Source: an uncultured Acidobacteriota bacterium | GTDB taxonomy: Bacteria > Actinomycetota > Acidimicrobiia > Spongiisociales > ZC4RG35 | Length of the DNA: 64,000 nt | Assembly (NCBI GenBank): GCA_963724825.1 | Contig: CAVRWT010000006.1 | Span: 66,295-130,294 of the forward strand | Reading direction: 5' to 3' | Shown: positions 1 through 64,000 of the stretch, piece by piece | Numbering within the stretch: the stretch's first letter is position 1 | Layout of the letters: the number at the start of each line of letters is the position of its first letter | Notes under the pieces: model-generated | Seen by the model: the letters and a program-made list of their open reading frames with translations, nothing else | Database searches by the model: none | Told to the model about the DNA's origin: nothing | Made by a program: the position numbers and the translations under genes

Positions 1-718
1 TTATGACCTTTCGCTCCGAGATCCCCTTGGAGCGGGCAGTCCGCATGTATTCGGAGTTCTTGACATCGAGCAATGAACTCCTCATGAACCGGCTGTAAAT
101 GGCGATGGTTTGGATGGCGATCACGGTGATCGGGAGGATCATGTGCTTGATCCGAAGCCAGAGGTCGAACTCTGTTTGGCCCGGCGGGTAGACCCCGGCC
201 ACGGGTAAGAAAGGTTTGTCTAGACCAAGCCACTGAGTGAGCAGGATCGCAAAGAACACCTGAAGCAGCACCGCCGTCACGAACGGCGGCATTGAAATCC
301 CGATGAAGGCTACCCCGGTGGCGGTCGTGTCGAACTTTGAGTACTGACGCAAGGCGGAGAGGATGCCGATACCCAACCCAAACGTGATCCCCACCACGAA
401 CGCCGAGAGACCTAACACCAGGCTGCGACCGAGGGCTTGCTTCAAGTCGGGCAGGACCGGGGTGTTTCCCTTGATCGAGTTCCCCCAATTGAGTGTGAAA
501 AAGTTGCCCAGCCAGCGGACGTACTGCTCGGGTGTGGAGCCAACGAGACCATTGGCTTCCTCGTAGGCGTGCACCATCTCAGGGGTGGCTCGGGGGTTGG
601 TGCGGAGAAAGCTCTGCACCGGGTCAGTAGCCGATTTCACTGCCCAAAAAGTGAGAAAGGTCACGATCAAGAGCACCGGGACTGCCCACGCGGTTCTGAC
701 GACTATGAACCTTGTCAT
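1..718 (-). CDS. ABC peptide-type transporter permease (DppB/OppB family), first 239 codons; 3' end lies outside the window
   Basis: My minus-strand translation from ATG 718..716 reads MTRFIVVRTAWAVPVLLIVTFLTFWAVKSATDP...RTARSKGISERKVI. By eye it is about three quarters identical to the permease at 18684-19665. It is missing from the ORF track because there is no stop inside the window. Confidence 0.85.
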   Translation of the reverse strand, partial: MTRFIVVRTAWAVPVLLIVTFLTFWAVKSATDPVQSFLRTNPRATPEMVHAYEEANGLVGSTPEQYVRWLGNFFTLNWGNSIKGNTPVLPDLKQALGRSLVLGLSAFVVGITFGLGIGILSALRQYSKFDTTATGVAFIGISMPPFVTAVLLQVFFAILLTQWLGLDKPFLPVAGVYPPGQTEFDLWLRIKHMILPITVIAIQTIAIYSRFMRSSLLDVKNSEYMRTARSKGISERKVI

Positions 719-838
719 CTCCCCTCGCCTTCGTGTGTAGGTGGTGCCAACAAACTAATCGTTGCTTCCGGGGCGAAGTGCCATGCAGAGGAGCTATTTA
801 CGCCCTTGCAAGCCGGCACGGGTAATTTCGGCCCGGAC

Positions 839-2445
839 ATGGACTCGTCCGCCGTCTCGACCGTCGCTCTCAAGGAACCTCGATCGATCCGGATCGGGGC
901 AAATCACTACCCCGTGGTCCTCCCCAGTCTTGCGGATCCCCGTCTGCACCTGGCGGCGGTGATCATCTCCATCCATGTGCTGGGACAGGTCGCCTTGGGC
1001 TTCAGGGTCTCGGTCCCTCAGATCCTGTCCGCGATCGTCACCTGTTTCGTCATCGAACTGGTTTGGACCTTCAAGCAGAGCGGCAAGCTGGTGTGGCCCG
1101 CGAGTGCCATGCTCACCGGCAGCGGGGTCGCTCTGATCCTTCGGGTCGTGGGCACCGAGCGGGGGGATCATTGGACCTGGTTCGGCTGGTACTACTTCGC
1201 AGCAATTGCCGGGATCTCCCTGCTCACCAAGTATCTCATCAGGTTCCGGGGCTCACACGTCTTCAACCCTTCCAATGTCGGTCTGGTGGCCGCTTTCCTG
1301 GTCTTGGGGAGCACAGTGATCGAACCACTCGACTTCTGGTGGGCGCCACTCGATGCATGGATGGCGGCCGCCTACATCATCATCATCACAGGCGGGCTGC
1401 TGATTACCGCCCGGCTCCACCTCCTGGCGATGGCAGCGACCTTCTGGGCAACCCTCGCTTTGGGTTTGGGGTTGCTTGCCGCCTCGGGACATTGCTTCAG
1501 CGCTTCGTGGTCCCTGCAACCGGTCTGCGGGGCCAACTTCTGGTGGGTGGTTATGGGATCTCCCGAGCTTCTCATCTTCCTCTTCTTCATGATCACCGAC
1601 CCCAAAACGATCCCGGCCCGAGCGACCGGTCGCATCGCCTTCGCCATCGGCCTGGCCGCCGTTTGCACGCTTCTCATGGCCCCTCAGGTCACCGAGTTCG
1701 GGACCAAGGTCGGGCTGCTGGCGGGTCTGGTGGTGATGAGCCCGCTCCGGCTCCTGTTCGACCGGGTGTTCCAGGAGGAGCCGAAGGTCAAGCATTCTCT
1801 TTCTCCGGCGCTCGTGACTCGCCTGACGAGCGTCAATGGAGGTGAAGCCCGGCCCCGGTTGGTGTTCCTGCGCGGCGCCTTCGTCGGTGCAGCCACCATG
1901 GCATTGGCTGTCGGGATCGTCGCCGCCGGGGCGCCGGCCCGTCAGGCGGCGCTTGCCGATGTCACAACCGAGGGGACCGTGTTCGACCCCGAAGTCGACC
2001 CGACGTCGATCCCTGTGGTGACCGAGGACCCGGAGGTCGCCGCATTGAAGACCGATATCACCACTCAGGAGATGGCTGTGGTTCTCGCCGAGAACCTGGC
2101 CATCGAAGGCCAGGCACTCAAGACACGTGACTCGAGCCTCCTTCCGCGCGGGTCGGGGGAGATCGGCTGGTCGGGACTTTGGCCAGGATCAATGACTCGG
2201 TGGCCACCGGAGAGGCAGTTGTCCCCCAATACCGGTTCGAGTCCCTCCATGCGGATGTCGCGAAGACCAAAGGGGGCCAGGGTGCGAGCATCGCATTCGA
2301 GGCCGATGGTGTCGTCGACGAAATCACCTACGACGCATTGGGCGTCGAGCGGGGACGGGTCAGCTCGCCGTTCCGCACCACATTCGTATTGAGCCAGGTC
2401 GCCGGGGACCGCTGGCTCCTACTCGAGGAACTGCCGCCTTCGTGA
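839..2445 (+). CDS. Polytopic membrane protein (NQR2/RnfD-like core, UnbU-like) with a C-terminal soluble domain; frame broken once near 2146-2152
   Basis: From ATG 839 (MDSSAV...), ORF 437-2392 is multi-TM with FNPSN and FFMITDPKT motifs. Its tail degenerates to Arg/Ser-rich sequence, while ORF 2179-2445 in the -1 phase carries a well-formed end (ARINDSVATGEAVVPQYRFESLHADV...). The span is 1607 nt (3n+2). The start codon is uncertain. Confidence 0.55.
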
Positions 2446-3641
2446 TGCGAGAGGAAATGGACACGAATCCGGTAGTCGAAATGATGGGCCGCCGGCTGCG
2501 CCTCGCCCTGATCGGCGGCGGGCCGGGGAGCTTCGTCGGTGCGACGCACCGAACCGCGGCCACCCTCGATGACCGATTCGAATTGGTGGCAGGAGCCATC
2601 GCTTCCGATCCGGCGCGGTCGCGGGCGGCCGGCATTGCGATTGGCCTCGACGCCGACCGCTCGTACGGGGACGGGCTCGAATTGTTGCGGGCCGAGGCGG
2701 CACGCGATGACGGCGCAGACGCGGTTGCGATCATGACTCCTAACGACACCCACCACGTGTTCTCCGCCGCCGCCCTTGATCTCGGGTTCGACGTGATCTG
2801 CGACAAACCGATCACCAACACCCTCGACGATGCGCTCGACCTGGTCTCCAGGGTGCGAGAGACAGGTCTCATCTTCTGCCTCACCCACAATTACACCGGG
2901 TATCCGATGGTCCGTCAGGCGCGAGCCATGGTCGCCGACGGCCAGCTTGGGGAGATTCGGCTGGTGCAGGTGGAGTACGTCCAGGGAGGCAAGGCGGCCG
3001 AGAACGACCCCGATCCCAACGATGGGCTGCCCTGGCGATATGACCCGGTCCGTGGTGGGCCATCGCTGGTGATGGGTGACATCGGAAGCCATGCCCACAA
3101 CCTGGCCCGATTCATCACCGGGATCGAGGTCTCAGAGGTCTCTGCTCAGATCGGGACCATCGTTCCCAATCGCCTCGTCCACGACTACGGAGCCGCGATG
3201 TTGCGCTTCGACAACGGCGCCCGGGGCAGCTTATGGGTGACTCAGGCGGCGGCAGGTGTCGAGAACTGCCTCCGGATTCGGGTCTCGGGGACCAAGGGCA
3301 CTCTCGAGTGGGAGCAGGAGAAGCCCACCGCCCTCGTCTTCAAGCCACTGATCGGGCCTGCCCAGACCAGGACCCCGAATGGGCCGGGCACCCTGCCGCT
3401 CTCGGCGCGGGGCACCAGGATCGTGTCCGGGCACCAGGATGGCTTTCACGAAGCGTTTGCCAACCTCTACACCGACGTGGCCGAGGCGATCGCGGCTAGG
3501 CGAAGCGGGATCAAACCCGATCCGTTGGCTCTCCACTTCCCCAACGAGGTGGATGGGGCGATCGGGATCAAGTTCGTCGACGCCGCCGTCGCCTCCAGCG
3601 CCCACGACGGCGCATGGACCCCTGCCCAGCTCGATCTCTAA
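2445..3641 (+). CDS. Gfo/Idh/MocA family NAD(P)-dependent oxidoreductase
   Basis: ORF 2442-3641 has the Rossmann N-terminus RLRLALIGGGPGSFVG and a typical Gfo/Idh/MocA C-terminal domain. ATG 2445 overlaps the upstream TGA (TGATG). Confidence 0.85.
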   Translation: MREEMDTNPVVEMMGRRLRLALIGGGPGSFVGATHRTAATLDDRFELVAGAIASDPARSRAAGIAIGLDADRSYGDGLELLRAEAARDDGADAVAIMTPNDTHHVFSAAALDLGFDVICDKPITNTLDDALDLVSRVRETGLIFCLTHNYTGYPMVRQARAMVADGQLGEIRLVQVEYVQGGKAAENDPDPNDGLPWRYDPVRGGPSLVMGDIGSHAHNLARFITGIEVSEVSAQIGTIVPNRLVHDYGAAMLRFDNGARGSLWVTQAAAGVENCLRIRVSGTKGTLEWEQEKPTALVFKPLIGPAQTRTPNGPGTLPLSARGTRIVSGHQDGFHEAFANLYTDVAEAIAARRSGIKPDPLALHFPNEVDGAIGIKFVDAAVASSAHDGAWTPAQLDL

Positions 3642-5014
3642 GGGGCGACTGTCATCGCCCGATCCGGGCTGAGCAGGAACGGGGGGAGATAGGCCGGGAT
3701 GTTGGAGAACGGCAACACGTCGGGGTGCAAGTCGATGCCCAGGTTGTTGGCCATGAAATCTCGTCGTGCCCGAGTCCTCGCCCAGGCCTCCGGAAAGCGC
3801 TGGGAGAACGCAGCTCGCATGCTCTCGTCGGCGAGGGCGATGCCATCCTCGATGTTGGTGGTGAAGTAGTCGGTGCCGGTGGCCGGGATGATGTCGACCT
3901 GGAAGGCCATCCCCGACCGCGTTTCGACTTGCGAGCCGGGGCCGATCGGCGAGTTGACCCATTCGTCGAGGTGGATTTGATGACCCGGATTGAGGAAGAT
4001 CCCGAAGAAAGGGTCACCCAGGTGACGGTCGATGATCTCCTGGAACACCCCGCCCTGTTGGCCGATTCGCATCGCCGCATACCACTCGGCCACGGCTTCG
4101 AAATATGGGCCGACGAGTCGGTCGACGTAATCACTGATCTCTTCGGGCAGTTCGCCTGCATCCTCGACGACGAACCCGGCCCGACAGTTCAAGGCTCCCC
4201 ATATCCCGAAGGCGACAGTGAACCGATCTCCCCGCCCGATCGGGCGATCGCCCGGGCTCAGCAAGCCGAGGGACGCTCGTGGCCCAGCGGTGAGCATGAG
4301 GTGACAGGAGAGGGGCATCCCGTTCCACTCGAGAAGCCGGACCGCCTCCTGCTCGGTCATGCCTGGCTCCAAACCGAGCAGCAGGCGTCGCACGCCATTG
4401 GAGGTCTGGCAGGCCGCATATTCGAGGGCGGCAAGCTGCTCGACTTCGTTGATGACCCTCAACCCGTCCCCGGCGCCGATCAGAAGGTCATTGGCATTCT
4501 CCACGGTCCCGGTGGGACCGGTGAGCCGGCGCACGACATCGACGAGGAACGCGGGAACTTCCATCAGCTCGCGGTCGGAGTAGCTCTTCCAGCCAATCAT
4601 TCCCACATGGCTTCCGCGATGGATGCCCTCGTCAGCCAGGATCTCAGGCAACGGCTGTGAGCGGTGCCTGGGCTGGCCGGGGAGGCTGAGATCCTGATAC
4701 AGGTGCCGGCGCATAGTCAGCGGCGCCGCCCCGGCCATGCCGTAGCACTCGTTGCCGACGAGGATCGCCGGGTCGTCCGCTGGCCCCACGATCAAGACTG
4801 CCTCTTCGAAACGGGGGTCGAATCCTGTCAGATAGGAGAGATTGGCGCTGTGCTCGCGGTCGGCGTAGACGATCAAATGGTCATAGCCGCGCTCCAGGGC
4901 CCGTTCCCGGAGACTGGCCAGCCGATCCACATAGATCTGCGAAGGGATCTCGGGCATCGTCTCCGGCATCCCGAAGTCGGGAAGGGCGATCTCGGCGAGA
5001 CGTGCTCCGGTCAT
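3638..5014 (-). CDS. M24 family metallopeptidase-like protein (creatinase/Xaa-Pro aminopeptidase fold)
   Basis: ORF 3638-5083; the likely start is MTGARLAEIALPDFG at 5014, one base after the corrected stop of the upstream gene. It has a creatinase-like N-domain (YDHLIVYADREHSANLSYLTGF) and a pita-bread C-domain (FLNPGHQIHLDEW, FQVDIIP). Confidence 0.7.
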   Translation of the reverse strand: MTGARLAEIALPDFGMPETMPEIPSQIYVDRLASLRERALERGYDHLIVYADREHSANLSYLTGFDPRFEEAVLIVGPADDPAILVGNECYGMAGAAPLTMRRHLYQDLSLPGQPRHRSQPLPEILADEGIHRGSHVGMIGWKSYSDRELMEVPAFLVDVVRRLTGPTGTVENANDLLIGAGDGLRVINEVEQLAALEYAACQTSNGVRRLLLGLEPGMTEQEAVRLLEWNGMPLSCHLMLTAGPRASLGLLSPGDRPIGRGDRFTVAFGIWGALNCRAGFVVEDAGELPEEISDYVDRLVGPYFEAVAEWYAAMRIGQQGGVFQEIIDRHLGDPFFGIFLNPGHQIHLDEWVNSPIGPGSQVETRSGMAFQVDIIPATGTDYFTTNIEDGIALADESMRAAFSQRFPEAWARTRARRDFMANNLGIDLHPDVLPFSNIPAYLPPFLLSPDRAMTVAP

Positions 5015-5015
5015 G

Positions 5016-6714
5016 TCATTCCTGAGGCTGCCAGGGCCGAGCTTCTGAGTCGTCCCGGTCGATAGTGAGGAACTGGTTGGCATCGACGGTCATCCACGGC
5101 CCCTTTTCCCCATCGGGCCATTGAACGCGGATCTCCGCTTCTTGCGCGGCCCCAAGCCCGAAGTGAACCCAACCCAACTGCCCGCCGGCATGCCCACCTC
5201 CGATCGTCAGCTCGCGTTCCGTGGTCTGACTCCCGGCCTTGACCTCGATCCAGGAACCGATGGCGTCGCGATTCGGTCCCGGCTGCGTGAGTATCGAGAG
5301 CTACCCAGTTGCCGAGTGGCGCCGGTCCCCCGGCATCTCCGGATCCGACATTGCGCCAGAGGCTGACGTTCTCTCTTCGGTTCACTTCGACCAAATCGAG
5401 GAGGCCGTCCATGTTGAAATCGGCGAGGGCGGCGCCGCGACCCCGGGCGAAGTTGACGATTCCGGCGTCATCGGCGCCCTCGGTGAACGTCCCGTCAGGG
5501 CCCCCCAGCATCAAGTTGCTCGGGTCATCCGCTGCGAACTCGGCCATCGATTCGACGTTGCCCTTGGTCACCAACAGGTCGATGAAGGTGTCGTTGTTCA
5601 CGTCCTGAAACTCGGCGTGCCAGGCAGTCGACGGCAGAAGTGTGTCGTCGCCGGTGAACGGTCGGTGGGCATTGGCATCACGGTCCAATGCGATGTCTAT
5701 GTAGTTCGGTTGATCGGGACCGTCGGCCAGGGTCTGCAGCTTGTTGTCCCCTTGGCTGGTCAGGAACACCTCGGGGAACCCGTCACCGGTGAGGTCATAG
5801 CTGGCGATCCCCATGCCCCAGATGCTCATCTTCTGCCAGCCGTCTTGTCGGGTATAGGGGCGAGGCGCCTCGCCCGCAGCCACCCGCCACAACTGCTCTT
5901 CGCCGTCGCGGTAGTAGTGGCGGTCATTGGTCATGCGCAGGTCGCGGCGACCGGAGCGGTCCCAGTCACTGAACAAGACGGACAGAGTGCACCATCCCGG
6001 GGAAAGCGTGATCGGCGGTCCATAGATCGAGTCATCGGCCGGCCTCATCATGACGCTGTCCGAGCAGCCCTCGCGGTCCCCGGTCTCGGACAGTTTCACG
6101 TAGTTGCCAAATGCCAGCGTGGGTAGGGACGCCTGCCCTTCCCACTGCGCGCTGAAGGCGGTGGTCCATTCGTCGCCACCGTCGATGGCCCAAGCCTCGT
6201 TTGCTTGTTCGAAGCGGCAGTCACCGAGACCACGGAGCATCACGTTCTCACCGACCCGCAAAACGGCGAGGTCGACGATTCCATCTCCGTCCACGTCGAG
6301 CGGGTAGGCCCCGACCACCGAAGTCAGGTCGGTGGTTGGGGCAGTCACCTGCTCGAACCGAAGCTCACCCGCGGTAGGGCTCTGATTCACGAACAACGAA
6401 GCCGGGTTGTCCCCACCGGCTAAATAGAGGTCGGGCCGCTGGTCCTGGTTGCAGTCGAATACGGCGACCCCGCCCCCGACGAAGAACGCGAACTCCCCGT
6501 CGTACACATGGTTGACACCGGCCGCAGCCGACTGCTCGACGAAGTGCGGTGCGGTCAGGGCATCCGGCGGACCGCTCGCGTCGACGATCACCCGGACCAA
6601 GGCCAGAACCCCAACCACGACCAAGGATCCCGCCACGACGCCAGCCGCCAACCACACGTTTGGGGAGATGCGTCGGCTCGAATCGACCTTGGATCCTGAT
6701 TTCAAGTTCGTCAT
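5016..6714 (-). CDS. Membrane-anchored FG-GAP/VCBS repeat protein with ASPIC/UnbV C-terminal domain (CRTAC1 family); one frameshift near 5292
   Basis: ORF 5011-6714 has an N-terminal TM helix and repeated DxDGDG/FG-GAP-like segments (DVDGDGIVDL, DLTGDGFPEV, DFNMDGLLDL). After GNWVAL the frame becomes nonsense. The +1 frame reads LTQPGPNRDAIGSWIEVKAGSQTTERELTIGGGHAGGQLGWVHFGLG...WQPQE and stops at 5016-5018. Length is 1699 nt (3n+1). Confidence 0.7.
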
Positions 6715-6804
6715 GGATTTGGTGAATTGCGTCGAGCAGGTGTGGCTACAGTACGACGGTCCCGTTCGGGGACATCATCCAGAGGAGGAAGGAAACTAAA
6801 TCTG

Positions 6805-7905
6805 ATGACGAAACGAGTCATTGCGCTGATTGCAGTGCTGATGCTCATTCTCGCCGCCTGTGGCGGCGATGAGGGCACCAGCTCGACGACTGCAGCCGGC
6901 GATGGCACCACGGTGGCTGGCGGCGGCGATTGCACCGTCGGCATGTCGTGGAACAACTACAACGAAGAGAGATGGGCCAAGCATGATGAGCCCGCAATCC
7001 AGGCCGCTCTAGAGGCCGGCGGTTGCGACTACATCTCCGCAGACGCCGGGTCATCCGAGGAGCAGCAGATCACTGACGTGGAGAAGCTGATCTCTGATGG
7101 TGCCGACGTGGTCATCATCCTGGCTCAGAACACGCAAGCGATCCTCCCCGCGGTCGAAGCCGCTACGGCTGAAGGTATCCCCGTGATTGCCTATGACCGT
7201 TTGATCGAGGATGCGAACACCTTCTACGTCAGCTTCGACAACGTCCTCGTGGGCAAGTTGATGGCGGAAGTCATCTACGGCCTGGTGCCGACCGGCAACT
7301 ACATCATCGTCAAGGGCAATGGCTCCGACGCCAACTCTGACTTCCTCCGTGAGGGAATCGAGTCGGTCATTGGTGATGCGGTTGCGGCAGGCGACATCAC
7401 AATCTGCTGTGAGGACTACACCGACAACTGGGATCCCGCCCTCGCGCAGACTGCTGTTGAGCAGTGGCTGACGCAGGAGAACAACGAGGTCGACGCTGTG
7501 GTGTCCGAGAACGACGGAATGGCGACTGGCGCCGCCGCCGCCCTCGCGGCTCAGGGTCTCAGCATCCCGTTGTCAGGTCAGGACGCAGACGTCGCGGCCC
7601 TCAACCGGGTGGCGTTGGGAACGCAGTCGGTGTCGGTGTGGAAGGACGCTCGTGAGCTGGGCAAGGCTGCCGGCACGGCTGCCGTTGCTTTGGCTGCGAA
7701 CCCATCGCTGGCGGATGTCGCAGGCACGGCTGAGTTCGTCTACACGAACAAGACGTCGGGCGTGGAGACCAAGCTGACCAGCGTCCTGCTGACCCCGATC
7801 CCGATCACCCAGGAGAACCTCAACCTGGTTGTCGACGCCAACTGGATCACGGCTGACGAGCTCTGCGCCGGTGTCACCGCCGGAAGCGTGGCTGCCTGTC
7901 CGTGA
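6805..7905 (+). CDS. xylF: D-xylose-type ABC transporter substrate-binding lipoprotein
   Basis: ORF 6727-7905; start at ATG 6805 after a GGAGGAAGG SD. It has a lipobox (LILAACGG). Strong resemblance to XylF blocks (ERW, AYDRLIEDA..FYVSFDN..VG, TGNY, SGQDADVAAL, GTQSVSVWK). Confidence 0.8.
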   Translation: MTKRVIALIAVLMLILAACGGDEGTSSTTAAGDGTTVAGGGDCTVGMSWNNYNEERWAKHDEPAIQAALEAGGCDYISADAGSSEEQQITDVEKLISDGADVVIILAQNTQAILPAVEAATAEGIPVIAYDRLIEDANTFYVSFDNVLVGKLMAEVIYGLVPTGNYIIVKGNGSDANSDFLREGIESVIGDAVAAGDITICCEDYTDNWDPALAQTAVEQWLTQENNEVDAVVSENDGMATGAAAALAAQGLSIPLSGQDADVAALNRVALGTQSVSVWKDARELGKAAGTAAVALAANPSLADVAGTAEFVYTNKTSGVETKLTSVLLTPIPITQENLNLVVDANWITADELCAGVTAGSVAACP

Positions 7906-7936
7906 TATTCGACGACTGAAGCGATATCAATGGTGC

Positions 7937-7968
7937 ATTGCGCCCCCGGATTTCTCCGGGGGCGCAAT
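7937..7968 (+). terminator. Perfect 14-bp GC-rich hairpin between the SBP and permease genes (intercistronic attenuator or mRNA stabiliser)
   Basis: ATTGCGCCCCCGGA-tttc-TCCGGGGGCGCAAT, read directly. It lies between the xylF stop (7905) and the xylH start (7998). Confidence 0.5.
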
Positions 7969-7997
7969 GCGACCGCCTTCTCTAATGTGGTGAACTC

Positions 7998-9320
7998 ATG
8001 AGCGTGGTAGAGGCTGCCCCGTCCCAGCTGGAGACCCTGGAACCAGGTTCACGCAGGTCAGTTGGCTCCTTCCTGCGAGACAACGAGATCGACACCCGCA
8101 TGGTCGGGATGACTCTCATCCTCCTGGTGATCTGGGTCCTCTTTCACATCTTGTCGGGCGGAACCTTCCTCACCCCCCGCAACCTGTGGAACCTCTCGGT
8201 GCAGACTTCTTCGATTGCGATCATGGCCACCGGGATGGTGCTGGTGATCGTCTCCCGCAATATCGACCTCTCGGTGGGCTCGATGGTGGGCGTGGTCGGC
8301 ATGGTGATGGCCATCCTCCAATTCGAGTGGCTACCGCCCGTGTTGGGTCTCGGCAATCAGTGGATCTGGATCATCACACTCGCTGCCGGACTGGCTCTTG
8401 GGGCGCTGATCGGCGCCTTCCAGGGTTCGCTCATCGCCTATCTCGGGGTTCCGTCGTTCATCGTGACCCTGGGTGGATTGCTGGTATGGCGTGGGTTTGC
8501 CTGGCTGACCGCCAGCGGCCGGACTCTCGCCCCCATGGACGCCACTTTCCAACTCCTCGGGGGTGGGTCCCGCGGGTCGCTCGGTGAAACCGGAAGTTGG
8601 ATCGTTGGCGGGGTCGCGTGTATCGGAATCGTCGCCTTTCTCGTCGTGGGACGACGTCGTCGTCGCAAGTTCGGCTTCCACGTCAGGCCGATGTGGTTGG
8701 ATGCCGCTCTCGGTGTGATCGGCTGTGTGGTGGTGCTCGCCGCGGTATGGGTCACCAACAGCTACTACCTGCCCGAGAACCTCGCTCGGGCGGTCGCCGA
8801 GGAAAGGGGCATACCCTGGCCCGAGGGTGGTCTCCAGATCCCGCTCGGCATTCCCTATCCGGTCCTCATCCTCATCGGAGTCACATTGGTCATGAGCTTT
8901 GTCGCCAACCGGCTCCGCTTCGGGCGATACATCTTCTCGATTGGGGGCAATCCCGAGGCCGCGGTCCTGGCTGGAATCAAGACCAAGCGCACCATCGTCA
9001 GAACCTTCATGACCATGGGAATCCTCGTCGGGATCTCAGCCGCGGTCTCAATCGCCCGCCTCAATGCCGCGGTCAGCGGTCTTGGCACCCTGAATGAGCT
9101 CTATGTGATTGCGGCGGCGGTCGTCGGGGGCGCCTCCTTGGCTGGAGGGATCGGCACCATTCCCGGAGCCATCATCGGAGCCCTGGTCATGCAATCGCTC
9201 CAGTCCGGGATGGTGTCTCTCAAGGTCAGCGCTCCCGTGCAGGACGTGGTACTCGGGATCGTTCTCGTGACCGCAGTCGCAATCGACACCACCTTCCGGA
9301 GAAGGGCAGCCCAACGATGA
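7998..9320 (+). CDS. xylH: Xylose-type (CUT2) ABC transporter permease
   Basis: A 440-aa multi-TM ORF with the CUT2 permease signature ([16 protein letters not shown]). It sits directly between xylF and an ABC ATPase. Confidence 0.8.
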
Positions 9321-10111
9321 CAACCCCCTCAGCCCCAAAACCACCACTCGTAGAGATGAGGAACATGAGTGTTTCCTTCGGTGGGGTTCATGCGGTCAAG
9401 GATGTCACCATCACTCTCCGAGAAGGTGAAGTGCTCGGAGTAGTGGGGGGCAACGGAGCCGGCAAGTCGACCCTGATCAAGGTCTTGGCCGGTGCCCAGA
9501 AGGCCGACTCCGGTGAGATCTTCATCGACGGTGAGCCGGTGACCATCCACAGTCCACGCGACGCCAAGAATCTGGGGATCGAGACCATCTATCAGACCCT
9601 GGCCCTGGCCGACAACATCGACGCTCCGGGCAACATGTTCCTCGGCAGGGAGCTGACCACACGTTGGAACACCCTCGACGACTCCTCGATGGAGGCTGCC
9701 ACTCGGGAGATAATGGGGCGCCTCAATCCGAAGTTCCAAAACTTCAAGACGCCGGTTGCCTCACTCTCCGGTGGTCAGCGCCAGTCGGTCGCCATCGCCC
9801 GGGCCGTTCATTTCAACGCCAGGATCTTGATCATGGACGAGCCGACCGCGGCTCTGGGCCCGGCCGAGACCGAGCAGGTGCGAGAGTTGATCCGCCAACT
9901 GCAACGCGAGGGAATCGGGATCATCATGATCAGCCACGACATTCACGACGTGTTCGACCTGTCCGACCGGATCAGCGTCATGCTCCAGGGAAAGCTGGTG
10001 GGGACGGTGAACCGGGGTGAATGCACGATGGACGAGATCCTGGCCATGATCATCATCGGCAAGCTGCCAGACGAGGTCACCACCAAGGAGTTGGAACAAC
10101 TCCACGGTTGA
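9317..10111 (+). CDS. Sugar ABC transporter ATP-binding protein (single NBD)
   Basis: Walker [10 protein letters not shown], signature LSGGQRQ, Walker B ILIMDEPT. There is a 4-nt overlap with the permease gene. Confidence 0.85.
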
Positions 10112-10133
10112 CCGCTGAGAGTTGGAGGTATTC

Positions 10134-10841
10134 GTGAGCATTCTTGAAGGAAGAGTCGCGCTCATCACCGGAGCGAGCAGAGGCATCGGCGCCGCGGTGG
10201 CCCATGGGCTGGTCGCTCAGGGAGCCAGGGTCGCCTTAGCCTCCAGGAGCGGTGACAACCTCGGGATCGAGGACGCGGTTGCCCAGCCATGTGATGTGCG
10301 GGATCCTGCCGCTCTCGATTCCATCGTGGCCGAGACCGTCGACCGCTTTGGACAGCTGGACATCCTGGTCGCCAACGCCGGTGTTGGCGCCTACGGGTCC
10401 TTCCTCGATCTGGACCCCGAACATCTCGAGGAGATGATCGATGTCAATCTCAAGGGGACTCTCTACGCGGTGCGTGCCGCCCTTCCCCACATGTTGAAGA
10501 GCGACGCGGCCGACATCATCACCCTCGCCAGCGAAGCCGGCCGGCGTGGGGTTCCCTACGAGGCGGTGTATTGCGCTTCCAAATTCGGGCAGGTCGGATT
10601 CACCCGAGCCATGGATCACGAGCTGCGCGAAAAGGGTGTGCGTTGCACCAACGTCTGCCCCGGTGGTGTGGCGACCGACTTTGCCATGGGCCGGGGCCGG
10701 ACCCCAGACATGCCCGAACTGGATGGGATGATGACATCAGAAGACGTTGCCGAGATGGTGCTCTTCGTCCTCACCCGCCCCCGCAACCACCGCATCTTGG
10801 AGGTTGCGATGCGCCCGGTGACCGAGACCTCCTGGGGCTGA
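10134..10841 (+). CDS. SDR family oxidoreductase
   Basis: ORF 10122-10841 has TGASRGIG, NAG and YCASK motifs. GTG 10134 sits 5 nt after a GGAGG and is the preferred start. Confidence 0.8.
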   Translation: MSILEGRVALITGASRGIGAAVAHGLVAQGARVALASRSGDNLGIEDAVAQPCDVRDPAALDSIVAETVDRFGQLDILVANAGVGAYGSFLDLDPEHLEEMIDVNLKGTLYAVRAALPHMLKSDAADIITLASEAGRRGVPYEAVYCASKFGQVGFTRAMDHELREKGVRCTNVCPGGVATDFAMGRGRTPDMPELDGMMTSEDVAEMVLFVLTRPRNHRILEVAMRPVTETSWG

Positions 10842-10845
10842 GACC

Positions 10846-12229
10846 TCAGGCCTTCTTGGTCGCCCAGATCCGCTGATTCACCTCGTTCTCGAGCAGCTCC
10901 TGACGCCCTGACCTTGGCTTGGGGTCGATCTCGCCCGAGGCGACCTTGTCCTCGAGCCCCACCAGAGTGACCTCACCGGCGAGAATCGAAGCGCCCACCC
11001 CCTTGGCCCATCCGGCGTAGCGGTCTGCTCGCGGCCCGTCGAGGGTCTTGGTTCTCGATCATGTCGGCGGCGACGAGGAGAGCTCGGGCCAGGGTGTCGA
11101 TTCCGCCGATGTGGCCATGGAAGAGGTCGGTGCGGTCCATGCTCTGACGTCGAAGCTTGGCGTCGAAGTTGAAACCTCCCGTGGTGAAGCCACCGCTCTT
11201 GACGATCTCATAGAGCGCCAAGGAGAGCTCGTCGACCGAGTTGGGGAACTGGTCCGTGTCCCAGCCGTTCTGGTAGTCCCCACGGTTGGCGTCGATGCTG
11301 CCAAAGATCCCGTTGGCGGTTGCGTAGGCCACCTCGTGGTGGAAGCTGTGTCCTGCCAAAGTGGCGTGGTTGGCCTCGATGTTGACCTTGTACTCGCCGT
11401 CGAGCCCGTGGCGGACAAGGAAGCCGTGGACGGTCGCGCAGTCGTAGTCGTACTGGTGCTTGGTCGGCTCCTGGGGCTTGGGCTCGATCAGCAAGGTTCC
11501 CTTGAACCCGATCTGGCGCTTGTGCTCGGCCACCATCTCCAGGAATCGTGCGAACTGGGTCTCCTCACGAGCGAGGTCTGTGTTGAGGAGAGTCTCGTAA
11601 CCCTCCCTTCCGCCCCAGAGGACGTAGTTGGCACCGCCGAGTCGGTGTGTCGCCTCCAGCATCACCTTCACCTGGGCCGCGGCATAGGCGAAGACATCCG
11701 GGTCGGGGTTGGTTGCCGCTCCTGCGGCGTATCGGGGATGGCTGAATAGGTTGGCCGTTCCCCACAGCAGCTTGAGCCCGGTCGCCGACATATGGCCCTC
11801 GATCTGGTCGACAACTGTCTCCAGGTTGGCTCGAGTCTCCTTGAACGAAGACCCCTCGGGGGCAACGTCGCGGTCGTGGAAGCAGAAGTAAGGGACCCCG
11901 AGCTTGGACAGGAATTCGAAGGCGGCCTCGACCTTGTTGTTTGCTGCCGTCATCGGGTCGACGTCCGGGCTGAGCCAGGGCCGATCAAAGGTCCCCATCC
12001 CGAAGACGTCGGATCCGGGCCAATTGAACGAGTGCCAGAGGCAGACGGCGATCCGGAGATGGTCTTCCATCCTCTTTCCGAGGACCAGCCTGTCGGGCTC
12101 GTAGACCTTGAAGGAAAGTGGCTCTTGGGAGTCGAGCCCTCCGAATGGGATCGGTCCGGTCACCTCGGTGAAGAAGTCGTTGCCCACGCCGTGCCTTTCG
12201 AACTGATGGAAGGTGGGCGAGCCTATCAC
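10846..12229 (-). CDS. xylA: Xylose isomerase (class II); one frameshift in the GGG run at 11043-11045
   Basis: ORF 10973-12229 aligns along its length with remembered E. coli XylA ([52 protein letters not shown]). The C-terminus ([12 protein letters not shown]...[22 protein letters not shown]) continues in another frame to the stop at 10846-10848. Length is 1384 nt (3n+1). An alternative start is GTG 12187. Confidence 0.85.
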
Positions 12230-12244
12230 TCAGGGCGTTCGGCC

Positions 12245-12724
12245 TTACCCGATGGGGCGTCGCCTCTTTGAGGTGATTACGCCGGTGTCGAAGCCACCAA
12301 GGTGGAGGCCACCGGCGAACCGTGCATGTTCGATCTTGAGACACCGGTCTTGAACCACTTTCAGACCTGCGTCGACCGCCTTGCGGGCTGCCTCTTCGTG
12401 ACGCAAGCCCAGCTGGAACCAGACGACCTTGGCACCAACCTCGATCGCCTCGTCCACCACTGCGGGTATCTCGGAGTGCTTCCGGAAGACATCGACGATG
12501 TCGGGCGGCTCGGGGAGATCCCGCAAGGACGGGTAGGACTTGAGCCCGAGCACCTCCTCGTACATCGGATTGACGGGATAGGTGACGAAGTCGGTTCGGA
12601 CCAGGTAGCTGGCCACGAAGTTCGAAGAGCGGATGGGATTGGCCGATACCCCGACCAGTGCCACGCTGCGGGCGCCGAGGATGATTCGAAGCCGGTCCCG
12701 TGCCTCTGGGTCGGCCACAGTCAT
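12245..12724 (-). CDS. CoA-binding domain protein
   Basis: The C-terminal 159 aa of ORF 12245-13060, from MTVADPEARDRL, contain ARSVALVGVSANPIRSSNFV and a succinyl-CoA-ligase-like CoA-binding fold. The ATG overlaps the metY stop (ATGA). Confidence 0.7.
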   Translation of the reverse strand: MTVADPEARDRLRIILGARSVALVGVSANPIRSSNFVASYLVRTDFVTYPVNPMYEEVLGLKSYPSLRDLPEPPDIVDVFRKHSEIPAVVDEAIEVGAKVVWFQLGLRHEEAARKAVDAGLKVVQDRCLKIEHARFAGGLHLGGFDTGVITSKRRRPIG

Positions 12725-14025
12725 GAGGACGCCACCAGGGCACGATCGAGGTCCCAGACGATGTCCTCGATGTCCTCGATGCCAACCGAGATCCTGATCA
12801 TGTCGTCCCCAACGCCGGACCGCTCCCGTTCGGCGACGGGCACCTGCTGATGGGTAGTCGAGGCCGGATGGATCACCAGCGTCTTGGCGTCGCCCACGTT
12901 GGCGAGATGCGAGGCCAGCTCCACGGTCTCGATGAAGCGAATCCCTGCCGGCAGGCCGCCCCGGAGCCCGAATGTGAAGACTGCTCCCGGTCCCTTGGGC
13001 AGATATCGCTCGGCAAGTTCCTTCCATGGGTTGTCGTCGAAGATGGGGAAGTTGACCCATGCCACCTCGTCGCGGCCCCGAAGGAACTCGGCGACCGCCT
13101 TGGCGTTTTCGACATGTCTCTGCATGCGAAGCGGAAGGGTCTCCACCCCGAGCAACAGTATGAAGGAGTTGAACGGTGACAAAGAGGCGCCGATGTCACG
13201 GAGGAGCTCGACCCGGGCCCGTGTCAGATAGGCGTACTCACGGAAGTTCTCCCAGAACCGAAGATCGTGATAGGCCGGAGAGGGCTCCACGAGGGTGGGG
13301 AACTTGCCGTTGTCGAAGGGAAAGCGGCCGCTCTCCACGATCACGCCGGCGATCGCCGCCCCATGCCCGCCGAGGAACTTGGTGGCGGAGTGCACAACTA
13401 TGTCTGCGCCGTACTCGATGGGCCGGCAGAGATAGGGAGTGGCAAAGGTGTTGTCCACGACCAGCGGAACGCCGTTTTCGTGGGCAATCCCGGCGATCGT
13501 CTCGATGTCGAGGATGTCGGCGCCAGGATTCCCGACGGTCTCGCCATAGAGCAGCTTCGTCTTGTCGGTGATGGCAGCTCGTACTGCGTCGATGTCGCCG
13601 AAGTCGACGAAGGTCACGTCGACCCCCATTCTCCGGAGGGTCACGTCGAACTGGGTGTAAGTCCCGCCGTATAGAGATCGCGAGGCGACCAACTCGTCTC
13701 CCTGCTGGCAGAGGGCGAGGATCGATATGAGCTGGGCAGCCTGTCCCGAAGCAGTTGCCACCGCTCCCAAGCCGCCCTCGAGCGAGGCCATCCGCTCCTC
13801 GAATGCTGCGGTAGTCGGATTGCCGATTCGGGTGTAGATGTTCCCGTAGTTCTGCAAGGCGAAGAGATCGGCGGCGTGCTGGACGTCGTCGAAGACGAAA
13901 GAAGTAGTCGCGTATATGGGCATGGCCCGGGCTCCGGTCTCGGGATCCGGGCGCTGGCCGGCATGCACGGCCCGAGTGGCGAAACCGAACTCGTGGTCTT
14001 TCATCTGGCCCATGTTGGCATCCAT
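12721..14025 (-). CDS. metY: O-acetylhomoserine/O-acetylserine sulfhydrylase (PLP-dependent)
   Basis: In ORF 12721-14511, the part from MDANMGQMKDHEFGFATRAVHAGQRPDPETGA onward is typical MetY (SATKFLGGHG lysine motif). The start could be 14025, 14013 or 14004. Confidence 0.85.
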   Translation of the reverse strand: MDANMGQMKDHEFGFATRAVHAGQRPDPETGARAMPIYATTSFVFDDVQHAADLFALQNYGNIYTRIGNPTTAAFEERMASLEGGLGAVATASGQAAQLISILALCQQGDELVASRSLYGGTYTQFDVTLRRMGVDVTFVDFGDIDAVRAAITDKTKLLYGETVGNPGADILDIETIAGIAHENGVPLVVDNTFATPYLCRPIEYGADIVVHSATKFLGGHGAAIAGVIVESGRFPFDNGKFPTLVEPSPAYHDLRFWENFREYAYLTRARVELLRDIGASLSPFNSFILLLGVETLPLRMQRHVENAKAVAEFLRGRDEVAWVNFPIFDDNPWKELAERYLPKGPGAVFTFGLRGGLPAGIRFIETVELASHLANVGDAKTLVIHPASTTHQQVPVAERERSGVGDDMIRISVGIEDIEDIVWDLDRALVASS

Positions 14026-14036
14026 CGTCCGCGGGC

Positions 14037-14511
14037 TCAGTCGCCCGATGGGCTGTTGTCGTATTCGTCGACGGTTACCGGCCGCGGCTCCCAGAGCGTC
14101 GCGCCGCCGGTGGTCAGGGAGAGGTGGCTCATCGGCGAGTCCGGGCCGGCCCCGTGCCAATGAAGCTCGCCCGGCTTGGAGTAGATCACATCGCCTGTCG
14201 AGAACTCGACGATGTCGCCCGACTCGGTGCCTCCCCGCCCGTGGCCGGACGATGACATAGAGGACCTGGCCTTCGGGGTGGGAGTGCCAGTGGGTTCTCG
14301 CCCCGGCCTCGAAGGTGACACTGATCGCATTCAGCACCCGGTCGTCACCCTGGGACAACGTCTCCATCCAGGCCTTGCCGGTGAAGTGCTCCTCGGGCTG
14401 AGGGATCGCGTTGCAGGGCCTCGGGCAGTGGTGTGCTCCATGAGGTGAGAGGTTATCCGCGCACGCCGAGCCCCAATTCGTCGACTCTTGGCGACTTCGG
14501 TGGTGACTCAC
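14037..14511 (-). CDS. Cupin domain protein; one frameshift near 14250; start uncertain
   Basis: The N-part (FTGKAWMETL...VTFEAGARTHWHSHPEGQVLYVI) is at the 5' end of ORF 12721-14511. The C-part (SGHGRGGTESGDIVEFSTGDVIYSKPGELHWHGA...) is in ORF 14037-14330. Joined, they form one canonical cupin (HxH...E...H). Length is 475 nt (3n+1). Confidence 0.6.
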
Positions 14512-14570
14512 AGGGAGCCCTCAGGCGCGGGCTGGATGATCGACCTGGCATCTGATTGAAAGGAGTTGAG

Positions 14571-14847
14571 ATGCACACTCGAAGCAAGACAGTCAAGACC
14601 CTCGCCGCCTCGGCGGCCTTGGTCGCCAGCCTCGGTCTCGGGGCGGTGTTGGGGTCACCCGGCGTGGCTCAGGCGCAGGAGGAGACGACCACCACGGTGG
14701 TCGATGACTCCACCAACGCGACCGCCGCCACGACGGATACCACGGTACGACGACAGGGCCACCACCGACGATACGAACGGTTCGGGCCAGGCTGACCACA
14801 ACTGCGACGACGCGGCCGCCGGATCGGGCACCACGGCCACGACCTGA
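14571..14847 (+). CDS. Small secreted Thr/Asp-rich protein of unknown function; possible frameshift near 14744
   Basis: AGGAG at 14561-14565 precedes ATG 14571. There is a signal peptide (MHTRSKTVKTLAASAALVASLGLGAVLGSPGVAQA). As sequenced it ends at 14795 with an Arg-rich tail. The +1 frame keeps the T/D-rich composition and ends at 14847. Confidence 0.35.
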
Positions 14848-14860
14848 CGGATAGCGCACC

Positions 14861-14911
14861 CGTAATTGGGACCTGCAGGGCTCATATCCGAACCTGGAGG
14901 TCCCAATTACG
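14861..14911. terminator. Perfect 14-bp inverted repeat between convergent genes (candidate bidirectional terminator)
   Basis: CGTAATTGGGACCT (14861-14874) pairs with AGGTCCCAATTACG (14898-14911) around a 23-nt loop. The right arm overlaps the stop of the minus-strand gene. Confidence 0.5.
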
Positions 14912-15811
14912 CCCGAGGGGCTCCGGTGGTCCTGGTGCGGACCCGGTACAGCGATGTGGTGGCGGTCATGAAGAGGTCGGTCCCGTCCGGACCGCCAAAG
15001 GCGCAATTGCTGGTCACCTCGGGAATCGGGATCTTCCCGATGCGCCGGCCTTCCGGGGTGAGGACATGGATCCCATCCCCGGCGCTGGTGAACACATGGT
15101 CGGTCCGGTTCACGCGGAACCCGTCGGCAAGCCCGGGAGTGATCTCAGCGAACACCCGGGGATTGCGCAATTGGATGCCGTTCTCGACGTCGAACGCCAT
15201 GATGTGCTTGCTCCCGGCCGGGTCCATGCCCCCGATGGTGTCCGATATATATAGGACAGACTCGTCCACGGAGAACGCCAGCCCATTGGGATGGCCCATG
15301 AGGTCGGTGACGATGGACGTATCACCGGTGGCAGGGTCGAATCGGAACACATAGCAACCGGCCAGTTCGGGGTCTGCGGCATGTCCTTCCTCGTTGTTGA
15401 TGATCCCATAGGGCGGATCGCTGAACCAGATCGTCCCATCGGACTTGACGACCACGTCGTTTGGGGAGTTCAGCCTCGATCCTCGATAGGTGGAAACAAG
15501 AGGCGTGATCGTGCCGTCGTGCTCGACCCGCTCGATGCGTCGATGGCCCTGGGAGCAAACCACCTCTCGCCCTCGAGATCCAGCGTTCTGCCATTGGTGA
15601 ACTCGACATCCGTTCGCTCGACCTCGACGCCGTGGCTCTCGGTCCAGCGCATGACGCGATTTCTCCGAACGTCGCTCCAGACGACCGCCTGGCGGCGAGG
15701 CAACCACGCCGGTCCCTCTGCCCAAACACAGTCACCCCCGAGGCGCTCGACGACCGCGGCAGGATCGATGAGTTTCTCGAACGACCGGTCCTCGATGATT
15801 GGAGTCGACAT
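14907..15811 (-). CDS. SMP-30/gluconolactonase/LRE family protein; one frameshift near 15568
   Basis: The N-part is in ORF 15470-15928, from MSTPIIEDRSFEKLIDP...EGPAW...VVWSD. The C-part is in ORF 14907-15725 (RLNSPNDVVVKSDGTIWFSDPPYG, PNGLAFS, DGFRV). Length is 905 nt (3n+2). Confidence 0.75.
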
Positions 15812-15836
15812 GGTCACTTTATCCTGGCAGGCCCGA

Positions 15837-16664
15837 ATGGATGGATGGCCATTGAAGAAGGTTCGAATCGGAGCCCAATTGCACCCCCAGCAGGGCGCGT
15901 ATGAGGGTCTGCGCTCTGCGGTGACCACAGCCGAGGAGCTCGGGTTCGACCTCGTCTACAACTGGGATCACTTCTTTCCCCTGTACGGAGAGGCTGATGG
16001 GGCCCATTTCGAATGTTGGACAATGCTCGCCGCCTGGGCAGAGCAGACCACTTCGATCGAGATCGGCGCTCTCGTCACTTGCAACTCCTACCGCAACCCG
16101 GACCTCCTCGCCGATATGGCGCGGACCGTCGACCACATCTCCGGAGGGCGCCTGGTCTTTGGGATCGGTGCTGGCTGGTTCCGACGCGACTACTCCGAAT
16201 ATGGCTTCGAGTTCGGCCGGGCGGGTTCCCGGCTTGACGCCCTGGCGGTGGCCCTGCCCCGGATCAAGGCGCGGTGGGCGAAGCTGAATCCGCCGCCGAC
16301 TCGACGGCTCCCGATCCTCATCGGAGGCACCGGTGAGCGTAAGACCCTTCGCATGGTGGCCGAGCACGCCGACGGGTGGCACGCCGGGTTTCCCGAGCAC
16401 CCGTCTGAACTGGAGCCCAAGGTGGCGGCCTTGCTCGCGTGGTGTGATCGGATCGACCGCGATCCCGGCGAGATCGAGTGGGGGATTGGCCTCGAACCCG
16501 AAGACAAGGATCGGGTCCTTGCCGAGGACGCCGAGACCTACCTCGAGATGGGGTTCACCCAATTCACCCTGGGCTACAACGGGCCGCGATGGAGCGTGGA
16601 TGACGGCGTCGATTGGCTGGCGTGGCGGGATGAGAAGAACGGACTGCCAGTCGACATCGATTGA
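15837..16664 (+). CDS. LLM-class (luciferase-like) F420-dependent oxidoreductase
   Basis: The 3' part of ORF 15291-16664, from MDGWPLKKVRIGAQLHPQQ, contains NWDHFFP, LVTCNSYRNP and GIGAGW motifs. An alternative ATG at 15810 would overlap the divergent gene's start. Confidence 0.75.
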   Translation: MDGWPLKKVRIGAQLHPQQGAYEGLRSAVTTAEELGFDLVYNWDHFFPLYGEADGAHFECWTMLAAWAEQTTSIEIGALVTCNSYRNPDLLADMARTVDHISGGRLVFGIGAGWFRRDYSEYGFEFGRAGSRLDALAVALPRIKARWAKLNPPPTRRLPILIGGTGERKTLRMVAEHADGWHAGFPEHPSELEPKVAALLAWCDRIDRDPGEIEWGIGLEPEDKDRVLAEDAETYLEMGFTQFTLGYNGPRWSVDDGVDWLAWRDEKNGLPVDID

Positions 16665-16705
16665 GGCGCGTATAACCGTCATTGAGGCCAGACAAGGTCA
16701 TGAAC

Positions 16706-16718
16706 AGTGTCACTGATA
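16706..16718 (+). promoter_or_regulatory. Candidate operator AGTGTCACTGATA upstream of the peptide ABC operon (shares its core with the sites at 41894, 42897 and 52042)
   Basis: AGTGTCACTGAT is identical to 41899-41910. It is intergenic, 160 nt upstream of ATG 16879. Confidence 0.3.
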
Positions 16719-16878
16719 GTGGTTTCCTGACGTGCCGTACTCGCTCACCTTGGGGTACACTCGAAAGCCTGCGGCGAGTTCCTGGGAAGACCTCAGTGAT
16801 CTGCGCTGCGGTGCGGCCGAACGGTCGCCAGCAAAAGTCGGGCACCGCCCGACTCAGTTGAAAGCAGGAAGGAAATCA

Positions 16879-18606
16879 ATGAAGAGAATGAGCAATCGTC
16901 CGCGATGGCTCCTCCTGTTGTTCGTCTTCGCACTGGTCGTAGCGGCCTGTGCCGGAGACACCGAGAGCACCACGACAACTGCTGCTCCGGCGGAGACAAC
17001 AACGACGGCCGCGCAGGCGACCACCTCTACGGCGGCGGCGCCAACGTCGGCGATGACCATCACCTACGACATCAACCCTGATGCGGTATGGAGCGATGGC
17101 ACACCGATTACGACTGCCGACTTTGCCTGTACGTGGACAGCGACGCTCAACACACCTGGGTCACTTTCGACCGTCGGATACGACCAGATCACTTCGGTCG
17201 CAGCAGGCTCGAGTGACAAGCAGGTAGTGGTCGAGTTCGCGACCGTATACGCCCCCTACAAGAACCTGTTCAACCCGCTGATCCCAGCCCACGTCGTCAC
17301 CGACCCGACATGTATGGACGTGTCCGGTGACTTCTTGGACGGTTACGGGGTGTCGGGGCGCGCATGGCAGATGGAGTCATGGAGCCTGGATCAGGCGATC
17401 TTGACGCCCAACCCGGCCTACTGGGGCGATGACAAGCCAGTCGCAACCCGTCTGGTGCAGGTCCCGAGAACAGAAGATGGCGGCATCGCGGCGCTTGGAG
17501 CCGGTGAAGTCGACTTCATCTTCCCGCAGGCGTTCGCCGGCATCACCGATGCCCTGGCCGCAGACAACATCAAGTTCGTGCCTGGCTATGGCACCAACTA
17601 CGAGGGTCTGTATTTCCAGCAGGGCGAAGTGCGGAATGGTCCGTTTGCCGACGACGACTTCCGGGCAGCGTTCTCGATGTCCATCGACCGTGAGCTGATC
17701 CTGGCCAACATCTACGACCCGATCTTCCCCGGCGCCCCACTGCTTCAGTGTGGTCTCTGGGTGCCGACCGTGGGCCCGTGGTGCCAGAACGACCAGTTCA
17801 CCGACAGCTACGACCCGGAGGGCGCAGCTGCGCTGCTCGAGGGTGCTGGCTGGGTGAAGGACGACAGTGGCATGTGGGCCAAGGACGGCGTCGTTCCCGA
17901 GATCAAGTGGATGATCAACACGCCGAACCCACGTCGTGAGGCCACCCAGGCTCTCATGATCCCCGAGTTGGCTGCTGCGGGTTTCAACGTTGTCGCTGAC
18001 AACGGTGACGCCGCGGCCGTGTTCCAGCAGCGTTTGCCTGCCGGTGACTACGACCTAGGGATGTACATCAACACCGCGTCTCCCGACCCGAGCGTGACGG
18101 GCATCATGTCCTGTGACGCGGTCCCGAGCGAGGAGAATGGAAACCAGGGTCAGAACTCTGTGTTCTGGTGCAATGAGGACGCAAGCGCCATCATGGCCGA
18201 GTCCGACACGACGATCGACGAGACTGCCCGTGCCGACCTGATTCATCAGATCGGTCAGGCCCTCGTGGATGATCACGTGATGTTGCCCCTGTTCCAGTTC
18301 CCGAACGTCGCCGCATGGCGGACCGACCGGCTGGAAGGCGATGCCCCCGGGGCAGATGCCTCCAACTACCGGGCGTACAACAACAGCTCTCAGCTGTGGA
18401 CACCTCTGGCCAGTGACGAGATCATCGTCGGCGCCGAGCAGTGGCCCGAGTGCTTGAACCCGATCACGGAATGCGCCAACTCATCGTGGATGGTCTGGAC
18501 CGCTGCGTTCCCCGTGCTCCCTGGTGTCTATGACACCACAGCTGACGGAGACTTCGTGGTGACCAACCTGATGGCAAGCGATCCCGTCGTGACGGTCAAC
18601 GAGTAA
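16879..18606 (+). CDS. ABC peptide/nickel-type transporter substrate-binding lipoprotein (family 5)
   Basis: ORF 16732-18606; ATG 16879 follows AGGAAGGAAA. It has a lipobox (LVVAACAG) and a Thr/Ala linker. Size and layout fit SBP family 5, directly upstream of dppBCDF-type genes. Confidence 0.85.
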   Translation: MKRMSNRPRWLLLLFVFALVVAACAGDTESTTTTAAPAETTTTAAQATTSTAAAPTSAMTITYDINPDAVWSDGTPITTADFACTWTATLNTPGSLSTVGYDQITSVAAGSSDKQVVVEFATVYAPYKNLFNPLIPAHVVTDPTCMDVSGDFLDGYGVSGRAWQMESWSLDQAILTPNPAYWGDDKPVATRLVQVPRTEDGGIAALGAGEVDFIFPQAFAGITDALAADNIKFVPGYGTNYEGLYFQQGEVRNGPFADDDFRAAFSMSIDRELILANIYDPIFPGAPLLQCGLWVPTVGPWCQNDQFTDSYDPEGAAALLEGAGWVKDDSGMWAKDGVVPEIKWMINTPNPRREATQALMIPELAAAGFNVVADNGDAAAVFQQRLPAGDYDLGMYINTASPDPSVTGIMSCDAVPSEENGNQGQNSVFWCNEDASAIMAESDTTIDETARADLIHQIGQALVDDHVMLPLFQFPNVAAWRTDRLEGDAPGADASNYRAYNNSSQLWTPLASDEIIVGAEQWPECLNPITECANSSWMVWTAAFPVLPGVYDTTADGDFVVTNLMASDPVVTVNE

Positions 18607-18618
18607 CCAACTAGCTTG

Positions 18619-18650
18619 TTTGGGGTGCCCGCTAACGTGGGCACCCCAAA
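18619..18650 (+). terminator. Perfect 12-bp hairpin between the SBP and permease genes
   Basis: TTTGGGGTGCCC-gctaacgt-GGGCACCCCAAA, read directly. Confidence 0.5.
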
Positions 18651-18683
18651 CCCGTAGTCATAACAATCGGAGGGACGAGGAAG

Positions 18684-19665
18684 ATGACAAGGTTCATCGC
18701 CCTTAGGGCCATGTGGGCCATCCCTGTGCTTCTCATCGTCACATTTCTGACGTTCTGGGCGGTCAAATCGGCGACAGATCCGGTCGCCAGCTACACCCGG
18801 ATCAATACTCGAGCCACACCCGAGATGATCGAGGAGTACAAGGTCAAGCACGGCCTCGTCGGCTCCACTCCCGAGCAATACGTCCGCTGGCTCAAGAATT
18901 TCGTCACCTTGGAATGGGGTAACTCGATCAAGGGGAATCGGCCGGTGTGGCCCGACCTCAAGGCGGCCATGGTTAACAGCCTGATCCTCGGCGTGACCGC
19001 AAGCTTCGTCGGGATCACCGTTGGGCTCGGTATCGGCATCTTGTCGGCGCTACGTCAGTATTCGAAGTTCGACACCGCCGCGACCGGCGCCGCCTTCGTC
19101 GGGATTTCGATCCCGCCGTTTGTCTCGGCGGTGCTGCTTCAGGTGTTCTTTGCGATCATGATCACGGAATGGCTCGGTCTCGATAAGCCGTTCTTACCCG
19201 TGGCCGGGGTGTACCCACCCGGCCAGGTCGGCTTCGACCTCGGGCTCACGGATCCAGCACATGATCCTCCCGGTCACGGTCGTCGCCATCCAGATCATCG
19301 CCGTGTACAGCCGGTACATGCGGGCCTCACTGCTCGACGTCAAAGAAGCCGACTACATGCGAACCGCTCGGGCCAAGGGAATCTCCGAGCGCAAAGTGAT
19401 CACTCATCACGCCCTGCGCAATGCCATGATCCCCGTTGTGACGGTGGCCGCCATCGACATCGGGGCGATCATCGGCGGTCTGATCATCACCGAGCGCATC
19501 TTCGAACTTCACGGCACCGGCGACTACCTGCTCACTGCCCTGGGCAATGGAGACTTCCCCCAGATCATGCCTTTGATGTTCATCATCGTGAGCTCGGTGA
19601 TCATCTTCAACTTGATCGCTGATGTTGCCTATGCCTGGCTCGACCCGAGGATCCGCCTTGGTTGA
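18684..19665 (+). CDS. ABC peptide transporter permease (DppB/OppB family); 1-nt insertion at about 19248
   Basis: ORF 18684-19622 is a good permease up to GFDLGL and then nonsense. ORF 19261-19665 supplies the rest (MILPVTVVAIQIIAVYSRYMRASLLDV...AYAWLDPRIRLG). Alignment with the intact paralog at 1-718 points to an extra A in CTCACGG. Confidence 0.85.
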
Positions 19666-20650
19666 CGTCGCTTCCCCGCGGCCCGACACGGTTGTCGTGC
19701 CGGAACTGGACGAGCTCGAAGGCATACCCGTAGTTTCTAAGTCTCCGCGGCAACTGGCTCTGCGCCGCTATCGCCACCATCGGGCGGCGATGCTCTCCAG
19801 TGTCATCTTGCTCATCATCACACTGGCGTGCGTCTTCGCCACCTGGGTCGCTCCGTACGGTGAGAACGAGGCGATCAAGTCCACCGACGGCGGGCTTCGT
19901 AACGAGATTCTGGTCCCACCGAACTCCCAGTTCTGGTTCGGGACCGACTCCATCGGCCGCGACCTGTACTCACGGGTGCTCTACGGAGGGAGAGTCTCGC
20001 TTTTCGTCGGTATCGCCAGCGCCATCTCTGCTGGGATCATCGGCACCGCGGTCGGCTCCTTTGCCGGCTTCCGGGGAGGGAGGATCGACAACGCGTTGAT
20101 GCGATTCACCGACCTCTTCATCGGGCTCCCGTTGTTGGTGATACTGATCATCATGCGGCTGCTGCCCGAGAAACAGCCGTGGGCCGCAACGGTGCTAGGT
20201 GAACCTGGATCGAAACGGTTGATGGTGACCTTGATCACACTTGTGTCTTGGACCGCCACCGCTCGAATTGTCCGTGGCGTCGTGTTGAGCCTGAAGGAGA
20301 AGGAATTCGTGGAAGCCGCGAGGGCGGTGGGCGCCAGTGACCGACGGATCATCACCAAGCACTTGGTTCCCAACACCATCGGCCCCATCGTTGTCTCGAT
20401 GACCTTCATCGTCGCGGGTGCCATCGCCCTCGAATCGACGTTGTCTTTCTTCGGATTCGGATTGGATCCGACCCAGTCTTCGTGGGGAAACCTTCTCGCC
20501 GACGCCGGGACCTCGGTGATCACCGGCAAATGGTGGCTTGTCTTCTTCCCAGCCATGGTGCTGTTGATCACGATCCTCTGCATCAACTTCATGGGTGACG
20601 GGCTCCGTGATGCGCTAGACCCGAAGCAGGAGCAAAGGACCACTGGGTGA
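19658..20650 (+). CDS. ABC peptide transporter permease (DppC/OppC family)
   Basis: ORF 19622-20650 has the EAA-loop region (FVEAARAVGASDRRIITKHLVPN). TTG 19658, overlapping the dppB-like stop, is the preferred start; ATG 19622 is also possible. Confidence 0.8.
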   Translation: MVDVASPRPDTVVVPELDELEGIPVVSKSPRQLALRRYRHHRAAMLSSVILLIITLACVFATWVAPYGENEAIKSTDGGLRNEILVPPNSQFWFGTDSIGRDLYSRVLYGGRVSLFVGIASAISAGIIGTAVGSFAGFRGGRIDNALMRFTDLFIGLPLLVILIIMRLLPEKQPWAATVLGEPGSKRLMVTLITLVSWTATARIVRGVVLSLKEKEFVEAARAVGASDRRIITKHLVPNTIGPIVVSMTFIVAGAIALESTLSFFGFGLDPTQSSWGNLLADAGTSVITGKWWLVFFPAMVLLITILCINFMGDGLRDALDPKQEQRTTG

Positions 20651-21624
20651 CCCAGTCGGTCCTCTCGGTCCGCGACCTATACGTATCATTCCCCACACAA
20701 GAGGGTTTGGTGCAAGCGGTTCGCGGGGTCAGCTTCGACATCGCCGAGCACGAGCTTCTCGGGGTGGTGGGGGAGTCTGGCTCCGGCAAGTCGGTGACCT
20801 TCCTGGCGGTTATGGGACTTCTCCCCAAATCAGCCATCGTCACCGGCTCCATCCAGGTGGCGGGCCAGGAGCTAGTAGGTCGGCCGGCGGACGAGGTTCG
20901 CAAGGTGCGCGGCAAGCAAGTGGCGATGATCTTCCAGGATCCGCTGACGGCCCTCAACCCGGTTCATCGAGTGGGTGCCCAGGTTGTCGAGATGATCCTT
21001 GCCCATCAAGATATCTCAGATGACGAGGCGGATTCCAAGGCGGTGGAGCTCCTAGACCTGGTTGGGATCCCGCAGCCCGATGTGCGAGCGCGGCAGTTCC
21101 CCCACGAGTTCTCCGGAGGGATGCGACAGCGAGCGGTGATCGCGATGGCCATCGCCAACTCGCCGGAGATCTTGATCGCAGACGAGCCGACAACCGCCCT
21201 CGACACGACAGTTCAAGCTCAAATCCTCGATGTAATCCAGAACGTGCAACACGAGTTGGGTGCCGCGGTGGCATTCATCACCCACGACCTGGGCGTGGTC
21301 GCACGTATCGCCGACCGGGTCCAGGTGATGTATGCGGGTCGTGTTACCGAGCGCGGCGAGGCGCACGACATTTTTCTCCGCCCAACCCATCCCTACACCC
21401 GGGGGCTTCTCACCTCTCTGCCGGATGCAAACATCGACCGACTCATTCCCATCCCCGGGGCGCCACCGAACATGATGCGGCCCCCGAGCGGGTGCGCCTT
21501 CCGCATCCGTTGCCCCTATGCCCTGGATGTCTGCGCCGGCGAGATTCCCGACCTCCGGCCCTTCGGGTCGATTGAGACCGCATGTATCAGGGTCGAAGAG
21601 ATTGCCGCGGAGGTGAGTGCTTGA
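20647..21624 (+). CDS. Oligopeptide/dipeptide ABC transporter ATP-binding protein (DppD/OppD type)
   Basis: [28 protein letters not shown], and the C-terminal oligopeptide-ATPase extension with CxFxxRC. Confidence 0.9.
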
Positions 21625-22661
21625 GCGAGCCCCTGCTCGAGGTGACCGATCTCTTCAAGCTCTTCGAGGTCCGACAGAGCGTCGGGACCAAAGTCATCAA
21701 GCAAACGGTCCACGCAGTTTCCGGTGTCTCTTTCAGCCTGCAACCGGGAGAGACCCTCGGGCTGGTAGGTGAATCCGGATCGGGCAAATCGACGGTGGGT
21801 CGATGCATCCTCCGCCTGCTCGAGCCGACCTCCGGGTCGGTTCGGTTTCGCGGCCAGGAGATAACCACCCTCGGTCGTGAAGAGATACGCGAGCTCCGTT
21901 CCGAGATGCAGATCGTCTTCCAGGATCCGTACGCCTCGCTCGACCCCAGGATGACCATCGGCGCCGCAATCGCCGAGCCCTTGGAAGTGCACAAAGTTCC
22001 CGGAGACCATCGGGCGATCGTCGGCGAGCTGCTCGAGTTGGTCGGTTTGTCGCCCGATCACGCTACGAGATTCCCCCACGAGTTCTCTGGTGGTCAAAGG
22101 CAGCGAATCGGGATCGCCAGAGCCCTCAGCCTGCGCCCGTCGTTGCTAATCCTCGACGAGCCGGTGTCGGCTCTCGATGTGTCTATCCAGGCAGGGATCC
22201 TCAACCTCCTCGAGGACCTGCAGAACGAGCTCAGCCTGTCGTACCTCTTCATTGCCCATGACCTTTCGGTGGTGAGGCACATCAGCGATCGAATCGCGGT
22301 GATGTACCTGGGCAAGCTCATGGAGGTTGGCGACCGCAAGGAGGTGTACGACCGCTCGATACATCCCTACACCCAGTCCTTGCTCTCGGCAGTCCCGATC
22401 CCTGATCCCACCATCGAGCGCTCCCGACATCGAATCGTCCTCGCCGGTGATCTGCCGAGCCCGGTCAACCCGCCTTCGGGTTGTGTCTTCCGCACCCGGT
22501 GCCCGATCGCATTCGATCTCTGCGCCGAGGAAGTTCCCGAGTTGCGAGCCCACTCCAAGGAGCATCTCGCCGCCTGCCACGCCCCGCTCCTCCCCGGTCA
22601 GTCCCTGGCCGATGTGGTGGCGTCGCGGACGCCGGTCCCCAGCACTGTCGCCGACGAGTAG
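21621..22661 (+). CDS. Oligopeptide/dipeptide ABC transporter ATP-binding protein (DppF/OppF type)
   Basis: [30 protein letters not shown]-terminal [11 protein letters not shown] 21621 overlaps the upstream TGA (TTGA). Confidence 0.9.
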
Positions 22662-23692
22662 TCAGCGGGCGTAGAACCGGTACTCGGTCGTTTGACGGTA
22701 GGTGCTGCCCGGGTCGAGAAGCACGCTCGGGTACTCAGGATGATGAGGCGAGTCCGGGAAGTGCTGTGCCTCCAGGCAGATTCCGCCCCTCGTCGGGTAG
22801 ACGGACCCTCCCTTTCCAGTGGTGGGAGGCATGTGCCCGGCCGAATAGACCTGCACCGCGGGCTCGGTGGTGTGGAGCTCCATGACCAGCCCGTTGGCCG
22901 GATTTTCCAGAACGGCGGCCCGGCGCAATGTGCCGTCCCACTCCGCGAGCACCAGGTTGTGGTCGAGTCCCTTCGTGGGCCCTTCAGCAAAGAGGGCCGC
23001 TCGAGGACCGACCTCAGCGGGCGACCGAAAGTCGAGTGGTGTCCGGTCAACGGCCTGAAGCGGGCCGAACGGGATGAGCCATTCATCGATGGGCGTGTAG
23101 CGATCGGCAAAGACCGTGAGAAGGTGGTCGTCCACGGTTTGCCCGCTGTCGCTTCCGGCGAGGTTCCAGTACGTGTGGTGGACGAGGTTGACCGGCGTTC
23201 GCCGATCGGTGACGGCCTGAAAGTCGATGCGCAGCCCTCCGTCCTCGGTCAGTGTGTAGGTCACGCCGACTTCGAGGTTTCCCGGGTAGCCCTCCTCGAG
23301 GTCGGGGCTGACCCGGGAGAAGGTGACGGATGCACCCTCGTCGCCTATTTCGCCGGCCTGCCAGAGCACCCGATCGAAGCTGAGCTCAGGTCCTCCGTGC
23401 AGGTGATTGGGCCCGTCGTTCGCCGCGAGGACATGCTCGACACCGTCGAGGGTGAAGCTGGCATGGGCCGTTCGATTGGCCACCCGGCCGACCGTGGCTC
23501 CGAAGTAGAGGTTCTTGTGGTCCTCGTAGTTGGCGATGGTGTCGAAGCCGAGCGCAACGTCCACTGATCCGCCCTTGCCATCGGGGACAAACAGCCTGGT
23601 CAGCCTGGCCCCGTAGATCGTCAGCTCGGCGCGGAGCCCGCTCGGGCCTTTCAGTTGAACCAGTGTGATGGCCCGCTCCTCGCTCAGCTCAT
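22662..23692 (-). CDS. Aldose 1-epimerase (mutarotase); the 5' end has lost register with its ATG (apparent 1-nt deletion right after the start)
   Basis: ORF 22662-23564 is a clear mutarotase (GATVGRVANR, NHLHGG, HTYWNL, ICLEAQHFPDSPHH). The same frame continues upstream as ELSEERAITLVQLKGPSGLRAELTIYGARLTRLFVPDGKGGS with no ATG/GTG/TTG. An ATG at 23692-23690 overlaps the upstream gene's TGA but is out of phase. Length is 1031 nt (3n+2). Confidence 0.7.
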
Positions 23693-25623
23693 GCGTCGAA
23701 GGAGTCGGTCGGACACGAATCCTCGACGCTGATGTCGGACCCGGCCCGCTCGTAGGTGTAGGCGCAATCTGGGGTGCCGATGGTCACGTCGAGAGTGAAG
23801 GTGTCGGCGTCGTAGTCGTAGCTCCCGGTTCCGTTCAGCACCAGCCCTTCGGTGAGGGCACAGTCGGCAAGCTCGAGCCCGTAACCGGCGTCGGTCACGA
23901 GAAACGTCATGCTGCCTCCGAGATTGCACCCGGCCCCGGTGTCTTCGACTTCGTCCCAGTAGTAATACTCGGGCAGGTAGTTGATCTCCCACTCGACCGC
24001 ATCGAACATGGCCTCGGCGTCCTCGAACTCGTCGATCGACGCCGGGATCAGAGGCACGTAGGGGTCAGCGACGACTCCCTCGCAGGTCGAAACCGACGGC
24101 TTGGTCCCGTCGAGGATGAAGGCGGTGGTGTCTTCATCCGGGCAGGGATTGCCGCGACCGAAGATCACATGCGGCCCCCCGCCCTGAGTCAGCAGGAAGC
24201 CATCATCGAGCCGGGTCCACACCGAGACACCGTTCGAGAAGGGCGTCGCCGGGTCAGCGGTCGCCCCGAGCACCATGGTCGGCGTTCCCTCCGCGGTCAG
24301 AGGCTCGGGCCGTTCGACGTCGGTGTTCCGATCCGGCCAGAAGGCGCAGGGCAGGTCGCCATAGAAGATCGAGCCGAGTCGGAGGTTGTCGAAGTCGGCG
24401 CCGGCTTCGAAGAACGAGTCGACGACGTCCTGCGGGCTGTCGCCCGGGAAGTTGTAGTCCTGGCACTCGACGCCGTAGTAGATGGCGTCGGACCAGGAGG
24501 GGTCTTCGATGATGCTCTCATCCACCGGGTCGGTGCCCAGGTTGGGGTAGAGCAGCCGCAGCAAGGGAATCAGGTCTCCCCGACCCGATTGGGCCGCCAG
24601 GGCCCGGTTGAACATCATCCGATCGGACTCGCCATACATCTGGCCGCTGGCCACGACCTCGAGGTCGGCCAGGCCGAACGATCGCTCCACGGTGGTCCCG
24701 TCGGCGATCGGGAAGTCGGCAGTCAGAGGACCTTCGGTGAGAAGGGCCGCCAGGGTGTCGTAGGCGGTGCCGGGATCTTCGACCATGTCGGCGAGACATG
24801 AATCGTCTGCGTTACACGAGTTGAAGGTCGCCTGAAGCGTCTGCCCGAAGGCTGTCGCCTGCTGCCCGTAGAAGTCGAAGCCATCGAGCGTCAGGTCGAC
24901 GGTTCCGTCGAGAAGCAAGCGATCGAGATGGTCGCCGTGGGCAGCAGCGTAGGTCTGAGCCACTTGCGTTCCGTAGCTCTCCCCGTAGAGGACGAACTGC
25001 TCGAAGCCAAAGGTCTGCCTGAACACTTCGATGTCTTCGACCACCTGCGCCGTGCCGAGGAACGGCAACGAATCCGGGTCGCCCATCTCGGTGACACAGG
25101 CTCCCGCGAAGGACTCCGCGGCGTCGGCCATGGACACCTGGCCGGCCTCGGTCGTCGGATCCGCATCAGCCCGATAGAGGTCGAGCGCGGCGGTCGGGCA
25201 GGTCAGCCCGCCTGACATGCCGACTCCCCTTTGATCGAAGAACACGATGTCGAACTGCTCGGGGATCGATGGATCGAGGGCCGAGGTATATGAGTCGGCA
25301 GACATGATGCCTGCGGTCCCCGGGCCTCCGGTCGCGGTCACGAAGGCACCCTTGCTCACCCCGGTGGCCGGCAGGATCGCAAACGTGACGTCGATGGTGC
25401 GGTCTTCGGAGTCGTCGAAGTGATCGAGCGGCATCTCAATGGTCACGCAGGTGAAGTCCGAATCAGGGCAGGACGTGCCGGCGAGGGCTTCGATGACCTC
25501 TGGAGTGCTGGCAGCCAGCGGCTCTTCGACGTCGGATTGGCTGGTGCAGGCGGCAGCGGCGACAAAGAGCAGCACCAGGAAGGATCGCTTCACCGGCGAG
25601 AGGCTAGGCGGACTCGAAGTCAT
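23689..25623 (-). CDS. Secreted alpha/beta-hydrolase lipoprotein (S33 tripeptidyl-aminopeptidase-like)
   Basis: Lipobox LLFVAAAAC, nucleophile elbow LYGESYGT, 644 aa, several Cys pairs. Its ATG overlaps the ferritin stop (ATGA). Confidence 0.7.
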   Translation of the reverse strand: MTSSPPSLSPVKRSFLVLLFVAAAACTSQSDVEEPLAASTPEVIEALAGTSCPDSDFTCVTIEMPLDHFDDSEDRTIDVTFAILPATGVSKGAFVTATGGPGTAGIMSADSYTSALDPSIPEQFDIVFFDQRGVGMSGGLTCPTAALDLYRADADPTTEAGQVSMADAAESFAGACVTEMGDPDSLPFLGTAQVVEDIEVFRQTFGFEQFVLYGESYGTQVAQTYAAAHGDHLDRLLLDGTVDLTLDGFDFYGQQATAFGQTLQATFNSCNADDSCLADMVEDPGTAYDTLAALLTEGPLTADFPIADGTTVERSFGLADLEVVASGQMYGESDRMMFNRALAAQSGRGDLIPLLRLLYPNLGTDPVDESIIEDPSWSDAIYYGVECQDYNFPGDSPQDVVDSFFEAGADFDNLRLGSIFYGDLPCAFWPDRNTDVERPEPLTAEGTPTMVLGATADPATPFSNGVSVWTRLDDGFLLTQGGGPHVIFGRGNPCPDEDTTAFILDGTKPSVSTCEGVVADPYVPLIPASIDEFEDAEAMFDAVEWEINYLPEYYYWDEVEDTGAGCNLGGSMTFLVTDAGYGLELADCALTEGLVLNGTGSYDYDADTFTLDVTIGTPDCAYTYERAGSDISVEDSCPTDSFDA

Positions 25624-26126
25624 GCCTCCGGGTCGCCCCTGCGGGTCCCTAGCTCATGGTCGAGAAGGAAGATCGCGCCTGAGTCCCCACCGGCTAGCCG
25701 TAGGCGATCGAGGATGGTCTGCACCATGGACTCCTCTTCGTTTTGCTCGGCGATGAAGGTCTGCAGGAAGGGAAAGCTGGCCAGATCACCCCGTTCCGAG
25801 GCGAGGCGATACAGCGAGTGGATGGCCTCGGTAACTGCCTGTTCCTGTTCCAGGGCTGCCTCGAAGGCTTGCTCCGGGCCGGCGAAGTCCGATCGCGGCG
25901 CGGGTACTTCGCCGAGGTGCACCGTGTTCCCTCGATCAACGATGAAGTCGAAGAACCGATCGGCATGGGTTCGTTCCTCGCCGGCCTGGGCTCGCATCCA
26001 GCTGCTCATTCCGACCAGATTCCGGTTGGCGAAGTAGGCAGCCATCTGCAGGTAGGCGGTGGCCGAGGTCAGCTCCATCGTGACCTGTCGGTTGAAGGCT
26101 GCTTCCAGATCTTCGGGCATTCGCAT
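25620..26126 (-). CDS. Ferritin (non-haem, bacterial ferritin family)
   Basis: ORF 25620-26171 shows four-helix ferroxidase residues (ELTSATAYLQMAAYF, EERTHADRF, EQEQAVTEAI). The start MRMPEDLE at 26126 has a GAGGAG 6 nt upstream. Confidence 0.8.
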   Translation of the reverse strand: MRMPEDLEAAFNRQVTMELTSATAYLQMAAYFANRNLVGMSSWMRAQAGEERTHADRFFDFIVDRGNTVHLGEVPAPRSDFAGPEQAFEAALEQEQAVTEAIHSLYRLASERGDLASFPFLQTFIAEQNEEESMVQTILDRLRLAGGDSGAIFLLDHELGTRRGDPEA

Positions 26127-26278
26127 AGAGGCTCCTCGGCTAGTTCGGGCCTCCATCGTATAGGTGCCCACGGAGGCCAGGCTCCGGGTGCCCGATCAGC
26201 ATTGGTAGGGCCACACGGCCTCATATTTTCACTCTCTGTTCACTTATCAACTCGTTCGCCGTCCGTTAGACCAGGGGT

Positions 26279-28111
26279 GTGAAGATTCTCCTGGCTGAGG
26301 ACGACCCCGTCGTCGGCGACGCCTTCGAATCGGCCCTGCGAGCCGGGTATCACTCGGTGCACCGGTCAACGGGTGTAGCCGACACCATTGGCCGTCTGGG
26401 GGACGGTGAGATCGAGGTCGTAATCCTCGACGTCCAATTGACGGATGGCACCGCCTGGGACGTCCTTGATCGGATCCCAAGCCCCCACCCTCCATTTCGT
26501 GTTTCGCTGGTGACAGCGGTGGATGTCGCGCCCCCCCAGCGCTGGGCTCATGTGCCTGTGTTTCGGAAGCCGTTGGATCATCAGGGCCTGATGACTGCAG
26601 TGGCCGAAGCCGTGCCCTACGGACGGTCCGACAGCTCTGAGGCCGGGGAGCCCGGGAGGCAGAACCTGATCGAGCGACTGCTCCTGGCTGACGAGCCCCC
26701 TCTAGTGGTCTCAGTCCCGGTGAGCCTGCTCGTGATCGCCCTCGTGACCCTGATATTGACGCCCATCAGGGAGGAGGCCTTCGGGGCGATCAGCGCTGGT
26801 TACTCCGTGGTCGTCCTTCTGATCGCCGCCTATGCAGGAATCGCGGTAGGCCTGGGTGGGGCGGTGATTGCCTTTCTGGCATACAACTTCTTCATGGTTC
26901 CGCCTCTGTACACGTTCGAGATCGCCTCGGCGCCCCTCGTGCTGAATCTGACCGCATTTCTGGTCGCGGCCGCGGTGGGCGCGATCCTCGTCGGAACGGG
27001 CCGAACTCTCTCCCGGAGGCAGACAAGTGACGCAGCCCTCACCCGCCTTCGCCTCCGCCTCCTCTCCCAGACCATCGATGTGTCGTCCGACCAGTTGATC
27101 GGTGTGATCACCCGCGTCATCAGGGAGGCCCTGCCTGACGAAACGTTGCTGGCCCTGGTGGAACCCGCTCAGGAGGCCCCGCCCTGGGTTCCTGCAGACT
27201 CGGCTGACCTGGCCCGCCGCGAGCGGCGGACCGTTGAAACACGATCAGACAACAGGCCGGTGCTGATACTTCCGGTTGACACCGAAGGCCTTCTCCTCGT
27301 GGCCAGCACGCCAGGCAACCGAATGACAGACCAGGATCGGAGAAGCCTGGGATTTGCATCGACTGAGCTCAGCCGGGTGTCCGAGCAGTTGGATCTGTTG
27401 AGGGCGGCGGAGGGGGCGGAGAAGCTCCAGGCCCGCGACGAAGCCAAGAATGCCCTGTTGGCCGCCGTCAGCCACGACCTGCGCACGCCGCTGGCCTCGA
27501 TGAAGGTGGCTGTGACCACTGTGCTGGAGCCGGACCTCAATCTGTCCGACGCCCAAACCCGTCACCTGTTGGAGACGGTCGATGGCGAGGTAGATCGCTT
27601 GGCAGGCATGATCGACCACCTGCTCGACCTGTCTCGACTCGAGAGCGGAGCCTTCCAACTGAGCCACGACCATGTGGACGTGACGCACCTGGTTCGCGAC
27701 GCCGCCGATCGGGTTCAACTCGCATCGGGCCGGCAAATCGAGGTCACCTCGGCTGGCTCGACGGAGGTAATCGGCGATTCGGTTCGATTGCTGGAGGTCG
27801 TCACCAACCTGATCGACAACGCGGCGCGCTATTCGACTCCGGGCACTCCGATCCTCGTCACCATCCGCTCTGAGGAGGGCTCCGTGCTCGTGGCTGTCAG
27901 CGACGACGGCCCCGGGATGACCCGCGAAGAGCAGGACAAGCTCTTCCGACCGTTCACCCGTGGGCCGAGGTCCGGCAGCGGAAGCGGGCTCGGCCTTGCC
28001 ATCACCCGCTCGATCGTCAGCGCTCACGGCGGGAGCATCGAGGTCGTTTCGAGCCCGGGCACCGGGACAACGATGTCAGTGAGCATCCCAAAGCGGGCCC
28101 TCCATGAGTGA
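26279..28111 (+). CDS. Hybrid sensor kinase: N-terminal receiver + KdpD-type membrane domain (DUF4118-like) + HisKA + HATPase_c
   Basis: The REC domain has EDD, ILDVQLTDG, LVTA and FRKP. Four TM helices include AFLAYNFFMVPPLYTF, typical of the KdpD membrane core. H-box AAVSHDLRTPL; N/G boxes NLIDNAARYS, DDGPGM, GSGLGL. No KdpD N-terminal or Usp domain is present. Confidence 0.8.
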   Translation: MKILLAEDDPVVGDAFESALRAGYHSVHRSTGVADTIGRLGDGEIEVVILDVQLTDGTAWDVLDRIPSPHPPFRVSLVTAVDVAPPQRWAHVPVFRKPLDHQGLMTAVAEAVPYGRSDSSEAGEPGRQNLIERLLLADEPPLVVSVPVSLLVIALVTLILTPIREEAFGAISAGYSVVVLLIAAYAGIAVGLGGAVIAFLAYNFFMVPPLYTFEIASAPLVLNLTAFLVAAAVGAILVGTGRTLSRRQTSDAALTRLRLRLLSQTIDVSSDQLIGVITRVIREALPDETLLALVEPAQEAPPWVPADSADLARRERRTVETRSDNRPVLILPVDTEGLLLVASTPGNRMTDQDRRSLGFASTELSRVSEQLDLLRAAEGAEKLQARDEAKNALLAAVSHDLRTPLASMKVAVTTVLEPDLNLSDAQTRHLLETVDGEVDRLAGMIDHLLDLSRLESGAFQLSHDHVDVTHLVRDAADRVQLASGRQIEVTSAGSTEVIGDSVRLLEVVTNLIDNAARYSTPGTPILVTIRSEEGSVLVAVSDDGPGMTREEQDKLFRPFTRGPRSGSGSGLGLAITRSIVSAHGGSIEVVSSPGTGTTMSVSIPKRALHE

Positions 28112-28472
28112 GACGCGGCGGGTACTGGTCGTGGAAGACGACGTTCGTTTCGGCTCGCTGTTGTGCGAGGTCCTGCAGGCCGCCGGTCACACGGCGGAAC
28201 TTGCCCCCACCAGTGCCGCCGCACTCGCGGCCATCGAGGCCAAGGTGCCCGACGTGTTGTGCGTCGACATCGACCTCCCTGATGGAACGGGGTGGGAGCT
28301 CCTCGATGAGCTGGAGCGGCGCGGCATCGAGCCCGACACCGTCGTCGTGACCTCCGCCAGCATCGGGGCATCGAAGACCAGGCACCGCCCGGGCACTTTC
28401 ATCCTCCCCAAGCCTTTCCCCGTCGACTCGTTGTTGCGTCTCGTCAACGGAGACCAACTACCCGAAATCTGA
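28104..28472 (+). CDS. Single-domain (CheY-like) response regulator
   Basis: 122 aa with VVEDD, CVDIDLPDG, VVTSA and LPKPF, and no output domain. Overlaps the kinase gene by 8 nt. Confidence 0.8.
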   Translation: MSETRRVLVVEDDVRFGSLLCEVLQAAGHTAELAPTSAAALAAIEAKVPDVLCVDIDLPDGTGWELLDELERRGIEPDTVVVTSASIGASKTRHRPGTFILPKPFPVDSLLRLVNGDQLPEI

Positions 28473-28496
28473 TCAAGAAAGAGAAAGAAGCAAGAA

Positions 28497-28580
28497 ATGG
28501 ACGACCTGTTGGTAGCACTCGTGTCCCTGGGAAGCGGACTGGTGTTATGGGGCCTTTATGAAGCTTGCCGGAGAGCCTGA
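28497..28580 (+). CDS. 27-aa hydrophobic peptide ORF, translationally coupled to kdpF (function unknown)
   Basis: My translation: MDDLLVALVSLGSGLVLWGLYEACRRA. A purine-rich stretch (AAGAAAGAGAAAGAAG) precedes the ATG. Its TGA overlaps the kdpF ATG (TGATG). Not in the ORF track (too short). Confidence 0.35.
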   Translation: MDDLLVALVSLGSGLVLWGLYEACRRA

Positions 28581-28669
28581 TGAGAACAGGTGAGTGGCTG
28601 CTTCTGGTAGTGAGTCTCTTGACCGCCATCTTCCTGGTGCTCGCGCTTTGGAAGCCGGAGAAGTTCTGA
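28580..28669 (+). CDS. kdpF: K+-transporting ATPase subunit F
   Basis: My translation: MRTGEWLLLVVSLLTAIFLVLALWKPEKF (29 aa, single TM, typical P-E-x-F end). Its TGA overlaps the kdpA ATG (TGATG). Confidence 0.7.
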   Translation: MRTGEWLLLVVSLLTAIFLVLALWKPEKF

Positions 28670-30378
28670 TGGGCACCGGATTGCTGTTGATGCTGATTTA
28701 TCTGGTAGTGGTCACCGCGGTGGCCATCCCCCTCGGCCGCTATCTGGCGGCCGTCTACAACGGGACCAATCGGCGCAGCCAGCGCTGGCTGGGATGGCTT
28801 GAGCGTGGCATCTATCGCCTATTGCGGGTGGACCCCGAGAGCGAGCACACCTGGAAGGCCTATGCCGGTGGGTTGCTTGCTTTCAACGCGGTTGGATTCG
28901 TCGTCCTCTACATACTGTTGCGGGCTCAGGGGTCTCTACCTCTCAACCCCCAGGGTTTGCCCGGGGTTCCCCCGTGGATCGCTTTCAACACTGCTGTCAG
29001 TTTCGTGACCAACACCAACTGGCAGGCCTACGGCGGAGAATCGACCATGTCGTATCTGTCGCAGATGGCGGGACTCAGCGTGCAGAACTTCGTGTCGGCA
29101 GCTGTGGGTATGGCCGCTGCGGCCGCTCTCATCAGAGGGATTGCCCGACGCAGCACCGATCGAATCGGCAACTTCTGGGTCGACCTGGTTCGCTCCAACC
29201 TCTACGTCCTGTTGCCACTGGCGACTGTTATTGCGCTCTTCTTCGTCAGCCAGGGCATGGTCCAGAAGTTCGATCCCTACGTCGAAGCGACGACCGTAGA
29301 GGGTGCCAGTCAGGTGATACCCCTCGGCCCGGCCGCAAGCCAGATCTCGATCAAGGACATCGGCACCAATGGCGGCGGGTTCTTCAACGCCAACTCGGCA
29401 CACCCGTTCGAAAACCCAACTCCGCTGTCCAACGCGGTGATCGTGGTCGCCATGCTCGCCATCTCAGGAGGCTTCGTATTCGCATACGGTCGAATGGTCG
29501 GCCGGCCCAAGGAGGGCTATGCGATCTATGCCGCGATGGCGCTCATCTTCGTCGTTATGACTGTCGGCGCTGTGGTCAATGAAACCGGGAGCGCAGGCGC
29601 AGCCGAAGGCTCCGGTGCCAACGTCGCCGCCTCGATCGATTCCCCGGGCGGGAACATGGAGGGCAAAGAAGTCAGATTTGGCCCGGCGGAGAGCGCGATC
29701 TATGCCTCGGTGACCACCAGCCTCTCCAATGGTTCGGTGAACTCTTCTCACGACTCGTTCACACCGATGGGTGGCGCCGTTCCCATGGTCAACATGATGC
29801 TTGGCGAGGTGGTGTTCGGGGGGGTCGGCGTCGGCCTGAATGGGATGTTGGTCTTCGTCATCCTCACTGTCTTCATAGCTGGTCTCATGGTGGGTCGCAC
29901 CCCGGAGTGGCTGGGCAAGAAGATCGAGGGCGGAGACGTCAAGCTGGCGGTGGTGGCGACCATTGCCCCCCAAATGGCGGTTCTGATCCTGGCCGGCATC
30001 GCCGCCGGCACCTCGATCGGGAGGGCTGGGATCTTCAACCCCGTGCCCCACGGATGGTCGGAAATCCTGTACGGGTACACCTCCGGGGGCAACAACAACG
30101 GTTCTGCCTTCGGTGGCCTTGGATCGGGCCAGACCTTCTACGCGATCACCGTCGGATTGGCGATGATCGTGGGGCGCTTCTTCACGCTGATCCCGGTCCT
30201 CGCCCTGGCCGGGCGCTTGGCCGGGCGCAAGGCCAGTGAGAGCGTCACCGAGGCCACGTTCCGCACCAATGGCCCCCTCTTTGTTGTGCTTCTCCTGGCG
30301 ATCGTCGTGATTGTTGGAGCGCTCACCTTCCTACCCGCTCTTGCGCTCGGTCCGATCGTGGAAGCGCTGAGCATTTGA
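28669..30378 (+). CDS. kdpA: K+-transporting ATPase subunit A
   Basis: ORF 28594-30378 from MGTGLLLMLIYLVV. It contains KdpA selectivity-filter-like segments (NTNWQAYGGE, GTNGGGF, NNGSAFGG). Confidence 0.95.
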   Translation: MGTGLLLMLIYLVVVTAVAIPLGRYLAAVYNGTNRRSQRWLGWLERGIYRLLRVDPESEHTWKAYAGGLLAFNAVGFVVLYILLRAQGSLPLNPQGLPGVPPWIAFNTAVSFVTNTNWQAYGGESTMSYLSQMAGLSVQNFVSAAVGMAAAAALIRGIARRSTDRIGNFWVDLVRSNLYVLLPLATVIALFFVSQGMVQKFDPYVEATTVEGASQVIPLGPAASQISIKDIGTNGGGFFNANSAHPFENPTPLSNAVIVVAMLAISGGFVFAYGRMVGRPKEGYAIYAAMALIFVVMTVGAVVNETGSAGAAEGSGANVAASIDSPGGNMEGKEVRFGPAESAIYASVTTSLSNGSVNSSHDSFTPMGGAVPMVNMMLGEVVFGGVGVGLNGMLVFVILTVFIAGLMVGRTPEWLGKKIEGGDVKLAVVATIAPQMAVLILAGIAAGTSIGRAGIFNPVPHGWSEILYGYTSGGNNNGSAFGGLGSGQTFYAITVGLAMIVGRFFTLIPVLALAGRLAGRKASESVTEATFRTNGPLFVVLLLAIVVIVGALTFLPALALGPIVEALSI

Positions 30379-30414
30379 AGTTCCCTGAATTCGTGAAATC
30401 GGAGTGTGTAAGAC

Positions 30415-32493
30415 ATGAACGGTGAATCCCCCTCGATACCCAAGATCCCTGGTCGGTCCAGACGCGACCTGAGCAACCCCGGTGCGTTCCAAAGGGATTT
30501 GGTTCGCGACGCGGTTGGCGCGTCCTTCGCAAAACTGAACCCGACCACTCTCTACAAGAACCCGGTCATGTTCACGGTGGAGATCGGGGCGGTGATAAGC
30601 AGCATCATGGCCATTGTCCGCGGCACAGATGGAGATCCGGCCACTGGGGTCGGATTCGCGATCTGGATCTCGGCGTGGTTGTGGTTCACGGTGCTATTCG
30701 CCAATTTCGCCGAGGCACTGGCCGAGGCCCGTGGAAAGGCTCAAGCGGAGAGCCTGCGGGCGACCCGGGCATCGACTTCGGCGCGCCGAATCAAGAACGG
30801 CAGCTTCGAAATGGTCGACTCCACTGCCTTGCGGGCCGGCGACCTGGTCCGGGTGGAATCGGGTGAGCTCATTCCCAGCGATGGCGAAGTGGTCGAAGGC
30901 GTCGCCTTTGTCAACGAGGCCGCCATCACCGGAGAGTCGGCTCCCGTGCTCAAGGAGCCGGGCACGGACATCCGCTCGTCAGTGACCGGGGGGACAACAC
31001 TGACCTCGGACTGGCTTGTGATCAAGATCACGGCCAACCCTGGTGAGACCTTCCTCGACCGGATGATCGCGTTGGTCGAAGGCGCCAATCGCCAGAAGAC
31101 ACCAAATGAGATCGCGCTTTCCCTTCTGCTGACGGGTCTGACGCTGGTGTTCCTGGTGGTATGTGTTGCCCTGTTCCCGGTCACAACGTTGGTGACGCCG
31201 GAGAGCCCGGCCGATCCGGTCGTTCTGGTCGCCCTATTCGTGACATTGATCCCGACCACTATCGGTGGCCTGCTGTCTGCCATCGGCATTGCCGGTATGG
31301 ACCGGGTCACCAGATTCAACGTCATGGCGACCTCGGGAAAGGCGGTCGAAGCGGCCGGTGATTGCGACACATTGCTCCTCGACAAGACCGGCACCATCAC
31401 TTTTGGAAACCGGCTCGCCTCTGCCTTCTGGCCTCTGTCAGGAGTGACTGAGCAGGAGCTGGCGCAAGCCGCGGCTCGTACCTCATATGCCGACGAGACC
31501 CCGGAAGGCCGTTCGATTGTCACCCTTGCCCAGGAGAAGGGTGTCTTTGGCGAAGCGGAGCCTGGAGACGAATTCGTCGAATTCTCAGCCGCGACACGCC
31601 TGTCCGGGGTCCGTTATGCGGGTGGCGAGACGTGGAAAGGCGCGGGCACCGCGATTCGCGGCCTGGTTCCGGACGCCCCGCCCGAGTTGGAGGACCTTGC
31701 GGAGCGGGTTGCCGGCCGGGGTGCCACCCCATTGTCGGTCGCTGCCAATGGGAGGGCGCTCGGGGTGATCGAGCTCTCCGACACGGTCAAACCCGGTTTG
31801 TCGGAGCGCTTCAATCTCCTCCGCCGTCTGGGAATCCGGACCGTCATGATCACAGGCGACAACCGGCTCACCGCCTCGGTGATCGCCGAGCAAGCGGGTG
31901 TTGACGACTTTCTGGCCGAGGCAACGCCGGAGGACAAGCTCGATCTGATTCGCAAGGAACAGACCGGGGGACGTTTGGTGGCAATGACCGGTGACGGCAC
32001 AAACGATGCTCCTGCCCTGGCTCAGGCAGATGTGGGCCTCGCCATGAACTCGGGCACGGCGGCCGCCAAGGAGGCGGCCAACATGGTCGATCTCGACTCT
32101 GATCCCACGAAGATCATCGAGGTAGTCCGCATCGGCAAGGAATTGCTGATGACGAGGGGCGCCGTCACCACGTTCTCGATCGCCAATGACGTGGCTAAGT
32201 ACTTCGCCATCATCCCGGCGATGTTCGCTGCAGTCCTGCCTGCTCTCGACTCGCTCAACGTCATGAGGCTGGGAACACCGCAATCCGCGATCGTGTCGGC
32301 GGTGATATTCAACGCATTGATCATCGTGGCGCTGGTGCCGCTGTCCCTGAGGGGGGTGCGAACCAAGGCAAGAGGAGCCAGTTCGATCCTCTATCGCAAC
32401 TTGCTCATCTATGGAGTGGGCGGCCTGATTGTTCCCTTCATCGGGATCAAGGCCATCGACATGGTTCTGAATACGACTGAGTGGTTCTCATGA
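30415..32493 (+). CDS. kdpB: K+-transporting ATPase subunit B (P-type ATPase)
   Basis: [11 protein letters not shown] phosphorylation motif, [22 protein letters not shown] hinge; 692 aa. Confidence 0.95.
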
Positions 32494-33047
32494 AACAAGT
32501 GATACGTGCCTTTGTGGCTCTGATGGTCCTCACCGTCCTGCTCGGGTTCGGCTACCCCCTCCTGGTGACAGGAATCGCTGGAGTGTTCTGGGCCGACGAA
32601 GCCGGCGGCTCTTTGATCGAGCGCGACGGTGCGGTTGTCGGGAGTGAGCTGTTGGCACAGCCCTTCACCAGCGATTCCTACTTTTGGCCGCGACCGTCGG
32701 CCTCCGGGTACAACGCCAATCCGGAGCTCGATCCGAACACTCGCTCGCTCTCATATCCGTCGAATCTGGGGCCGCAGAATCCGGACTTGAAGATGGCGAT
32801 CGTCGACCTGGTCATCGCCTATGGGGACGGAGTCCCGGTTGACCTGGTTACTGGCTCCGGGTCGGCCCTCGATCCCCACATCTCAGTTGCTGCGGCACAA
32901 TGGCAAGCCCACAGGGTCGCTGCGACCCGTGGTCTCGACGAGGCTGAAGTGCTTGCTCTGATCGACCAACATATCGAGTCATGGATCGGGCGCCGTTACG
33001 TGAACGTGCTGATGTTGAATCTCGCTCTGGATCAGACCTCCGGTTGA
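32490..33047 (+). CDS. kdpC: K+-transporting ATPase subunit C
   Basis: MKQVIRAF...GYPLLVTG N-terminal TM helix, and [10 protein letters not shown], typical of KdpC. The ATG overlaps the kdpB TGA (ATGA). Confidence 0.9.
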
Positions 33048-34196
33048 GCGCCGACCTCGAGCGAGATCAGAAGGTGGCGCGGGCTTTGGCCCGTGCCGCG
33101 GGTGACGCGGTCGACGGGCGGGGGTGGCTCACCGTTTATCTCGGCTTTGCTCCGGGGGTGGGCAAGACCTACGCGATGCTCCGAGCGGTCCACGAGCTCA
33201 AGAAGGAAGGCAAAGATGTGGTCGTTGGGTTCGTCGAGACGCACGGTCGGACCGACACTGCGGCCTTGCTCGAGGGTCTCGAGGTCCTGCCGCGAAAGGT
33301 AGTGAATCACCAGGGAGTTCCTGTTGAGGAGCTCGACCTGGAAGCAATCCTCGCCCGCGCTCCAGCGATCTGCGCCATCGACGAGCTGGCCCATACCAAT
33401 GCCCCGGGGAGCCCACGTGAGAAGCGGTATGAGGACGTCAATCTCGTTCTCGACGCGGGCATCGACGTCCTGACAACTCTCAACATCCAGCACCTCGAGA
33501 GCCTCAACGACGTCGTCGAATCCATCGCCGGCGTCAAGGTGAGGGAGCGAATCCCCGACGAGGTGCTCGATGATGCCGACGAGTTCATCCTGGTCGATGT
33601 CTCCGCAGAGGAGCTACGGGATCGGCTCCAACAGGGCAAGGTGTACCCATCGGAGTCGGCAAGGCGGGCCCTCGAGCATTTTTTCCGGCCGGGCAACCTC
33701 AATGCACTTCGTGAGCTCGCGCTGATGCGCACTGCCCGCAACGTCGAGCGAGAGCTCGGTGCATACATGTCGGCGCATGGAATCGAATCGCCCTGGCGAT
33801 CGACGGAACGGATCATGGCCTGTGTCGACGAGACCGAAACCGGGGAGACCGTGGTGCGTCGCGGATTCCGCCTCGCCAATGCATCGCGTGGCGAGTTCTT
33901 CGTGCTCACCGTCGGTCTTGACCGGGTTAGCCCCAGTCAAGTTGGCCCGATCAAGCGGACTCTTGCTATAGCCCGCGACCTGGGAGCGACGGTGGTCACG
34001 CGCGACGGAGGGGGGCGCGAGGTGGCGAGCGAGATCATCGCCGCTGCCCGAGAGCTCGAAGGCCACGCTGGTGATCATGGGCCCATCTCATCGGACTCTC
34101 TGGGAGAAGCTCCGGGGCGGTGACATCATCGACCACGTGGTGTCGGGCCTCCGCGACGTAGATGTGCTTGTCATCGGTCTGGCCGAGATCGAATAG
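33044..34196 (+). CDS. Stand-alone KdpD sensor half (KdpD N-terminal domain + Usp domain, no membrane or kinase part); 1-nt insertion at about 34061
   Basis: LTVYLGFAPGVGKTYAML (Walker-A-like), VVGFVETHGR, IDELAHTN and NIQHLESLND are the hallmark KdpD N-domain blocks, followed by a Usp-like segment. After AARELE the frame fails and the +1 frame gives ATLVIMGPSHRTLWEKLRGGDIIDHVVSGLRDVDVLVIGLAEIE, ending at the stop 34194-34196. TTG 33044 overlaps the kdpC TGA. Confidence 0.8.
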
Positions 34197-34222
34197 CCGA
34201 CTCTTGGCAGAATGGCAGCCTC

Positions 34223-34888
34223 TTGCCGACCATCCTCATCGCCGACGACGATCCCGGGCTGCTCGACACAGTGGCCATGCTGCTCGAGGCTTCTGGCTAC
34301 GAGGTGCACACCGCGGGCTCTGCGACAGAAGCACTCGACGGTTGGCCTCGCGTTCACCCCGACCTGGTGATCGTCGACCTCCATATGCCTGGTGGGGGCA
34401 TGGAGCTGGTGACCGCCATCAGCAGTCACACCTCGACTCCGGTGATCGTCCTCTCGGGCGACGTCGACGAATCGGTGAAGGTGGCCGCTCTCGATGCCGG
34501 AGCCGAGGACTATGTGACCAAGCCGTTCTCGGCAGCTGAGCTGTTGGCACGAGTCAGGGTGGCGTTGCGTCGCACTGAGCCTGGTACCAAAGCGATCACG
34601 GTTGGTGAACTGACCCTGTCAGAGCCGGAGCTGACGGCGTCCGCGGGCAAAGGGTCTGTGAAGCTGACCCCGACCGAATTCGATCTGCTCAGGGCAATGG
34701 CGCTTGCCGACAGTTTTGTGGCGACCAATGACCTGCTCAACCAGGTATGGGGCCCCGCATATCGAACCGAACAAGAGTATGTCCGTGTCTACGTCCGACG
34801 TCTGCGAGGCAAGCTCGATTCGCTCGGCCTCACCAACGCCATCGAGTCACGACCGGGGCTCGGATATCGCCTTGTGGGCAGCGAATAG
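34223..34888 (+). CDS. kdpE: OmpR-family response regulator (KdpE-like)
   Basis: REC domain (ADDD, IVDLHMPGG, VLSG, TKPF) plus a winged-helix output domain (LTPTEFDLLRAM, YVRVYVRRLRGKL, GLGYRL). It is the last gene of the kdp operon. Confidence 0.8.
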   Translation: MPTILIADDDPGLLDTVAMLLEASGYEVHTAGSATEALDGWPRVHPDLVIVDLHMPGGGMELVTAISSHTSTPVIVLSGDVDESVKVAALDAGAEDYVTKPFSAAELLARVRVALRRTEPGTKAITVGELTLSEPELTASAGKGSVKLTPTEFDLLRAMALADSFVATNDLLNQVWGPAYRTEQEYVRVYVRRLRGKLDSLGLTNAIESRPGLGYRLVGSE

Positions 34889-34891
34889 CTG

Positions 34892-37282
34892 TCAGCTATC
34901 AGTCGGACTGCTCTGGTCCGGTGAGGGAGAGGAGGTGGGTTCGGGATCCGACGAGGTCGACTCCACTGCTTCACCTTTCCTGGCGCGGCGCCAGTCGGGG
35001 TCGAGGTGGAACGGGACACTGGTCACCGCGATCCCGACCTCCGCGGCGAGGATGCCCTTGATGGCGAGCCCGGTTTGGTTGTGGAGGATCTGGGTGATTC
35101 GCCCGGGCACCACGAACTCGGGGATGACCGCGCAGATGAGCGTTCCCGGGAGGGCTCTTCGACGCCGCTCACGGAGATAGTTGACGAGTGGGTCGACGAT
35201 TTCCCGAAATGGGCTGGCAACGATCTCGAGGGGGAAGTCATACCCCGACGCCTTCCAGTGATGCTCAACACGCTCTCGTTGTGCGCTGTCGACATCGATG
35301 TGGATGGCGGTCGTCGGAGTTCCGAGACCTTGGGCATAGGTGAGAGCCTCCCGGATCGGTCTCGTCATGTCCGAGATCAGCACTACTTGCTCGACGTGGC
35401 TGATCGACATACGGGGCAGGCGGCTGCGTCGGGATCGCTTGAGCACGTTCAGGTCGGTTACCACCACCTGGGGCTCGAACAGAAGGCGCGCCTTCACGGC
35501 AAGGCTGTGTGGATGAGAGAATGGGCTGAGGATCGAGGACCACGTTCGAAGCTGTTCTCCGAGGACGACGGTGATGGCCGTATCGGGATGGGTGTCTCTT
35601 TCCTGGCGGACACGCTCCACGATCCTGCGTGAGATCGATTCGTGCTCACCTGGAAGGATCTCGAGGGGAAACGTGGGATGCACCCGATCCCAGGTGTAGA
35701 CGAGGTCGTCCGAACCCTGCTCCTCGGCATGAACACAAGTGATCGCCTCGGCGTTGAGGAGGGACACGTATTGGATAGCCCGATCGGTTCGCTCATCCGG
35801 GTGGGCCACCAACACCAGGAATCTCACTGGTCGGGGATGAGCATCGACGCGGATGTGCCTCAGTTGGGCGGCAACTCCGAGGTAGTGGCGGCGGATCGCA
35901 AGCATCAAGGACACCAGCAGCGGGATGAGAATGATCACGATCCAGGCACCGTGGGAGAACTTGACCGTGGCAACCACGATCAGGACCACCCCAGTGGTGA
36001 CCGCCCCGACGCCATTGATGACGACCGACCACCTCCAATTCGGCTCCCTGGTCTTGAGCCAATGCTTGACCATGCCGGTTTGGCTCAGGGTGAACGAAGT
36101 GAACACACCGACCACGTAGAGCTGGATGAGACGGCTCACCTCGGCCTGAAAGATCAGCAACAAGACCGAGGCGACGAATGCGAGGGTGATGACCCCGTTC
36201 GAGAAGACCAGTCGATCGCCTCGGTTCAGGTACTGACGCGGCATCAGCCTCGATCGCGCCAGGATTGCGGAGAGTCTCGGGAAGTCCTGGTAGGCAGTGT
36301 TCGCCGCCAGGATCAAGATGGCGGCGGTGAAGACCTGGAGAAGGTAGAACCCGATTCCGCCCTCGAACGTCGCCCTCCCGATCTGTGAGATGACGGTCCC
36401 GTACTCGTCGATGGTGTCCTCGGAGATGCGAACGTCGAACAACTGCGCAAGGGTCGAGATACCGAGGAACATGGTTATCGAGATCGCTCCCATGATCGCG
36501 AGCGTCCTGGCCGCGTTCTGGGCCTTTGGCGCCTTGAACGCCTGCACCCCATTGGCCACCGCCTCGACTCCGGTCAGCGCAGTCGAACCGGAGGCAAAAG
36601 CCCGGAGTATCAGAAACAGGCTGACGACGCCCAGCTCGGCCTCCAGTTCGATTCCGGACGAAACGGCCGTTGGGCATACGCCATCGAGACATTTGACGAA
36701 TCCCATCACGAGCATGATCGCCACCATCACGATGAACAGATAGGTGGGGGCCGCAAAGATCCGAGATGCCTCCCTGACCCCCCTCAGGTTGGTAACCGTG
36801 AGCAACACCACGAATCCGAGCGACAGCTCAACCCGCCACGAAATGAGACCGGGGGCTGCGGAGGTGATGGCCGCGACTCCTGCCGCCACGGAAACCGAAA
36901 CTGTGAGCACGTAGTCGATGAGGAGTGCCGCCGCGGCAACCGCCCCGGTCCGGATCCCCAGATTCTCACTGGCGACGATGAAGGCTCCTCCACCATCGGG
37001 GTATGCCCTGATCGTCTGTCGGTAGGACACGATGACGATCAGCAACAGCGTGGCAACAGCCAGCGAAACAGGGGTCAGATAGGCATATGCCGCGGTGCCG
37101 GCGAGGGCGAGCACGAGCATTGCCTCCTCGGTGGCATAGGCCACGGAGGACAGCGGGTCGGATGCGAAGACGGGAAGCGCGAACCGCTTGGGTAGGAGTT
37201 GGTGATCCTCCTCACTGGTGGCGAGCGGTCTCCCGAACAGCCTGCGCTTGGTCCAGAAACCGCGGACTGGCCTGGTGCTCAC
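34892..37282 (-). CDS. APC-superfamily permease with a large (~300 aa) C-terminal cytoplasmic domain
   Basis: 796 aa. The N-terminal ~480 aa form a 12-TM APC-like core (FASDPLSSVAYATEE, GGGAFIV). The C-terminal soluble region is of unknown function. Confidence 0.7.
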   Translation of the reverse strand: MSTRPVRGFWTKRRLFGRPLATSEEDHQLLPKRFALPVFASDPLSSVAYATEEAMLVLALAGTAAYAYLTPVSLAVATLLLIVIVSYRQTIRAYPDGGGAFIVASENLGIRTGAVAAAALLIDYVLTVSVSVAAGVAAITSAAPGLISWRVELSLGFVVLLTVTNLRGVREASRIFAAPTYLFIVMVAIMLVMGFVKCLDGVCPTAVSSGIELEAELGVVSLFLILRAFASGSTALTGVEAVANGVQAFKAPKAQNAARTLAIMGAISITMFLGISTLAQLFDVRISEDTIDEYGTVISQIGRATFEGGIGFYLLQVFTAAILILAANTAYQDFPRLSAILARSRLMPRQYLNRGDRLVFSNGVITLAFVASVLLLIFQAEVSRLIQLYVVGVFTSFTLSQTGMVKHWLKTREPNWRWSVVINGVGAVTTGVVLIVVATVKFSHGAWIVIILIPLLVSLMLAIRRHYLGVAAQLRHIRVDAHPRPVRFLVLVAHPDERTDRAIQYVSLLNAEAITCVHAEEQGSDDLVYTWDRVHPTFPLEILPGEHESISRRIVERVRQERDTHPDTAITVVLGEQLRTWSSILSPFSHPHSLAVKARLLFEPQVVVTDLNVLKRSRRSRLPRMSISHVEQVVLISDMTRPIREALTYAQGLGTPTTAIHIDVDSAQRERVEHHWKASGYDFPLEIVASPFREIVDPLVNYLRERRRRALPGTLICAVIPEFVVPGRITQILHNQTGLAIKGILAAEVGIAVTSVPFHLDPDWRRARKGEAVESTSSDPEPTSSPSPDQSSPTDS

Positions 37283-37615
37283 CCGACGCCGCTCACGATC
37301 GACGGATTGAGGTCGGCCCTATGAAGGTCTGTGGCACGACGGGCGGCGGATATCGCGACTTGGGGGTTGTCCTTGAAGCTGATCTCGGGGTTCCTGGTTG
37401 ACTGACCTTGCGAGTCCTACACGATCCGATTTGTCTCCGACAGGTCCGCGACCGGATTCATCGAGTGTTGACAGAGGGATGTCGCAACGCGTCAAATTAT
37501 CAGATGGGAGCGCGCTGGGCACGTCGAGTCGCGTCCGCCGGTTGACTGCCGGTTTCGAGCTGTCGAGAAATCCCGATTTCAGGCCCGCTAGGACCGGCTA
37601 CTCTTTCCCGCCCTC

Positions 37616-38575
37616 ATGACCAACGCCATCCTCGCCGAGGGTCTTCGCAAGGAATATGGAGAGGTCGTCGCGCTCGACGGCCTCGACCTGGCCGTGCCTG
37701 AAGGTTCGGTCATGTGCCTGCTCGGCCCCAACGGCGCCGGCAAGACGACGACCGTTCGCATCCTCACCACGCTCCTCGAGGCCACCAGCGGCAAAGCCAC
37801 AGTGGCAGGGCTCGATGTCCACGCTGACGCCGCCAAGCTCCGCGAGCGGATCGGACTGTCCGGTCAATACGCCGCGGTCGACGAGAACTTCACCGGTTTT
37901 GAGAATCTGGAGATGGTGGGAAGGCTCTATCACCTGGGCCGGGCTCGAAGTCGGGAGCGCGCCCTCGACCTGCTTGACCGTTTCGACCTAGACGAAGCCG
38001 CCGACCGTCAGGCCAAGACCTACTCGGGCGGAATGCGCCGCCGCCTCGACCTGGCCGCGGCGCTGGTGGCCCGTCCCGAGGTGATCTTCCTCGATGAGCC
38101 AACCACTGGCCTCGACCCCCGAAGCCGGCTCAGCCTGTGGGAGGTCATCGAGGAGTTGGTCAAAGAAGGTGCGACTCTTCTCCTGACCACCCACTTCCTG
38201 GACGAGGCCGATCGTCTCGCCGATTCGATCGCAGTGATCGATCACGGGCGGGTGATCGCGTTAGGCACCGCCGAGGAGCTGAAACAGCAAGTAGGCGGGG
38301 AGAGGATCGAGCTCACCGTGAAGAGCGCAGCCGACCTGGAGGCGGCCCGGGAAGTGTTGTCTTCGGTCGGGGTTGGCCAGGTCACGGTCGACGAGGATGC
38401 CCGGGATCTGGCGGTGGCTGTGGGTGTCGGCGGCGACGCGCTGATTGAGACGGTTCGAGGGCTCGACGCCCGGGGGATCAGCCCGCTGGATCTGGCCCTA
38501 CGCCGGCCCACCCTGGATGACGTGTTCCTGACTCTGACGGGTCACATGGCCGAGGAGGAGGTGGTGGACGCGTGA
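37616..38575 (+). CDS. ABC transporter ATP-binding protein (DrrA/daunorubicin-resistance type)
   Basis: GPNGAGKTT, YSGGMRRRLDLA, VIFLDEPTTGLD, and a DrrA-like C-terminal domain. Confidence 0.85.
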   Translation: MTNAILAEGLRKEYGEVVALDGLDLAVPEGSVMCLLGPNGAGKTTTVRILTTLLEATSGKATVAGLDVHADAAKLRERIGLSGQYAAVDENFTGFENLEMVGRLYHLGRARSRERALDLLDRFDLDEAADRQAKTYSGGMRRRLDLAAALVARPEVIFLDEPTTGLDPRSRLSLWEVIEELVKEGATLLLTTHFLDEADRLADSIAVIDHGRVIALGTAEELKQQVGGERIELTVKSAADLEAAREVLSSVGVGQVTVDEDARDLAVAVGVGGDALIETVRGLDARGISPLDLALRRPTLDDVFLTLTGHMAEEEVVDA

Positions 38576-39372
38576 CCGTGATGACTGCCCTGTCCGATGG
38601 CGCGGTGGTTGCCAAGCGCAACCTGCTCAAAATCACCCGGCTCCCTGACCTCTTGGTCTTCTCGACCATCCAGCCGATCATGTTCGTGCTGCTGTTCGCG
38701 TACGTGTTCGGCAGCGCGATCGAGGTGCCAGGCGTCGACTACACCGACTTCCTGATGGCTGGGATCTTCGTCCAAACCGTGGTGTTCGGCGCCACCATCA
38801 CCGGCGCCGGGCTCGCCGACGACATCAAGAAGGGGATCATCGATCGCTTTAGGTCCCTGCCGATGGCCCAATCCGCAGTCCTGATCGGTCGCACCACCAG
38901 TGACCTGCTCAACAATCTCTTGGTGGTCACCATCATGGCCTTGACCGGCTTGCTGGTTGGCTGGAGGACCCACACCCCCTTCTGGGAGGTGGTCGGCGGC
39001 TTTGCCCTGCTCCTGGCGTTTGCCTATGCCATCTCATGGATGATGGCCAGCGTCGGATTGTCGGTGAGCAGTGTCGAGGTGGTCCAGAACGCCTCGTTCA
39101 TAGTGATCTTCCCGCTGACGTTCATCTCCAATGCCTTCGTTCCCATCACCAACTTCCCTCCGGTGCTGAAGGCGTTCGCCGAGTGGAACCCGGTCTCGGC
39201 AGTGACCCAGGCGGTGCGCGAGCTATTCGGCAACGTGAATGCACTAGCTCCGCCGCCCGACGCCTGGCCGTTGCAGAACGCGGTCTTGGCCTCGTCTATC
39301 TGGATCGTGATCTTCTTGGTGGTGTTCGTTCCCTTGGCCGTGTCCCGGTACAAGAAGGCAGCCGCCCGCTGA
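38572..39372 (+). CDS. ABC-2 type transporter permease (DrrB-like)
   Basis: 266 aa with 6 predicted TM helices and ABC-2 family features (IIDRFRSLPM). There is a 4-nt overlap with the ATPase gene. Confidence 0.8.
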   Translation: MTVMTALSDGAVVAKRNLLKITRLPDLLVFSTIQPIMFVLLFAYVFGSAIEVPGVDYTDFLMAGIFVQTVVFGATITGAGLADDIKKGIIDRFRSLPMAQSAVLIGRTTSDLLNNLLVVTIMALTGLLVGWRTHTPFWEVVGGFALLLAFAYAISWMMASVGLSVSSVEVVQNASFIVIFPLTFISNAFVPITNFPPVLKAFAEWNPVSAVTQAVRELFGNVNALAPPPDAWPLQNAVLASSIWIVIFLVVFVPLAVSRYKKAAAR

Positions 39373-39451
39373 CCCGTTCGTAATGCAGGAAGCGTCGCAT
39401 GCGACGTCTGGTGCATTAGGAATCGATCCCTCTGTAATGAATTAAATAGGT

Positions 39452-39480
39452 TTGACTAGTTACACCCTCTCCGGTAATGT
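39452..39480 (+). promoter_or_regulatory. Near-consensus sigma-70/SigA-type promoter (TTGACT - 17 nt - TAATGT)
   Basis: Read directly in the lower-GC intergenic island. It lies about 40 nt upstream of the first small ORF. Confidence 0.4.
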
Positions 39481-39524
39481 AATGCTCGTAAAGAGAGATG
39501 CTCATTACGGAACAGGAGATGGTG

Positions 39525-39692
39525 ATGACTCCCTACGCTGCATATCTGATCTCCCAGGACATCCTGGATCAGCGTCGGCGCGAAGGCGATAGGGCTCGTC
39601 TGGTCAGGCAAGGTGCCCTCAAGCGCAACAAGAAGAACGGCCGCAATCGCGCGTCTTCTCAGGAGGTGACCGATGTTTCTCGCCCACTGTGA
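39525..39692 (+). CDS. Small basic protein (55 aa), unknown function
   Basis: AGGAG lies 6 nt upstream of ATG 39525. Sequence: MTPYAAYLISQDILDQRRREGDRARLVRQGALKRNKKNGRNR... (helical N-terminus, very basic C-terminus). Overlaps the next ORF by 20 nt. Confidence 0.4.
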   Translation: MTPYAAYLISQDILDQRRREGDRARLVRQGALKRNKKNGRNRASSQEVTDVSRPL

Positions 39693-39861
39693 CCATCTCG
39701 ACCGCGAGGTCATCATCTGGACTTCGAGTCTGGACGGCATCGAGAACACTGAGAACGGGATCCTGGTGAGATACCACTGTGCGTGTGGCCGCCCTGCGGA
39801 GATGTTGACCGGAGCGGCTTCGCCGGTCAGGGTTTCGGTCCATGTGGGGGCAGCTGCCTGA
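39673..39861 (+). CDS. Small Cys/His-containing protein (62 aa), unknown function
   Basis: AGGAGG lies 6 nt upstream of ATG 39673. Sequence: MFLAHCDHLDREVIIWTSSLDGIENTENGILVRYHCACGRPAEMLTG..., with a CxH...CxC arrangement suggesting a small zinc-ribbon-like fold. Confidence 0.45.
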   Translation: MFLAHCDHLDREVIIWTSSLDGIENTENGILVRYHCACGRPAEMLTGAASPVRVSVHVGAAA

Positions 39862-39870
39862 GGCTGCCCC
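39847..39870 (+). terminator. 8-bp GC hairpin overlapping the small-ORF stop codon
   Basis: GGGGCAGC-tgcctgag-GCTGCCCC. There is no U-tract, so this is weak. Confidence 0.3.
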
Positions 39871-39928
39871 TGCCCGGGTGCGCCCTGTCACCGGGAATAG
39901 CCCAGCCTTCCCAACCTTTGTAACCGGT

Positions 39929-40447
39929 ATGGCAATCAACCGACTCAACCACGCGGTGCTCTACGTGCGCGACGCCGACCGTTCGGCGAACTTCTACACC
40001 GAGAAGCTCGGCTTTAGGCGGCTGCCGCTCGAGTTTCCCGGAGCGGTCTTCCTTCAGGCCGAGGGCTCGAGCAACGACCACGATCTGGGACTGTTTTCGA
40101 TAGGCGACGGGGCGGCTGCCTCTCCTGCGGGCCGCGGCGCCGTGGGGCTCTATCACCTGGCCTGGGAGGTCGATACTTTGAATGACCTGGCGCGTCTGGC
40201 AAACGTCCTCTCCGAGTCCGGCGCCCTCGTCGGTGCGACTGACCACGGCAGCACCAAGGCCCTGTACGGACGCGATCCCGACGGCATCGAGTTCGAGATC
40301 AGTTGGCTGGTTCCGGCAGATCTCCTCGATGAGGACACCACACCCACCGCCAGACGACTCGACCTCCAGGCGGAGATCGATCGCTACGGGGCAGACACCC
40401 TCGGGGGAGTTGGTGTGAGCCGCCCCCGGATCGCTATCGACTCCTGA
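39929..40447 (+). CDS. VOC family protein (glyoxalase / extradiol dioxygenase / bleomycin-resistance fold)
   Basis: ORF 39842-40447 from MAINRLNHAVLYVRDADRSANFYTEKLGF. Also contains LYHLAWEV and DPDGIEFE. Confidence 0.8.
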   Translation: MAINRLNHAVLYVRDADRSANFYTEKLGFRRLPLEFPGAVFLQAEGSSNDHDLGLFSIGDGAAASPAGRGAVGLYHLAWEVDTLNDLARLANVLSESGALVGATDHGSTKALYGRDPDGIEFEISWLVPADLLDEDTTPTARRLDLQAEIDRYGADTLGGVGVSRPRIAIDS

Positions 40448-40456
40448 GGCAGTGCC

Positions 40457-41083
40457 CTAGGGCGAGATCCTGTGGTCGTTGGTGCGACCGACCACGAACC
40501 AGATCGCATGGACCGGCTCATCACCGATATTGAACAGGCGGTGTGGCTGAGTCGAGTCGAAGCCGATCGAGTCCCCGGGCTCTAGCTCGTAGGTGTCGAA
40601 GCCGAGCTGGATCCCGAGACGGCCGGAGATGATGAAGCCGTATTCCTTGCCGTTGTGCCGCATCAGCGACTCATCCGGAGTGGACGCGCCCCCAACCTCG
40701 TAGACGGCATGGAGAAAGTCGATTCCCTGATCGGTGTCACGACTGAGTTGTTCCCAGCGGACTCCTGAGGCGAGGTCGATGGTCTCGCGATCGTCGGGGT
40801 GGACCAGCGGGCTCGGCCCGCCGTTGGCAACCGCAGCCTTCTTCCCCGGCGCACCGCTTGAAGGCGAGTGATCGGCCCCGCGGAGGAGCTTGTCCAGCGA
40901 GAGATCGAGCTCGGTGACGATGGCGTACAGGGTCCCCACCGAGGGCTTGGAGAGGCCGCTCTCGAGTTGCGAGATGAGGCTGGGCGAGAGTCCGAGGCGT
41001 CGGGCCAGTTCGCGCTGGCTGATTCCAGCCTTGGTCCTCTCGTCCCGGAGTCGATCGCCGATTCCCTCAAGCTCCTCAGTCAA
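40457..41083 (-). CDS. XRE-family HTH transcriptional regulator with a C-terminal cupin sensor domain
   Basis: HTH: ISQRELARRLGLSPSLISQLESG. Cupin: GKEYGFIISGRLGIQLG...YELEPGDSIGFDSTQPHRLFN. Confidence 0.85.
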   Translation of the reverse strand: MTEELEGIGDRLRDERTKAGISQRELARRLGLSPSLISQLESGLSKPSVGTLYAIVTELDLSLDKLLRGADHSPSSGAPGKKAAVANGGPSPLVHPDDRETIDLASGVRWEQLSRDTDQGIDFLHAVYEVGGASTPDESLMRHNGKEYGFIISGRLGIQLGFDTYELEPGDSIGFDSTQPHRLFNIGDEPVHAIWFVVGRTNDHRISP

Positions 41084-41125
41084 TCGGAGACCCTTCCATT
41101 GCGAGCGAGAATAGGCGCCGGTCTC

Positions 41126-41821
41126 CTACATCAGGAGCCAGCCACCGTCCACGTAGAGGTTGACACCATTCACGGATGGGTTCTCGAGAAGGAAAACCGT
41201 GGCATCCACCACGTCCGCCATCGTCACCAGGCGCTTGGTTGGGGTCCGAGCCAGCACCGCGTCCAATGGTTTGTCCTTCCAGTACGGGCTGTCACCGACG
41301 ATTCCAGGGTGCAGCGCATTGAACCGGACAGGAGAGAGCTCGACCGCGAGGGCTCGAATCATGGAGCTGACGCCCCCGTTGACGGTGGTGACGGTGATCG
41401 ATCCGGGGTAAGGGCGATCCTTGGCCCGGCCTCCGAAGAGAACCACCGAGCTCGTCTCGGTGAACCTGGCGAGTAAAGCGTGGATGACCTCGACGTAGCT
41501 CACCAGCTTCATCGTCGTCAGCTGGGTCCCGGCGTCGATGTCGTACTCCTTGGCGAAGTTGTTGTCCCGGGCAATGGCGGCCAGAACAAGACGCGACACA
41601 GAGCCGACCTCGTGCAGGGCGGGTGCGATAGCTGAAGGATCGGTGAGGTCGAATCCGATGCCCGTCACGTCGCCGTCGATAGTGGAGGCGATCTCGACGG
41701 TGCGGTCGGGGTCGCTACCCGTGATCACCACTGGGCTCCCGCCGGCCGCGTAGTGGCGAGCCACCTCCAACCCGAGGCCGCTGGTTCCCCCCACCACAAT
41801 CACGTTGCCGTTTTCCATCAT
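41126..41821 (-). CDS. SDR family oxidoreductase
   Basis: VVGGTSGLGLEVA glycine-rich motif and SDR length (231 aa). It lies upstream of, and on the same strand as, the XRE-cupin regulator. Confidence 0.75.
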   Translation of the reverse strand: MMENGNVIVVGGTSGLGLEVARHYAAGGSPVVITGSDPDRTVEIASTIDGDVTGIGFDLTDPSAIAPALHEVGSVSRLVLAAIARDNNFAKEYDIDAGTQLTTMKLVSYVEVIHALLARFTETSSVVLFGGRAKDRPYPGSITVTTVNGGVSSMIRALAVELSPVRFNALHPGIVGDSPYWKDKPLDAVLARTPTKRLVTMADVVDATVFLLENPSVNGVNLYVDGGWLLM

Positions 41822-41893
41822 CGAGTTCCTGTTTCTCCGGGTCTCCGACGCCGGCTGGCCGGGAGGCGAAGCCTACATCTGTTAGGCAGGGCG

Positions 41894-41911
41894 TGTGTAG
41901 TGTCACTGATC
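41894..41911 (+). promoter_or_regulatory. Conserved 18-nt motif copy 1 (TGTGTAGTGTCACTGATC) in the SDR/bicupin divergent region
   Basis: Contains the 9-bp palindrome AGTGTCACT. Ends 22 nt upstream of ATG 41933. Confidence 0.45.
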
Positions 41912-41932
41912 GGTCGAGTGCTTGGGAGCCAA

Positions 41933-42829
41933 ATGTCGACGCACATCGTCAAGAAAGCCGGAGATCACGACTATCAGGTGCCGGGAGGCTTCGAAGGGCG
42001 AAGTCAGGGCTACTTCGGGGATGCAATCGTCAACGAGCCTGCGGGTGGGGTTCAGATGGGATTCCAGGTGTCGCGGCTCGATCCCGGCGGGCAGGTGGCC
42101 GGCCACCTTCACTCATTCGAGGAGACCCTCTACGTCATCGATGGGATGGTCGTCGTCGACCTTCCCGAAGGGAGTTACGAGCTCGGTCCCGGCGACTACG
42201 GGCTGATCCCGGTGGGTGTTCCGCACTCGCTTCGGAACACCGGTGGGGCTCCTGCGAGTCTGGCGGAGATGAGGGCGCCACTCCCTCGCGAGCGCCACGA
42301 GTTCGACACCTATTTCGTGGAGGCGCCATCGGCAGGAGTGCCGCTTCGCATCGACGTTCGTGACCCGCGAACTCGCAGCTTTGGCCATATCGACGCGGAG
42401 AACATGGATCCCGCAACGCAGACCCAGGACCGCCTTGCCCTGAGTGCGAGCATGCGCACCGCACTCCTCGTCTACAGCGGGATCTCGGTCAAGATGATGA
42501 TCGACTCCGACCTGGGAGCCGATCTGTCGACGATGTTCATGGTCCAGTACGTGCCGGGCGGATTCGCAGGAGCGCATGACCACCCGCTCGAGGAGGCCTA
42601 TCTCATCCTCGAAGGGGAGGTCGAGGCCGGGTTCGACGGGGTCAAGTACCACATGGTGCCCGGTGACGTGGCCTGGGCAGGTGTCGGGTGCGTTCACGAG
42701 TTTCGCAATGTCGGCACCGGCCCGGTGCGGTGGCTCGAGACTCAGGCGCCACAGCCGCCGGCCCGTCATAGCTACCGGTTCCGGAGGGACTGGGCGTACC
42801 TGACTGAGGCGCTGGCCGCCCCGGACTGA
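41933..42829 (+). CDS. Bicupin protein (two cupin barrels), function unknown
   Basis: ORF 41753-42829 from MSTHIVKKAGD. There are two cupin motifs (GHLHSFEETLYVIDG...PVGVPHSLRN and AHDHPLEEAYLILEG...GCVHEFRN). Confidence 0.7.
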   Translation: MSTHIVKKAGDHDYQVPGGFEGRSQGYFGDAIVNEPAGGVQMGFQVSRLDPGGQVAGHLHSFEETLYVIDGMVVVDLPEGSYELGPGDYGLIPVGVPHSLRNTGGAPASLAEMRAPLPRERHEFDTYFVEAPSAGVPLRIDVRDPRTRSFGHIDAENMDPATQTQDRLALSASMRTALLVYSGISVKMMIDSDLGADLSTMFMVQYVPGGFAGAHDHPLEEAYLILEGEVEAGFDGVKYHMVPGDVAWAGVGCVHEFRNVGTGPVRWLETQAPQPPARHSYRFRRDWAYLTEALAAPD

Positions 42830-42896
42830 GATGAGTGCTGGATCAATCCCTGTCGGCTTTACGGACCTGTTTTGTGAGGCTGAACCGAATGCGATT

Positions 42897-42914
42897 TGTG
42901 TAGTGTGACTTATC
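42897..42914 (+). promoter_or_regulatory. Conserved 18-nt motif copy 2 (TGTGTAGTGTGACTTATC) upstream of the amidohydrolase/ABC operon
   Basis: Intergenic; ends 118 nt upstream of TTG 43032. Confidence 0.45.
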
Positions 42915-43031
42915 AGTGAGTGGCCTCAACACCCCACTTTCGGCCGCGGCGTGCATCGGAGAAAGGGCACTTTTGTTGCCTGGCTCACAGCTTGAGGCGG
43001 TGGCGGACCGACACCAGGACGGAGGGAGCTC

Positions 43032-44324
43032 TTGAAAGGGCGGACCCTGCTTCGCGGTGGGTGTGTTCTGACACTGGGTAAGACCAATTACGCCGAGGCC
43101 GATGTCTTGATCGATGGCGAGAAGATCGTCGAGATCGGCCCCGGGCTTCGGGCCCGCGATGCAGAGGTCGTCGATGCGACCGACACGATTGTCATGCCGG
43201 GATTCGTCGACGCTCACCGCCACGTCTCAGAGTCGCTGTTCCGCAATTTCGGCGATTCGTCTTCATCATCGGTCTACGGGCCTCACTATCAGCCGGATGA
43301 CGCATATGCGGCCACTCTGATCGGGTTGCTCGGCGCCATCGACACCGGGATCACGACGGTGGTCGATTGGTTCGGCATTGGTTCCTCCGAAGCGCTGGTT
43401 GACGCCGCGCTTCAAGCACACGCCGACTCGGGGATCCGGTCGGTCTTTGCCTACGCCGGGCAAGGAGCCGACGGATGGCAATCCGATCTCAAGAGCATCA
43501 CTGCGCGGGCCACATCCCACCCACTGCGCGATCTCGCAGCTGGCGCGGGAACGCCGGCGCGTGACTCATTGGACGAAGTGGCGGCCGATTGGTCGGTCGC
43601 AAGGGATCTCGGTCTGAGAATCCACACTCATGTCGGCGTCGACTCCGAGGTCGCGCCGGGATTGGTGCGCCAAATCTCGGATCGAGGCCTACTTGGCGAT
43701 GACGTCAACTTCGTTCAATGCACCTACCTGGACGATGCCGACTTCGATGCGATCGCATCGTCGGGTGTTTCCGTGTCACTGACCCCATCCAGCGCGATGT
43801 CCGGGGGTCAGGCGAGGCCGCCGATGCAGGAAATGATCGATCGTGGCATTCGCCCCGGCCTGGGCGTGGGCTCCGATCAGTTCGCGCCCGGCGACATGTT
43901 CGCCCAGATGCGGACCGTGATCTCGGTGCAGCACGCCACTCTCTTCGACCTGAAGCTCGCGGGCAAGGCAGGAATTCCAACTCTCCTCAACACCCGCGAG
44001 GTGCTTCGGTATGCCACCGTCAACGGTGCCCGGGCGGCCGGCGTCAGCGACCGGGTGGGAACCCTCGTCCCCGGCTCGCAGGCCGACATCATCCTGCTCC
44101 GCACCGATACGCCCAACATCTTCCCGATCAACGATCCGATCGGAGCGGTGGTCTGGGGGATGGACACTTCGAATGTCGATTGGGTCTTCGTCGCCGGTCG
44201 CCCACTCAAGCGCGGCGGTGTCCTCGAGGGCGATCTGGACAGCGCAGCCGAGCTCGCGAGCAAGGCCCAGCATCGAGTCGCTGAGGCAGCCGGGCTCCTC
44301 GTGGGCTCCGGGGAGGTGAAGTGA
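43032..44324 (+). CDS. Metal-dependent amidohydrolase (TrzA/AtzA/cytosine-deaminase-like superfamily)
   Basis: MPGFVDAHRHV (HxH), an internal HTHV motif, and C-terminal GTLVPGSQADIILL. GGAGGGA SD before TTG 43032. Confidence 0.8.
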   Translation: MKGRTLLRGGCVLTLGKTNYAEADVLIDGEKIVEIGPGLRARDAEVVDATDTIVMPGFVDAHRHVSESLFRNFGDSSSSSVYGPHYQPDDAYAATLIGLLGAIDTGITTVVDWFGIGSSEALVDAALQAHADSGIRSVFAYAGQGADGWQSDLKSITARATSHPLRDLAAGAGTPARDSLDEVAADWSVARDLGLRIHTHVGVDSEVAPGLVRQISDRGLLGDDVNFVQCTYLDDADFDAIASSGVSVSLTPSSAMSGGQARPPMQEMIDRGIRPGLGVGSDQFAPGDMFAQMRTVISVQHATLFDLKLAGKAGIPTLLNTREVLRYATVNGARAAGVSDRVGTLVPGSQADIILLRTDTPNIFPINDPIGAVVWGMDTSNVDWVFVAGRPLKRGGVLEGDLDSAAELASKAQHRVAEAAGLLVGSGEVK

Positions 44325-45371
44325 CGACCACGAAGTCACCGTCATCGGCCCTGACCCGCTTCGTCGTGGCCTCCCGGTACATGCCGGTCTACCTCGCCTG
44401 ATCCTGTTGGTGGTTGTGGCCTCGATCGCAGCGCCCGCCACACTGTCCGAGTGCGGGTCTCGAGCGCGATCGCTCCTCTGGGCACTTATCTGGCTATCGC
44501 AGCACTTGGACAGATGCTGGTGATCATGACCGGCGGCATCGATCTGAGCGTCCCGGGAGTCTTCCTACTCGGCGGCCTGATCATGGTGGGAGTCGGTCAA
44601 CAATCCGACGATCAAATCTGGGTTGCGTTGCTCACCGCTGTCGGGGTGGCTGCTGCTATCGGACTGGTGAACGGGCTCCTCATCGGTGGCCTCAAGTTGA
44701 ATCCGCTCATCGTGACTCTGGCAGTCGGCCAAATCGTGGCCGGAGTCGCCAACCGTTACTACAACACCGTTGCCATCCAGAAGCCGGTGCCGGAGGGGCT
44801 CACCGACTGGGCGACGACACCGTTCCTCGGCGTCAGCCGGATCTTCTGGATCGGAGTTGGGCTGACGCTGGTGCTGGTCGTCATCTTCCGATATACGGGG
44901 GTGGGAAGGAGATTCCAGGTGGTAGGGGCCAACCCGGTCGCCTCCACTGTCATTGGGTTGCGAGTCAATCTCAACCAGATCGCCGCATACGTGGTGGCGG
45001 CCATCTTTTACGCGACGGCCGGGATACTGCTTGCGGCGTCCCTTCGATCGCCCGGAATCACGGTTGGTCTTCCCTACCTGCTGGGCCCGATCGCCGCAGT
45101 GGTCATCGGCGGGGCCTCATTGACCGGTGGTCTGGCGAGCCCGGTGTCGACCTGGGCGGCCGCGTTCTTCCTCGCCGGGCTGAACCAGATGATGCGGGTC
45201 ATTGGGTTGCCAACCGCCCTGCAATTCGTGGTCTTCGGCCTGGTCATCATCGGTGGGATGCTGGTGTCCGGTGATCGCATCATCAAGAGCGTCGAAAGGG
45301 TTTTGCGCGACCGGTCGAGACCGGGGAGGCGCAATGAAGGAACTCTCGCCGTCGAAGGCGGCGAGACGTGA
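44321..45371 (+). CDS. CUT2-type (ribose/xylose-like) ABC transporter permease; 5' region crosses three phases (two apparent 1-nt deletions near 44399 and 44450)
   Basis: GTG 44321 overlaps the upstream TGA (GTGA) and gives TTTKSPSSALTRFVVASRYMPVYLA. Phase 1 continues as LILLVVVASIAAPATLSE (TM1). ORF 44451-45371 then gives RVSSAIAPLGTYLAIAALGQMLVIMTGGIDLSVPG... Length is 1051 nt (3n+1). Confidence 0.7.
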
Positions 45372-45435
45372 GAGAAGGAGAAACTGACCGCAACACAAGA
45401 GCGGGACGCAAACAACAGTCAATGGATGGAGGAGG

Positions 45436-46782
45436 ATGATGATGAAACACAGGGTGTTAACCCTGATCGCAGTTCTGGCGGTCGTCATGGTCGCCTGTAC
45501 AGGCGACGTGACCGAGTCGAGCACCACGGCTGCAGCAGAGCCGACGACTACGGCGGCTGCGGAGCCCACCACCACGGTTGGCGGTGAGACTTCGACAACC
45601 GCCGGGGGCGAGGATCCGCTCGCAGCATATGGCGAGACCACAGCGGCCGACCCAGCGCTGGTCGAGAAGGCAATGGGCACGACGGAAGGCGTACCTGACA
45701 TCGTGCTCGCCGCGGTTGCGCGGGCGAATCAGGATCTCGACGACGACACCATTGCCAAGGCCATCGAGTGCTACACGAATGCAGTCGAGTGCGACACCGG
45801 CACCGGCGGTGAAGTGATCATGGGATACGCCGACGGCGGCGGTCTCAACGTCTGGCGTCAGGTGACCCGGATGGAGGCAATCCTCCAGGCCCTCACCTAC
45901 CCCGAGATCGGCACCATCGTCATGCGTGACGCACAGTGGTCGACCGACCCTGCGGTTCCGATCGGTGACATCAACTACATGGTGGAGCGTGGCGTCACGT
46001 TCATCATCGGCTACCCCGACTGGGGCTCCGCCCTCGGCGACGCAATCAAGGCTGCTGAGGCAGCCGGCATCCCGTACATGTCCTACTCGGCAGGCTACGT
46101 CGGCCTTCCCGGGACCGATGGTGCGCTCGCACCCGGTACTGATTATCTGGGAGTTGTCGGTGAGGACCTCTGTGCCCTCGGCGAGAGCTTTGCCACGATC
46201 ATCAACGAAGGGGTGGGCACGGGCATGATCGGCGTGATGGGTGGGACACCGGGCAACGCCCTGTCCCTCGGATGGCAGCAGTGCCATTTCCCGGCATTGG
46301 CCGACACCATCGAGGTCATCGACCCGCCGGCGGATCCGAACTCCACGACCGGAGACACCTACTGGGCCAACGACATCGCCAAGGACCTTGTGGGCGGATG
46401 GCTTTCGACCAATCCGGACCTCGCTGGGTTCAGCTATGAGTACGCCGACGGGCTGTACACCGCACTTCAGGATGTCGAGATCGGCACCATGACGATCGCG
46501 GTTCGGACCGACGAGCAGACCTTGTTCTGCGACTGGGCCGAGCGAAACAACCCGAACTACAACATCTGGTACTCGGCGGGAGGCAACTTCCAGTCGAGGG
46601 TCGCGGTGACCGCTCAGATGATGAATCTGCAGGGTGCGGAGATCCCGGGTGAGATCATCGTTCCCCACGTGATGCGGCAAGTCACGACAGCCGATTGCAA
46701 CCCCGACCGGGTGACCCCGACCGTTTCCGGCACCTCGCTGGTGCCCGATCCGGTCCTCGCCCAGATGTACCCGGCTGGATGA
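45436..46782 (+). CDS. ABC transporter substrate-binding lipoprotein (periplasmic-binding-protein type I), ligand unknown
   Basis: GGAGGAGG SD, lipobox VVMVACTG, a TTAAAEPTT x2 linker, 448 aa. It lies between the permease and ATPase genes of one operon. Confidence 0.75.
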   Translation: MMMKHRVLTLIAVLAVVMVACTGDVTESSTTAAAEPTTTAAAEPTTTVGGETSTTAGGEDPLAAYGETTAADPALVEKAMGTTEGVPDIVLAAVARANQDLDDDTIAKAIECYTNAVECDTGTGGEVIMGYADGGGLNVWRQVTRMEAILQALTYPEIGTIVMRDAQWSTDPAVPIGDINYMVERGVTFIIGYPDWGSALGDAIKAAEAAGIPYMSYSAGYVGLPGTDGALAPGTDYLGVVGEDLCALGESFATIINEGVGTGMIGVMGGTPGNALSLGWQQCHFPALADTIEVIDPPADPNSTTGDTYWANDIAKDLVGGWLSTNPDLAGFSYEYADGLYTALQDVEIGTMTIAVRTDEQTLFCDWAERNNPNYNIWYSAGGNFQSRVAVTAQMMNLQGAEIPGEIIVPHVMRQVTTADCNPDRVTPTVSGTSLVPDPVLAQMYPAG

Positions 46783-48374
46783 GTAACGGCGATCTCGGAG
46801 GAGAGTCGGCGACCGGGACACCGGTCCTCGAGCTCGACGGTGTCTATCGCCAGTTCGGCGCGGTTCGAGCGCTGACAGATGTCAGCTTCGACTGCCGGGC
46901 TGGTGAGGTTCACGCCCTCGTGGGCGAGAACGGCTCGGGCAAGTCGACTCTCCTCGGGATTGCCAGCGGGTTCGTAGAGCCCGATCGGGGATCGGTGCGC
47001 ATCGGGGGAGCCCGATTGCGCACCGATTCTCCGGCTCTCGCCAGAAAGCTCGGCCTGGCGATGGCCTACCAGGACACCTCATCGATCCTGGCCCAGCCGG
47101 TCAAGAACAATCTCTACATGGCAGCGCCCCCTGATGAACGGCCGCCCTACTGGAGACGGAAGAAGTGGGCCCGGCGCCTATTGGGCGAGTTCGACCTCGA
47201 CTTCGAGTTGTTTCCCGACGCGCCCGTTGGATTCCTGACACTCGCCGAGCGTCAGATGTTCGAGGTAGCCAAGGCGCTGGTATCGAATCCCAAGGTGCTG
47301 CTTCTCGACGAGCCGACGACGGCCCTTGGCCCCGATGAAGTCGAGGCTTTGCACCGAACCGTCGCCGCATGCCGGCGGCGTGGCGTGGGCGTTGTCTATG
47401 TGAGTCATCGTCTGCCCGAGATCCTGGAGATCGCGGACCGGATAACCGTGCTTCGTGACGGGAAGACCAGGGGGACGTTCGACGCTCGTTCCACCTCCGA
47501 GCGTGACCTGGTCGAGCTCATTGTGGGACGTCCCTTCGAGGCAGCGTTCCCACCCGCAGCTCCGCTCACCGGCGAGCGACGAGAGGTGCTCGTGGTCGAT
47601 GCTCTGCAAGGCCAGTCGTTTGGCCCGGTCAGCTTCACCCTTGAAAGCGGGGAAATAGTTGGGATCGCAGGGGCGGAAGGCAACGGTCAACCCCAGCTCT
47701 TCGACACTCTTTCCGGGAGAACGCCACCACGCGCCGGCCGGGTCACATGTGACGAGAAGGGCCTCACCCTGATTTCGACACACGAGGCGGTCAATTCCGG
47801 GATCATGTTGCTGCCCGGCGATCGCAAGCAAGAGGCGTTGATGCCGGTCCTCGGCGTGCGCGTCAATTCCACCGTCCAGTCACTCAAGCTCTTCAGCGTT
47901 TTCGGGCTCTTGAAGAGACGTGCCGAACGTGCCGCCGTGAAGGATCTGGTCGCCCGACTCGAGGTTCGCACCCCCTCCTTGGAGCAGCCTGTCGAGTTCC
48001 TCTCCGGTGGCAACCAGCAGAAGGTTTCGGTATCCCGAACATTTCTCAGGGAGCCCGCGGTGATCCTCGCCTATGAGCCGACTCAAGGGGTGGACGTCGG
48101 GTCCCGTTTCGACATCTACAAGGCACTACGGGCCCGGACCGATGCCGGGGCCGCATTGTTGGTCAAGTCGAGCGACCCGATCGAGCTCTCGGGCCTCTGC
48201 GATCGAGTCTTGGTGATGTCACGGGGAACGATCATCGAAGAGATCCCGGGCGACGAGCTCGACGAGTTGCGCATCGTGGAGGCCATCGTCCGCGGGCCGG
48301 GGCTGTCCCGTGCCGGACGCTCGCCATTCGGTGTCGCCATGCCGAAGGCTCCGTCCAAGGAGGTCGTTTCATGA
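46779..48374 (+). CDS. Sugar-type ABC transporter ATP-binding protein with two NBDs (RbsA/XylG-like)
   Basis: ORF 46695-48374 from MSNGDLGG (ATGA overlap with the SBP stop). Contains GENGSGKST, LLLDEPTTALG, a second LSGGNQQK, and AYEPTQGVD. Confidence 0.9.
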   Translation: MSNGDLGGESATGTPVLELDGVYRQFGAVRALTDVSFDCRAGEVHALVGENGSGKSTLLGIASGFVEPDRGSVRIGGARLRTDSPALARKLGLAMAYQDTSSILAQPVKNNLYMAAPPDERPPYWRRKKWARRLLGEFDLDFELFPDAPVGFLTLAERQMFEVAKALVSNPKVLLLDEPTTALGPDEVEALHRTVAACRRRGVGVVYVSHRLPEILEIADRITVLRDGKTRGTFDARSTSERDLVELIVGRPFEAAFPPAAPLTGERREVLVVDALQGQSFGPVSFTLESGEIVGIAGAEGNGQPQLFDTLSGRTPPRAGRVTCDEKGLTLISTHEAVNSGIMLLPGDRKQEALMPVLGVRVNSTVQSLKLFSVFGLLKRRAERAAVKDLVARLEVRTPSLEQPVEFLSGGNQQKVSVSRTFLREPAVILAYEPTQGVDVGSRFDIYKALRARTDAGAALLVKSSDPIELSGLCDRVLVMSRGTIIEEIPGDELDELRIVEAIVRGPGLSRAGRSPFGVAMPKAPSKEVVS

Positions 48375-48404
48375 CGAACTACATCGACTCGTGCGCGACA
48401 GGAG

Positions 48405-50825
48405 GTGCGCAAGGTCCTGCGCAACGCCCGCGACAAGAACAAATGGCGGAAGGTCGTCAAGGTTCGCCTCTGGATGCCGGTCGCCCTCCAGATCCTCCTC
48501 ATCATCGGTGTTGTTTGGTACACCAACTCCCGCTTCCCCGGGTTCGTCAACACCTCGAACATCGCCAACATCCTTCTCCTGGCAGTGCCCCTGGCGATCG
48601 TCGTCATCGGGCAGACCCACGCACTTCTCGTCGGATACCTCGATCTCTCGGTGGGTGCGATGATCAGCCTCGGGGTGGTCATCGCTTCCTTCTGGATCCC
48701 TGCCGGTGCGACGACCAGCCAGATGCTGACCGGGGTGGCGACGATCTTCGCCTGCGGCCTGGCGCTGGGTCTGGTCAACGCCGGCCTGGTTCGAGGCGTG
48801 AAGATTCCGTCGATCATCGCCACGCTGGCGACTCTCAGCATTCTCGACGGGATCTCACTGACGCTTCGAGCCACGCCCGGAGGCACCATCGATCCGGCAT
48901 TCACCTCGTTGCTGCGAGGCGGTGTCGGACCGGTGCCGCTCTCTTTCATCCTGGTGGTGGTGGGAGCCGGCATTCTCGACCTCTGGCTTCACTCCAGCGG
49001 GTCCGGGCTTCAGGTGCGCTCGGTTGGATTCGACGAGAGGTCGGCGAGGCGATCCGGAGTCCGGACCACCTGGGTGAGGGTCCGCGCCCTGGTCCTCTCC
49101 GCATCGTTTGCTGCGCTGGCGTCGTTCTTCGTGATGACACGCTCCGGGGTGGGCAATGCGCAGATCGGAACGAGTTATGCCCTGAACAGCATCACGGCAG
49201 CGGTGCTGGGTGGCGCCGCCCTCTCCGGGGGGAGGGCAACCTTCACCGGAGGCGTGGTCGCTTCGGTCCTGCTCGCCGTGATCATCACCGTGCTCCCCTT
49301 CCTCGGCCTCGGCCCGGAATACGGGTTGATGATCATCGGAGTCCTGGTCCTGATCGGGATCATCCTCTTCCAGGTTGGGGACATCAAGGAGCTGGTGAAG
49401 CGGAACTACCGTCGGGCCCGACGAATAGTCGTCGGAACCCGTCCCCCGGCTGCTGCCGAGCTTCCCGTCCTCTATCCCGTCGGAACCGACTTCAAAGTGA
49501 TGCCAGTCGGTCGCAAGCTCATCACGGGCGGGATCGTTCTCAGCCTCGACTCGAGCGTTGGGGATTTCAACAACGCGGACATCCTCATCGATGGGGACAA
49601 GATCCTCGCGGTGGGGCCCAATCTCCAAAACGGGGAGGCCGAGCACATCGACGCCACCGGGATGATCGTCATGCCCGGGTTCGTCGACTCCCACCGGCAC
49701 ACCTGGGAAGGCATCCTTCGCAACATCGGCACCGACGTTCCTCTCGAGGGGCGGACCAGCTACATCTCATTCGTCCTCCACAAGCTGGCTCCGGCGTTCC
49801 GACCCGAGGATGTCTATGCGGGGAACCTCGTTTCGACGCTGGGAGCCATCGACGCCGGGGTGACCACCCTTCTCGACTGGTCTCACATACAGGCCTCGCC
49901 CGCCCACACGGACGCCGCGGTGAAGGCGTTGGGGGATTCCGGGATGCGAGCCGTCTTCGCCTACGGGTTCCCATGGTGGGGCAAGTGGGAAGAGCGCCAA
50001 CCGAGTTGGTTCGTGCGGACTGCCACCGAGCATTTCTCTTCGAACAGTCAGCTCCTCAGTCTGGCCCTCGCCGCCCCCGGCCCGGAGTTCGTCGACTTCG
50101 AGGTGGCCCGTGACCACTGGAAGCTGGCTCGTGAGACCGGGGCGAGGATCACGGCCCATGTCGGGGTCGGCACCTACGGCCAGGACGCCAAGGTCCAGGA
50201 GATGGGGGAGGCAGGGCTGCTCGGTCCTGACACCACCTACATCCACTGCACGACTCTCAACGACACCGAGATCCAAATGATCGTTGATACCGGCGGCACG
50301 GTGTCGCTGGCGTCACCGGTCGAGATGATGATGGGCCACGGGATGCCGCCCATCCAGAAGTTCCTTGACCGTGGGTTGAGTCCCAGTCTGAGCATCGACG
50401 TCGAGACCAACGTCCCTGCGGACATGTTCAACCAAATGCGCTCCGTTGTCGCGTTACAACGAGCGCTCGTCAACGGGACCGACAAGTCTCAGATCTCGAT
50501 GCGCGAGGTCCTCGGGTGGGCCACGATCGAGGGCGCAAAGGCCAATGGCCTCGACTCGAAGGTCGGAACCCTCACCCCGGGCAAGCAAGCCGACGTCATC
50601 ATGCTCCGCACCAACCGGGTGAATGTGACCCCGCTCAACGACCCGGCGACCGCAGTGGTTGCGGGTATGGACACCTCGAATGTGGACACGGTCTTGATCG
50701 CAGGGCGGGTCATGAAGCAGAAGGGCAAATTGCTCCACGTTGACTGGCCGGCGGTTCGTCGGATGGTCGGCGAGTCTCGGGACTACGTGGTCGAGAAGTC
50801 GGGTTTCAAACTCCCCAAGATTTGA
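48405..50825 (+). CDS. One uninterrupted 806-aa ORF: CUT2 ABC permease (about aa 1-345) fused in frame to a second amidohydrolase (from MPVGRK at 49500). It may be two genes merged by an indel
   Basis: Permease part: VVIGQTHALLVGYLDLSVGA and 8-10 TM helices, ending KELVKRNYRRARR. Amidohydrolase part: MPGFVDSHRHT, AHVGVG, GTLTPGKQADVIML, a paralog of 43032-44324. The permease 5' end may really start at ATG 48371 (ATGA overlap with the ATPase stop), which needs one more phase change. Confidence 0.6.
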   Translation: MRKVLRNARDKNKWRKVVKVRLWMPVALQILLIIGVVWYTNSRFPGFVNTSNIANILLLAVPLAIVVIGQTHALLVGYLDLSVGAMISLGVVIASFWIPAGATTSQMLTGVATIFACGLALGLVNAGLVRGVKIPSIIATLATLSILDGISLTLRATPGGTIDPAFTSLLRGGVGPVPLSFILVVVGAGILDLWLHSSGSGLQVRSVGFDERSARRSGVRTTWVRVRALVLSASFAALASFFVMTRSGVGNAQIGTSYALNSITAAVLGGAALSGGRATFTGGVVASVLLAVIITVLPFLGLGPEYGLMIIGVLVLIGIILFQVGDIKELVKRNYRRARRIVVGTRPPAAAELPVLYPVGTDFKVMPVGRKLITGGIVLSLDSSVGDFNNADILIDGDKILAVGPNLQNGEAEHIDATGMIVMPGFVDSHRHTWEGILRNIGTDVPLEGRTSYISFVLHKLAPAFRPEDVYAGNLVSTLGAIDAGVTTLLDWSHIQASPAHTDAAVKALGDSGMRAVFAYGFPWWGKWEERQPSWFVRTATEHFSSNSQLLSLALAAPGPEFVDFEVARDHWKLARETGARITAHVGVGTYGQDAKVQEMGEAGLLGPDTTYIHCTTLNDTEIQMIVDTGGTVSLASPVEMMMGHGMPPIQKFLDRGLSPSLSIDVETNVPADMFNQMRSVVALQRALVNGTDKSQISMREVLGWATIEGAKANGLDSKVGTLTPGKQADVIMLRTNRVNVTPLNDPATAVVAGMDTSNVDTVLIAGRVMKQKGKLLHVDWPAVRRMVGESRDYVVEKSGFKLPKI

Positions 50826-50827
50826 AG

Positions 50828-52048
50828 ATGCATGACGTCTGCATCGTCGGAGCCGGGTTGGTGGGGATGAGCGTTGGCCGGGCCGTCCTCGACCAGTATC
50901 CAGGTTCCTCCGTCGTGGTTCTGGATAAGGAGGCCGGGGTGGCCGCCCATCAGAGCAGCCACAACAGCGGCGTTGCCCATTCCGGTCTCTACTACCGCCC
51001 CGGATCCCTCAAGGCACGGCTTTGTGTGGAAGGGCGCGCCGAGCTGGAGCGACTCTGTGACTCAGCCTCCATCCCGTTCCGTCGGCTGGGGAAGTTGGTG
51101 ATCGCCACCGAGCCGGCCGAGCTCGGAGCCCTCGATGAGCTGGAGCGCCGGGGAACAGCCAACGGGTTGACCGGGATGCGTCGGCTGGACCTTGCAGGCA
51201 TTCGTGAGATCGAGCCGGCGGCGACCGGGCTCCAGGGGCTACACGTGCCCGAAGCCGGTGTCGTGGACTTTCCTGGAGTGGCGGACCACCTTGCTGCCGA
51301 ACTGCAACGGAACGGCGCCGAGGTGCGTACCGGCCATGCCGTGACCGCAATCGACCACATAGCCGATGGGGCCCGGATCATGGCCGGTGACCAGGAAATC
51401 CGAGCCCGGATCATGGTCAATTGCGCCGGGCTCCACTCCGACCGGGTTGCCGCTCTGGCAGGTGTGAAGAGCGATATCCGGATCGTCCCCTTCCGGGGCG
51501 AGTACTACACCCTCGATCCGGAGGTCTCCCATCTGGTCAGGGGGCTCGTCTATCCGGTGCCGGACCCACGGTTCCCATTCCTCGGAGTGCACTTCACCCG
51601 CCGGGTGGACGATTCGGTGGAGGTGGGGCCTAACGCGGTGCTCGCCTTGGGCCGGGAGCAGTATCGGGGCTCTCCAGTCGACTGGGGTGACGTCAAGGAT
51701 GTCGCGACCCTTGGAGGGTTCTGGCGATTGGCCGCCAAGCATTGGCTGACCGGCGGAGCCGAAGTTCTCAGATCGAAATCGAGGTCCCTCTATGCCCGCT
51801 CCGCCCAGCGACTGATCCCCGCCCTCAGAAGTGAGCACCTTCGTCATGGAGGCGCCGGTGTGCGGGCCCAGGCGCTGGGTCGTGATGGCCGATTGATCGA
51901 CGACTTCGTCATCGAAGAGGTCGGGGCGACGTTGCACGTCCTCAATGCTCCATCGCCGGGGGCCACGGCGAGCCTCGCGATCGGAGCCCATATTGCAGGC
52001 CTGCTCAGGCCCCAGTTGGCCGGGTTGACCGGTGGAAGGGGTGTGTAG
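50828..52048 (+). CDS. lhgO: L-2-hydroxyglutarate oxidase/dehydrogenase (FAD-dependent)
   Basis: Aligns by eye along its whole length with remembered E. coli LhgO: VGAGLVGMS, HQSSHNSGVAHSGLYY, PFRGEYY, YPVPDPRFPFLGVHFT, GVRAQAL, NAPSPGATASL. Confidence 0.85.
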   Translation: MHDVCIVGAGLVGMSVGRAVLDQYPGSSVVVLDKEAGVAAHQSSHNSGVAHSGLYYRPGSLKARLCVEGRAELERLCDSASIPFRRLGKLVIATEPAELGALDELERRGTANGLTGMRRLDLAGIREIEPAATGLQGLHVPEAGVVDFPGVADHLAAELQRNGAEVRTGHAVTAIDHIADGARIMAGDQEIRARIMVNCAGLHSDRVAALAGVKSDIRIVPFRGEYYTLDPEVSHLVRGLVYPVPDPRFPFLGVHFTRRVDDSVEVGPNAVLALGREQYRGSPVDWGDVKDVATLGGFWRLAAKHWLTGGAEVLRSKSRSLYARSAQRLIPALRSEHLRHGGAGVRAQALGRDGRLIDDFVIEEVGATLHVLNAPSPGATASLAIGAHIAGLLRPQLAGLTGGRGV

Positions 52049-52059
52049 TGTGACTGTTC
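52042..52059 (+). promoter_or_regulatory. Conserved 18-nt motif copy 3 (TGTGTAGTGTGACTGTTC) upstream of the M24/E1 operon
   Basis: Overlaps the lhgO stop codon. Ends 77 nt upstream of ATG 52136. It is followed by GTGAC-n9-GTCAC. Confidence 0.45.
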
Positions 52060-52135
52060 ACTGGTCACCCAGCCTGCCGAGGGTCGCGGTTCGAAAACGT
52101 GATGAAGAACTGACAGGAAAGAGGAGGAGAGAGCC

Positions 52136-53389
52136 ATGACCGACTTTCCGGTAGCCACCACCCCGGCCCCTGGGGTCATGGGGGTGGATTGGGAGGATCG
52201 CGTCGATTTTCCGCGACTGCGCGCCTATCGCCTCGAGCGGGTACGGCAGCAACTGGAGGCCAATGGCCTGGGCGCGGTGCTCCTCTTCGAGACCTCCAAC
52301 ATTCGCTACGCCACCGCCACCCAGATCGGCTACTGGGCTTTCAACAAGGGTGAGCGCTTTGCACTGATCACGAGGAAGGGCCGTCCCCGAATCTGGGACT
52401 TCGGCTCGGCAGCCAAGGCGCATCGTCGGCAACTGCCCGAGATGTATGACCTGGAGAACTCGATCGGTGGGAATACCGGCCTCCAAGGCGCCATCGGTCC
52501 CAGCTCGGGGCTCCACACCCGTGCCGCTGCCGAGATCGCGGCGGTGCTTCGTGACGAAGGGCTTATCGACGATCTCCTGGGAGTCGACATGGCGGAGACC
52601 GCGGTATTCCTTGCCCTGCAGAAGGAAGGCCTCCAGGTCACCGATGGCCAGCAGGCGATGATGCTCGCCCGTGAGATCAAGAGCTCGGACGAGATCGTCC
52701 TCCTCTCCCAGGCCAGCGCGATGGTGGACGGCGTCTATCACGAGATCTATGAGACTTTGAAGCCCGGGATCCGGGAATCCGACATCGTGGCTTTGGCCCA
52801 CGGGCGCCTGTTCGAGATGGGCTCCGAGTTCGTCGAGGCCATCAATTCGATCGCCGGGGAGAGGTGCAGCCCGCACCCGCATGTCTTCAGCGACCGGATG
52901 ATCCGGCCCGGCGACCAGGCTTACTTCGACATCATCCACGCCTACAACGGCTACCGGACCTGTTACTACCGGACCTTCGTCGTGGGGCGGGCGACCACCG
53001 CACAGCGCGACGCCTTCAAGCAGTCGCGGGAGTGGATGGACGCCGCAATCGAATTGGTTCGACCAGGCAACACCACCGACATGATCGCCAAGGTGTGGCC
53101 AAGGGCCGAGGACTTCGGCTTCGTGGATGAGATGGACGCCTTCGGCCTCCAATTCGGCCACGGCGTCGGGGTCGGCCTGCACGAGCGGCCGATCATCAGC
53201 AGGCTCAACTCACTCGACGACCCGATCGAGATCAAGGAGGGCATGTACTTCGCCCTCGAGACTTACGCACCGGCCACGGACGGGCGATCGGCAGCCAGGA
53301 TCGAAGAGATGATGGTGGTCACCGCCGACGGGCCACAGATCACCACGCTCTTCCCCTGCGAGGAGTTGATGGTGGCGAATGAGTACTGA
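52136..53389 (+). CDS. M24 family metalloenzyme (creatinase / DddP-like subfamily), substrate unknown
   Basis: AGAGGAGGAG SD; 417 aa. N-domain LLFETSNIRYATATQIGYW...WDFGSAAKAH, and a pita-bread domain (HGVGVGLHERP, FALETY). The subfamily assignment rests on memory only. Confidence 0.7.
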   Translation: MTDFPVATTPAPGVMGVDWEDRVDFPRLRAYRLERVRQQLEANGLGAVLLFETSNIRYATATQIGYWAFNKGERFALITRKGRPRIWDFGSAAKAHRRQLPEMYDLENSIGGNTGLQGAIGPSSGLHTRAAAEIAAVLRDEGLIDDLLGVDMAETAVFLALQKEGLQVTDGQQAMMLAREIKSSDEIVLLSQASAMVDGVYHEIYETLKPGIRESDIVALAHGRLFEMGSEFVEAINSIAGERCSPHPHVFSDRMIRPGDQAYFDIIHAYNGYRTCYYRTFVVGRATTAQRDAFKQSREWMDAAIELVRPGNTTDMIAKVWPRAEDFGFVDEMDAFGLQFGHGVGVGLHERPIISRLNSLDDPIEIKEGMYFALETYAPATDGRSAARIEEMMVVTADGPQITTLFPCEELMVANEY

Positions 53390-54449
53390 GGTCGACGCCG
53401 GGCTCTACGACTACGCCCAGCGCCCACCCCGGCTCCCGAAGGCGACCAAGCCGGAGAACGACCGTCTCGAAATCGACCTCGAAACCCGCATCGAGATGTT
53501 CGAGATGCAACAGGTGCTCCGACAGTTCGAGGATCGGGTCTACGACCTCTTCATGCAGAATCTGGTCAAGGGGACGAGCCACCTTTCGTTGGGTATGGAG
53601 GCCATCGCCACCGGCGTGGCCAAGGCGATGCGCCCCGACGACTACACCTTCGCCACCTATCGGGGCCATGCCCATACCGTCGCCAGGGGGGCTCCCCTCG
53701 GACCGGTGCTGGCGGAGCTCCTGGGGAGGGACACCGGCATCCTCGGGGGTAAGGGCGGCTCGATGCACCTCACCTCCGTCGAGCACGGGATGATGGGCAG
53801 CTACGCCATCATCGGCGCCCATCTCTGCGTCGCCAACGGCGCAGCCTGGTCGGCGCAACTACGGGGAACCGATCAGGTGGCTGTGGCCTTTTTCGGCGAC
53901 GGCACCACCAACATCGGAGCCTTCCACGAGGCCCTCAACCTGGCGTCGATTTGGCACCTCCCCGTGGTCTTCGTCTGTGAGAACAACCTGTACATGGAGT
54001 ACACGCCGATCGACTTGGTGACCGCGGCTTCGAATCCCGCCGCCGGTCGGGCGCCCGCCTACGACCTCGAGCAGATCGTGATCGACGGCAACGACGCCGA
54101 TGAGGTGTATGTGACCGCGAGATTGGCCATCGAGAAGGCCCGACGGGGCGAAGGGCCTTCTCTGATCGAGGCAGTCACTTACCGGCACGGCGGCCACAGT
54201 CGGGCCGACCCCGGCAAGTATCGCCCCGCCCAGGAGGTCGAGGCCTGGATGGCGCACGACCCGCTGCCGACCTATCACCAGCGCCTCCTGCGCCTCGGGG
54301 TCAACGAATCCAGGCTTTCCGACATCGTCCATCAGGTCACCGATCGCGTCGAGGAAGCCACAGCCTTTGCCAAGGCCGGGGAACGCCCGGGAGAACAAGT
54401 GCTGATGACCGACGTCTGGGCCGATGGGGGGTCGTCTTGGCGGAACTGA
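53379..54449 (+). CDS. Thiamine-diphosphate-dependent 2-oxoacid dehydrogenase E1 component, alpha subunit
   Basis: YRGHAH, GGKGGSMH, the GDGTTNIGAFHEALNLA TPP-binding motif, and VCENNLY. Confidence 0.85.
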   Translation: MSTEVDAGLYDYAQRPPRLPKATKPENDRLEIDLETRIEMFEMQQVLRQFEDRVYDLFMQNLVKGTSHLSLGMEAIATGVAKAMRPDDYTFATYRGHAHTVARGAPLGPVLAELLGRDTGILGGKGGSMHLTSVEHGMMGSYAIIGAHLCVANGAAWSAQLRGTDQVAVAFFGDGTTNIGAFHEALNLASIWHLPVVFVCENNLYMEYTPIDLVTAASNPAAGRAPAYDLEQIVIDGNDADEVYVTARLAIEKARRGEGPSLIEAVTYRHGGHSRADPGKYRPAQEVEAWMAHDPLPTYHQRLLRLGVNESRLSDIVHQVTDRVEEATAFAKAGERPGEQVLMTDVWADGGSSWRN

Positions 54450-55411
54450 GCTACCGCGAGGCCGTCGCCCGGGGAATCGCCCAGGAGATGCGGCGCGATC
54501 CGACGCTGGTCATGCTCGGCGAGGACATTGCCGGCGCCGGGGGGGTTTTCAAGACGACAGTCGGCCTGCTCGAGGAATTCGGCCCGACCCGGATCCGCGA
54601 CACCCCGATCTCCGAGCAGGCGATCCTGGGGGCGGCGATGGGGGCGGCGATGACCGGGGTGCCGGTGATCGCCGAGATCATGTTCTCCGACTTCCTGGCG
54701 GTGTGCTTCGACATGGTCGCCAATGAGATGGCGAAGACGAGGTACATGACCGGCGGGCAGTTCACGGTCCCGGTGGTGATTCGCACCGCCAACGGGGGCG
54801 GAGTGCGGTTCGGCGCCCAGCACAGCCAGAGCGTCGAGAACTGGTGCATGATGATCCCCGGGCTCAAGGTGGTGGCGCCGTCGACCCCTGAGGACGTCGT
54901 CGGCCTGATGGCGGCGGCGGTTCGCGATCCCGACCCCGTCGTCTTCTTCGAGCACAAGTCGCTGATGGCAACCAAGTCAGAGGTTCCAGACACCGAGATC
55001 GTCGGAACACTCGGTGAGGCCCGGGTGGTTCGCGCCGGCAGCGACTGCACGATTGCGGCCCTGGCCTTCATGGTGCCTCGGGCCCTGGAGGCGGCCGAGC
55101 GTCTCGCCGCCGAGGGGGTCTCGGCCGAGGTGATCGACCTTCGGAGCCTGGTCCCGCTCGACACCAAGGCGATCCTGAGCTCGGTGGCGAAGACGGGCTG
55201 GCTGTTCACCGTCGAGGAGAATCCGCGGTTGTGTGGTTGGGGGGCCGAAGTGGCGTCGATCGTCGCCGAGGAGGCTTTCTGGGATCTGGATGGCCCGGTG
55301 ATTCGGATCACCACCCCCCACATTCCCCTTCCCGCAGCTGAGAATCTCGAGGATCTAGCGATCCCGTCGGTGGACCGGATCTACGAGACGATCAGGAAGT
55401 CACTCGGCTGA
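54437..55411 (+). CDS. 2-oxoacid dehydrogenase E1 component, beta subunit
   Basis: YREAVARGIAQEM, GEDIAGAGGVFKTT, RDTPISEQ, FFEHK. The TTG start overlaps the alpha gene by 13 nt. Confidence 0.9.
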   Translation: MAELSYREAVARGIAQEMRRDPTLVMLGEDIAGAGGVFKTTVGLLEEFGPTRIRDTPISEQAILGAAMGAAMTGVPVIAEIMFSDFLAVCFDMVANEMAKTRYMTGGQFTVPVVIRTANGGGVRFGAQHSQSVENWCMMIPGLKVVAPSTPEDVVGLMAAAVRDPDPVVFFEHKSLMATKSEVPDTEIVGTLGEARVVRAGSDCTIAALAFMVPRALEAAERLAAEGVSAEVIDLRSLVPLDTKAILSSVAKTGWLFTVEENPRLCGWGAEVASIVAEEAFWDLDGPVIRITTPHIPLPAAENLEDLAIPSVDRIYETIRKSLG

Positions 55412-55415
55412 GTGC

Positions 55416-55839
55416 TCAACGCACCAGCAGTAAGTCACAGGTGCCGCTGTGGACCACGTCCTGGGCAGTGGAGCCGAGGATGAGCTTCTTGACCCATCCC
55501 AGGCCGCGGGTGCCGACTACCAGGAGTTCGGCTTCGATCTCGGCGCAGTAGTCGACCAGTGCCCTGCCGGGCGAGCCCTCGCGGTCGACACGCACTACCT
55601 CCAAGCCGGCGTCCTCCAGGAGTGGTTGCGCTGACTCCCAAGCGACGGCCCGCTGCTCGCTGGCCATGTCACGGGTGTCGACTGTCACGTCGTCGGGAAA
55701 ATGGAGCAGGGCAGGGCTCAGGTCGGTCGCGTGGAGGATGTGCAGATCTGCGCCATGCAGCCGCGCCTCGTCGATGGCCTTGGCGAGAGCCGCGGAGGCT
55801 CGGATCAGAGCCGTCTATTCCGACCACGACATGTCCCAC
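55416..55839 (-). CDS. Universal stress protein (UspA family); 1-nt insertion near 55798
   Basis: The N-part GHVVVGIDGSDPS is in ORF 55669-55929. The C-part (AALAKAIDEARLHGADLHILHA...LLVVGTRGLGWVKKLILGSTAQDVVHSGTCDLLLVR) continues through ORF 55416-55688. Length is 424 nt (3n+1). Confidence 0.75.
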
Positions 55840-55915
55840 AAGCCAAGTTTGGCATAGGTGCCGTTGATGTCGTGCCCGTCCTATGTGCCATAGTCCAGAG
55901 CCGTCGAATTCGGAG

Positions 55916-56945
55916 ATGAAGGTGCACACCGCGGATGAATCTCGATACCAACAGATGACCTACGCCCGCAGCGGGCGCAGTGGGCTCGACCTGCCCCGGA
56001 TCTCACTCGGGCTGTGGCACAACTTCGGCGGGGATTCGATCTCCGACGATGCCCGCGAGATGCTGCTCCAGGCATTCGACCACGGCATCACCCATTTCGA
56101 TCTCGCCAACAACTACGGGCCACCGGCCGGGTCCGCCGAGGCCAACTTCGGGACGGTCATGGCCACCGACCTGGCGCCCTATCGGGACGAGCTGGTCATC
56201 TCCACCAAGGCCGGCTACTGGATGTGGGATGGCCCCTACGGGGAGTGGGGGTCGCGGAAGTATCTGACCGCCAGCCTCGATCAGAGCCTGCGGCGGATGG
56301 GCCTCGACTACGTCGACATCTTCTACTCGCACCGCTTCGACCCCTCGACACCTCTCGAAGAGACTCTGGGTGCCCTGGATCAGCGCGGTTCGAGCCGGGA
56401 AGGCGCTCTACGCCGGGATCTCCTCCTACAGCCCGGCCAAGACCCGGGAAGCAGCGGCGATCCTCCGTGACCTGGGCACCCCGTGCCTCATCCATCAGCC
56501 TTCGTACTCGATGTTCAACCGGTGGATCGAGGACGGTCTTCTCGATGTCCTGGGTGAGGAAGGAATCGGTTGCATCGTCTTCTCGCCGCTGGCGCAAGGC
56601 TTGCTCAGCGACAAGTACCTCAACGGGGTGCCGGAGAACTCGCGAGTGATGACCGGGGATTCCTTTGATCAGCGGATGCTCAGCGAGGACAACCTGGCCC
56701 GGGTTCGCGGCCTCCACGAGATTGCCCGGGATCGGGGCCAAACCCTGGCTCAGATGGCCATTGCCTGGGTGCTTCGGGATCCGCGGGTCACTTCGGCCCT
56801 GGTTGGGGCCAGGAACTGGACGCAGATCGAGGACCTGCTCGGTGCACTCGACAACCTGGGCTTCACCGACCAGGAGTTGTCTGAGATCGATCGCTACGCG
56901 GTCGACGGCAGTCTCAACCTCTGGGCCGCCTCCAGCGAGAGCTGA
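55916..56945 (+). CDS. Aldo/keto reductase (YghZ / L-glyceraldehyde-3-phosphate reductase-like); 1-nt insertion at about 56384
   Basis: ORF 55883-56470 from MKVHTADESRYQQMTYARSGRSGLDLPRISLGLWHNFG, plus ORF 56370-56945 (AVRAGKALYAGISSYSP...IHQPSYSMFNRW...LNLWAASSES). Joined, they align end to end with remembered E. coli YghZ. Confidence 0.85.
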
Positions 56946-56947
56946 CG

Positions 56948-58716
56948 CTAACGCGAGAGCTTGAAGGCCAGATCCCGGTGAAAGTCGGGTAGGGCCACCA
57001 CGCACGGGGTATCGAACGGGCACTCGACAGTGAACGGCTCCAGCCATTCCCCGGCCCAGGTGTCGTACGGGGTGACGGTCCAGGTCCCTCCTGCCAGGCT
57101 GTCGATGGTCGCGACCACCCCGGAGCGCACCGTGTCGTCGGCCCGGATCTCGTCCATCGACGCCCCCTCGAGGGCAAAGTCCTGGACCCAGAACAGACCG
57201 CCGGCCTCACCGGCGACGCCCCAGCCCCGGACCTCGGGATCGCTAGTCGATACGAGCAGAGCGTCAGGGTCGTAGGTGACCAGTGGCACCTCCTCGACGA
57301 AGGTGGCGAACCGAGCCATGTCTTCCTGCATCGACTGGTCGAACTCGCCGTAGCCGTGGCCGTCGTTCCATTCGGCCGGCGTCATCGCCGCTCCCGCAGC
57401 CAGCGCCGCCCAGTTGGCGTTGTGCATCATCTCCGGATAGGTCTGCTGGCCCCGGTCGCCATACTCACCGATCCAGTTCGGCTTCTCCTCCCGATCCCAC
57501 ATCAGCGTTGTCCAGTCCGCGACCAGATCAGCGGCCCGGATCGGATCGCCCTCGAATTCGTAGAGGTGCATCTGGGGCATGTCCATCACCGCATGGCCTT
57601 CGGGCCAATCGACCGACCCCGACATGGTCGCCGTGGTCGGGTGTCGATACGGGTCGTGGTCCTGGAAGTAGGCGTTGAGACGCTCGTGCCAGGGATTGGT
57701 CTGCTCGTAGGCCTCGGTGCCGTTGATCTCGGTGATGGTTTGCCACATCGCAATGGCGGGGGAGTGCGCCCAGCGGGCGATGGTGTAGCGGTAGTAGTTC
57801 TCCTGCCAGGCGAGCGACTCTGGATCCGTGAAGAAGCCATCGATGTCGGTCAGATGGTTGAACCCGTTTTGCTCCCAGCGCGAATCGCCCCAGGGGTGGT
57901 TGTCGGTGCGCAGGTATTGGTGGGTCCAAATCGTGAAGGAGAGGGTTGCTCCGGCCGCCTCCGTCTCGGCGAGGATGTAGTCGATGACCCCGGCCTGAGC
58001 CGAGGAATAGTCGTCGTAGGCCTCGGCGGTGATGTTGTTGTTCCAGGTCGGCCACCACATCACGAAGTTCTCCCCGAAGTCCTTCATCTGGTTGAGAAGG
58101 CGGAAGCCTTGACCCGAGGGGTCGGGCCCGCCAAAGGCCATCCCCAGGTCGGCATGACCCCGCCCGTACCACGGGGTGCCGTCGCTCCAGGCGAGGTATC
58201 GGGGGCTGTAGGTGGGGTCAACCGTTTCTCCGATCTGAAGCCATCCGTGACGATCGGACTCGGTCACCTTGAAGGTCCCCGGTGCCAGGCTCACTCTGTC
58301 CGCTCTGGTCGGTCACGGTGACCGTGTAGGCCCAGTCGCCCACCTCGGAGGGTGTGAACCGGATTCGCCACGCCCCTTCCCCATCCCAGAACCCGGGGAC
58401 AGCGAACTCGGAACCGTCGGGAGCGACAAAGACCGCATCGAGCGCGACCTCTCGTTGGTCGTAGGGGTTTTCGTACTCGGGCCGAGAGGTCGATGGTGGC
58501 CTCCAACATCTCGTAGTTGCCCAGGCTCTTCGCGGAGAGGGTGACCCCGTCGATCGAGGGCAACTCGACGTTCGGGATGGAGGTCGATGCAACCGGGGTG
58601 GTGACCGTTGACCCGGAGCTTGCGCCGTCCGTGCAGCCAGAGGTCAGGAGCAGGGTTGCGACGACGGCGATCGGCCAGAGATGCACATGACCCCGGTTGT
58701 GGTTCTCGGTCAGCAA
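56948..58716 (-). CDS. Secreted lipoprotein: DUF5060-like Ig domain + glycoside-hydrolase-like (beta/alpha)8 domain; two 1-nt insertions (C/G runs at 58277-58280 and 58479-58481)
   Basis: Three consecutive ORF pieces: 58291-58716 (lipobox LLLTSGC...EATIDLSA), 58218-58592 (EYENPYDQREVALDAVFVAPDGSEFAVPGFWDG...TVTDQSGQSE) and 56948-58294 (catalytic-domain-like, WQTITEINGTE). Length is 1769 nt (3n+2). Confidence 0.6.
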
Positions 58717-58769
58717 AGCCGGCGGATCGTAGGAGGGCCAGGGGTGAGGTGTATAGGGTCGATCCGATC

Positions 58770-59282
58770 ATGGGAGCGACCGATCACATCGTCATGGTCG
58801 GCGCCATGGGGGCAGGCAAGACCACCGTTGGCAGGGGTATCGCCGAGCGTCTGGGACTGAGGTATGTCGATTCCGACGACCAGATCCAGTCTCTCACCGG
58901 CCGTAAAGGTGCGCAGATTGCAGAGGAGGACGGGGTGGAAGCTTTGCACGAACTGGAGCTGGCGGTTTTCTGGGATGCAATGAATTCAGACGAGCCCTCG
59001 GTCATCTCCGCCGCCGCCAGTGTCATCGAAAACGAAGAAGCTCGCGACGCGATTCGAGAAAGCGACTGTGTCTGGGTCGATGCCCCCGAGGATGCGCTCC
59101 GTCTTCGACGATCGACTTCCACCCATCGCCGGGAGGTCAGCGACGAGGAAGTGAAGCGCCTGACGGCAAGAGCCCCTTTGTTCGCCGGTTGCGCCGCCGT
59201 GAGAATCGACACCGACGCAGTGAATGAGCATGATGCCGTCTCCATCGCCATCGAGGCGATCACCGGAGGGGAAGAGGGATGA
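58770..59282 (+). CDS. P-loop kinase of the shikimate kinase (AroK) / gluconate kinase family
   Basis: ORF 58608-59282 from MGATDHIVMVGAMGAGKTTVGRGIAERLGLRYVDSDDQI, which is close to the AroK N-terminal pattern. 170 aa. Confidence 0.6.
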   Translation: MGATDHIVMVGAMGAGKTTVGRGIAERLGLRYVDSDDQIQSLTGRKGAQIAEEDGVEALHELELAVFWDAMNSDEPSVISAAASVIENEEARDAIRESDCVWVDAPEDALRLRRSTSTHRREVSDEEVKRLTARAPLFAGCAAVRIDTDAVNEHDAVSIAIEAITGGEEG

Positions 59283-60650
59283 CGACAGAACCCGGCTCCG
59301 AGCCGTTCCTGCTTGGGGTCAACTACTGGCCGCGGCGCAAAGCGATGTACTGGTGGGGTGACTTCGACGCCGCCGAGGTGCGAGACGAGTTCGAAGTCAT
59401 CGCCTCAGTGGGGATGAATGTGGTTCGCCTGTTCTTGCTTTGGGATGACTGGCAGCCGGAGCCCGACATGGTCTCGAGCGAGCGGCTCGAGGACTTCGGG
59501 ACGGTGTGTGACATCGCCGCCGCCAACGGTCTCGGGCTCGATGTCACCTTCTTCACCGGTCACATGAGCGGGCCCAATTGGTCTCCCCGATGGCTGCTCG
59601 ACCCCGGCGCGACTGCCCATCCATCGCCCTACGTTCGCCAGGTGGTGAGCGGGGGACGGGTAGTCGACAGCGCCTATCGGAACATGTTCCACGATCCGGT
59701 CGCTCTCGATGCCGAGCGCCTCCTGCTGACGACAGTGGTGGAGGCCTACCGGGAGCACGACGGAATATGGATGTGGAACCTCGGCAACGAGCCCGACCTC
59801 TTTGCGCACCCCAACAGCGCCGCCGAAGGCCGGGCCTGGGTCCGAGAGATGACGGCCCTCATTCACGATCTCGACCCGGATCATCCAGGTGACCACCGGC
59901 TTGCACGCCGCCAACCTGTTCGTCGACAACGGCCTACGCGTCGACCAGGTCTTCGCCGAGAGCGACGTTGCGGTCATGCATGGCTATCCGATGTATGTCG
60001 ACTGGGCTCGTGACCCCTTGGACCCCGACTTCGTGCCCTACCTCTGCGCGCTGGTGACGGCACTCAGCGGACTGCCCTGTCTCGCCGAGGAATGGGGCGG
60101 GTGCACCTCTCCTGACACCGAGGATTCGGTGGTCTGGGAATGGACCGCCTATGGGTCGCCCCGCACCCAGTTCATGGCGGGGGAGGAGGCCTTCGCCGAC
60201 TACGTGGGCGAGGTTCTGCCCCGGCTGGTCGACGTCGGGTCGACCGGTGCCTTCCTCTGGTGCTTCGCCGACTACTCGGAGGAGTTGTGGGACCGGCCGC
60301 CTTGCGATCCGGGTGGAGCCAAGCATGAGCGGCACTTCGGCCTGGTTCGCCCTGACGGGAGCCTCAAGCCACACGCCGAGGTGATCCGGCGCTTTGCCGA
60401 CTCCCGGCCCACCGTGCAAGAAGCCGCGAGAACCGTCACCCTCGATATCACTCCCGACGAGTACTACGCCGATCCCTGGGGTCACGCCCAGCGTCTCGTA
60501 CGAGTCGTACCTCCAGATCGGGTCGACCATCTAGCCACCATTCCGGCCGACCGGCGTCTGTTCGCCCGAGGTGCGTTGAGTTCGGTCGATCGGGCCGTTT
60601 GGACGTCGCTCGAGGTAACGGAAGGGCGAAGTCGGCCGGCATCGTTCTGA
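59279..60650 (+). CDS. Glycoside hydrolase family 5-like (cellulase-superfamily) protein; 1-nt insertion near 59886; the 3' end may also be frameshifted
   Basis: ORF 59279-60013 (GVNYWP, GMNVVRLF, WNLGNEPD with the catalytic NEP) plus ORF 59889-60650 (VTTGLHAAN...LAEEWGG nucleophile region). The ATG overlaps the kinase TGA (ATGA). An alternative end ...RLYESYLQIGSTI stops at 60532-60534. Confidence 0.6.
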
Positions 60651-60661
60651 GAGCGCTTTCC
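60648..60661. promoter_or_regulatory. LacI-type operator half-degenerate copy (TGAGAGCGCTTTCC)
   Basis: Matches the perfect palindrome at 60734-60747 at 12 of 14 positions. Confidence 0.4.
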
Positions 60662-60703
60662 ATCATCCGCTCGTAACATTTCCGCAATTCCCCCGCGTTT
60701 TGG

Positions 60704-60733
60704 TTGACACGGCGAGGAAATTGTTTGTATGTT
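60704..60733 (+). promoter_or_regulatory. Candidate promoter of the lacI-family gene (TTGACA - 18 nt - TATGTT)
   Basis: Read directly. The -10 element ends 1 nt before the palindromic operator. Confidence 0.45.
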
Positions 60734-60747
60734 TGAGAGCGCTCTCA
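60734..60747. promoter_or_regulatory. Perfect 14-bp LacI-family operator palindrome TGAGAGCGCTCTCA
   Basis: It is self-complementary and fits the LacI/CcpA-type pattern TGnnAnCGnTnnCA. It lies between the putative -10 element and the SD (AGGAGGAG) of the LacI gene. Confidence 0.6.
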
Positions 60748-60764
60748 GAGGAGGAGCCCTCGGC

Positions 60765-61772
60765 ATGGCACGGACGCTTGATGACTTGGCCGAACTCAGC
60801 GGAGTTTCTCGTGCCACCGTCTCCCGGGTCATCAACGGTGGTTCGGTATCGCCCGAGACGCGACAGAAGGTCCTCGATGTCCTCGAGACCACCAGCTACC
60901 GGCCGAACCTCGCTGCGCGCAACCTCGCCAGCGGCAAGTCCGGCGTCGTCGGCGTCGTGATGCATGTCGCCGCACAGCTGACCTTTTCGGACAACTACTT
61001 CGCCGGCCTGCTGACGGGCATCTGCGACTCGCTGACCGAGTCGGCGGCGGGAATGATGCTCTGGCTTGGCAATCGGACCAAGGAAGAGACTCTCGACCAG
61101 ATCCTGTCCATGGGGATGCTCGACGGGATCATTGTCACCGCCGACACCATCGATGACCCCTTGGTCGACGGCCTACGCAGCTCAGGCGTGCCCAGCGTCC
61201 TCATCGGCCACCGACGCGCCGACAACGATGCCAGCTACATCGACATCGACAACGAAGCGGCCGCCGAGGCCATCGCCGACCACTTGATCGGGCTGGGACG
61301 GAAACGAATCGCCCATATCACCGGCCGCCGTGACAGTGTCTCCAGTCGGGATCGCAAGACCGGCTATCGGCGAGCGCTCCGTCGGGCCAATCTCCCCACC
61401 GAAGGCCTGATCATCGAGGGCGACTACACCGCCGAAGGTGGTTACAAGGCGGCCACCAAGCTGATCGAGGCCAAGGTCGATGCCATTTTCTGCGCCAGTG
61501 ACAACACGGCGGTTGGGGCGCTCGATGCGATTCGAAACGCCGGTTTGAGAGTCCCCGACGACATCGCACTCGCCGGGTTCGACGACCTTGCGTTCGCCAG
61601 CGAGCTCTCCCCGCCACTCACGACGATGCGCCAGGACATCCAGGGGATAGGCCAGGAGGCTGCTCGCAACCTCCTGACCCTCCTGGACCGCCCCGAGGGC
61701 GGGCCACGGCGAGTACTTCTTCCAACCGAGTTGGTGATAAGGCAATCAACGGTTGGAGGTCTATCGGGATAG
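60765..61772 (+). CDS. LacI family transcriptional regulator
   Basis: ORF 60729-61772 from MARTLDDLAELSGVSRATVSRVINGG (HTH), followed by a periplasmic-binding-protein-like sugar-binding domain. Confidence 0.9.
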   Translation: MARTLDDLAELSGVSRATVSRVINGGSVSPETRQKVLDVLETTSYRPNLAARNLASGKSGVVGVVMHVAAQLTFSDNYFAGLLTGICDSLTESAAGMMLWLGNRTKEETLDQILSMGMLDGIIVTADTIDDPLVDGLRSSGVPSVLIGHRRADNDASYIDIDNEAAAEAIADHLIGLGRKRIAHITGRRDSVSSRDRKTGYRRALRRANLPTEGLIIEGDYTAEGGYKAATKLIEAKVDAIFCASDNTAVGALDAIRNAGLRVPDDIALAGFDDLAFASELSPPLTTMRQDIQGIGQEAARNLLTLLDRPEGGPRRVLLPTELVIRQSTVGGLSG

Positions 61773-61869
61773 CCCGAAGTGACACGGTCGCGCCCGTCCC
61801 CGGAGTGCGGCCGCATCGATCGTATCGATCGGTGACATGTCCGGGGGCGAAGGAGGAGAACGGAAAGAG

Positions 61870-63331
61870 ATGAAGCAAGCAAAGAGTATCGCCCTCGTGG
61901 TGGTCCTCCTCTTGATCCTCGCCGCTTGTGGAGAGAGCAGTGGTGGCTCCACCACGACGGCGGCGGCTGGAGAAGGTTCCACGACGACGGCAGCTGCGAC
62001 GGACACAACCGCAGCGCCGGCAGGCGAGCCCGTCACGATCCGATGGTTCATCGGGTTGGGCACCGGTGCCAACCCCGAGCAGAAGGAAGCTCAGGAGGCA
62101 GCAGTCGCCGATTTCAACGCCTCGCACCCCAACATCGTGTTGGAGATCGAGATCGTGGATCACGACGCCGCCCCGGCGGCTCTGGCCACCGAGATCTCGT
62201 CAGGCAACGCCCCCGACATCATCGGCCCTGTGGGTCGTGAAGGTGCCAACGGCTTTGCCGGTCAATATCTCGACCTGGAGCCCTTGGTGGAGTCCAGCGG
62301 GTTCGACATGTCGATCTGGCCAGAGGCCACCGTCGAGAACATGCGCGACCAGGATGGGACCCTTGCCGGGCTTCCGTTCGCCTCGTACCCGTCGGAGATG
62401 TACTTCAGCAAGGCACTGTTCGACGAGGCCGGCCTGCCCTATCCGCCCCAGGAATATGGCGCCGACGGCACCGCCGTCTACGGCCCTGGAACGGAGTGGG
62501 AAGGGACCTGGGACTTCGACAAGGTCGCTGAGATCGCCAAGATCCTGACCGTCGACGAGAACGGCAACGATGCCACCAGCCCCGACTTCGACATCAGCAA
62601 GCGGACCCAGTACGGATTCGTCTGGCAGTGGACCGACCGTCTCTTCCAGCAGGGATCCTTCTGGGGAGCCGGCTACCCGGTGGCCGATGACGGCACTGCA
62701 GCCATTCCGCAGGAGTGGTTGGATGAGTGGCACTGGTACTACGACGCCGTCTGGACGTCAGGGTTCGCGCCAGCTCAGGCAGACATCGATGCTATGGCCG
62801 GCAACGCATTCCAGTCTGGAAAGACTGCAATGGGTATCAGCCATCTCTGGTTCACCTGCTGCATCCGCAACGATGACACCGGCATCGCCGGCGACTTCTA
62901 CGATCTCGCCGTGCTGCCGTCGCACAACGGCAAGGTGACAGCGAATATGCACGCTGACACTTTCCGGGTTCTGTCGTCGACGGAGCATCCTGAGGAGGCC
63001 TTCGAGGTCATCGCCTACCTGGTCACCGACGGGGCCCTCCCGTTGTTGACCACCTACGGTGCGGCACCTGCCGACCCGGCAAAGGTGGACGACTTCCTGG
63101 CGACCCTCGATGAGAGGTACCCACAGGGTGTGAACTGGCAGGTGGCACTGGACGGTGCCAACTACGCCGACACGCCGCCACACGAGAGCTATCGTTCCCG
63201 GATGGCAGCAGTACGTCGACCGGATGGGTGTCACTCTGACCGCCATCTTGAGTGACCCGGCGCTCGATTTGGACGCCGAGATCGCCACGTTGGAGTCAGA
63301 TCTGACGACTATCTTCCAGACAAACCAATAG
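61870..63331 (+). CDS. Carbohydrate (CUT1-type) ABC transporter substrate-binding lipoprotein; 1-nt insertion at about 63193
   Basis: ORF 61837-63255 from MKQAKSIALVVVLLLILAACGE. After PHESY the frame fails, and the +1 frame gives VPGWQQYVDRMGVTLTAILSDPALDLDAEIATLESDLTTIFQTNQ, with the stop at 63329-63331. Length is 1462 nt (3n+1). Confidence 0.8.
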
Positions 63332-63346
63332 TCAGTTGTTGGTGAT

Positions 63347-64000
63347 TTGACAACGATCAGCGATGGGGCGGCCGGTCTTCCGGCCGCCCCATCAACACCC
63401 CCCAAGGCCAAGAAATCGGTTTCCCTCGCCAAACGGCGAGGTCGTGTCGGACTTTGGTTCGTCATGCCATGGATCGTGGGGTTCTTTCTCTGGTACGCGG
63501 TACCAATCGTCACCTCCCTCTGGTTCTCGTTCACCGACTTCCAGCTGGTCACCAATGAGCCGACCCAGTTCGTGGGGTTCGACAACTGGGTGCGGATGTT
63601 CAACGACCCTGAGGTGCGCCAGTCGGTGCTGGTGACCCTCAAGTTCGGCCTCATTGCCCTTCCCCTCGCCATCCTCTTCCCGGTGACCCTCGCCTATCTC
63701 CTGGTCACCAGGAGCCTGCGGGGCCGGGAAGGCTTCCGGGCCCTCTTCTTCCTGCCGTCGATCATCCCGTTCGTGGCGGCGGTTCTCATCTTTGGCGGGA
63801 TGTTCAATCCCAAGACCGGATGGGTGAATCGCATACTTGCCGTCTTCGGGATCACCGGCCCCGACTGGTTCTACGACACGACGTGGGTCTACCCATCACT
63901 GGCCTTCATCGGCCTGTGGGGCGTCGGCAATGCGATGCTCCTATTCATCGCCTCGATGAACTCCGTTTCGGCGTCGCTGTACGACGCGGCCCGGATCGAC
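63347..64000 (+). CDS. Carbohydrate ABC transporter permease (MalF/UgpA-like), 5' part; runs off the window end; start uncertain
   Basis: My phase-2 translation: ...KKSVSLAKRRGRVGLWFVMPWIVGFFLWYAVPIVTSLWFSFTDFQLV...FFLPSIIPFVAAVLIFGGMF...LYDAARID. The only in-phase start is TTG 63347. ATG 63363 would need one extra C in the C6 run at 63398-63403. Confidence 0.7.
   Translation, partial: MTTISDGAAGLPAAPSTPPKAKKSVSLAKRRGRVGLWFVMPWIVGFFLWYAVPIVTSLWFSFTDFQLVTNEPTQFVGFDNWVRMFNDPEVRQSVLVTLKFGLIALPLAILFPVTLAYLLVTRSLRGREGFRALFFLPSIIPFVAAVLIFGGMFNPKTGWVNRILAVFGITGPDWFYDTTWVYPSLAFIGLWGVGNAMLLFIASMNSVSASLYDAARID
63365..63390 (+). terminator. Perfect 11-bp GC hairpin just after the SBP gene
   Basis: GGGGCGGCCGG-tctt-CCGGCCGCCCC, read directly. 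Confidence 0.45.

Follow-up and report, generated by a model that had tools for sequence, protein, structure and literature searches.

KdpD and KdpE form a textbook two-component system, and KdpD has lately been redefined as a tandem serine/histidine kinase. Split forms of KdpD have been published, in which a gene behind the pump encodes the serine-kinase chain and a separate chain carries the TM/GAF/DHpCA kinase (Silberberg et al. 2024, PMC11018627; Dani et al. 2017, PMC5716572), and a further example is Anabaena L-31. In Deinococcus radiodurans the arrangement is kdpBAC-kdpD-N with a separate SK/RR, and the kinase and regulator constitute a separate divergent operon (PMC5716572). A role for the KdpD-N serine kinase against KdpB has been published for E. 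coli and Deinococcus (PMC11018627, PMC5716572), and in E. coli the target is the serine of the TGES motif of KdpB. The motifs associated with this activity are a Walker A motif (G-X5-GKT), a Walker B motif (D-E), an aromatic residue after GKT, and TGES in KdpB (PMC11018627).

Receiver domains are also known to act on histidine kinases. Control of DHp-CA by an N-terminal receiver defines an established class that includes LvrB (REC-alphaS-DHp-CA), a soluble protein in which the receiver is joined to the DHp by a continuous signalling helix (PMC13269768). Single-domain response regulators of the MrrA/LovR type serve as phosphate sinks or kinase modulators (PMC5964349), and CckA is inhibited directly, through negative feedback, by a response-regulator-like protein (PMC9430884). 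A targeted full-text search found no paper on two extra receivers in Kdp control.

The window, meaning the whole stretch of 64,000 nucleotides that was analysed, contains a kdp locus with the gene order kinase, REC2, 27-aa peptide, kdpF, kdpA, kdpB, kdpC, KdpD-N/Usp, and KdpE-like regulator (Table 1). The same order was found in L001-L004 and L135, in which the flanking genes differ, and the genes of the cluster overlap or are spaced by at most ~36 nt. A sequence-only reading of this DNA had placed the kinase and a second receiver upstream of kdpFABC on the same strand with KdpE further downstream, and it is correct on both points, as kdpF, kdpA, kdpB, and kdpC come next and Pfam identifies a KdpE-like OmpR-family regulator beyond them.

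Table 1. Features of the kdp locus, with positions in the window or residues of the kinase.
Feature	Position	Strand	Remarks
Direct repeat TTTCAC-N5-GTTCAC	26227..26243	+	11-bp register; candidate box for KdpE-like regulator
-10-like hexamer TAGACC	26267..26272	+	6 nt before GTG start
Kinase ORF	26279..28111	+	GTG start, 610 aa; histidine-kinase chain of split KdpD
REC1 receiver	residues 1-115 (26279-26623)	+	D51 codon 26429-26431
Linker, disordered	residues 117-132	+	AlphaFold2 model
Four TM helices (DUF4118)	residues 142-265
Small GAF-like domain	residues 270-345
DHp	residues 351-455	+	H399 codon 27473-27475
CA	residues 464-606
REC2, single-domain receiver	28104..28472	+	122 aa; Response_reg 49.4 bits, over the Pfam cut-off
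Hydrophobic peptide (MDDLLVALVSLGSGLVLWGLYEACRRA)	28497..28580	+	27 aa; conserved in relatives
kdpF	28580..28669	+	29 aa; TIGR02115 potass_kdpF, E 1.7e-5, 24.7 bits, slightly under the cut-off of 26.85
kdpA	28669..30378	+	Pfam KdpA, 756 bits
kdpB	30415..32493	+	Pfam E1-E2_ATPase, Hydrolase
kdpC	32481..33047	+	Pfam KdpC, 189 bits
KdpD-N + Usp chain	33044..34197	+	Pfam KdpD 304 bits, Usp weak; NF038185 353 bits
KdpE-like OmpR-family regulator	34223..34888	+	Pfam Response_reg 94 bits, Trans_reg_C 56 bits

The anatomy of the kinase was derived from Pfam, an AlphaFold2 model, a family alignment (A1), and PDB matches to DHp-CA domains. Pfam detected DUF4118 at residues 148-249 (51 bits), HisKA at residues 389-457 (55 bits), and HATPase_c at residues 499-606 (104 bits), and the 31 kinase homologues show no variation at H399, the N-box, or the G1/G2 boxes. 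The GAF is visible in this protein solely as a small alpha/beta domain of the AlphaFold2 model; Pfam detected a GAF domain in two related split kinases, L072 and L050. The closest relatives outside the family are canonical full-length KdpDs, which are 31-43% identical, and these alignments span 67-76% of the kinase query in most cases. The PDB matches to the kinase sequence are limited to DHp-CA fragments, and DHp-CA matches also dominate a Foldseek comparison of the whole model, to which the N-terminal and TM parts contribute nothing informative. The proposed KdpD-type core of this protein, membrane and catalytic parts alike, is borne out by its three Pfam domains and by its nearest outside relatives. 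As in canonical KdpD/KdpE systems (E. coli, Mycobacterium; NF007793), a DUF4118 membrane core is followed by a GAF-like domain, HisKA, and HATPase_c in a homologous arrangement, the kinase gene lies next to kdpFABC, and the partner belongs to the OmpR family. Unlike in the canonical systems, KdpD-N and Usp are off the kinase polypeptide, the kinase and REC2 are encoded upstream of kdpFABC, and two receivers have been added.

Neither the KdpD domain (PF02702) nor Usp was detected by Pfam in the 610-aa kinase. The sequence-only reading took the KdpD/Usp sensor to have been replaced by a receiver, which does not hold, as both domains are present in a gene of their own after kdpC (33044-34197), a position common to L002, L004, and L135. 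This separate gene makes the system a split KdpD. Its likely start is a TTG at 33044 that overlaps the kdpC stop, and the NCBIfam model that it matches is named 'KdpD-like non-kinase potassium sensor' (NF038185), the chain being a predicted atypical serine kinase. The Walker A motif (GFAPGVGKT-Y), the Walker B motif (IDELAH), and VRERIPD can be read in the KdpD-N sequence and KdpB carries a TGES motif (ITGESAP), so that this pair of proteins has the motifs associated with serine-kinase action in a split KdpD. Comparison with L002, L004, and L135 identified an extra G near 34057 in the window copy that shifts the frame and removes the last ~45 aa of Usp; L135, a syntenic relative, has the gene intact. 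The frameshift may impair the post-translational arm in this strain, or it may be a sequencing error.

The regulator encoded at the end of the cluster, with a receiver and a winged helix, is its sole DNA-binding regulator. It scored 137 bits against the NCBIfam KdpE equivalog (cut-off 325), below the scores of the MtrA and PhoB models, and its assignment as KdpE therefore rests on the conserved context. A phosphorelay, which had also been suggested, is unsupported in its classical form in cis, as Pfam detected no HPt domain in the cluster proteins scanned.

The N-terminus of the kinase (REC1) matched the Pfam Response_reg profile (PF00072) at residues 3-82 with 23.9 bits, which falls short of the gathering score (30.2), and the match covers profile positions 1-80 of 111. 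Despite this score it is a genuine receiver domain. The REC1 family profile matched exclusively solved receiver domains in the PDB (AdeR and others, E about 1e-7), and AlphaFold2 modelled residues 1-115 as a (beta/alpha)5 fold, b1-a1-b2-a2-b3-a3-b4-(short a4)-b5-a5, with block pLDDT values mostly of 79-88 and one block of 71. In the 31 homologues, D51, K97-P98, and D56-G57-x-A59-W60 are invariant and position 79, a T in this kinase, is T or S, and E7-D8-D9 is present in every homologue with a complete N-terminus; the acceptor pocket (E/D-D, D51, T/S79, K97) is thus kept in homologues down to 54% identity. A complete N-terminal receiver with all acceptor residues is what had been read from the sequence, and the alignment, the predicted fold, and the PDB matches agree with it. 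The alpha4 helix is degenerate in the model and, together with the sub-gathering Pfam score, this suggests that the output face of REC1 is atypical. REC1 is located before TM1, where canonical KdpD attaches KdpD-N/Usp, and the even number of TM helices (four) would place it on the same side as the DHp-CA.

LvrB likewise has a phosphorylatable N-terminal receiver and DHp-CA on one chain. Unlike in LvrB, the receiver in the window is separated from the DHp by a disordered linker (~20 residues after REC1 in the AlphaFold2 model), four TM helices, and a GAF-like domain, and alpha5 is not predicted to be continuous with a signalling helix into the DHp. The fusion of a receiver to this type of kinase is narrowly distributed. 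Among 1.84 billion representatives it occurs as one full-length Acidimicrobiia protein cluster plus fragments, and in a scan of GTDB genomes the full or partial REC-DUF4118 matches came from five MAG records (L005-L009), of which four carry the label Acidimicrobiia and one Acidobacteriota; on these two results the idea of a wide REC-DUF4118 family was rejected. The receivers closest to REC1 among the 1.84 billion representatives are strong matches to the REC2 profile, and one of these stand-alone receivers comes after a KdpE-like gene. REC1 thus appears, from these sequence relationships, to be derived from a stand-alone REC2-type receiver lineage.

REC2 overlaps the 3' end of the kinase gene by 8 nt, which is consistent with translational coupling, and the ORF coordinates and Pfam uphold the description of it as a 122-aa CheY-like receiver. 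In an alignment of 26 sequences with the window REC2 as query (A5), E11, D12, D55, and K103-P104-F105-P106 are invariant and the motif D-I-D/N-L-P-D-G/R-T/S-G-W is shared. From this alignment we define a Kdp-associated receiver subfamily of ~120-aa stand-alone receivers that have both motifs of the signature DI[DN]LPD[GR][TS]GW ... LPKPFP[ILV][DE][SA]L and whose genes directly precede kdp(F)A within split-kdp clusters; REC2 belongs to it. In L050, L051, and L053 a relative of REC2 is encoded directly before kdp(F)A, and the same holds for 17 of the 26 metagenome loci whose downstream sequence is long enough to tell. The other split-kdp clusters with a REC2-type receiver come from Dehalococcoidia and from taxonomically unassigned metagenome contigs, and the kinases beside the receiver in these other clusters have no fused receiver. 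Judged by this linkage, REC2 is a Kdp-dedicated receiver. A further candidate split system, L049, was left out of the count because it is probably a frameshifted canonical kdpD, as its KdpD-N and kinase ORFs overlap, kdpA and kdpB are called as one gene, and the assembly is error-prone. Like the single-domain regulators of the MrrA/LovR and CckA systems, REC2 has no output domain and lies beside, and is probably translationally coupled with, a kinase that has a DNA-binding partner; it differs from them in forming a distinct Kdp-linked sequence subfamily.

The region upstream of the kinase gene holds the conserved control elements. In an alignment of the upstream regions of 8 loci (A4), which otherwise diverge, the direct repeat is the sole conserved island; its exact form occurs once in the 64-kb window, and it is found at an equal relative position in L001, L004, L005, L007, and L008 and as a variant in L135. 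We infer that it is a candidate box for binding of the KdpE-like regulator; it is unlike any published KdpE site, and the published sites also vary among species. In the window the -10-like hexamer lies 23 nt past the second repeat, and in 8/8 aligned loci a hexamer of the TAC/TAG/GAC type precedes the start codon by exactly 6 nt, which points to a leaderless or very short-leader transcript with a putative start at this site. The box and the fixed-spacing hexamer are confined to the region upstream of the kinase gene. A scan for sigma-70 consensus promoters found none, and a terminator scan returned sites at chance level only. The repeat and the hexamer indicate that the cluster is probably one leaderless, regulator-dependent operon. 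The conserved gene order, the close spacing of the genes, and the chance-level terminator sites likewise fit one transcription unit. The sequence TTGGCAGAATGG before kdpE was considered as an internal promoter and dropped, since it is kept in close relatives only and not in L001 or L004. An Rfam scan of the whole window found no c-di-AMP (ydaO-type) or other riboswitch, and riboswitch control of the kdp operon is not supported.

The locus resembles the published split KdpD systems in having a KdpD-N/Usp gene right behind kdpC, a separate DUF4118/GAF-like/DHp-CA kinase, an OmpR-family regulator, Walker A/B motifs in KdpD-N, and TGES in KdpB. It differs from them in the receiver at the N-terminus of the kinase and in a gene for a dedicated single-domain receiver that lies between those for the kinase and KdpF. 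It also differs from D. radiodurans, as the genes for the kinase, the pump, the serine-kinase chain, and the regulator seem to share one co-directional operon and no divergent operon was seen. The two extra receivers on a published split KdpD are the part that appears new, and the splitting itself is already known; of the earlier view that this scheme was undescribed, the part on the receivers stands (targeted full-text search) and the part that touches on the split does not (PMC11018627, PMC5716572).

The reading that we favor, with a probability of roughly 60%, is that an Acidimicrobiia-type bacterium encodes here, in a single kdp operon, a split KdpD and two accessory receivers acting as sink or feedback acceptors. 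At low K+ the membrane kinase would autophosphorylate at H399 and pass the phosphate to the KdpE-like regulator, which would then bind the TTTCAC-N5-GTTCAC box and switch on the whole leaderless operon in a positive autoregulatory loop. The KdpD-N/Usp chain would act apart from this as a serine kinase that turns KdpB off at high K+. REC2 and REC1, the latter a putative fused relative of REC2 on the cytoplasmic side, would be extra acceptors of the same kinase. Both would rise together with the rest of the operon, and for this reason their most likely effect is to drain phosphoryl flow as a sink or to feed back on it as an allosteric brake, which would set the threshold and curb overshoot of the loop. 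The kinase most likely feeds KdpE for output with both receivers as competing or feedback acceptors, a role that we infer; sink, allosteric, and relay roles of the receivers have the same computational signature.

A relay is one alternative to this reading, and we consider it unlikely. REC2~P, and REC1 in cis, would carry the K+ signal of the kinase to the KdpD-N/Usp serine kinase or to KdpB, restoring a link between transcriptional and post-translational control that full-length KdpD provides covalently. REC1 does hold the exact pre-TM1 place of KdpD-N/Usp in canonical KdpD, and the clusters with a REC2-type receiver have, where the sequence reaches, a separate KdpD-N after kdpC and a separate kinase chain. 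Against this, the published Deinococcus and Anabaena split systems are described with a kinase and a regulator only, and the Usp domain supplies an alternative input, c-di-AMP. It is also improbable, in our estimation, that REC1 receives a second signal, being phosphorylated by an unlinked kinase or acetyl phosphate and switching the kinase on or off in the manner of LvrB. The established class of receivers N-terminal to DHp-CA (PMC13269768), the invariant acceptor pocket, and the matches of the model to LvrB structures in the PDB speak for such control, but the linker, the four TM helices, and the GAF-like domain interrupt the path along which alpha5 of LvrB continues into the DHp. Moreover, a second kinase is absent from the conserved cluster, and the nearest relatives of REC1 are Kdp-associated stand-alone receivers beside the same kinase type.

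A purely structural or dimerisation role for REC1, without phosphorylation, would fit its sub-gathering Pfam score, the restriction of the match to profile positions 1-80, and the degenerate alpha4. The conservation of all five acceptor-pocket positions down to 54% identity is not the pattern expected of a pseudo-receiver, which makes this role very improbable. We give hardly any credence to the view that the kinase and REC2 are a two-component system with its own regulon and that kdp is merely a neighbour. Their location upstream rather than downstream of kdpFABC and the lack of an output domain in REC2 would be in keeping with it; however, the arrangement is kept in loci with unrelated flanks, only 24 nt separate REC2 from the next ORF and the terminator signal is not above chance, and the cluster that encodes the KdpE-like regulator has no other kinase. 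In addition, KdpD is the closest match to the kinase core, and relatives of REC2 are kdp-linked in other lineages too.

The question addressed by this locus is how serine- and histidine-kinase activities are coordinated once they are on separate proteins, and a receiver subfamily that travels with split kdp, together with a natural kinase fusion, could be what connects the two activities, or could act as a brake built into an autoregulated operon. A more far-reaching and doubtful proposal is that the split Kdp systems of at least two bacterial phyla have a third signalling protein that had gone unnoticed, a dedicated single-domain receiver, a copy of which has been fused to the kinase in place of KdpD-N/Usp in one Acidimicrobiia clade, and that this receiver passes the K+-sensing state to KdpD-N/Usp or KdpFABC rather than to DNA. 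If true, histidine-aspartate signalling would directly gate the post-translational inhibition of the pump. Surveys of kdp regulation by KdpD and KdpE annotation alone miss this recurrent receiver component.

Two small genes precede kdpA. The kdpF call fits by position and by the ...LWKPEKF ending, and the kdpF start overlaps the stop of the gene for the 27-aa peptide (TGATG). This peptide had no NCBIfam match; it is kept in L002 and L004, and in L001 it is joined in-frame to kdpF.

The N-terminal part of the 610-aa KdpD-type kinase is a real receiver domain (REC1), as the sequence-only reading had proposed. Pfam matched DUF4118 (residues 148-249), HisKA (389-457), and HATPase_c (499-606) in this protein, and Response_reg at residues 3-82 with a sub-threshold score of 23.9 bits (gathering score 30.2). 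When residues 1-262 of 12 family members were built into a profile and compared with the PDB, the only matches were to solved receiver domains, AdeR among them (E about 1e-7). In an AlphaFold2 model calculated from a 31-sequence alignment (mean pLDDT 78), residues 1-115 adopt a (beta/alpha)5 fold with a shortened alpha4. From there the modelled chain runs through a linker of low confidence (117-132) into four TM helices (142-265), then into a GAF-like domain that is small and of alpha/beta type (270-345), and ends with DHp (351-455) and CA (464-604). Because there are four TM helices, REC1 is predicted to be cytoplasmic, on the same side as DHp-CA. The acceptor residues of REC1 are conserved: D51, K97-P98, and D56-G57-x-A59-W60 do not vary among homologues that are 54-92% identical, position 79 holds either T or S, and E7-D8-D9 is kept in every homologue with a complete N-terminus. 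H399, the N-box, and both G-boxes of the kinase are invariant as well.

The kinase and the stand-alone receiver (REC2), a clear receiver with a Response_reg score of 49 bits, lie upstream of kdpFABC on the same strand and overlap each other, in agreement with the sequence-only reading. A ferritin gene is found upstream of the cluster in divergent orientation.

Features of the kdp cluster and of the gene that converges on it
Feature	Coordinates	Strand	Basis
Kinase ORF, 610 aa, GTG start	26279-28111	+	ORF call, Pfam
REC2 ORF, 122 aa, 8-nt overlap with kinase ORF	28104-28472	+	ORF call, Pfam
27-aa ORF	28497-28580	+	ORF downstream of REC2
kdpF	28580-28669	+	NCBIfam TIGR02115
kdpA	28669-30378	+	
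kdpB	30415-32493	+	
kdpC	32481-33047	+	
KdpD-N/Usp gene, behind kdpC	start TTG 33044	+	Pfam KdpD 304 bits, NCBIfam NF038185 353 bits
OmpR-family regulator (KdpE-like)	34223-34888	+	Pfam/NCBIfam
APC-family permease, 796 aa	34892-37282	-	Pfam

The claim that the receiver replaces the KdpD/Usp sensor does not hold, since the KdpD-N/Usp module is present as a separate gene directly behind kdpC; the observation itself is confirmed, and its interpretation is partly supported. The separate protein, in which KdpD-N is strongly and Usp weakly matched, carries a Walker A variant (GFAPGVGKT) and Walker B (IDELAH), and is matched by the NCBIfam model 'KdpD-like non-kinase potassium sensor'. Homologue comparison places its start codon over the kdpC stop. 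Silberberg et al. (2024, PMC11018627) showed the KdpD-N domain to be an atypical serine kinase that phosphorylates S162 of KdpB; the window KdpB contains ITGESAP. They also described species that carry the serine kinase (KdpD/Usp) and the histidine kinase (TM/GAF/DHpCA) on two chains, of which the former stays behind the pump, and Dani et al. (2017, PMC5716572) reported this split for Deinococcus radiodurans and for cyanobacteria. The window arrangement is alike. Of the proposed scheme, the split KdpD is published; the two accessory receivers are undescribed as far as found. Targeted full-text searches turned up no publication on REC-DUF4118 kinases or on single-domain regulators within kdp clusters, and the word 'receiver' is absent from the text of Dani et al.

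Relative to its counterparts in two other loci (L135 and L002), the KdpD-N/Usp gene has one extra G (GAGCTC-G-AAGG) at about 34057. The frame is shifted, and the last ~45 residues of Usp (KATLVIMGPSHRTLWEKLRGGDIIDHVVSGLRDVDVLVIGLAEIE*) are readable only in another frame (34050-34200). Either the extra base is a sequencing error, or the regulatory Usp domain is truncated specifically in this strain.

The fused receiver occurs only in a narrow clade of Acidimicrobiia. In the protein search the fused kinases form a tight family (P0001-P0036, about 600-632 aa, 54-92% identity), mostly metagenome sequences with an Acidimicrobiia MAG as the one named entry, after which the score falls from 642 to 196 bits and canonical KdpDs start. 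When 1.84 billion representatives were searched exhaustively with HMMER, the receiver-plus-DUF4118 arrangement appeared in one full-length cluster plus fragments. Among GTDB species representatives, five MAG records (L005-L009) matched in full or in part; four of them carry the label Acidimicrobiia and one the label Acidobacteriota. L005 (CAVZVJ010000002.1), whose kinase is 80% identical to that of the window, is titled 'uncultured Acidobacteriota bacterium'; most other labelled family members are Acidimicrobiia MAGs, and the label may be wrong. The gene order of the window (kinase, receiver, kdpF, A, B, C, KdpD-N/Usp, KdpE-like) recurs in five independent contexts (L001, L002/L003, L004, L135), with unlike flanking genes between three of the context types. 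On the ERZ250395xx contigs (L001 12525-16201; L049 4533-10032) kdpA/kdpB are split or fused and kdpD is broken, a pattern consistent with indel errors; split genes that seem to exist on these contigs are not to be trusted at face value.

The stand-alone receiver is a more general feature than the fused one, and recurs in Dehalococcoidia and many metagenome contigs of unknown taxon. Close relatives of REC2 co-occur with the fused kinase, and those at 36-44% identity form a second tier with the annotation Dehalococcoidia. The clusters at L050, L051, and L053 hold a kinase, a KdpE-like regulator, a REC2-type receiver, kdp(F)ABC, and KdpD-N, with an additional small ORF in the latter two; their kinases are DUF4118-[GAF]-HisKA-HATPase_c without an N-terminal receiver. 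When metagenomes were scanned with the receiver alignment and the hits annotated by tblastn, 39 loci at >=60 bits were obtained. Some kdp gene was present in 22 of these, most others being too short to judge, and kdpA lay within 1.5 kb in 17 of the 26 with at least 900 nt downstream. E11, D12, D55, and K103-P-F-P are invariant in the subfamily, which has the loop motif D-I-D/N-L-P-D-G/R-T/S-G-W. One metagenome split-kdp cluster (L074) carries two REC2-type receivers, between kinase and KdpE-like gene (3910-4323) and just upstream of kdpA (9269-9748); REC2-type receivers have therefore been duplicated more than once.

REC1 resembles REC2-type receivers (E 4e-7 for window REC2, 2e-9 for the L050 receiver) more than the KdpE receiver (2e-3). 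Within the whole representative library, the single-domain receivers that fit a REC1 profile best (P0219, P0204, P0266) reach 83-125 bits with the REC2 profile, and a KdpE-like gene directly precedes P0219. These similarities suggest that REC1 descends from the lineage of Kdp-associated receivers and became joined to the kinase ahead of TM1.

The cluster genes overlap or are separated by gaps of up to ~36 nt, the gap after REC2 being 24 nt and purine-rich. Terminator-like sites occur at chance level only, and no Rfam elements were found. Across eight loci the otherwise divergent upstream regions share a single conserved island, TTTTCACnCnCTGTTCACTT, a direct repeat with an 11-bp register (26227-26243) that is unique within the window. 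A TAC/TAG-type hexamer follows 23 nt after the repeat, and at each locus its distance to the start codon is exactly 6 nt. This layout is the one expected where an OmpR/PhoB-type activator works at a leaderless promoter in actinobacteria, and we infer that the KdpE-like protein would bind the candidate repeat box.

It is proposed that the kinase chain would sense K+ via its TM/GAF core, as in KdpD, and phosphorylate the KdpE-like regulator to activate the whole operon, with KdpB inhibited post-translationally by the KdpD-N/Usp chain and REC1 and REC2 serving as further acceptors of the same kinase. The most economical reading is that the two receivers act as a sink or brake against positive autoregulation, because both would be co-induced with the operon. 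A relay from them to the detached serine kinase or to the pump is unlikely. It is similarly improbable that REC1 is an input receiver like that of LvrB (PMC13269768), in which a signalling helix joins receiver and DHp; the window kinase lacks such a join, so this paradigm is not directly transferable. That REC1, with its conserved acceptor residues, is a pseudo-receiver is more doubtful still.

The 27-aa ORF encodes a hydrophobic peptide conserved at L002 (12184-12276) and L004 (12133-12216), 27-30 aa long, with the pattern [ED]DLLV..L..LW..Y..C[RG]RA and a stop that overlaps the kdpF start. The peptide matches no family and may serve the kdp operon as a leader peptide or as a second small membrane subunit. 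The same slot, between stand-alone receiver and kdpF, is filled in Dehalococcoidia-type split kdp clusters by a conserved 94-135-aa protein (..ELRELQHR...FEDWTRMLRAACRMLVL..) without a Pfam match (L051 10381-10665, L053 10390-10797, L052 500-784). Just before the kdpE-like start, TTGGCAGAATGG is kept in the three closest loci (window 34198-34222, L135 17913-17944, L002 17918-17949) and not conserved at L001 and L004; it could act as an internal promoter or a translation signal specific to this lineage. The permease converging on the operon end is syntenic in the closest relative (L135 18627-21008). It matches AA_permease_2 at residues 44-441 and has a weak K_trans/Kup-like match, its C-terminal ~350 residues have no family match, and it may be another K+-related transporter.

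Follow-up and report, generated by a model that had tools for sequence, protein, structure and literature searches.

A putative split KdpD system with an added receiver in an Acidimicrobiia kdp cluster

Short and split KdpD proteins

In Escherichia coli, KdpD is a tandem serine kinase and histidine kinase in one polypeptide. The N-terminal domain of KdpD is a serine kinase that turns the pump subunit KdpB off, and E. coli KdpD(1–230) phosphorylates KdpB S162 by itself (Silberberg et al., 2024). Among 5495 species surveyed, 922 have only a short KdpD and 140 have a split KdpD, including 10 split systems in Actinomycetota (Silberberg et al., 2024). The initial annotation of the DNA analysed here supposed that such proteins are reported mainly from cyanobacteria and Deinococcus; this view is superseded by that catalogue, which spans many phyla. 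Split systems keep the serine-kinase chain downstream of the pump genes. Examples are found in Deinococcus radiodurans (DR_B0088 with DR_B0082/DR_B0081; PMC5716572), Alicyclobacillus acidocaldarius and Anabaena. The sole short KdpD tested biochemically is that of Deinococcus geothermalis (UniProt Q1J2K3), a KdpD/Usp chain which phosphorylates E. coli KdpB and is stimulated by c-di-AMP.

The kdp cluster described here lies in a 64,000-nucleotide stretch of Acidimicrobiia DNA (the window). It encodes a KdpD-N/Usp chain downstream of the pump genes, a separate chain with DUF4118 and DHp/CA domains and a catalytic histidine, and a KdpE-like regulator. As in the known split systems, a soluble KdpD-N/Usp protein follows kdpC directly, the membrane kinase is separate, the regulator is of the OmpR type, and the chain is split between Usp and the first membrane helix. 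Unlike in those systems, the kinase half begins with an added receiver, a receiver-only gene comes next, and kdpE follows the short kdpD instead of adjoining the kinase gene. In addition, the kinase of D. radiodurans is encoded in a divergent operon, whereas the kinase gene in the window is upstream on the same strand, apparently in one unit with the pump genes. The D. geothermalis short KdpD has the same two domains, a similar length and the same Walker A, Walker B and arginine residues as the short chain here, but no KdpE is listed for D. geothermalis, in contrast to the KdpE-like regulator of this locus.

The domains of E. coli KdpD appear all to be represented in the window, GAF putatively so, and both loci have kdpC, kdpD(N) and kdpE in this order with stop and start codons that overlap. 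Unlike in E. coli, these domains are distributed over two polypeptides, so that the serine kinase is uncoupled from the K+-sensing membrane/GAF part, and a receiver occupies the place at which KdpD-N/Usp is joined to the membrane domain. The stand-alone front half of KdpD is real and has a layout already catalogued in many bacteria; what is uncommon is the receiver on the separate kinase half and the small receiver gene that follows it.

The kdp cluster and its short KdpD

The genes lie on one strand in the order kinase half, receiver, 27-aa ORF, kdpF, kdpA, kdpB, kdpC, KdpD-N/Usp and kdpE (Table 1). The same order is found in four related loci (L001, L002, L003 and L090), whose short KdpD proteins are 69–97% identical to that in the window; as to whether relatives carry a fused or a split gene, a point raised by the initial annotation, it is split in all four. 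That annotation does not mention the small receiver gene, the 27-aa ORF or kdpF.

Table 1. Features of the kdp cluster (positions in the window)
Feature	Position	Strand	Evidence and remarks
Direct repeat TTCAC-N6-TTCAC	26228–26243	+	Candidate OmpR-type (KdpE) site
Kinase half of split KdpD, 610 aa	26279–28111	+	Pfam, alignment to E. coli KdpD, AF2, Foldseek
Stand-alone receiver, 122 aa	28104–28472	+	Pfam Response_reg, E 5.7e-13; D12/D13, D55, T83, K103
Hydrophobic conserved ORF, 27 aa	28497–28580	+	Stop overlaps kdpF ATG (TGATG)
kdpF, 29 aa	28580–28669	+	Potass_KdpF 26.3 bits (cut-off 21.2); tblastn match to L001 KdpF
kdpA	28669–30378	+	Pfam KdpA, E 3.5e-227; ATG overlaps kdpF stop
kdpB (P-type ATPase subunit)	30415–32493	+	59% identity to E. 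coli KdpB; catalytic D323
kdpC	32490–33047	+	Pfam KdpC, E 1.1e-55; start probably ATG 32490
Short KdpD (soluble KdpD-N + Usp)	33044–34196	+	383 aa after removal of the extra base 34057/34058; predicted serine kinase for KdpB S175
kdpE-like OmpR-family regulator, 221 aa	34223–34888	+	Response_reg + Trans_reg_C; D52, winged helix

The start of kdpA was set from the sequence and from homologues of 568–569 aa, the mechanical ORF from 28594 being too long. The probable kdpC start overlaps the kdpB stop (ATGA), and KdpC of L001 is 185 aa long. In KdpB, the TGES motif (AITGESAPV) places E174/S175 at the positions of E. coli E161/S162. The 27-aa peptide is the same in L001 and L003 and has a diverged version in L002, and gives no Pfam match. 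The regulator, whose position is conserved in L001–L003, is 36% identical to full-length E. coli KdpE; it is named KdpE-like by context because it scores 137 bits against the NCBIfam KdpE model, below the cut-off of 325.

The TTCAC repeat lies in the gap of 107 nt that precedes the kinase gene and has no second exact copy in the window; L001 has it unchanged, and L002 nearly so. A spacing of 11 bp, as in this repeat, is typical of sites for OmpR/PhoB-family regulators. Scanning of 25500–35300 gave no sigma-70 promoter-like site and only a chance level of terminator-like sites, which is compatible with one long unit but, in a high-GC actinobacterium, is no proof of it; the cluster is probably co-transcribed. 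Riboswitches, including the c-di-AMP-binding ydaO/kimA type, are absent from the whole window at Rfam gathering thresholds, and riboswitch control of the kdp operon is therefore not supported.

The initial annotation described the short kdpD as coupled to kdpC and as encoding only KdpD-N and a Usp-like domain, ending before any membrane or kinase region, and this description holds throughout. The TTG start (33044–33046) shares bases with the kdpC stop TGA (33045–33047) in a TTGA overlap. Pfam matches are PF02702 (KdpD; residues 26–234, E 6.2e-91), a match whose absence would have spoken against the assignment, and PF00582 (Usp; residues 255–369, E 1.6e-10), whereas TM, HisKA and HATPase matches are absent. 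The motifs named in that annotation are all present in the translation: GFAPGVGKTYAML (residues 34–46), ETHGR (65–69), IDELAHTN (112–119) and NIQHLESLND (147–156). A PDB search with the Usp part as a single sequence gave no useful match; a 30-sequence profile then matched 2R8R, the N-domain of KdpD (E 5.5e-97), and 7JI4, the USP domain of S. aureus KdpD (E 2.7e-15). The best homologues of the short KdpD are short forms in 120 of 120 cases, and its intact relatives, 87–95% identical, are likewise 383 aa long. NF038185 ('KdpD-like non-kinase potassium sensor') is the top NCBIfam model (353 of 373 positions, E 1.3e-115), but the score of 386.6 does not reach the curated cut-off of 550, placing the window protein outside the group for which the model was built.

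Residues 22–381 of the short chain align to E. coli KdpD 18–376 (44% identity), and residues 150–606 of the kinase half align colinearly to 402–882 (26% identity). The breakpoint, the mapping of which had been proposed at the outset, therefore falls between 376 and 402, in the linker from Usp to the membrane domain.

The label of sensor half, under which the short chain was initially annotated, is apt in that the protein is the KdpD N-terminal domain, but it takes no account of published work in which this domain acts on KdpB as an atypical serine kinase. The residues associated with that role are all present, namely Walker A (GVGKT, 38–42, including K41/T42), the Walker B Asp-Glu pair (D113/E114), an aromatic/Arg adenine clamp and the Glu-Ser target in KdpB. 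Of 112 short homologues compared, at least 111 keep each of K41/T42, D113/E114 and R194 (D113 in 111, E114 and R194 in 112). The equivalent of E. coli W39 is Tyr43; among the same 112 homologues, this position is Tyr in 96, Phe in 9, Trp in 5 and His in 2. By homology with E. coli KdpD(1–230) and the D. geothermalis protein, these features suggest that the short chain phosphorylates KdpB S175 as an atypical serine kinase of the Walker A/B kind.

A rather unlikely alternative is that the short chain serves chiefly as a non-catalytic sensor or scaffold which rebuilds a full KdpD in trans, docking on the kinase half or on KdpE/DNA, with nucleotide binding at the Walker and Usp sites tuning histidine-kinase output. 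The NCBI family name 'KdpD-like non-kinase potassium sensor' accords with this, and a break exactly at a domain linker would suit halves that still cooperate. Older work on E. coli and Anabaena also favours it, the N-terminal domain reportedly acting in trans on truncated KdpD and stabilising KdpE–DNA binding. However, the residues for serine phosphorylation rather than mere nucleotide binding, D113/E114 and R194, are retained at the frequencies given above, the serine and the helper glutamate are retained in KdpB, and the D. geothermalis short KdpD does phosphorylate KdpB. The scaffold and serine-kinase roles are compatible with each other.

The predicted serine-kinase chain is encoded across a frame break. 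The frame from 33044 ends at 34123, and the conserved C-terminus resumes in the next frame up to TAG 34194–34196. The cause is one extra base within GAGCTCGAAGGCC, which aligns as C34057 against L003 or as G34058 against L090; relatives read GAGCT(G/C)AAGGCC at this site. A 1-nt indel had been suspected at about 34061 and is thus located at 34057/34058 by comparison with relatives. After correction, the ORF does not run on into a membrane or kinase region, an outcome that would have overturned the split: it stops at 34196, and read-through into a kinase region is precluded because the kdpE-like gene begins 26 nt on.

The single extra base near 34057 is most likely an assembly error, in view of its absence from four relatives and of the frameshifts elsewhere in sister assemblies. 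That the frameshift is instead real, leaving either a fresh pseudogene or a 360-aa product that acts as an unregulated or unstable inhibitor, with the KdpD-N kinase domain whole and Usp lacking its last 47 residues, is unlikely. It is the only frame change across ~20 kb syntenic with L001, so that the window assembly shows no clear sign of being error-prone and some probability attaches to a real mutation of recent origin; moreover, the inserted base is outside any long homopolymer, and the window comes with a gene call of the truncated form (P0005, 349 aa). Against this, the 43 codons downstream of the break, out of frame as they stand, are still 88% identical to the L001 protein and otherwise undamaged. 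Near-identical sister assemblies are frameshifted at random in kdpB, kdpC, the short kdpD and kdpE, a pattern expected of long-read indel errors. L090, L002 and L003 have several frameshifted kdp genes, and in two close relatives (P0042 and P0043) the short kdpD itself is truncated at other sites. Programmed frameshifting at 34057 was also considered and rejected, as relatives encode the same C-terminus in one frame.

The kinase half and the receivers

The matching membrane/kinase half was confirmed as a separate gene 4.9 kb upstream, as initially annotated at 26279. The protein consists of a receiver (residues 1–114), a linker, a four-helix DUF4118 domain (~142–250), a small alpha/beta domain (270–343), DHp and CA. 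Pfam matches are DUF4118, HisKA, HATPase_c and a weak Response_reg of 23.9 bits, below the gathering cut-off of 30.2. The catalytic H399, within SHDLRTPL, is invariant in 47 sequences. The region 250–385 gives no Pfam GAF match, whereas more distant split homologues have GAF matches; in the AF2 model, residues 270–343 form a compact helix/strand domain with a pLDDT of ~80–88.

The N-terminal domain was confirmed as a CheY-like receiver by its predicted fold and by conserved putative phospho-acceptor residues. Its AF2 model has a pLDDT of 84, and receivers make up 50 of the 50 best Foldseek matches (TM-score 0.56–0.77 by target length). The D8/D9 acidic pair, D51, T79 and K97 are at receiver positions; in 30 clade members, E7, D8, D9, D51 and K97 are invariant and residue 79 is T or S. 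In sequence, the domain resembles the family of stand-alone receivers more closely than it does the receiver of KdpE. The layout differs from that of a classical hybrid histidine kinase in that the receiver precedes the membrane domain, at the N-terminus, and CA is the last domain of the protein. HPt domains were absent from the scanned proteins of the kdp locus (Pfam).

A diverged Usp was considered for this domain, an idea that arose from the similar alpha/beta fold and the same position in full-length KdpD; it was rejected on the presence of the acidic pair and the Asp, Thr and Lys residues, together with the structural matches, which are exclusively to receivers. Proteins with Usp ahead of DUF4118 do exist and form a separate group.

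Among 1.84 billion protein representatives, the receiver–kinase fusion forms one cluster at 50% identity, all of it from Acidimicrobiia metagenomes. A receiver on a KdpD kinase half is absent from the 28 architecture classes of Supplementary Data 2 of Silberberg et al. (2024), and no description of one was found in the literature, in agreement with the initial impression that such a protein is undescribed. When a genome collection was scanned with the kinase protein, the 80 loci kept held only generic histidine kinases of 27–36% identity and no clade member.

The start of the stand-alone receiver gene overlaps the kinase stop by 8 nt, and the gene is conserved in L001, L002, L003 and L090. Its product is 33–38% identical to those of receiver-only genes in two further kdp loci (L085 and L087), and the family has a common signature, LD(I/V)(D/N)LPDGTGW ... 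KPFP. A receiver-only gene is present in every split kdp locus examined.

It is very improbable that the receiver-kinase and the stand-alone receiver form another pathway beside kdp, the KdpE partner being encoded elsewhere: generic kinase models do outscore the KdpD model on the DHp/CA part (NCBIfam), and NCBI names the clade members only 'ATP-binding protein', but the DUF4118 membrane domain aligns colinearly to E. coli KdpD, the best homologues outside the clade are full-length or split KdpDs, the order of overlapping or nearly abutting genes is fixed even where the short KdpD is only 69% identical, and other phyla also have genes for a DUF4118–GAF kinase, KdpE and a receiver in the kdp neighbourhood.

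Predicted regulation of the cluster

The best explanation of the locus, with a probability of roughly three in four when taken whole, is a split KdpD system contained in one packed Acidimicrobiia kdp cluster. In such a system, the short chain would shut off existing pumps when potassium is replete by phosphorylating KdpB at Ser175 of its TGES motif. As the short kdpD directly follows kdpC and its start codon overlaps the kdpC stop, synthesis of the inhibitor would always accompany that of the pump. The membrane half retains the membrane domain and the DHp/CA core of KdpD, with a small, putatively GAF-like domain between them, and presumably phosphorylates the KdpE-like regulator, so that the operon is induced when potassium is limiting. 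Kinase halves of this clade have acquired an N-terminal receiver, which is related to the neighbouring stand-alone receiver. More speculatively, both receivers might serve as alternative phosphoryl acceptors, a sink or feedback branch that tunes the output. The serine-kinase activity, its KdpB target and phosphotransfer from the kinase half to KdpE are proposed here from homology.

The ligand of the Usp domain may differ from that in Staphylococcus aureus. The window domain shares with S. aureus KdpD-USP (7JI4) the Usp fold and the conserved first glycine of the beta4–alpha4 loop (G346). The c-di-AMP motif (A/G/C)-x-S-x-S-x2-N ... (Y/F) is matched at one of five positions: in a profile alignment to 7JI4, S. 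aureus A242/S244/S246/N249/Y271 correspond to C260/D262/T264/G267/Thr. The substitution S244D abolished c-di-AMP binding of the S. aureus domain (Dutta et al., 2021; PMC8214093), and the Mycobacterium tuberculosis domain, which also has one of the five motif positions, binds c-di-AMP at ~0.7% of the S. aureus level (PMC8214093). At the position of Ser244, Asp is found in the window protein and in 102 of 112 short homologues, and Ala in D. geothermalis; the D. geothermalis short KdpD also lacks the motif, although it responds to c-di-AMP. A crude search of the six frames of the window gave no diadenylate-cyclase motif.

Taken jointly, an unrecognised receiver component, the kinase fusion, a sink or feedback branch and a mononucleotide-reading Usp might constitute an undescribed layer of Kdp regulation, a tentative reading to which we give distinctly less than even odds as a whole. 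In this reading, a dedicated family of single-domain receivers would be encoded just upstream of kdpF in Actinomycetota-like and Chloroflexota-like bacteria with split KdpD; one Acidimicrobiia clade would have fused a receiver copy onto the N-terminus of the kinase, where it would replace KdpD-N/Usp in position; and the ligand read by the Asp-containing Usp of the short chain would be an adenine mononucleotide instead of c-di-AMP.

By itself, the stand-alone KdpD-N/Usp protein encoded after kdpC changes little, as it extends to a further lineage a class that has been catalogued before and whose mechanism has been explained. The conserved Asp at the site where a Ser-to-Asp change kills c-di-AMP binding in S. 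aureus raises the question of which signal controls the short KdpDs of these phyla. As kinase halves of this clade carry the NCBI label 'ATP-binding protein', architecture surveys may score such species as having no KdpD histidine kinase. The locus suggests that surveys of KdpD architecture have overlooked receivers tied to split systems.

A stand-alone KdpD N-terminal half in the kdp cluster

The short kdpD gene that follows kdpC is genuine, and its identification in the initial annotation is confirmed far beyond chance. Its product carries the Pfam KdpD N-terminal domain (E 6.2e-91) and a Usp domain (E 1.6e-10) with no other domain, and all the motifs quoted for it at first sight are present. 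A profile of 30 short KdpD sequences matches the solved KdpD N-domain 2R8R (E 5.5e-97) as well as the Usp domain of Staphylococcus aureus KdpD (7JI4, E 2.7e-15). Both window proteins were compared with Escherichia coli KdpD. Because residues 22-381 of the short protein correspond to KdpD residues 18-376 (44% identity) and kinase residues 150-606 are colinear with residues 402-882 (26% identity), the split lies in the linker between the Usp domain and the first membrane helix. The separate kinase half is real.

The kinase half contains DUF4118, HisKA, and HATPase_c (Pfam), and beyond its own clade it best matches either the C-terminal half of full-length KdpDs or split proteins of the DUF4118-GAF-kinase type. 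In an AF2 model, four membrane helices lead into a small alpha/beta domain (residues 270-343), and the DHp region, a long hairpin, is followed by a CA domain; as no Pfam GAF model matches residues 270-343, that domain is termed GAF-like only.

About ten tightly packed genes occupy 26279-34888 (+), and stop/start overlaps (TGATG, ATGA, and, as noted earlier between kdpC and kdpD, TTGA) are found at most junctions. The sole sizeable intergenic gap, which separates the kinase gene from a divergent ferritin gene, contains a TTCAC-N6-TTCAC direct repeat that has no second exact copy in the window; the repeat is kept in the related locus L001 and nearly so in L002. As a lead only, this repeat is a candidate box for the OmpR-type regulator KdpE, in which case the entire cluster would form one autoregulated unit. 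No riboswitch was found in the window.

Features of the kdp region and of related loci
Locus	Feature	Position	Strand	Remarks
Window	TTCAC-N6-TTCAC repeat	26228-26243	+	
Window	Kinase	26279-28111	+	610 aa
Window	Receiver-only protein	28104-28472	+	122 aa; 8-nt overlap with kinase stop
Window	Hydrophobic ORF	28497-28580	+	27 aa (MDDLLVALVSLGSGLVLWGLYEACRRA); stop overlaps kdpF start (TGATG)
Window	kdpF	28580-28669	+	
Window	kdpA	28669-30378	+	
Window	kdpB	30415-32493	+	
Window	kdpC	32490-33047	+	
Window	Short kdpD	33044-34196	+	TTG start at 33044, inside kdpC stop
Window	kdpE-like regulator	34223-34888	+	
Window	Permease	34892-37282	-	796 aa; convergent with kdpE
Window	DrrA-like ABC-transporter ATPase	37616-38572	+	
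L085	Receiver-only gene	1487-1900		
L087	Receiver-only gene	634-1041		
L088	Receiver-only gene	376-783		
L089	Receiver-only gene	1-337		
L090	Frameshifted kdp genes	5328-9809		
L002	Frameshifted kdp genes	3231-5072		
L003	Frameshifted kdp genes	3-1470		
L087	Frameshifted kdp genes	5361-9658		

The small hydrophobic peptide is encoded identically in L001 and L003 and in a diverged version (VEDLLVLATAALSGVVLWLVVILCRRA) in L002, and a 32-aa ORF lies directly 5' of kdpF in the P0090 locus. The 27-aa peptide has no match in a Pfam search, and may represent either an additional small membrane subunit or a leader peptide for the Kdp operon. The permease beyond kdpE matches AA_permease_2 (E 1.5e-26), with a weak K_trans match and none in NCBIfam; AA_permease_2 genes also adjoin the kdp loci at L085 and P0090, and the protein may be a potassium importer of the KimA/Kup type whose gene is co-localised with Kdp. 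The DrrA-like ATPase gives a sub-threshold Pfam KdpD match (21 bits), most likely reflecting the shared P-loop alone rather than a second KdpD.

The frame break in short kdpD

The frame opened at 33044 ends at a stop at 34123, and the conserved C-terminus (ATLVIMGPSHRTLWEKLRGGDII...) runs on in the next frame to the TAG at 34196. Aligned at the DNA level with four relatives, the window has a single surplus base (GAGCTCGAAGGCC versus GAGCT(G/C)AAGGCC), deletion of which yields 383 aa, the length of intact relatives (87-95% identity). The 1-nt indel suspected earlier is thus recovered as an extra base, by a comparative rather than a read-level argument.

A one-base assembly error is probable, because scattered breaks match the random indel errors of long-read assemblies. 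P0042 and P0043, near-identical short KdpDs that come from other assemblies, are truncated at different sites; fragmentation affects each of kdpB, kdpC, short kdpD, and kdpE in the 97%-identical relative L090, and the kinase gene in L002 and L003. As the break is the sole frame change across ~20 kb of synteny with L001, we leave about one chance in six to a real mutation, but the out-of-frame tail retains 88% identity to L001. If the mutation were real, residues 1-234 would stay intact; E. coli KdpD(1-230) is by itself an active serine kinase, these residues being sufficient for the activity (Silberberg et al., 2024). Frameshifts chop kdpA, kdpB, kdpC, kdpD, and kinase genes in four related loci (see table). 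The sister assemblies concerned (ENA ERZ250394xx/ERZ250395xx, contigs named contig_N) therefore provide unreliable protein-length statistics.

Receiver domains and the split KdpD class

Residues 1-114 of the kinase score 23.9 bits against a Pfam receiver cut-off of 30.2. Nevertheless, 30 clade members share E7, D8, D9, D51, and K97 without exception and have Thr or Ser at position 79, the AF2 model of the domain has a pLDDT of 84, and its best 50 PDB matches are all receivers. This settles the domain as a receiver; the residue pattern and the 50/50 matches rule out a diverged Usp. When kinase residues 1-250 were searched over 1.84 billion 50%-identity representatives, receiver and membrane domain occurred together in one full-length cluster plus fragments, all remaining matches being to either domain alone. 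Similar-length proteins with ~160 residues before DUF4118 carry Usp, not a receiver. All members that carry a name come from Acidimicrobiia MAGs, and their annotations go no further than 'ATP-binding protein' or 'universal stress protein'.

The stand-alone receiver gene beside the kinase is kept in L001-L003 and L090, and its product shares 33-38% identity with those of receiver-only genes in the more distant kdp loci L085 and L087. In L088, L089, and the P0090 locus, too, a receiver-only gene lies 5' of kdpF or of kdpA, so that all split-KdpD loci examined have one, immediately adjacent in most. The family bears the signature LD(I/V)(D/N)LPDGTGW ... KPFP, its alpha4-beta5 region is shortened, and no description of it was found in the searchable literature. 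As the fused receiver resembles this family more closely than it does the KdpE receiver, the most parsimonious history is a duplication and then a fusion. That the receivers act as a sink, a feedback branch or a second input is speculative.

The short gene itself belongs to a known class, the mechanism of which was published in 2024. In Deinococcus radiodurans, kdpD-N follows kdpC and a divergent operon encodes the kinase and the regulator (PMC5716572), and Alicyclobacillus and Anabaena have comparable splits (Silberberg et al., 2024). The initial view that short KdpDs come mainly from cyanobacteria and Deinococcus is out of date: among 5495 species in a published census, 4036 have full-length, 922 KdpD/Usp-only, and 140 split forms, the split ones including 10 among 1511 Actinomycetota (Silberberg et al., 2024). 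NCBIfam includes a model dedicated to the short form, and the best 120 database homologues are all short forms (339-450 aa) or shorter fragments. By contrast, the supposition that a receiver-bearing kinase half is undescribed holds within the scope tested, as none of the 28 census architecture classes contains a receiver and no literature description was found; together with the recurrent stand-alone receiver, it is an undescribed, modest variation. Supplementary Data 1 of that census enters the Acidimicrobiia species Acidimicrobium ferrooxidans (C7LZE9) as 'KdpD domain, Usp domain', then 'Yes' and 'No', which we take as the calls for serine kinase and histidine kinase, respectively. Should this species have a kinase half with a receiver, a type that NCBI annotates generically as 'ATP-binding protein', the census may have overlooked it.

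Predicted control of the Kdp pump

In S. aureus KdpD, c-di-AMP is recognised through (A/G/C)-x-S-x-S-x2-N...(Y/F), and S244D abolishes c-di-AMP binding while AMP binding is about half retained (Dutta et al., 2021, PMC8214093). In profile alignment to 7JI4, the five positions in the window protein are C260, D262, T264, G267, and a Thr, of which one agrees; Asp occupies the D262 position in 102 of 112 short homologues. The D. geothermalis short KdpD, which is stimulated by c-di-AMP (Silberberg et al., 2024), also lacks this motif, so its absence is not decisive, although the key position is Ala there and Asp in the window protein. In the beta4-alpha4 loop, 104 of the 112 keep the first glycine, and a Gly-Ser/Asp pair follows 13-14 residues later, partly like ATP-type Usp proteins. 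On these residues, c-di-AMP control is not supported, and an adenine mononucleotide would be a reasonable alternative ligand.

The N-terminal domain of KdpD acts as an atypical serine kinase that phosphorylates KdpB Ser162, inhibiting the pump at high potassium, and the D. geothermalis short KdpD phosphorylates E. coli KdpB (Silberberg et al., 2024). The window protein has Walker A GVGKT (38-42), Walker B D113/E114, and R194, with Tyr43 where E. coli has Trp39. K41, E114, and R194 are conserved in 112/112 short homologues, T42 and D113 in 111/112, and the window KdpB retains TGES (E174/S175). Because these kinase residues and TGES are all present, the short chain is taken to be a putative post-translational off-switch of the Kdp pump. 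Translational coupling would ensure that it is made together with the pump. Transcriptional induction, judging from homology, would depend on the membrane half and the KdpE-like protein.

Follow-up and report, generated by a model that had tools for sequence, protein, structure and literature searches.

The amidohydrolase superfamily is varied in its chemistry and also contains lactonases and isomerases, among them uronate isomerase and several sugar lactonases. The ring-cleaving dioxygenase KpiC belongs to it as well (PMC7356986). The two amidohydrolases described here, AH1 and AH2, have the TRZ/ATZ and nucleobase deaminases as their best characterised relatives. They belong to a genuine gene set of uncultured soil actinobacteria, co-regulated and widely conserved, which serves to take up and degrade a small compound and lies in a window of 64,000 nucleotides, the whole stretch of DNA that was analysed. 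Gene classes were assigned by Pfam and NCBIfam profile matches, and all those named in a preliminary description of the cluster are present. In the profile libraries searched, no cluster gene except that of L-2-hydroxyglutarate oxidase (LhgO) passed the cut-off of a characterised equivalog; to the extent that these libraries and the literature searched can tell, the cluster is therefore uncharacterised. We know of no substrate or activity for close homologues of its proteins. It had been called an uncharacterised catabolic island; uncharacterised it is, but since its GC content (0.63-0.64) equals that of the flanks, it is not a compositional island.

In this locus, the second importer permease and AH2 are encoded by one uninterrupted ORF of 806 aa (48405-50825, + strand), with BPD_transp_2 at residues 52-317, Amidohydro_1 at residues 421-769 and a junction near 49500. 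The preliminary description had two amidohydrolases flanking a four-gene importer but overlooked this in-frame fusion. No stop codon separates the two parts in any of 80 related loci, most of which have no Met at the junction, and among ∼4500 related proteins in public data each of the best 120 listed is a full-length fusion (806-823 aa); homologues of about 817 aa run into the thousands there. The many K/R residues of the N-terminus and of the linker and the ∼10 transmembrane segments indicate that the AH2 domain is probably cytoplasmic. AH2 looks catalytic: its HxH motif, H220, H249, D300 and E302 are invariant in 81/81 sequences, and the mean pairwise identity is 85% compared with 62% for AH1. 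The ORF matches NF006056 with 521 bits against a cut-off of 391. Active-site comparison showed that neither AH1 nor AH2 has the glutamate of the deaminase HxxE motif; the two read HVGV there. This weakens their earlier labelling as TrzA/AtzA-like, all the more for the AH1 of this genome, which has lost two further residues. Given the missing glutamate and the varied chemistry of the superfamily (lactonases, isomerases, KpiC), C-N hydrolysis is not established.

AH1 (43032-44324, + strand) is a soluble PRK08204-family paralogue that is 41% identical to AH2 and scores below the NF006056 cut-off (367 versus 391 bits). It has kept HxH and the beta-5 His, while the beta-6 His is replaced by Gln and the beta-8 Asp by Gly; judging from the loss of these two canonical catalytic residues, AH1 of this genome is catalytically degenerate. 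One or both of them are lost in 16 of 54 AH1 sequences, some scattered and others in the clade of this window, and these losses suggest that AH1 is under relaxed constraint. L009, L013 and L018 have the AH1 changes of this genome as well, so these are old and tolerated. In related loci the AH1 gene always lies directly 5' of permease 1. In another genome of the same genus (G003), both AH1 and AH2 are in pieces.

For permease 1 (44321-45371, + strand; BPD_transp_2), the start codon is the GTG at 44321, which shares a GTGA with the stop codon of AH1, so that start and stop are coupled. Compared with L009, L013, L017 and L018, the permease gene has lost 1 nt near 44397 and gained 2 nt near 44460, so that the longest ORF (44451-45371) begins at 44451 and the first transmembrane helix is missing; the gene is a pseudogene or else the assembly is in error here. 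The solute-binding lipoprotein (SBP; 45436-46782, + strand) has a VMVAC lipobox with a Thr/Ala-rich linker after it, and only a weak Peripla_BP_4 match. Its AF2 model (pLDDT 89) matched RbsB best in Foldseek (E 9e-14), and almost all of the 50 matches listed are ABC sugar- or polyol-binding proteins (13-19% identity). The model thus predicts a ribose-binding-protein-like fold, which would favour a sugar-sized ligand. The modelled fold is of the sugar-binding and not of the nucleobase/nucleoside-binding (Bmp) kind. The tandem-NBD ATPase (46695-48374, + strand, true start probably near 46815; two ABC_tran stretches) matched the AraG, XylG and RbsA profiles best, each under its cut-off. Profile matches and the neighbours of the SBP model agree with the CUT2 type proposed earlier for the importer.

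That the genes form one unit came from a 14-nt motif, TGTGTAGTGTSACT, which has exactly three copies in the 2.55-Mb genome, each shortly 5' of one of three + strand units. Copy 1 (TGTGTAGTGTCACT, 41894-41907) is 25 nt 5' of the bicupin ATG at 41933, copy 2 (TGTGTAGTGTGACT, 42897-42910) is 121 nt 5' of the AH1 start, and copy 3 (TGTGTAGTGTGACT, 52042-52055) overlaps the end of lhgO 80 nt 5' of the M24 gene; all are on the + strand. In related genomes the motif is kept 5' of AH1 (44 loci, with at most two changes), of the bicupin gene (L009, L013 and L018), and of the M24 gene or the HIBADH gene preceding it. Together with the co-occurrence of the genes in varied arrangements, this unique and conserved motif bears out the earlier proposal of a single functional unit. 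The candidate binder of the motif is an XRE-family HTH and cupin regulator (40457-41083, - strand; HTH_3 and Cupin_2), whose gene adjoins the cluster in 37/80 related loci, 31 of which also have the motif; a 48%-identical homologue adjoins the M24 gene in Streptomyces sp. NBC_01450. This assignment is uncertain, because 17 loci have the motif and no XRE gene within 10 kb.

The bicupin (41933-42829, + strand; two Cupin_2 stretches) reads as having one HxH...E...H metal site per domain; it reaches no equivalog profile, and its best PDB match is the quercetinase YxaG (E 1e-7). It had been described as divergent, but it is co-directional with the importer operon and only the SDR oxidoreductase (41126-41821, - strand; adh_short_C2) diverges from it. 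Linkage of the SDR and bicupin genes recurs in many loci, sometimes on one side of the cluster and sometimes on the other. A VOC (glyoxalase-fold) protein (39842-40447, + strand; Pfam Glyoxalase), whose gene has the XRE gene as its neighbour in L009 and L013, the closest relatives, and recurs in 16/80 M24-module loci of other Actinomycetota, could also be a member.

LhgO (50822-52048, + strand; NF008726, 506 bits, cut-off 299) overlaps the AH2 stop by 4 nt. The preliminary description placed an L-2-hydroxyglutarate branch in the core pathway. As LhgO is found at this position in just 6/80 related loci, the six closest relatives, this branch is a lineage-specific accessory. Then follow the M24B-fold enzyme (52136-53389; creatinase/prolidase/DddP-like, Peptidase_M24 and Creatinase_N), the TPP-dependent E1 alpha (53379-54449; E1_dh) and E1 beta (54437-55411; Transket_pyr and Transketolase_C), all on the + strand with overlaps of 11 and 13 nt. 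The M24 metal ligands are D-C-H-E-E, Cys276 taking the place of the second Asp in 44/44 homologues, those of Phaeobacter and Streptomyces among them, and the best equivalog, DddP, reaches 101 bits against a cut-off of 600. E1 alpha carries a TPP motif that reads GDG...NN, E1 beta passes NF006667 (357 bits, cut-off 321), and this E1 pair is the fourth in the genome.

The M24 gene and the E1 pair had been rightly placed in the cluster, but an independent and much wider module had been overlooked. This M24-HIBADH-ALDH-E1/E2 module, of which we found no description in the literature searched, occurs in genomes of more than 600 species (Phaeobacter, Streptomyces and Mycolicibacterium among them); phyletically, the module of importer and amidohydrolases is nested within it. 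Its cultured carriers include Phaeobacter gallaeciensis (pGal_E78), Mycolicibacterium vanbaalenii and Microbacterium album. In Phaeobacter, Streptomyces and many Actinomycetota it stands alone, with E2, E3 and aldehyde dehydrogenase. Among 80 diverse M24 loci, a HIBADH-like dehydrogenase adjoins M24 in 55, an SSADH-like aldehyde dehydrogenase is present in 30 and E2 in 26; all three are usual members of the module. LacI regulators, ThuA, Amidohydro_2, and sugar or HAAT-type ABC transporters stand alongside in other M24-E1 loci. The nearest relatives of this genome have the HIBADH gene between AH2/LhgO and M24; here this usual 5' neighbour of M24 is absent and no orthologue was found elsewhere in the genome, and L013 is without it too. 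The only ALDH candidate in this genome appears split. Downstream of the cluster, an aldo-keto reductase is split over two frames.

Every related locus long enough to cover the region shows AH1-permease-SBP-ATPase-permease::AH2 in conserved synteny. This gene set stands as a core alone in many loci, has M24-E1alpha-E1beta beside it in three different arrangements, and is accompanied by bicupin-SDR and the XRE-cupin regulator in several. An M24 orthologue is present in 29/34 AH2-positive genomes of the order and in 32/117 AH2-negative ones (Fisher p = 2e-9, shared ancestry being ignored), or in 21/22 and 25/88 of those at least 90% complete. The survey of co-occurrence suggested earlier thus found a conserved core and AH2 with M24 across genomes. 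With the three-copy motif, this is far more arrangement than chance would give. That three unrelated operons lie side by side by accident is barely credible: LhgO, HIBADH, bicupin and SDR do vary in presence between genomes and the core can stand alone, but a genome-unique motif common to the units, linkage of the same genes in at least three orders and orientations, and the strong phyletic association of AH2 with M24 contradict it.

The reading we favour, with somewhat more confidence than doubt, is that the genes make up a single inducible regulon serving uptake and catabolism of a small, polar, monosaccharide-sized compound, in which transport-coupled hydrolysis feeds an uncharacterised pathway. 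The CUT2-type importer, with its RBP-fold lipoprotein, two different permeases and tandem ATPase, would bring the compound in. We infer that AH2, a metal-dependent enzyme on the cytoplasmic C-terminus of permease 2, hydrolyses it at the channel exit; the compound would thereby be trapped and committed to breakdown. Against this proposal, docking of AH2 could not be seen in the full-length AF2 model of the fusion, whose quality was too low for that (pLDDT 50). The bond cut would most likely be C-N (amide, amidine, ureido or lactam) and less likely a lactone; a nitrogen-containing substrate is plausible, although the cluster has no ammonia-, urea- or amine-handling gene, which counts against C-N hydrolysis. 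A second hydrolysis could be the task of AH1 in most genomes; here, without its two catalytic residues, it is more likely a structural partner of the tethered AH2. The AH2 product would then enter a pathway of the Cys-variant M24 enzyme and the E1 pair, which would rely on E2 and E3 encoded elsewhere in the genome, while bicupin and SDR would assist downstream, with LhgO as an addition in this lineage.

It is conceivable that the locus is decaying in this strain and the pathway no longer works. The disrupted permease 1 frame and the missing HIBADH gene suggest that this copy may be impaired; the loss of two catalytic residues from AH1, the split aldo-keto reductase and the fragments in G003 point the same way. 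We consider such decay unlikely, since no other gene is truncated, all three motifs have been preserved, the substitutions in AH1 are old and tolerated, L013 also does without HIBADH, and indels in a metagenome-assembled genome, even two that do not restore the frame, may be assembly errors. Rather improbable is the pathway of the preliminary description, in which TrzA/AtzA-type enzymes stepwise deaminate or open an N-heterocycle or guanidino compound, a core C5-dicarboxylate branch leads through L-2-hydroxyglutarate (LhgO) to 2-oxoglutarate and E1 decarboxylates a 2-oxoacid. It is consistent with the deaminase relatives of AH1 and AH2, with LhgO being a confident equivalog translationally coupled to AH2, and with the creatinase/DddP/DoeA-like M24 enzyme. 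It is opposed by the missing HxxE glutamate, the degenerate AH1, the rarity of LhgO, the sugar-binding rather than Bmp fold of SBP, and the LacI, ThuA and sugar or HAAT-type transporter genes near M24-E1 elsewhere.

More improbable still is that the wider module is an orphan pantothenate/pantoate degradation pathway, to which the importer and amidohydrolases add uptake and cleavage of a pantoyl amide such as pantetheine. The classical pantothenate pathway comprises EC 3.5.1.22, 1.1.1.106, 1.2.1.33 and 1.1.1.84. Amide hydrolysis followed by pantoate 4-dehydrogenase, aldopantoate dehydrogenase and dimethylmalate dehydrogenase, with 2-oxoisovalerate passing to the E1/E2 complex, would fit the enzyme classes and their order, as would the frequency of HIBADH, ALDH and E2 in M24 loci. 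The protein identity of pantothenase was unknown as of 2023 (PMC10393543), which leaves room for this pathway. Its sole argument is pattern matching; this genome lacks HIBADH and has an apparently split ALDH, the E1 is closer to the PDH/acetoin type than to the BCKDH type, no beta-alanine catabolic genes were found nearby, and the module seems too widespread for a trace vitamin. A nitrogen-free substrate, a sugar acid, lactone or polyol derivative handled by amidohydrolase-fold lactonases, hydratases or isomerases, with bicupin and SDR acting as a ketol-isomerase/reductase pair like KduI/KduD or IolB, is about as doubtful as decay. In its favour are the sugar/polyol-type SBP, the known isomerases and lactonases of the superfamily, the absent deaminase glutamate and N-handling genes, PRK08204-family homologues in ring-cleavage or hydrolase clusters of Sinorhizobium, Cupriavidus and Rhodococcus, and ThuA, LacI and Amidohydro_2 genes in M24-module loci. 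Similarity to KduI, IolB and UxaC is absent or negligible, and among characterised amidohydrolases, the closest ones act without exception on N-heterocycles, cutting C-N or C-Cl bonds. The regulator also speaks against a nitrogen-free substrate: its domain architecture resembles that of PuuR, the regulator of an amine pathway.

ORF listing together with Pfam and NCBIfam scans recovered all of the gene classes named in the preliminary description; overall, its observation is confirmed with corrections and its interpretation is partly supported. The minus strand carries the genes of a regulator with XRE-HTH and cupin domains (40457-41083) and of an SDR (41126-41821). On the plus strand follow a bicupin with its true ATG at 41933, the soluble amidohydrolase AH1 (43032-44324), a CUT2-type permease 1 with a GTG start at 44321 that overlaps the AH1 stop, a lipoprotein solute-binding protein (SBP, 45436-46782), a tandem-NBD ATPase ending at 48374, permease 2 with the amidohydrolase domain AH2, LhgO (50822-52048), the M24 enzyme (52136-53389) and the TPP-dependent pair E1 alpha (53379-54449) and E1 beta (54437-55411). 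The bicupin and the SDR had been called divergent, which holds for the SDR alone, whereas the bicupin runs in the direction of the importer genes. The two amidohydrolases said to flank a four-gene importer are all there with it, but permease 2 and AH2 form one 806-aa ORF with no stop between them. The term 'island' is not justified by composition, because GC content is 0.63-0.64 throughout and equal to that of the flanks. Scored against (S)-ureidoglycine aminohydrolase and other named bicupins, the bicupin reached 30 bits, short of the equivalog cut-off of 200, and PDB sequence searches returned no close characterised relative for AH2, M24, the bicupin, the SBP or E1 alpha.

Two features lie just beyond E1 beta. 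At 55883-56945 (+), directly downstream, an aldo-keto reductase of the YghZ / L-glyceraldehyde-3-phosphate reductase type is split between two frames, with ORF 55883-56470 covering profile positions 1-126 and ORF 56370-56945 covering positions 127-288, by either a frameshift or an assembly error. Three related loci (L009, L013 and L017) have an intact ORF of ~340 aa after E1 beta that may be the same gene. A convergent Usp-family ORF at 55416-55688 (-) matches positions 62-141 only of the Usp profile, and may be truncated or have a miscalled start.

That the three transcription units form one regulon, as had been put forward, is supported by a 14-nt motif that is common to all three, occurs nowhere else in the genome and is kept in relatives. 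The motif, TGTGTAGTGTSACT, was first seen as a shared element in a repeat search. With at most one mismatch, it has exactly three copies in the 2.55-Mb genome, while the reversed control gave 0 matches. One copy precedes the bicupin ATG by 25 nt, another precedes AH1 by 121 nt, and the third, which overlaps the end of lhgO, precedes M24 by 80 nt. In relatives it is found upstream of AH1, of the bicupin, and of M24 or the gene of a HIBADH-type dehydrogenase that precedes M24; when up to two changes are allowed, 48 of the 80 loci have it, and in 44 cases it precedes AH1. Within the motif are a hexamer of the TANNNT type (TAGTGT) and the palindrome AGTG-N-CACT. In distant loci (L021, L031, L055, L081 and others), the motif upstream of AH1 is followed ~25 nt further on by a second conserved block, AGTGGCAGTGATCGG. 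Because this block holds further AGTG repeats, the two elements suggest a putative operator array.

Scans of the three intergenic regions and of the region downstream of E1 beta found neither a sigma-70 promoter consensus nor an intrinsic terminator consensus. An Rfam search over 40400-55900 at E <= 1 gave a single chance snoRNA match and no family. The motif and the conserved block that follows it were also considered as a leader RNA, for which RNAalifold predicted no pairs from 14 sequences. Since there is no Rfam family and no consensus RNA structure, we read the motif as a probable DNA-level promoter or operator. The obvious candidate for the regulator of the motif-bearing units is the XRE-cupin protein. 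Its gene is adjacent in 37 of the 80 loci, 31 of which carry the motif, and a 48%-identical homologue adjoins M24 in a Streptomyces strain. Because the motif also occurs in 17 loci that lack a nearby XRE gene, we only infer this assignment.

A scan of species genomes with AH2 gave 373 relatives, and the best 80 of them, which are 80-98% identical, come nearly all from soil MAGs of Acidimicrobiia and other Actinomycetota. The co-occurrence survey proposed in the preliminary description shows that the core is syntenic and that M24-E1 is linked to it in several arrangements. The order AH1, permease 1, SBP, ATPase, permease 2-AH2 is kept in all loci that extend far enough to reveal it. The M24-E1 alpha-E1 beta genes may lie downstream of the core or upstream of it, in the latter case on the same strand or divergently, and the bicupin-SDR pair follows E1 beta or precedes AH1, depending on the locus. 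A HIBADH-like gene is found in 19 loci, in the nearest relatives between AH2/LhgO and M24, and is absent from the window locus and from L013. A third, stand-alone amidohydrolase paralogue (AH3) accompanies the bicupin-SDR pair beside M24-E1 in some genomes, one of which has no importer. Among 151 genomes of the order, AH2 is present in 34 and an M24 orthologue in 61. M24 occurs in 29 of the 34 AH2-positive genomes (four of the five exceptions are <80% complete) and in 32 of the 117 AH2-negative ones (Fisher p = 2e-9, uncorrected for shared ancestry). By these counts, the importer/amidohydrolase module is nested inside a broader M24-E1 module. We would also mention a genome of the same genus in which AH2 and AH1 match their family profile only in separate pieces (G003:C1:144632-152430); this locus appears pseudogenised, in a complete-looking genome of 3 contigs.

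The importer has the domains of a CUT2 system. Both permeases contain PF02653 (BPD_transp_2). The ATPase has two ABC_tran stretches on one polypeptide, and it matches AraG, XylG and RbsA best, at 340-380 bits, below the equivalog cut-offs. The SBP carries a lipobox, and its AF2 model (pLDDT 89) has the ribose-binding-protein fold, with RbsB and other CUT2 SBPs found by Foldseek at E 1e-13 to 1e-10; almost all of the 50 structural neighbours listed are sugar- or polyol-binding proteins. From this model, the best-supported reading of the importer ligand would be a monosaccharide-sized solute. Permease 2 has ~10 hydrophobic segments. Because nine Lys/Arg are found in its N-terminus and nine in the linker to AH2, the AH2 domain is predicted to be cytoplasmic. 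The full-length AF2 model of the fusion is unusable (pLDDT 50.5, pTM 0.39), because the alignment is too shallow. Literature searches returned no described fusion of an ABC importer permease to a catabolic hydrolase, and nothing relevant on PRK08204, on permease-enzyme fusions or on the Phaeobacter cluster. Compared with four relatives, permease 1 of the window has lost 1 nt near 44397 and gained 2 nt near 44460, so that its longest ORF starts only at 44451 and is without the first transmembrane helix.

Other unusual permease ORFs were observed. In two of 60 loci (L029:3511-5822 and L073:3567-5862), AH1 appears to continue through to permease 1 in one frame, unbroken by a stop codon, so that both permeases would carry an amidohydrolase; assembly indels are possible, and both loci show other frame breaks in their tblastn matches. 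In an acidimicrobial genome without AH2 (G044, L090:13636-15138), a 500-aa ORF joins an N-terminal SnoaL_2 domain to BPD_transp_2. It belongs to the ABC system adjoining the M24-E1 module and is a second kind of enzyme-like CUT2-permease fusion. A similar ORF of the SnoaL_2/permease type, of 494 aa, is found in L094.

The two amidohydrolases have diverged in different ways. In AH2 the HxH motif, the strand-5 His, the strand-6 His and the strand-8 Asp are invariant (81/81 sequences), and a Val occupies the position of the HxxE glutamate of COG0402 deaminases, again in 81/81; in the alignment, HVGV stands opposite HLAE in 3HPA and HIHE in 4F0R. A further invariant Glu stands two residues after the strand-8 Asp (D-x-E). 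Mean pairwise identity is 85% for AH2 versus 62% for AH1. In AH1 of the window and its three nearest relatives, Gln replaces the strand-6 His and Gly the strand-8 Asp, which puts the window protein outside the catalytic-residue pattern of COG0402. Altogether 16 of 54 AH1 sequences have lost the strand-6 His and/or the strand-8 Asp, the distant losers being scattered through the set. The AH1 gene is nonetheless always kept directly upstream of permease 1, usually start/stop-coupled. The best score against a characterised equivalog, N-ethylammeline chlorohydrolase, is 173 bits, which misses the cut-off of 609; the sole cut-off passed is that of NF006056, an uncharacterised subfamily, and by AH2 alone. 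The description of the pair as TrzA/AtzA-like stands for the fold and for the metal and catalytic residues of AH2, but not for the HxxE Glu, which is absent, nor for the cut-offs of characterised equivalogs, which are missed.

Stand-alone PRK08204-family homologues, 42-44% identical to AH2, were found on plasmid p2 of Cupriavidus pinatubonensis and plasmid pRZP2 of Rhodococcus sp. ZPP (L088 and L089). Their neighbours encode an FAD monooxygenase, an alpha/beta hydrolase, a fumarylacetoacetate-hydrolase-family protein and a VOC protein. Such a set is reminiscent of the kpi 4-hydroxypyridine cluster, whose amidohydrolase-fold protein is a ring-cleaving dioxygenase. The nearest relatives of that dioxygenase, KpiC, are enamidase-like (PMC7356986); enamidase is not among the PDB matches of AH2, a comparison that judges likeness to KpiC through KpiC's relatives only.

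The M24 enzyme consists of Creatinase_N (PF01321) and a pita-bread catalytic domain (PF00557). Its metal ligands are D265, C276, H342, E375 and E390, which departs from the canonical D-D-H-E-E set, and the Cys at the second-Asp position is invariant in 44/44 homologues across phyla. Equivalog scores for DddP (101 vs 600) and DoeA (85 vs 613) both miss their cut-offs. E1 alpha has an E1_dh domain with an intact TPP motif (FFGDG...CENN) and scores 317, below the PDH cut-off of 394, while E1 beta, with Transket_pyr and a C-terminal domain, passes NF006667 (357 vs 321). This is the genome's fourth E1 pair, and no E2 or E3 occurs among the cluster genes or those just downstream. LhgO is predicted to be an L-2-hydroxyglutarate oxidase by its equivalog score (NF008726, 506 bits against a cut-off of 299, full length). 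It is found in only six close relatives and is an accessory of the window's sublineage, which argues against the L-2-hydroxyglutarate branch as a core step.

The M24 module extends well beyond this order. Homologues with 51-59% identity to M24 are plasmid-borne in Phaeobacter, Tritonibacter, Marinovum, Streptomyces, Rhodococcus and Paenarthrobacter. The gene order is ThuA, HIBADH-like, CUT2 ABC, SDR, SBP, SDR, M24, E1 alpha, E1 beta, lipoyl protein, SSADH-like ALDH, E2 and LpdA in Phaeobacter, and HIBADH-like, M24, ALDH, VOC, fused E1 alpha-beta and E2 in Streptomyces. Acidimicrobiia without AH2 have LacI, a CUT2 ABC system, ThuA, HIBADH, M24, E1 alpha-beta, ALDH and SDR. A pattern scan with the subfamily signature GYRTCYY gave at least 600 matches among species genomes, those listed being from Actinomycetota, Chloroflexota, Dormibacterota and Proteobacteria. 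Around the best 80 M24 loci, the recurrent neighbours were HIBADH-like proteins (55 of 80 loci), E1 beta-containing ORFs (35), LacI (33), HAAT-type ABC ATPases (32), SSADH-like ALDH (30), E2 (26), Peripla_BP_6 SBPs (25), VOC (16) and GntR (16). In NCBIfam scans none of the associated HIBADH, ALDH, VOC and AH3 proteins scored above an equivalog cut-off. The window's own genome has one good SSADH-like ALDH candidate (contig C5:77355-78759, 63% identity), whose two tblastn segments overlap in both query and DNA, which suggests that it is frameshifted.

The best-supported reading is that the cluster is an inducible uptake-and-catabolism regulon. The CUT2 system would import a monosaccharide-sized solute, which the tethered AH2 would process at the cytoplasmic face; AH1 could act as a second hydrolase or, in the window's genome, as a structural partner, and the product would pass into the M24-E1 pathway. 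C-N hydrolysis would be the likeliest chemistry of the hydrolytic step because of the nearest characterised relatives and the PuuR-like regulator, with a nitrogen-free substrate, such as a lactone or sugar acid, as a serious rival. The copy in the window may be partly impaired: permease 1 has indels, AH1 is degenerate, the HIBADH gene is missing and the aldo-keto reductase downstream is frameshifted. Assembly error is a possible alternative cause of these signs. As to the wider M24 module, its enzyme classes fit an orphan pantothenate or pantoate pathway, and as of 2023 no protein had been identified as pantothenase (PMC10393543). Since the window's genome lacks a HIBADH orthologue and has only the split ALDH candidate, this idea fits it poorly, and we consider it very improbable.

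The regulon reading can be carried further, to an obligatory 'hydrolytic group translocation' in which AH2 on permease 2 and AH1 would form a heterodimer under the channel exit and cleave every imported molecule before its release into the cytoplasm, feeding the orphan pathway of the Cys-variant M24. The AH1 gene is joined to that of permease 1 by start/stop coupling, and AH1 has turned into a pseudoenzyme more than once. We regard the proposal as doubtful. If true, it would be an undescribed coupling of an ABC importer to catalysis.

About one-fifth of the genomes in this order, whose members are abundant and uncultured soil Acidimicrobiia, contain the cluster, and the downstream M24-E1 module occurs in at least 600 species genomes of several phyla. 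Literature searches found no paper describing the M24 module and no function assigned to it or to the cluster. Knowledge of the substrate would close a gap in carbon or nitrogen turnover in soil, and sequences could then be assigned to orphan enzyme activities. With an ABC-importer membrane subunit and a hydrolase permanently fused, nature provides a test case of transport-coupled catalysis, by metabolic trapping or channelling, and AH1 and AH2 offer a case in which one paralogue drifts towards a pseudoenzyme while still retained. Since Phaeobacter, Streptomyces, Mycolicibacterium and Microbacterium are cultured carriers of the M24 module, part of the problem is experimentally tractable now.

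How the cluster compares with known systems differs from component to component. With the CUT2 sugar importers that combine two different permeases with a tandem ATPase (LsrACDB and YtfQRT-YjfF, with RbsABC as prototype; TC 3.A.1.2) it shares the BPD_transp_2 permeases, the ATPase polypeptide with two NBDs and, as modelled, a cluster-B SBP with the ribose-binding-protein fold. It differs in that permease 2 bears an amidohydrolase of ~440 aa at its cytoplasmic C-terminus in every orthologue, that the SBP is 13-19% identical to its PDB structural neighbours, ~85 residues longer and has three extra N-terminal helices, and that all importer components fall below every equivalog cut-off. The best PDB and NCBIfam relatives of AH2 are the TRZ/ATZ and COG0402 enzymes (AtzA, TrzN, MTA/SAH deaminase, 8-oxoguanine deaminase), with which it shares the Amidohydro_1 TIM barrel, HxH, the beta-5 and beta-6 His and the beta-8 Asp. 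Unlike them, AH2 belongs to the uncharacterised PRK08204 subfamily, has HVGV in place of the HxxE with its catalytic Glu and an invariant D-x-E after strand 8, and one paralogue is tethered to a transporter while the other is repeatedly degenerate.

The M24 enzyme shares Creatinase_N and the pita-bread domain with the non-peptide M24B enzymes DddP (DMSP lyase), DoeA/EutD (ectoine hydrolase) and creatinase, which are its best equivalog matches, far under the cut-offs, but it has a Cys for the second metal-binding Asp and its gene is coupled to TPP-dependent E1 genes and, elsewhere, also to HIBADH and ALDH genes. The heteromeric E1 alpha/beta with an intact TPP motif is shared with the acetoin and 2-oxoacid complexes (AcoABCL, PDH, BCKDH), and the homologous Phaeobacter and Streptomyces clusters also carry lipoyl protein, E2 and LpdA, whereas the window locus is without E2/E3. 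Vectorial or group-translocation uptake is represented by the PTS, by fatty-acid transport with acyl-CoA synthetase and by LplT-Aas fusions. The concept would be the same, as the solute is modified at the cytoplasmic face of the transporter and thereby trapped, but in the present cluster a binding-protein-dependent ABC importer acts as the carrier, and hydrolysis is the proposed modification. What is known, then, is a binding-protein-dependent ABC importer with a catabolic operon, and what is new is the undescribed permease-hydrolase fusion and the orphan pathway downstream.
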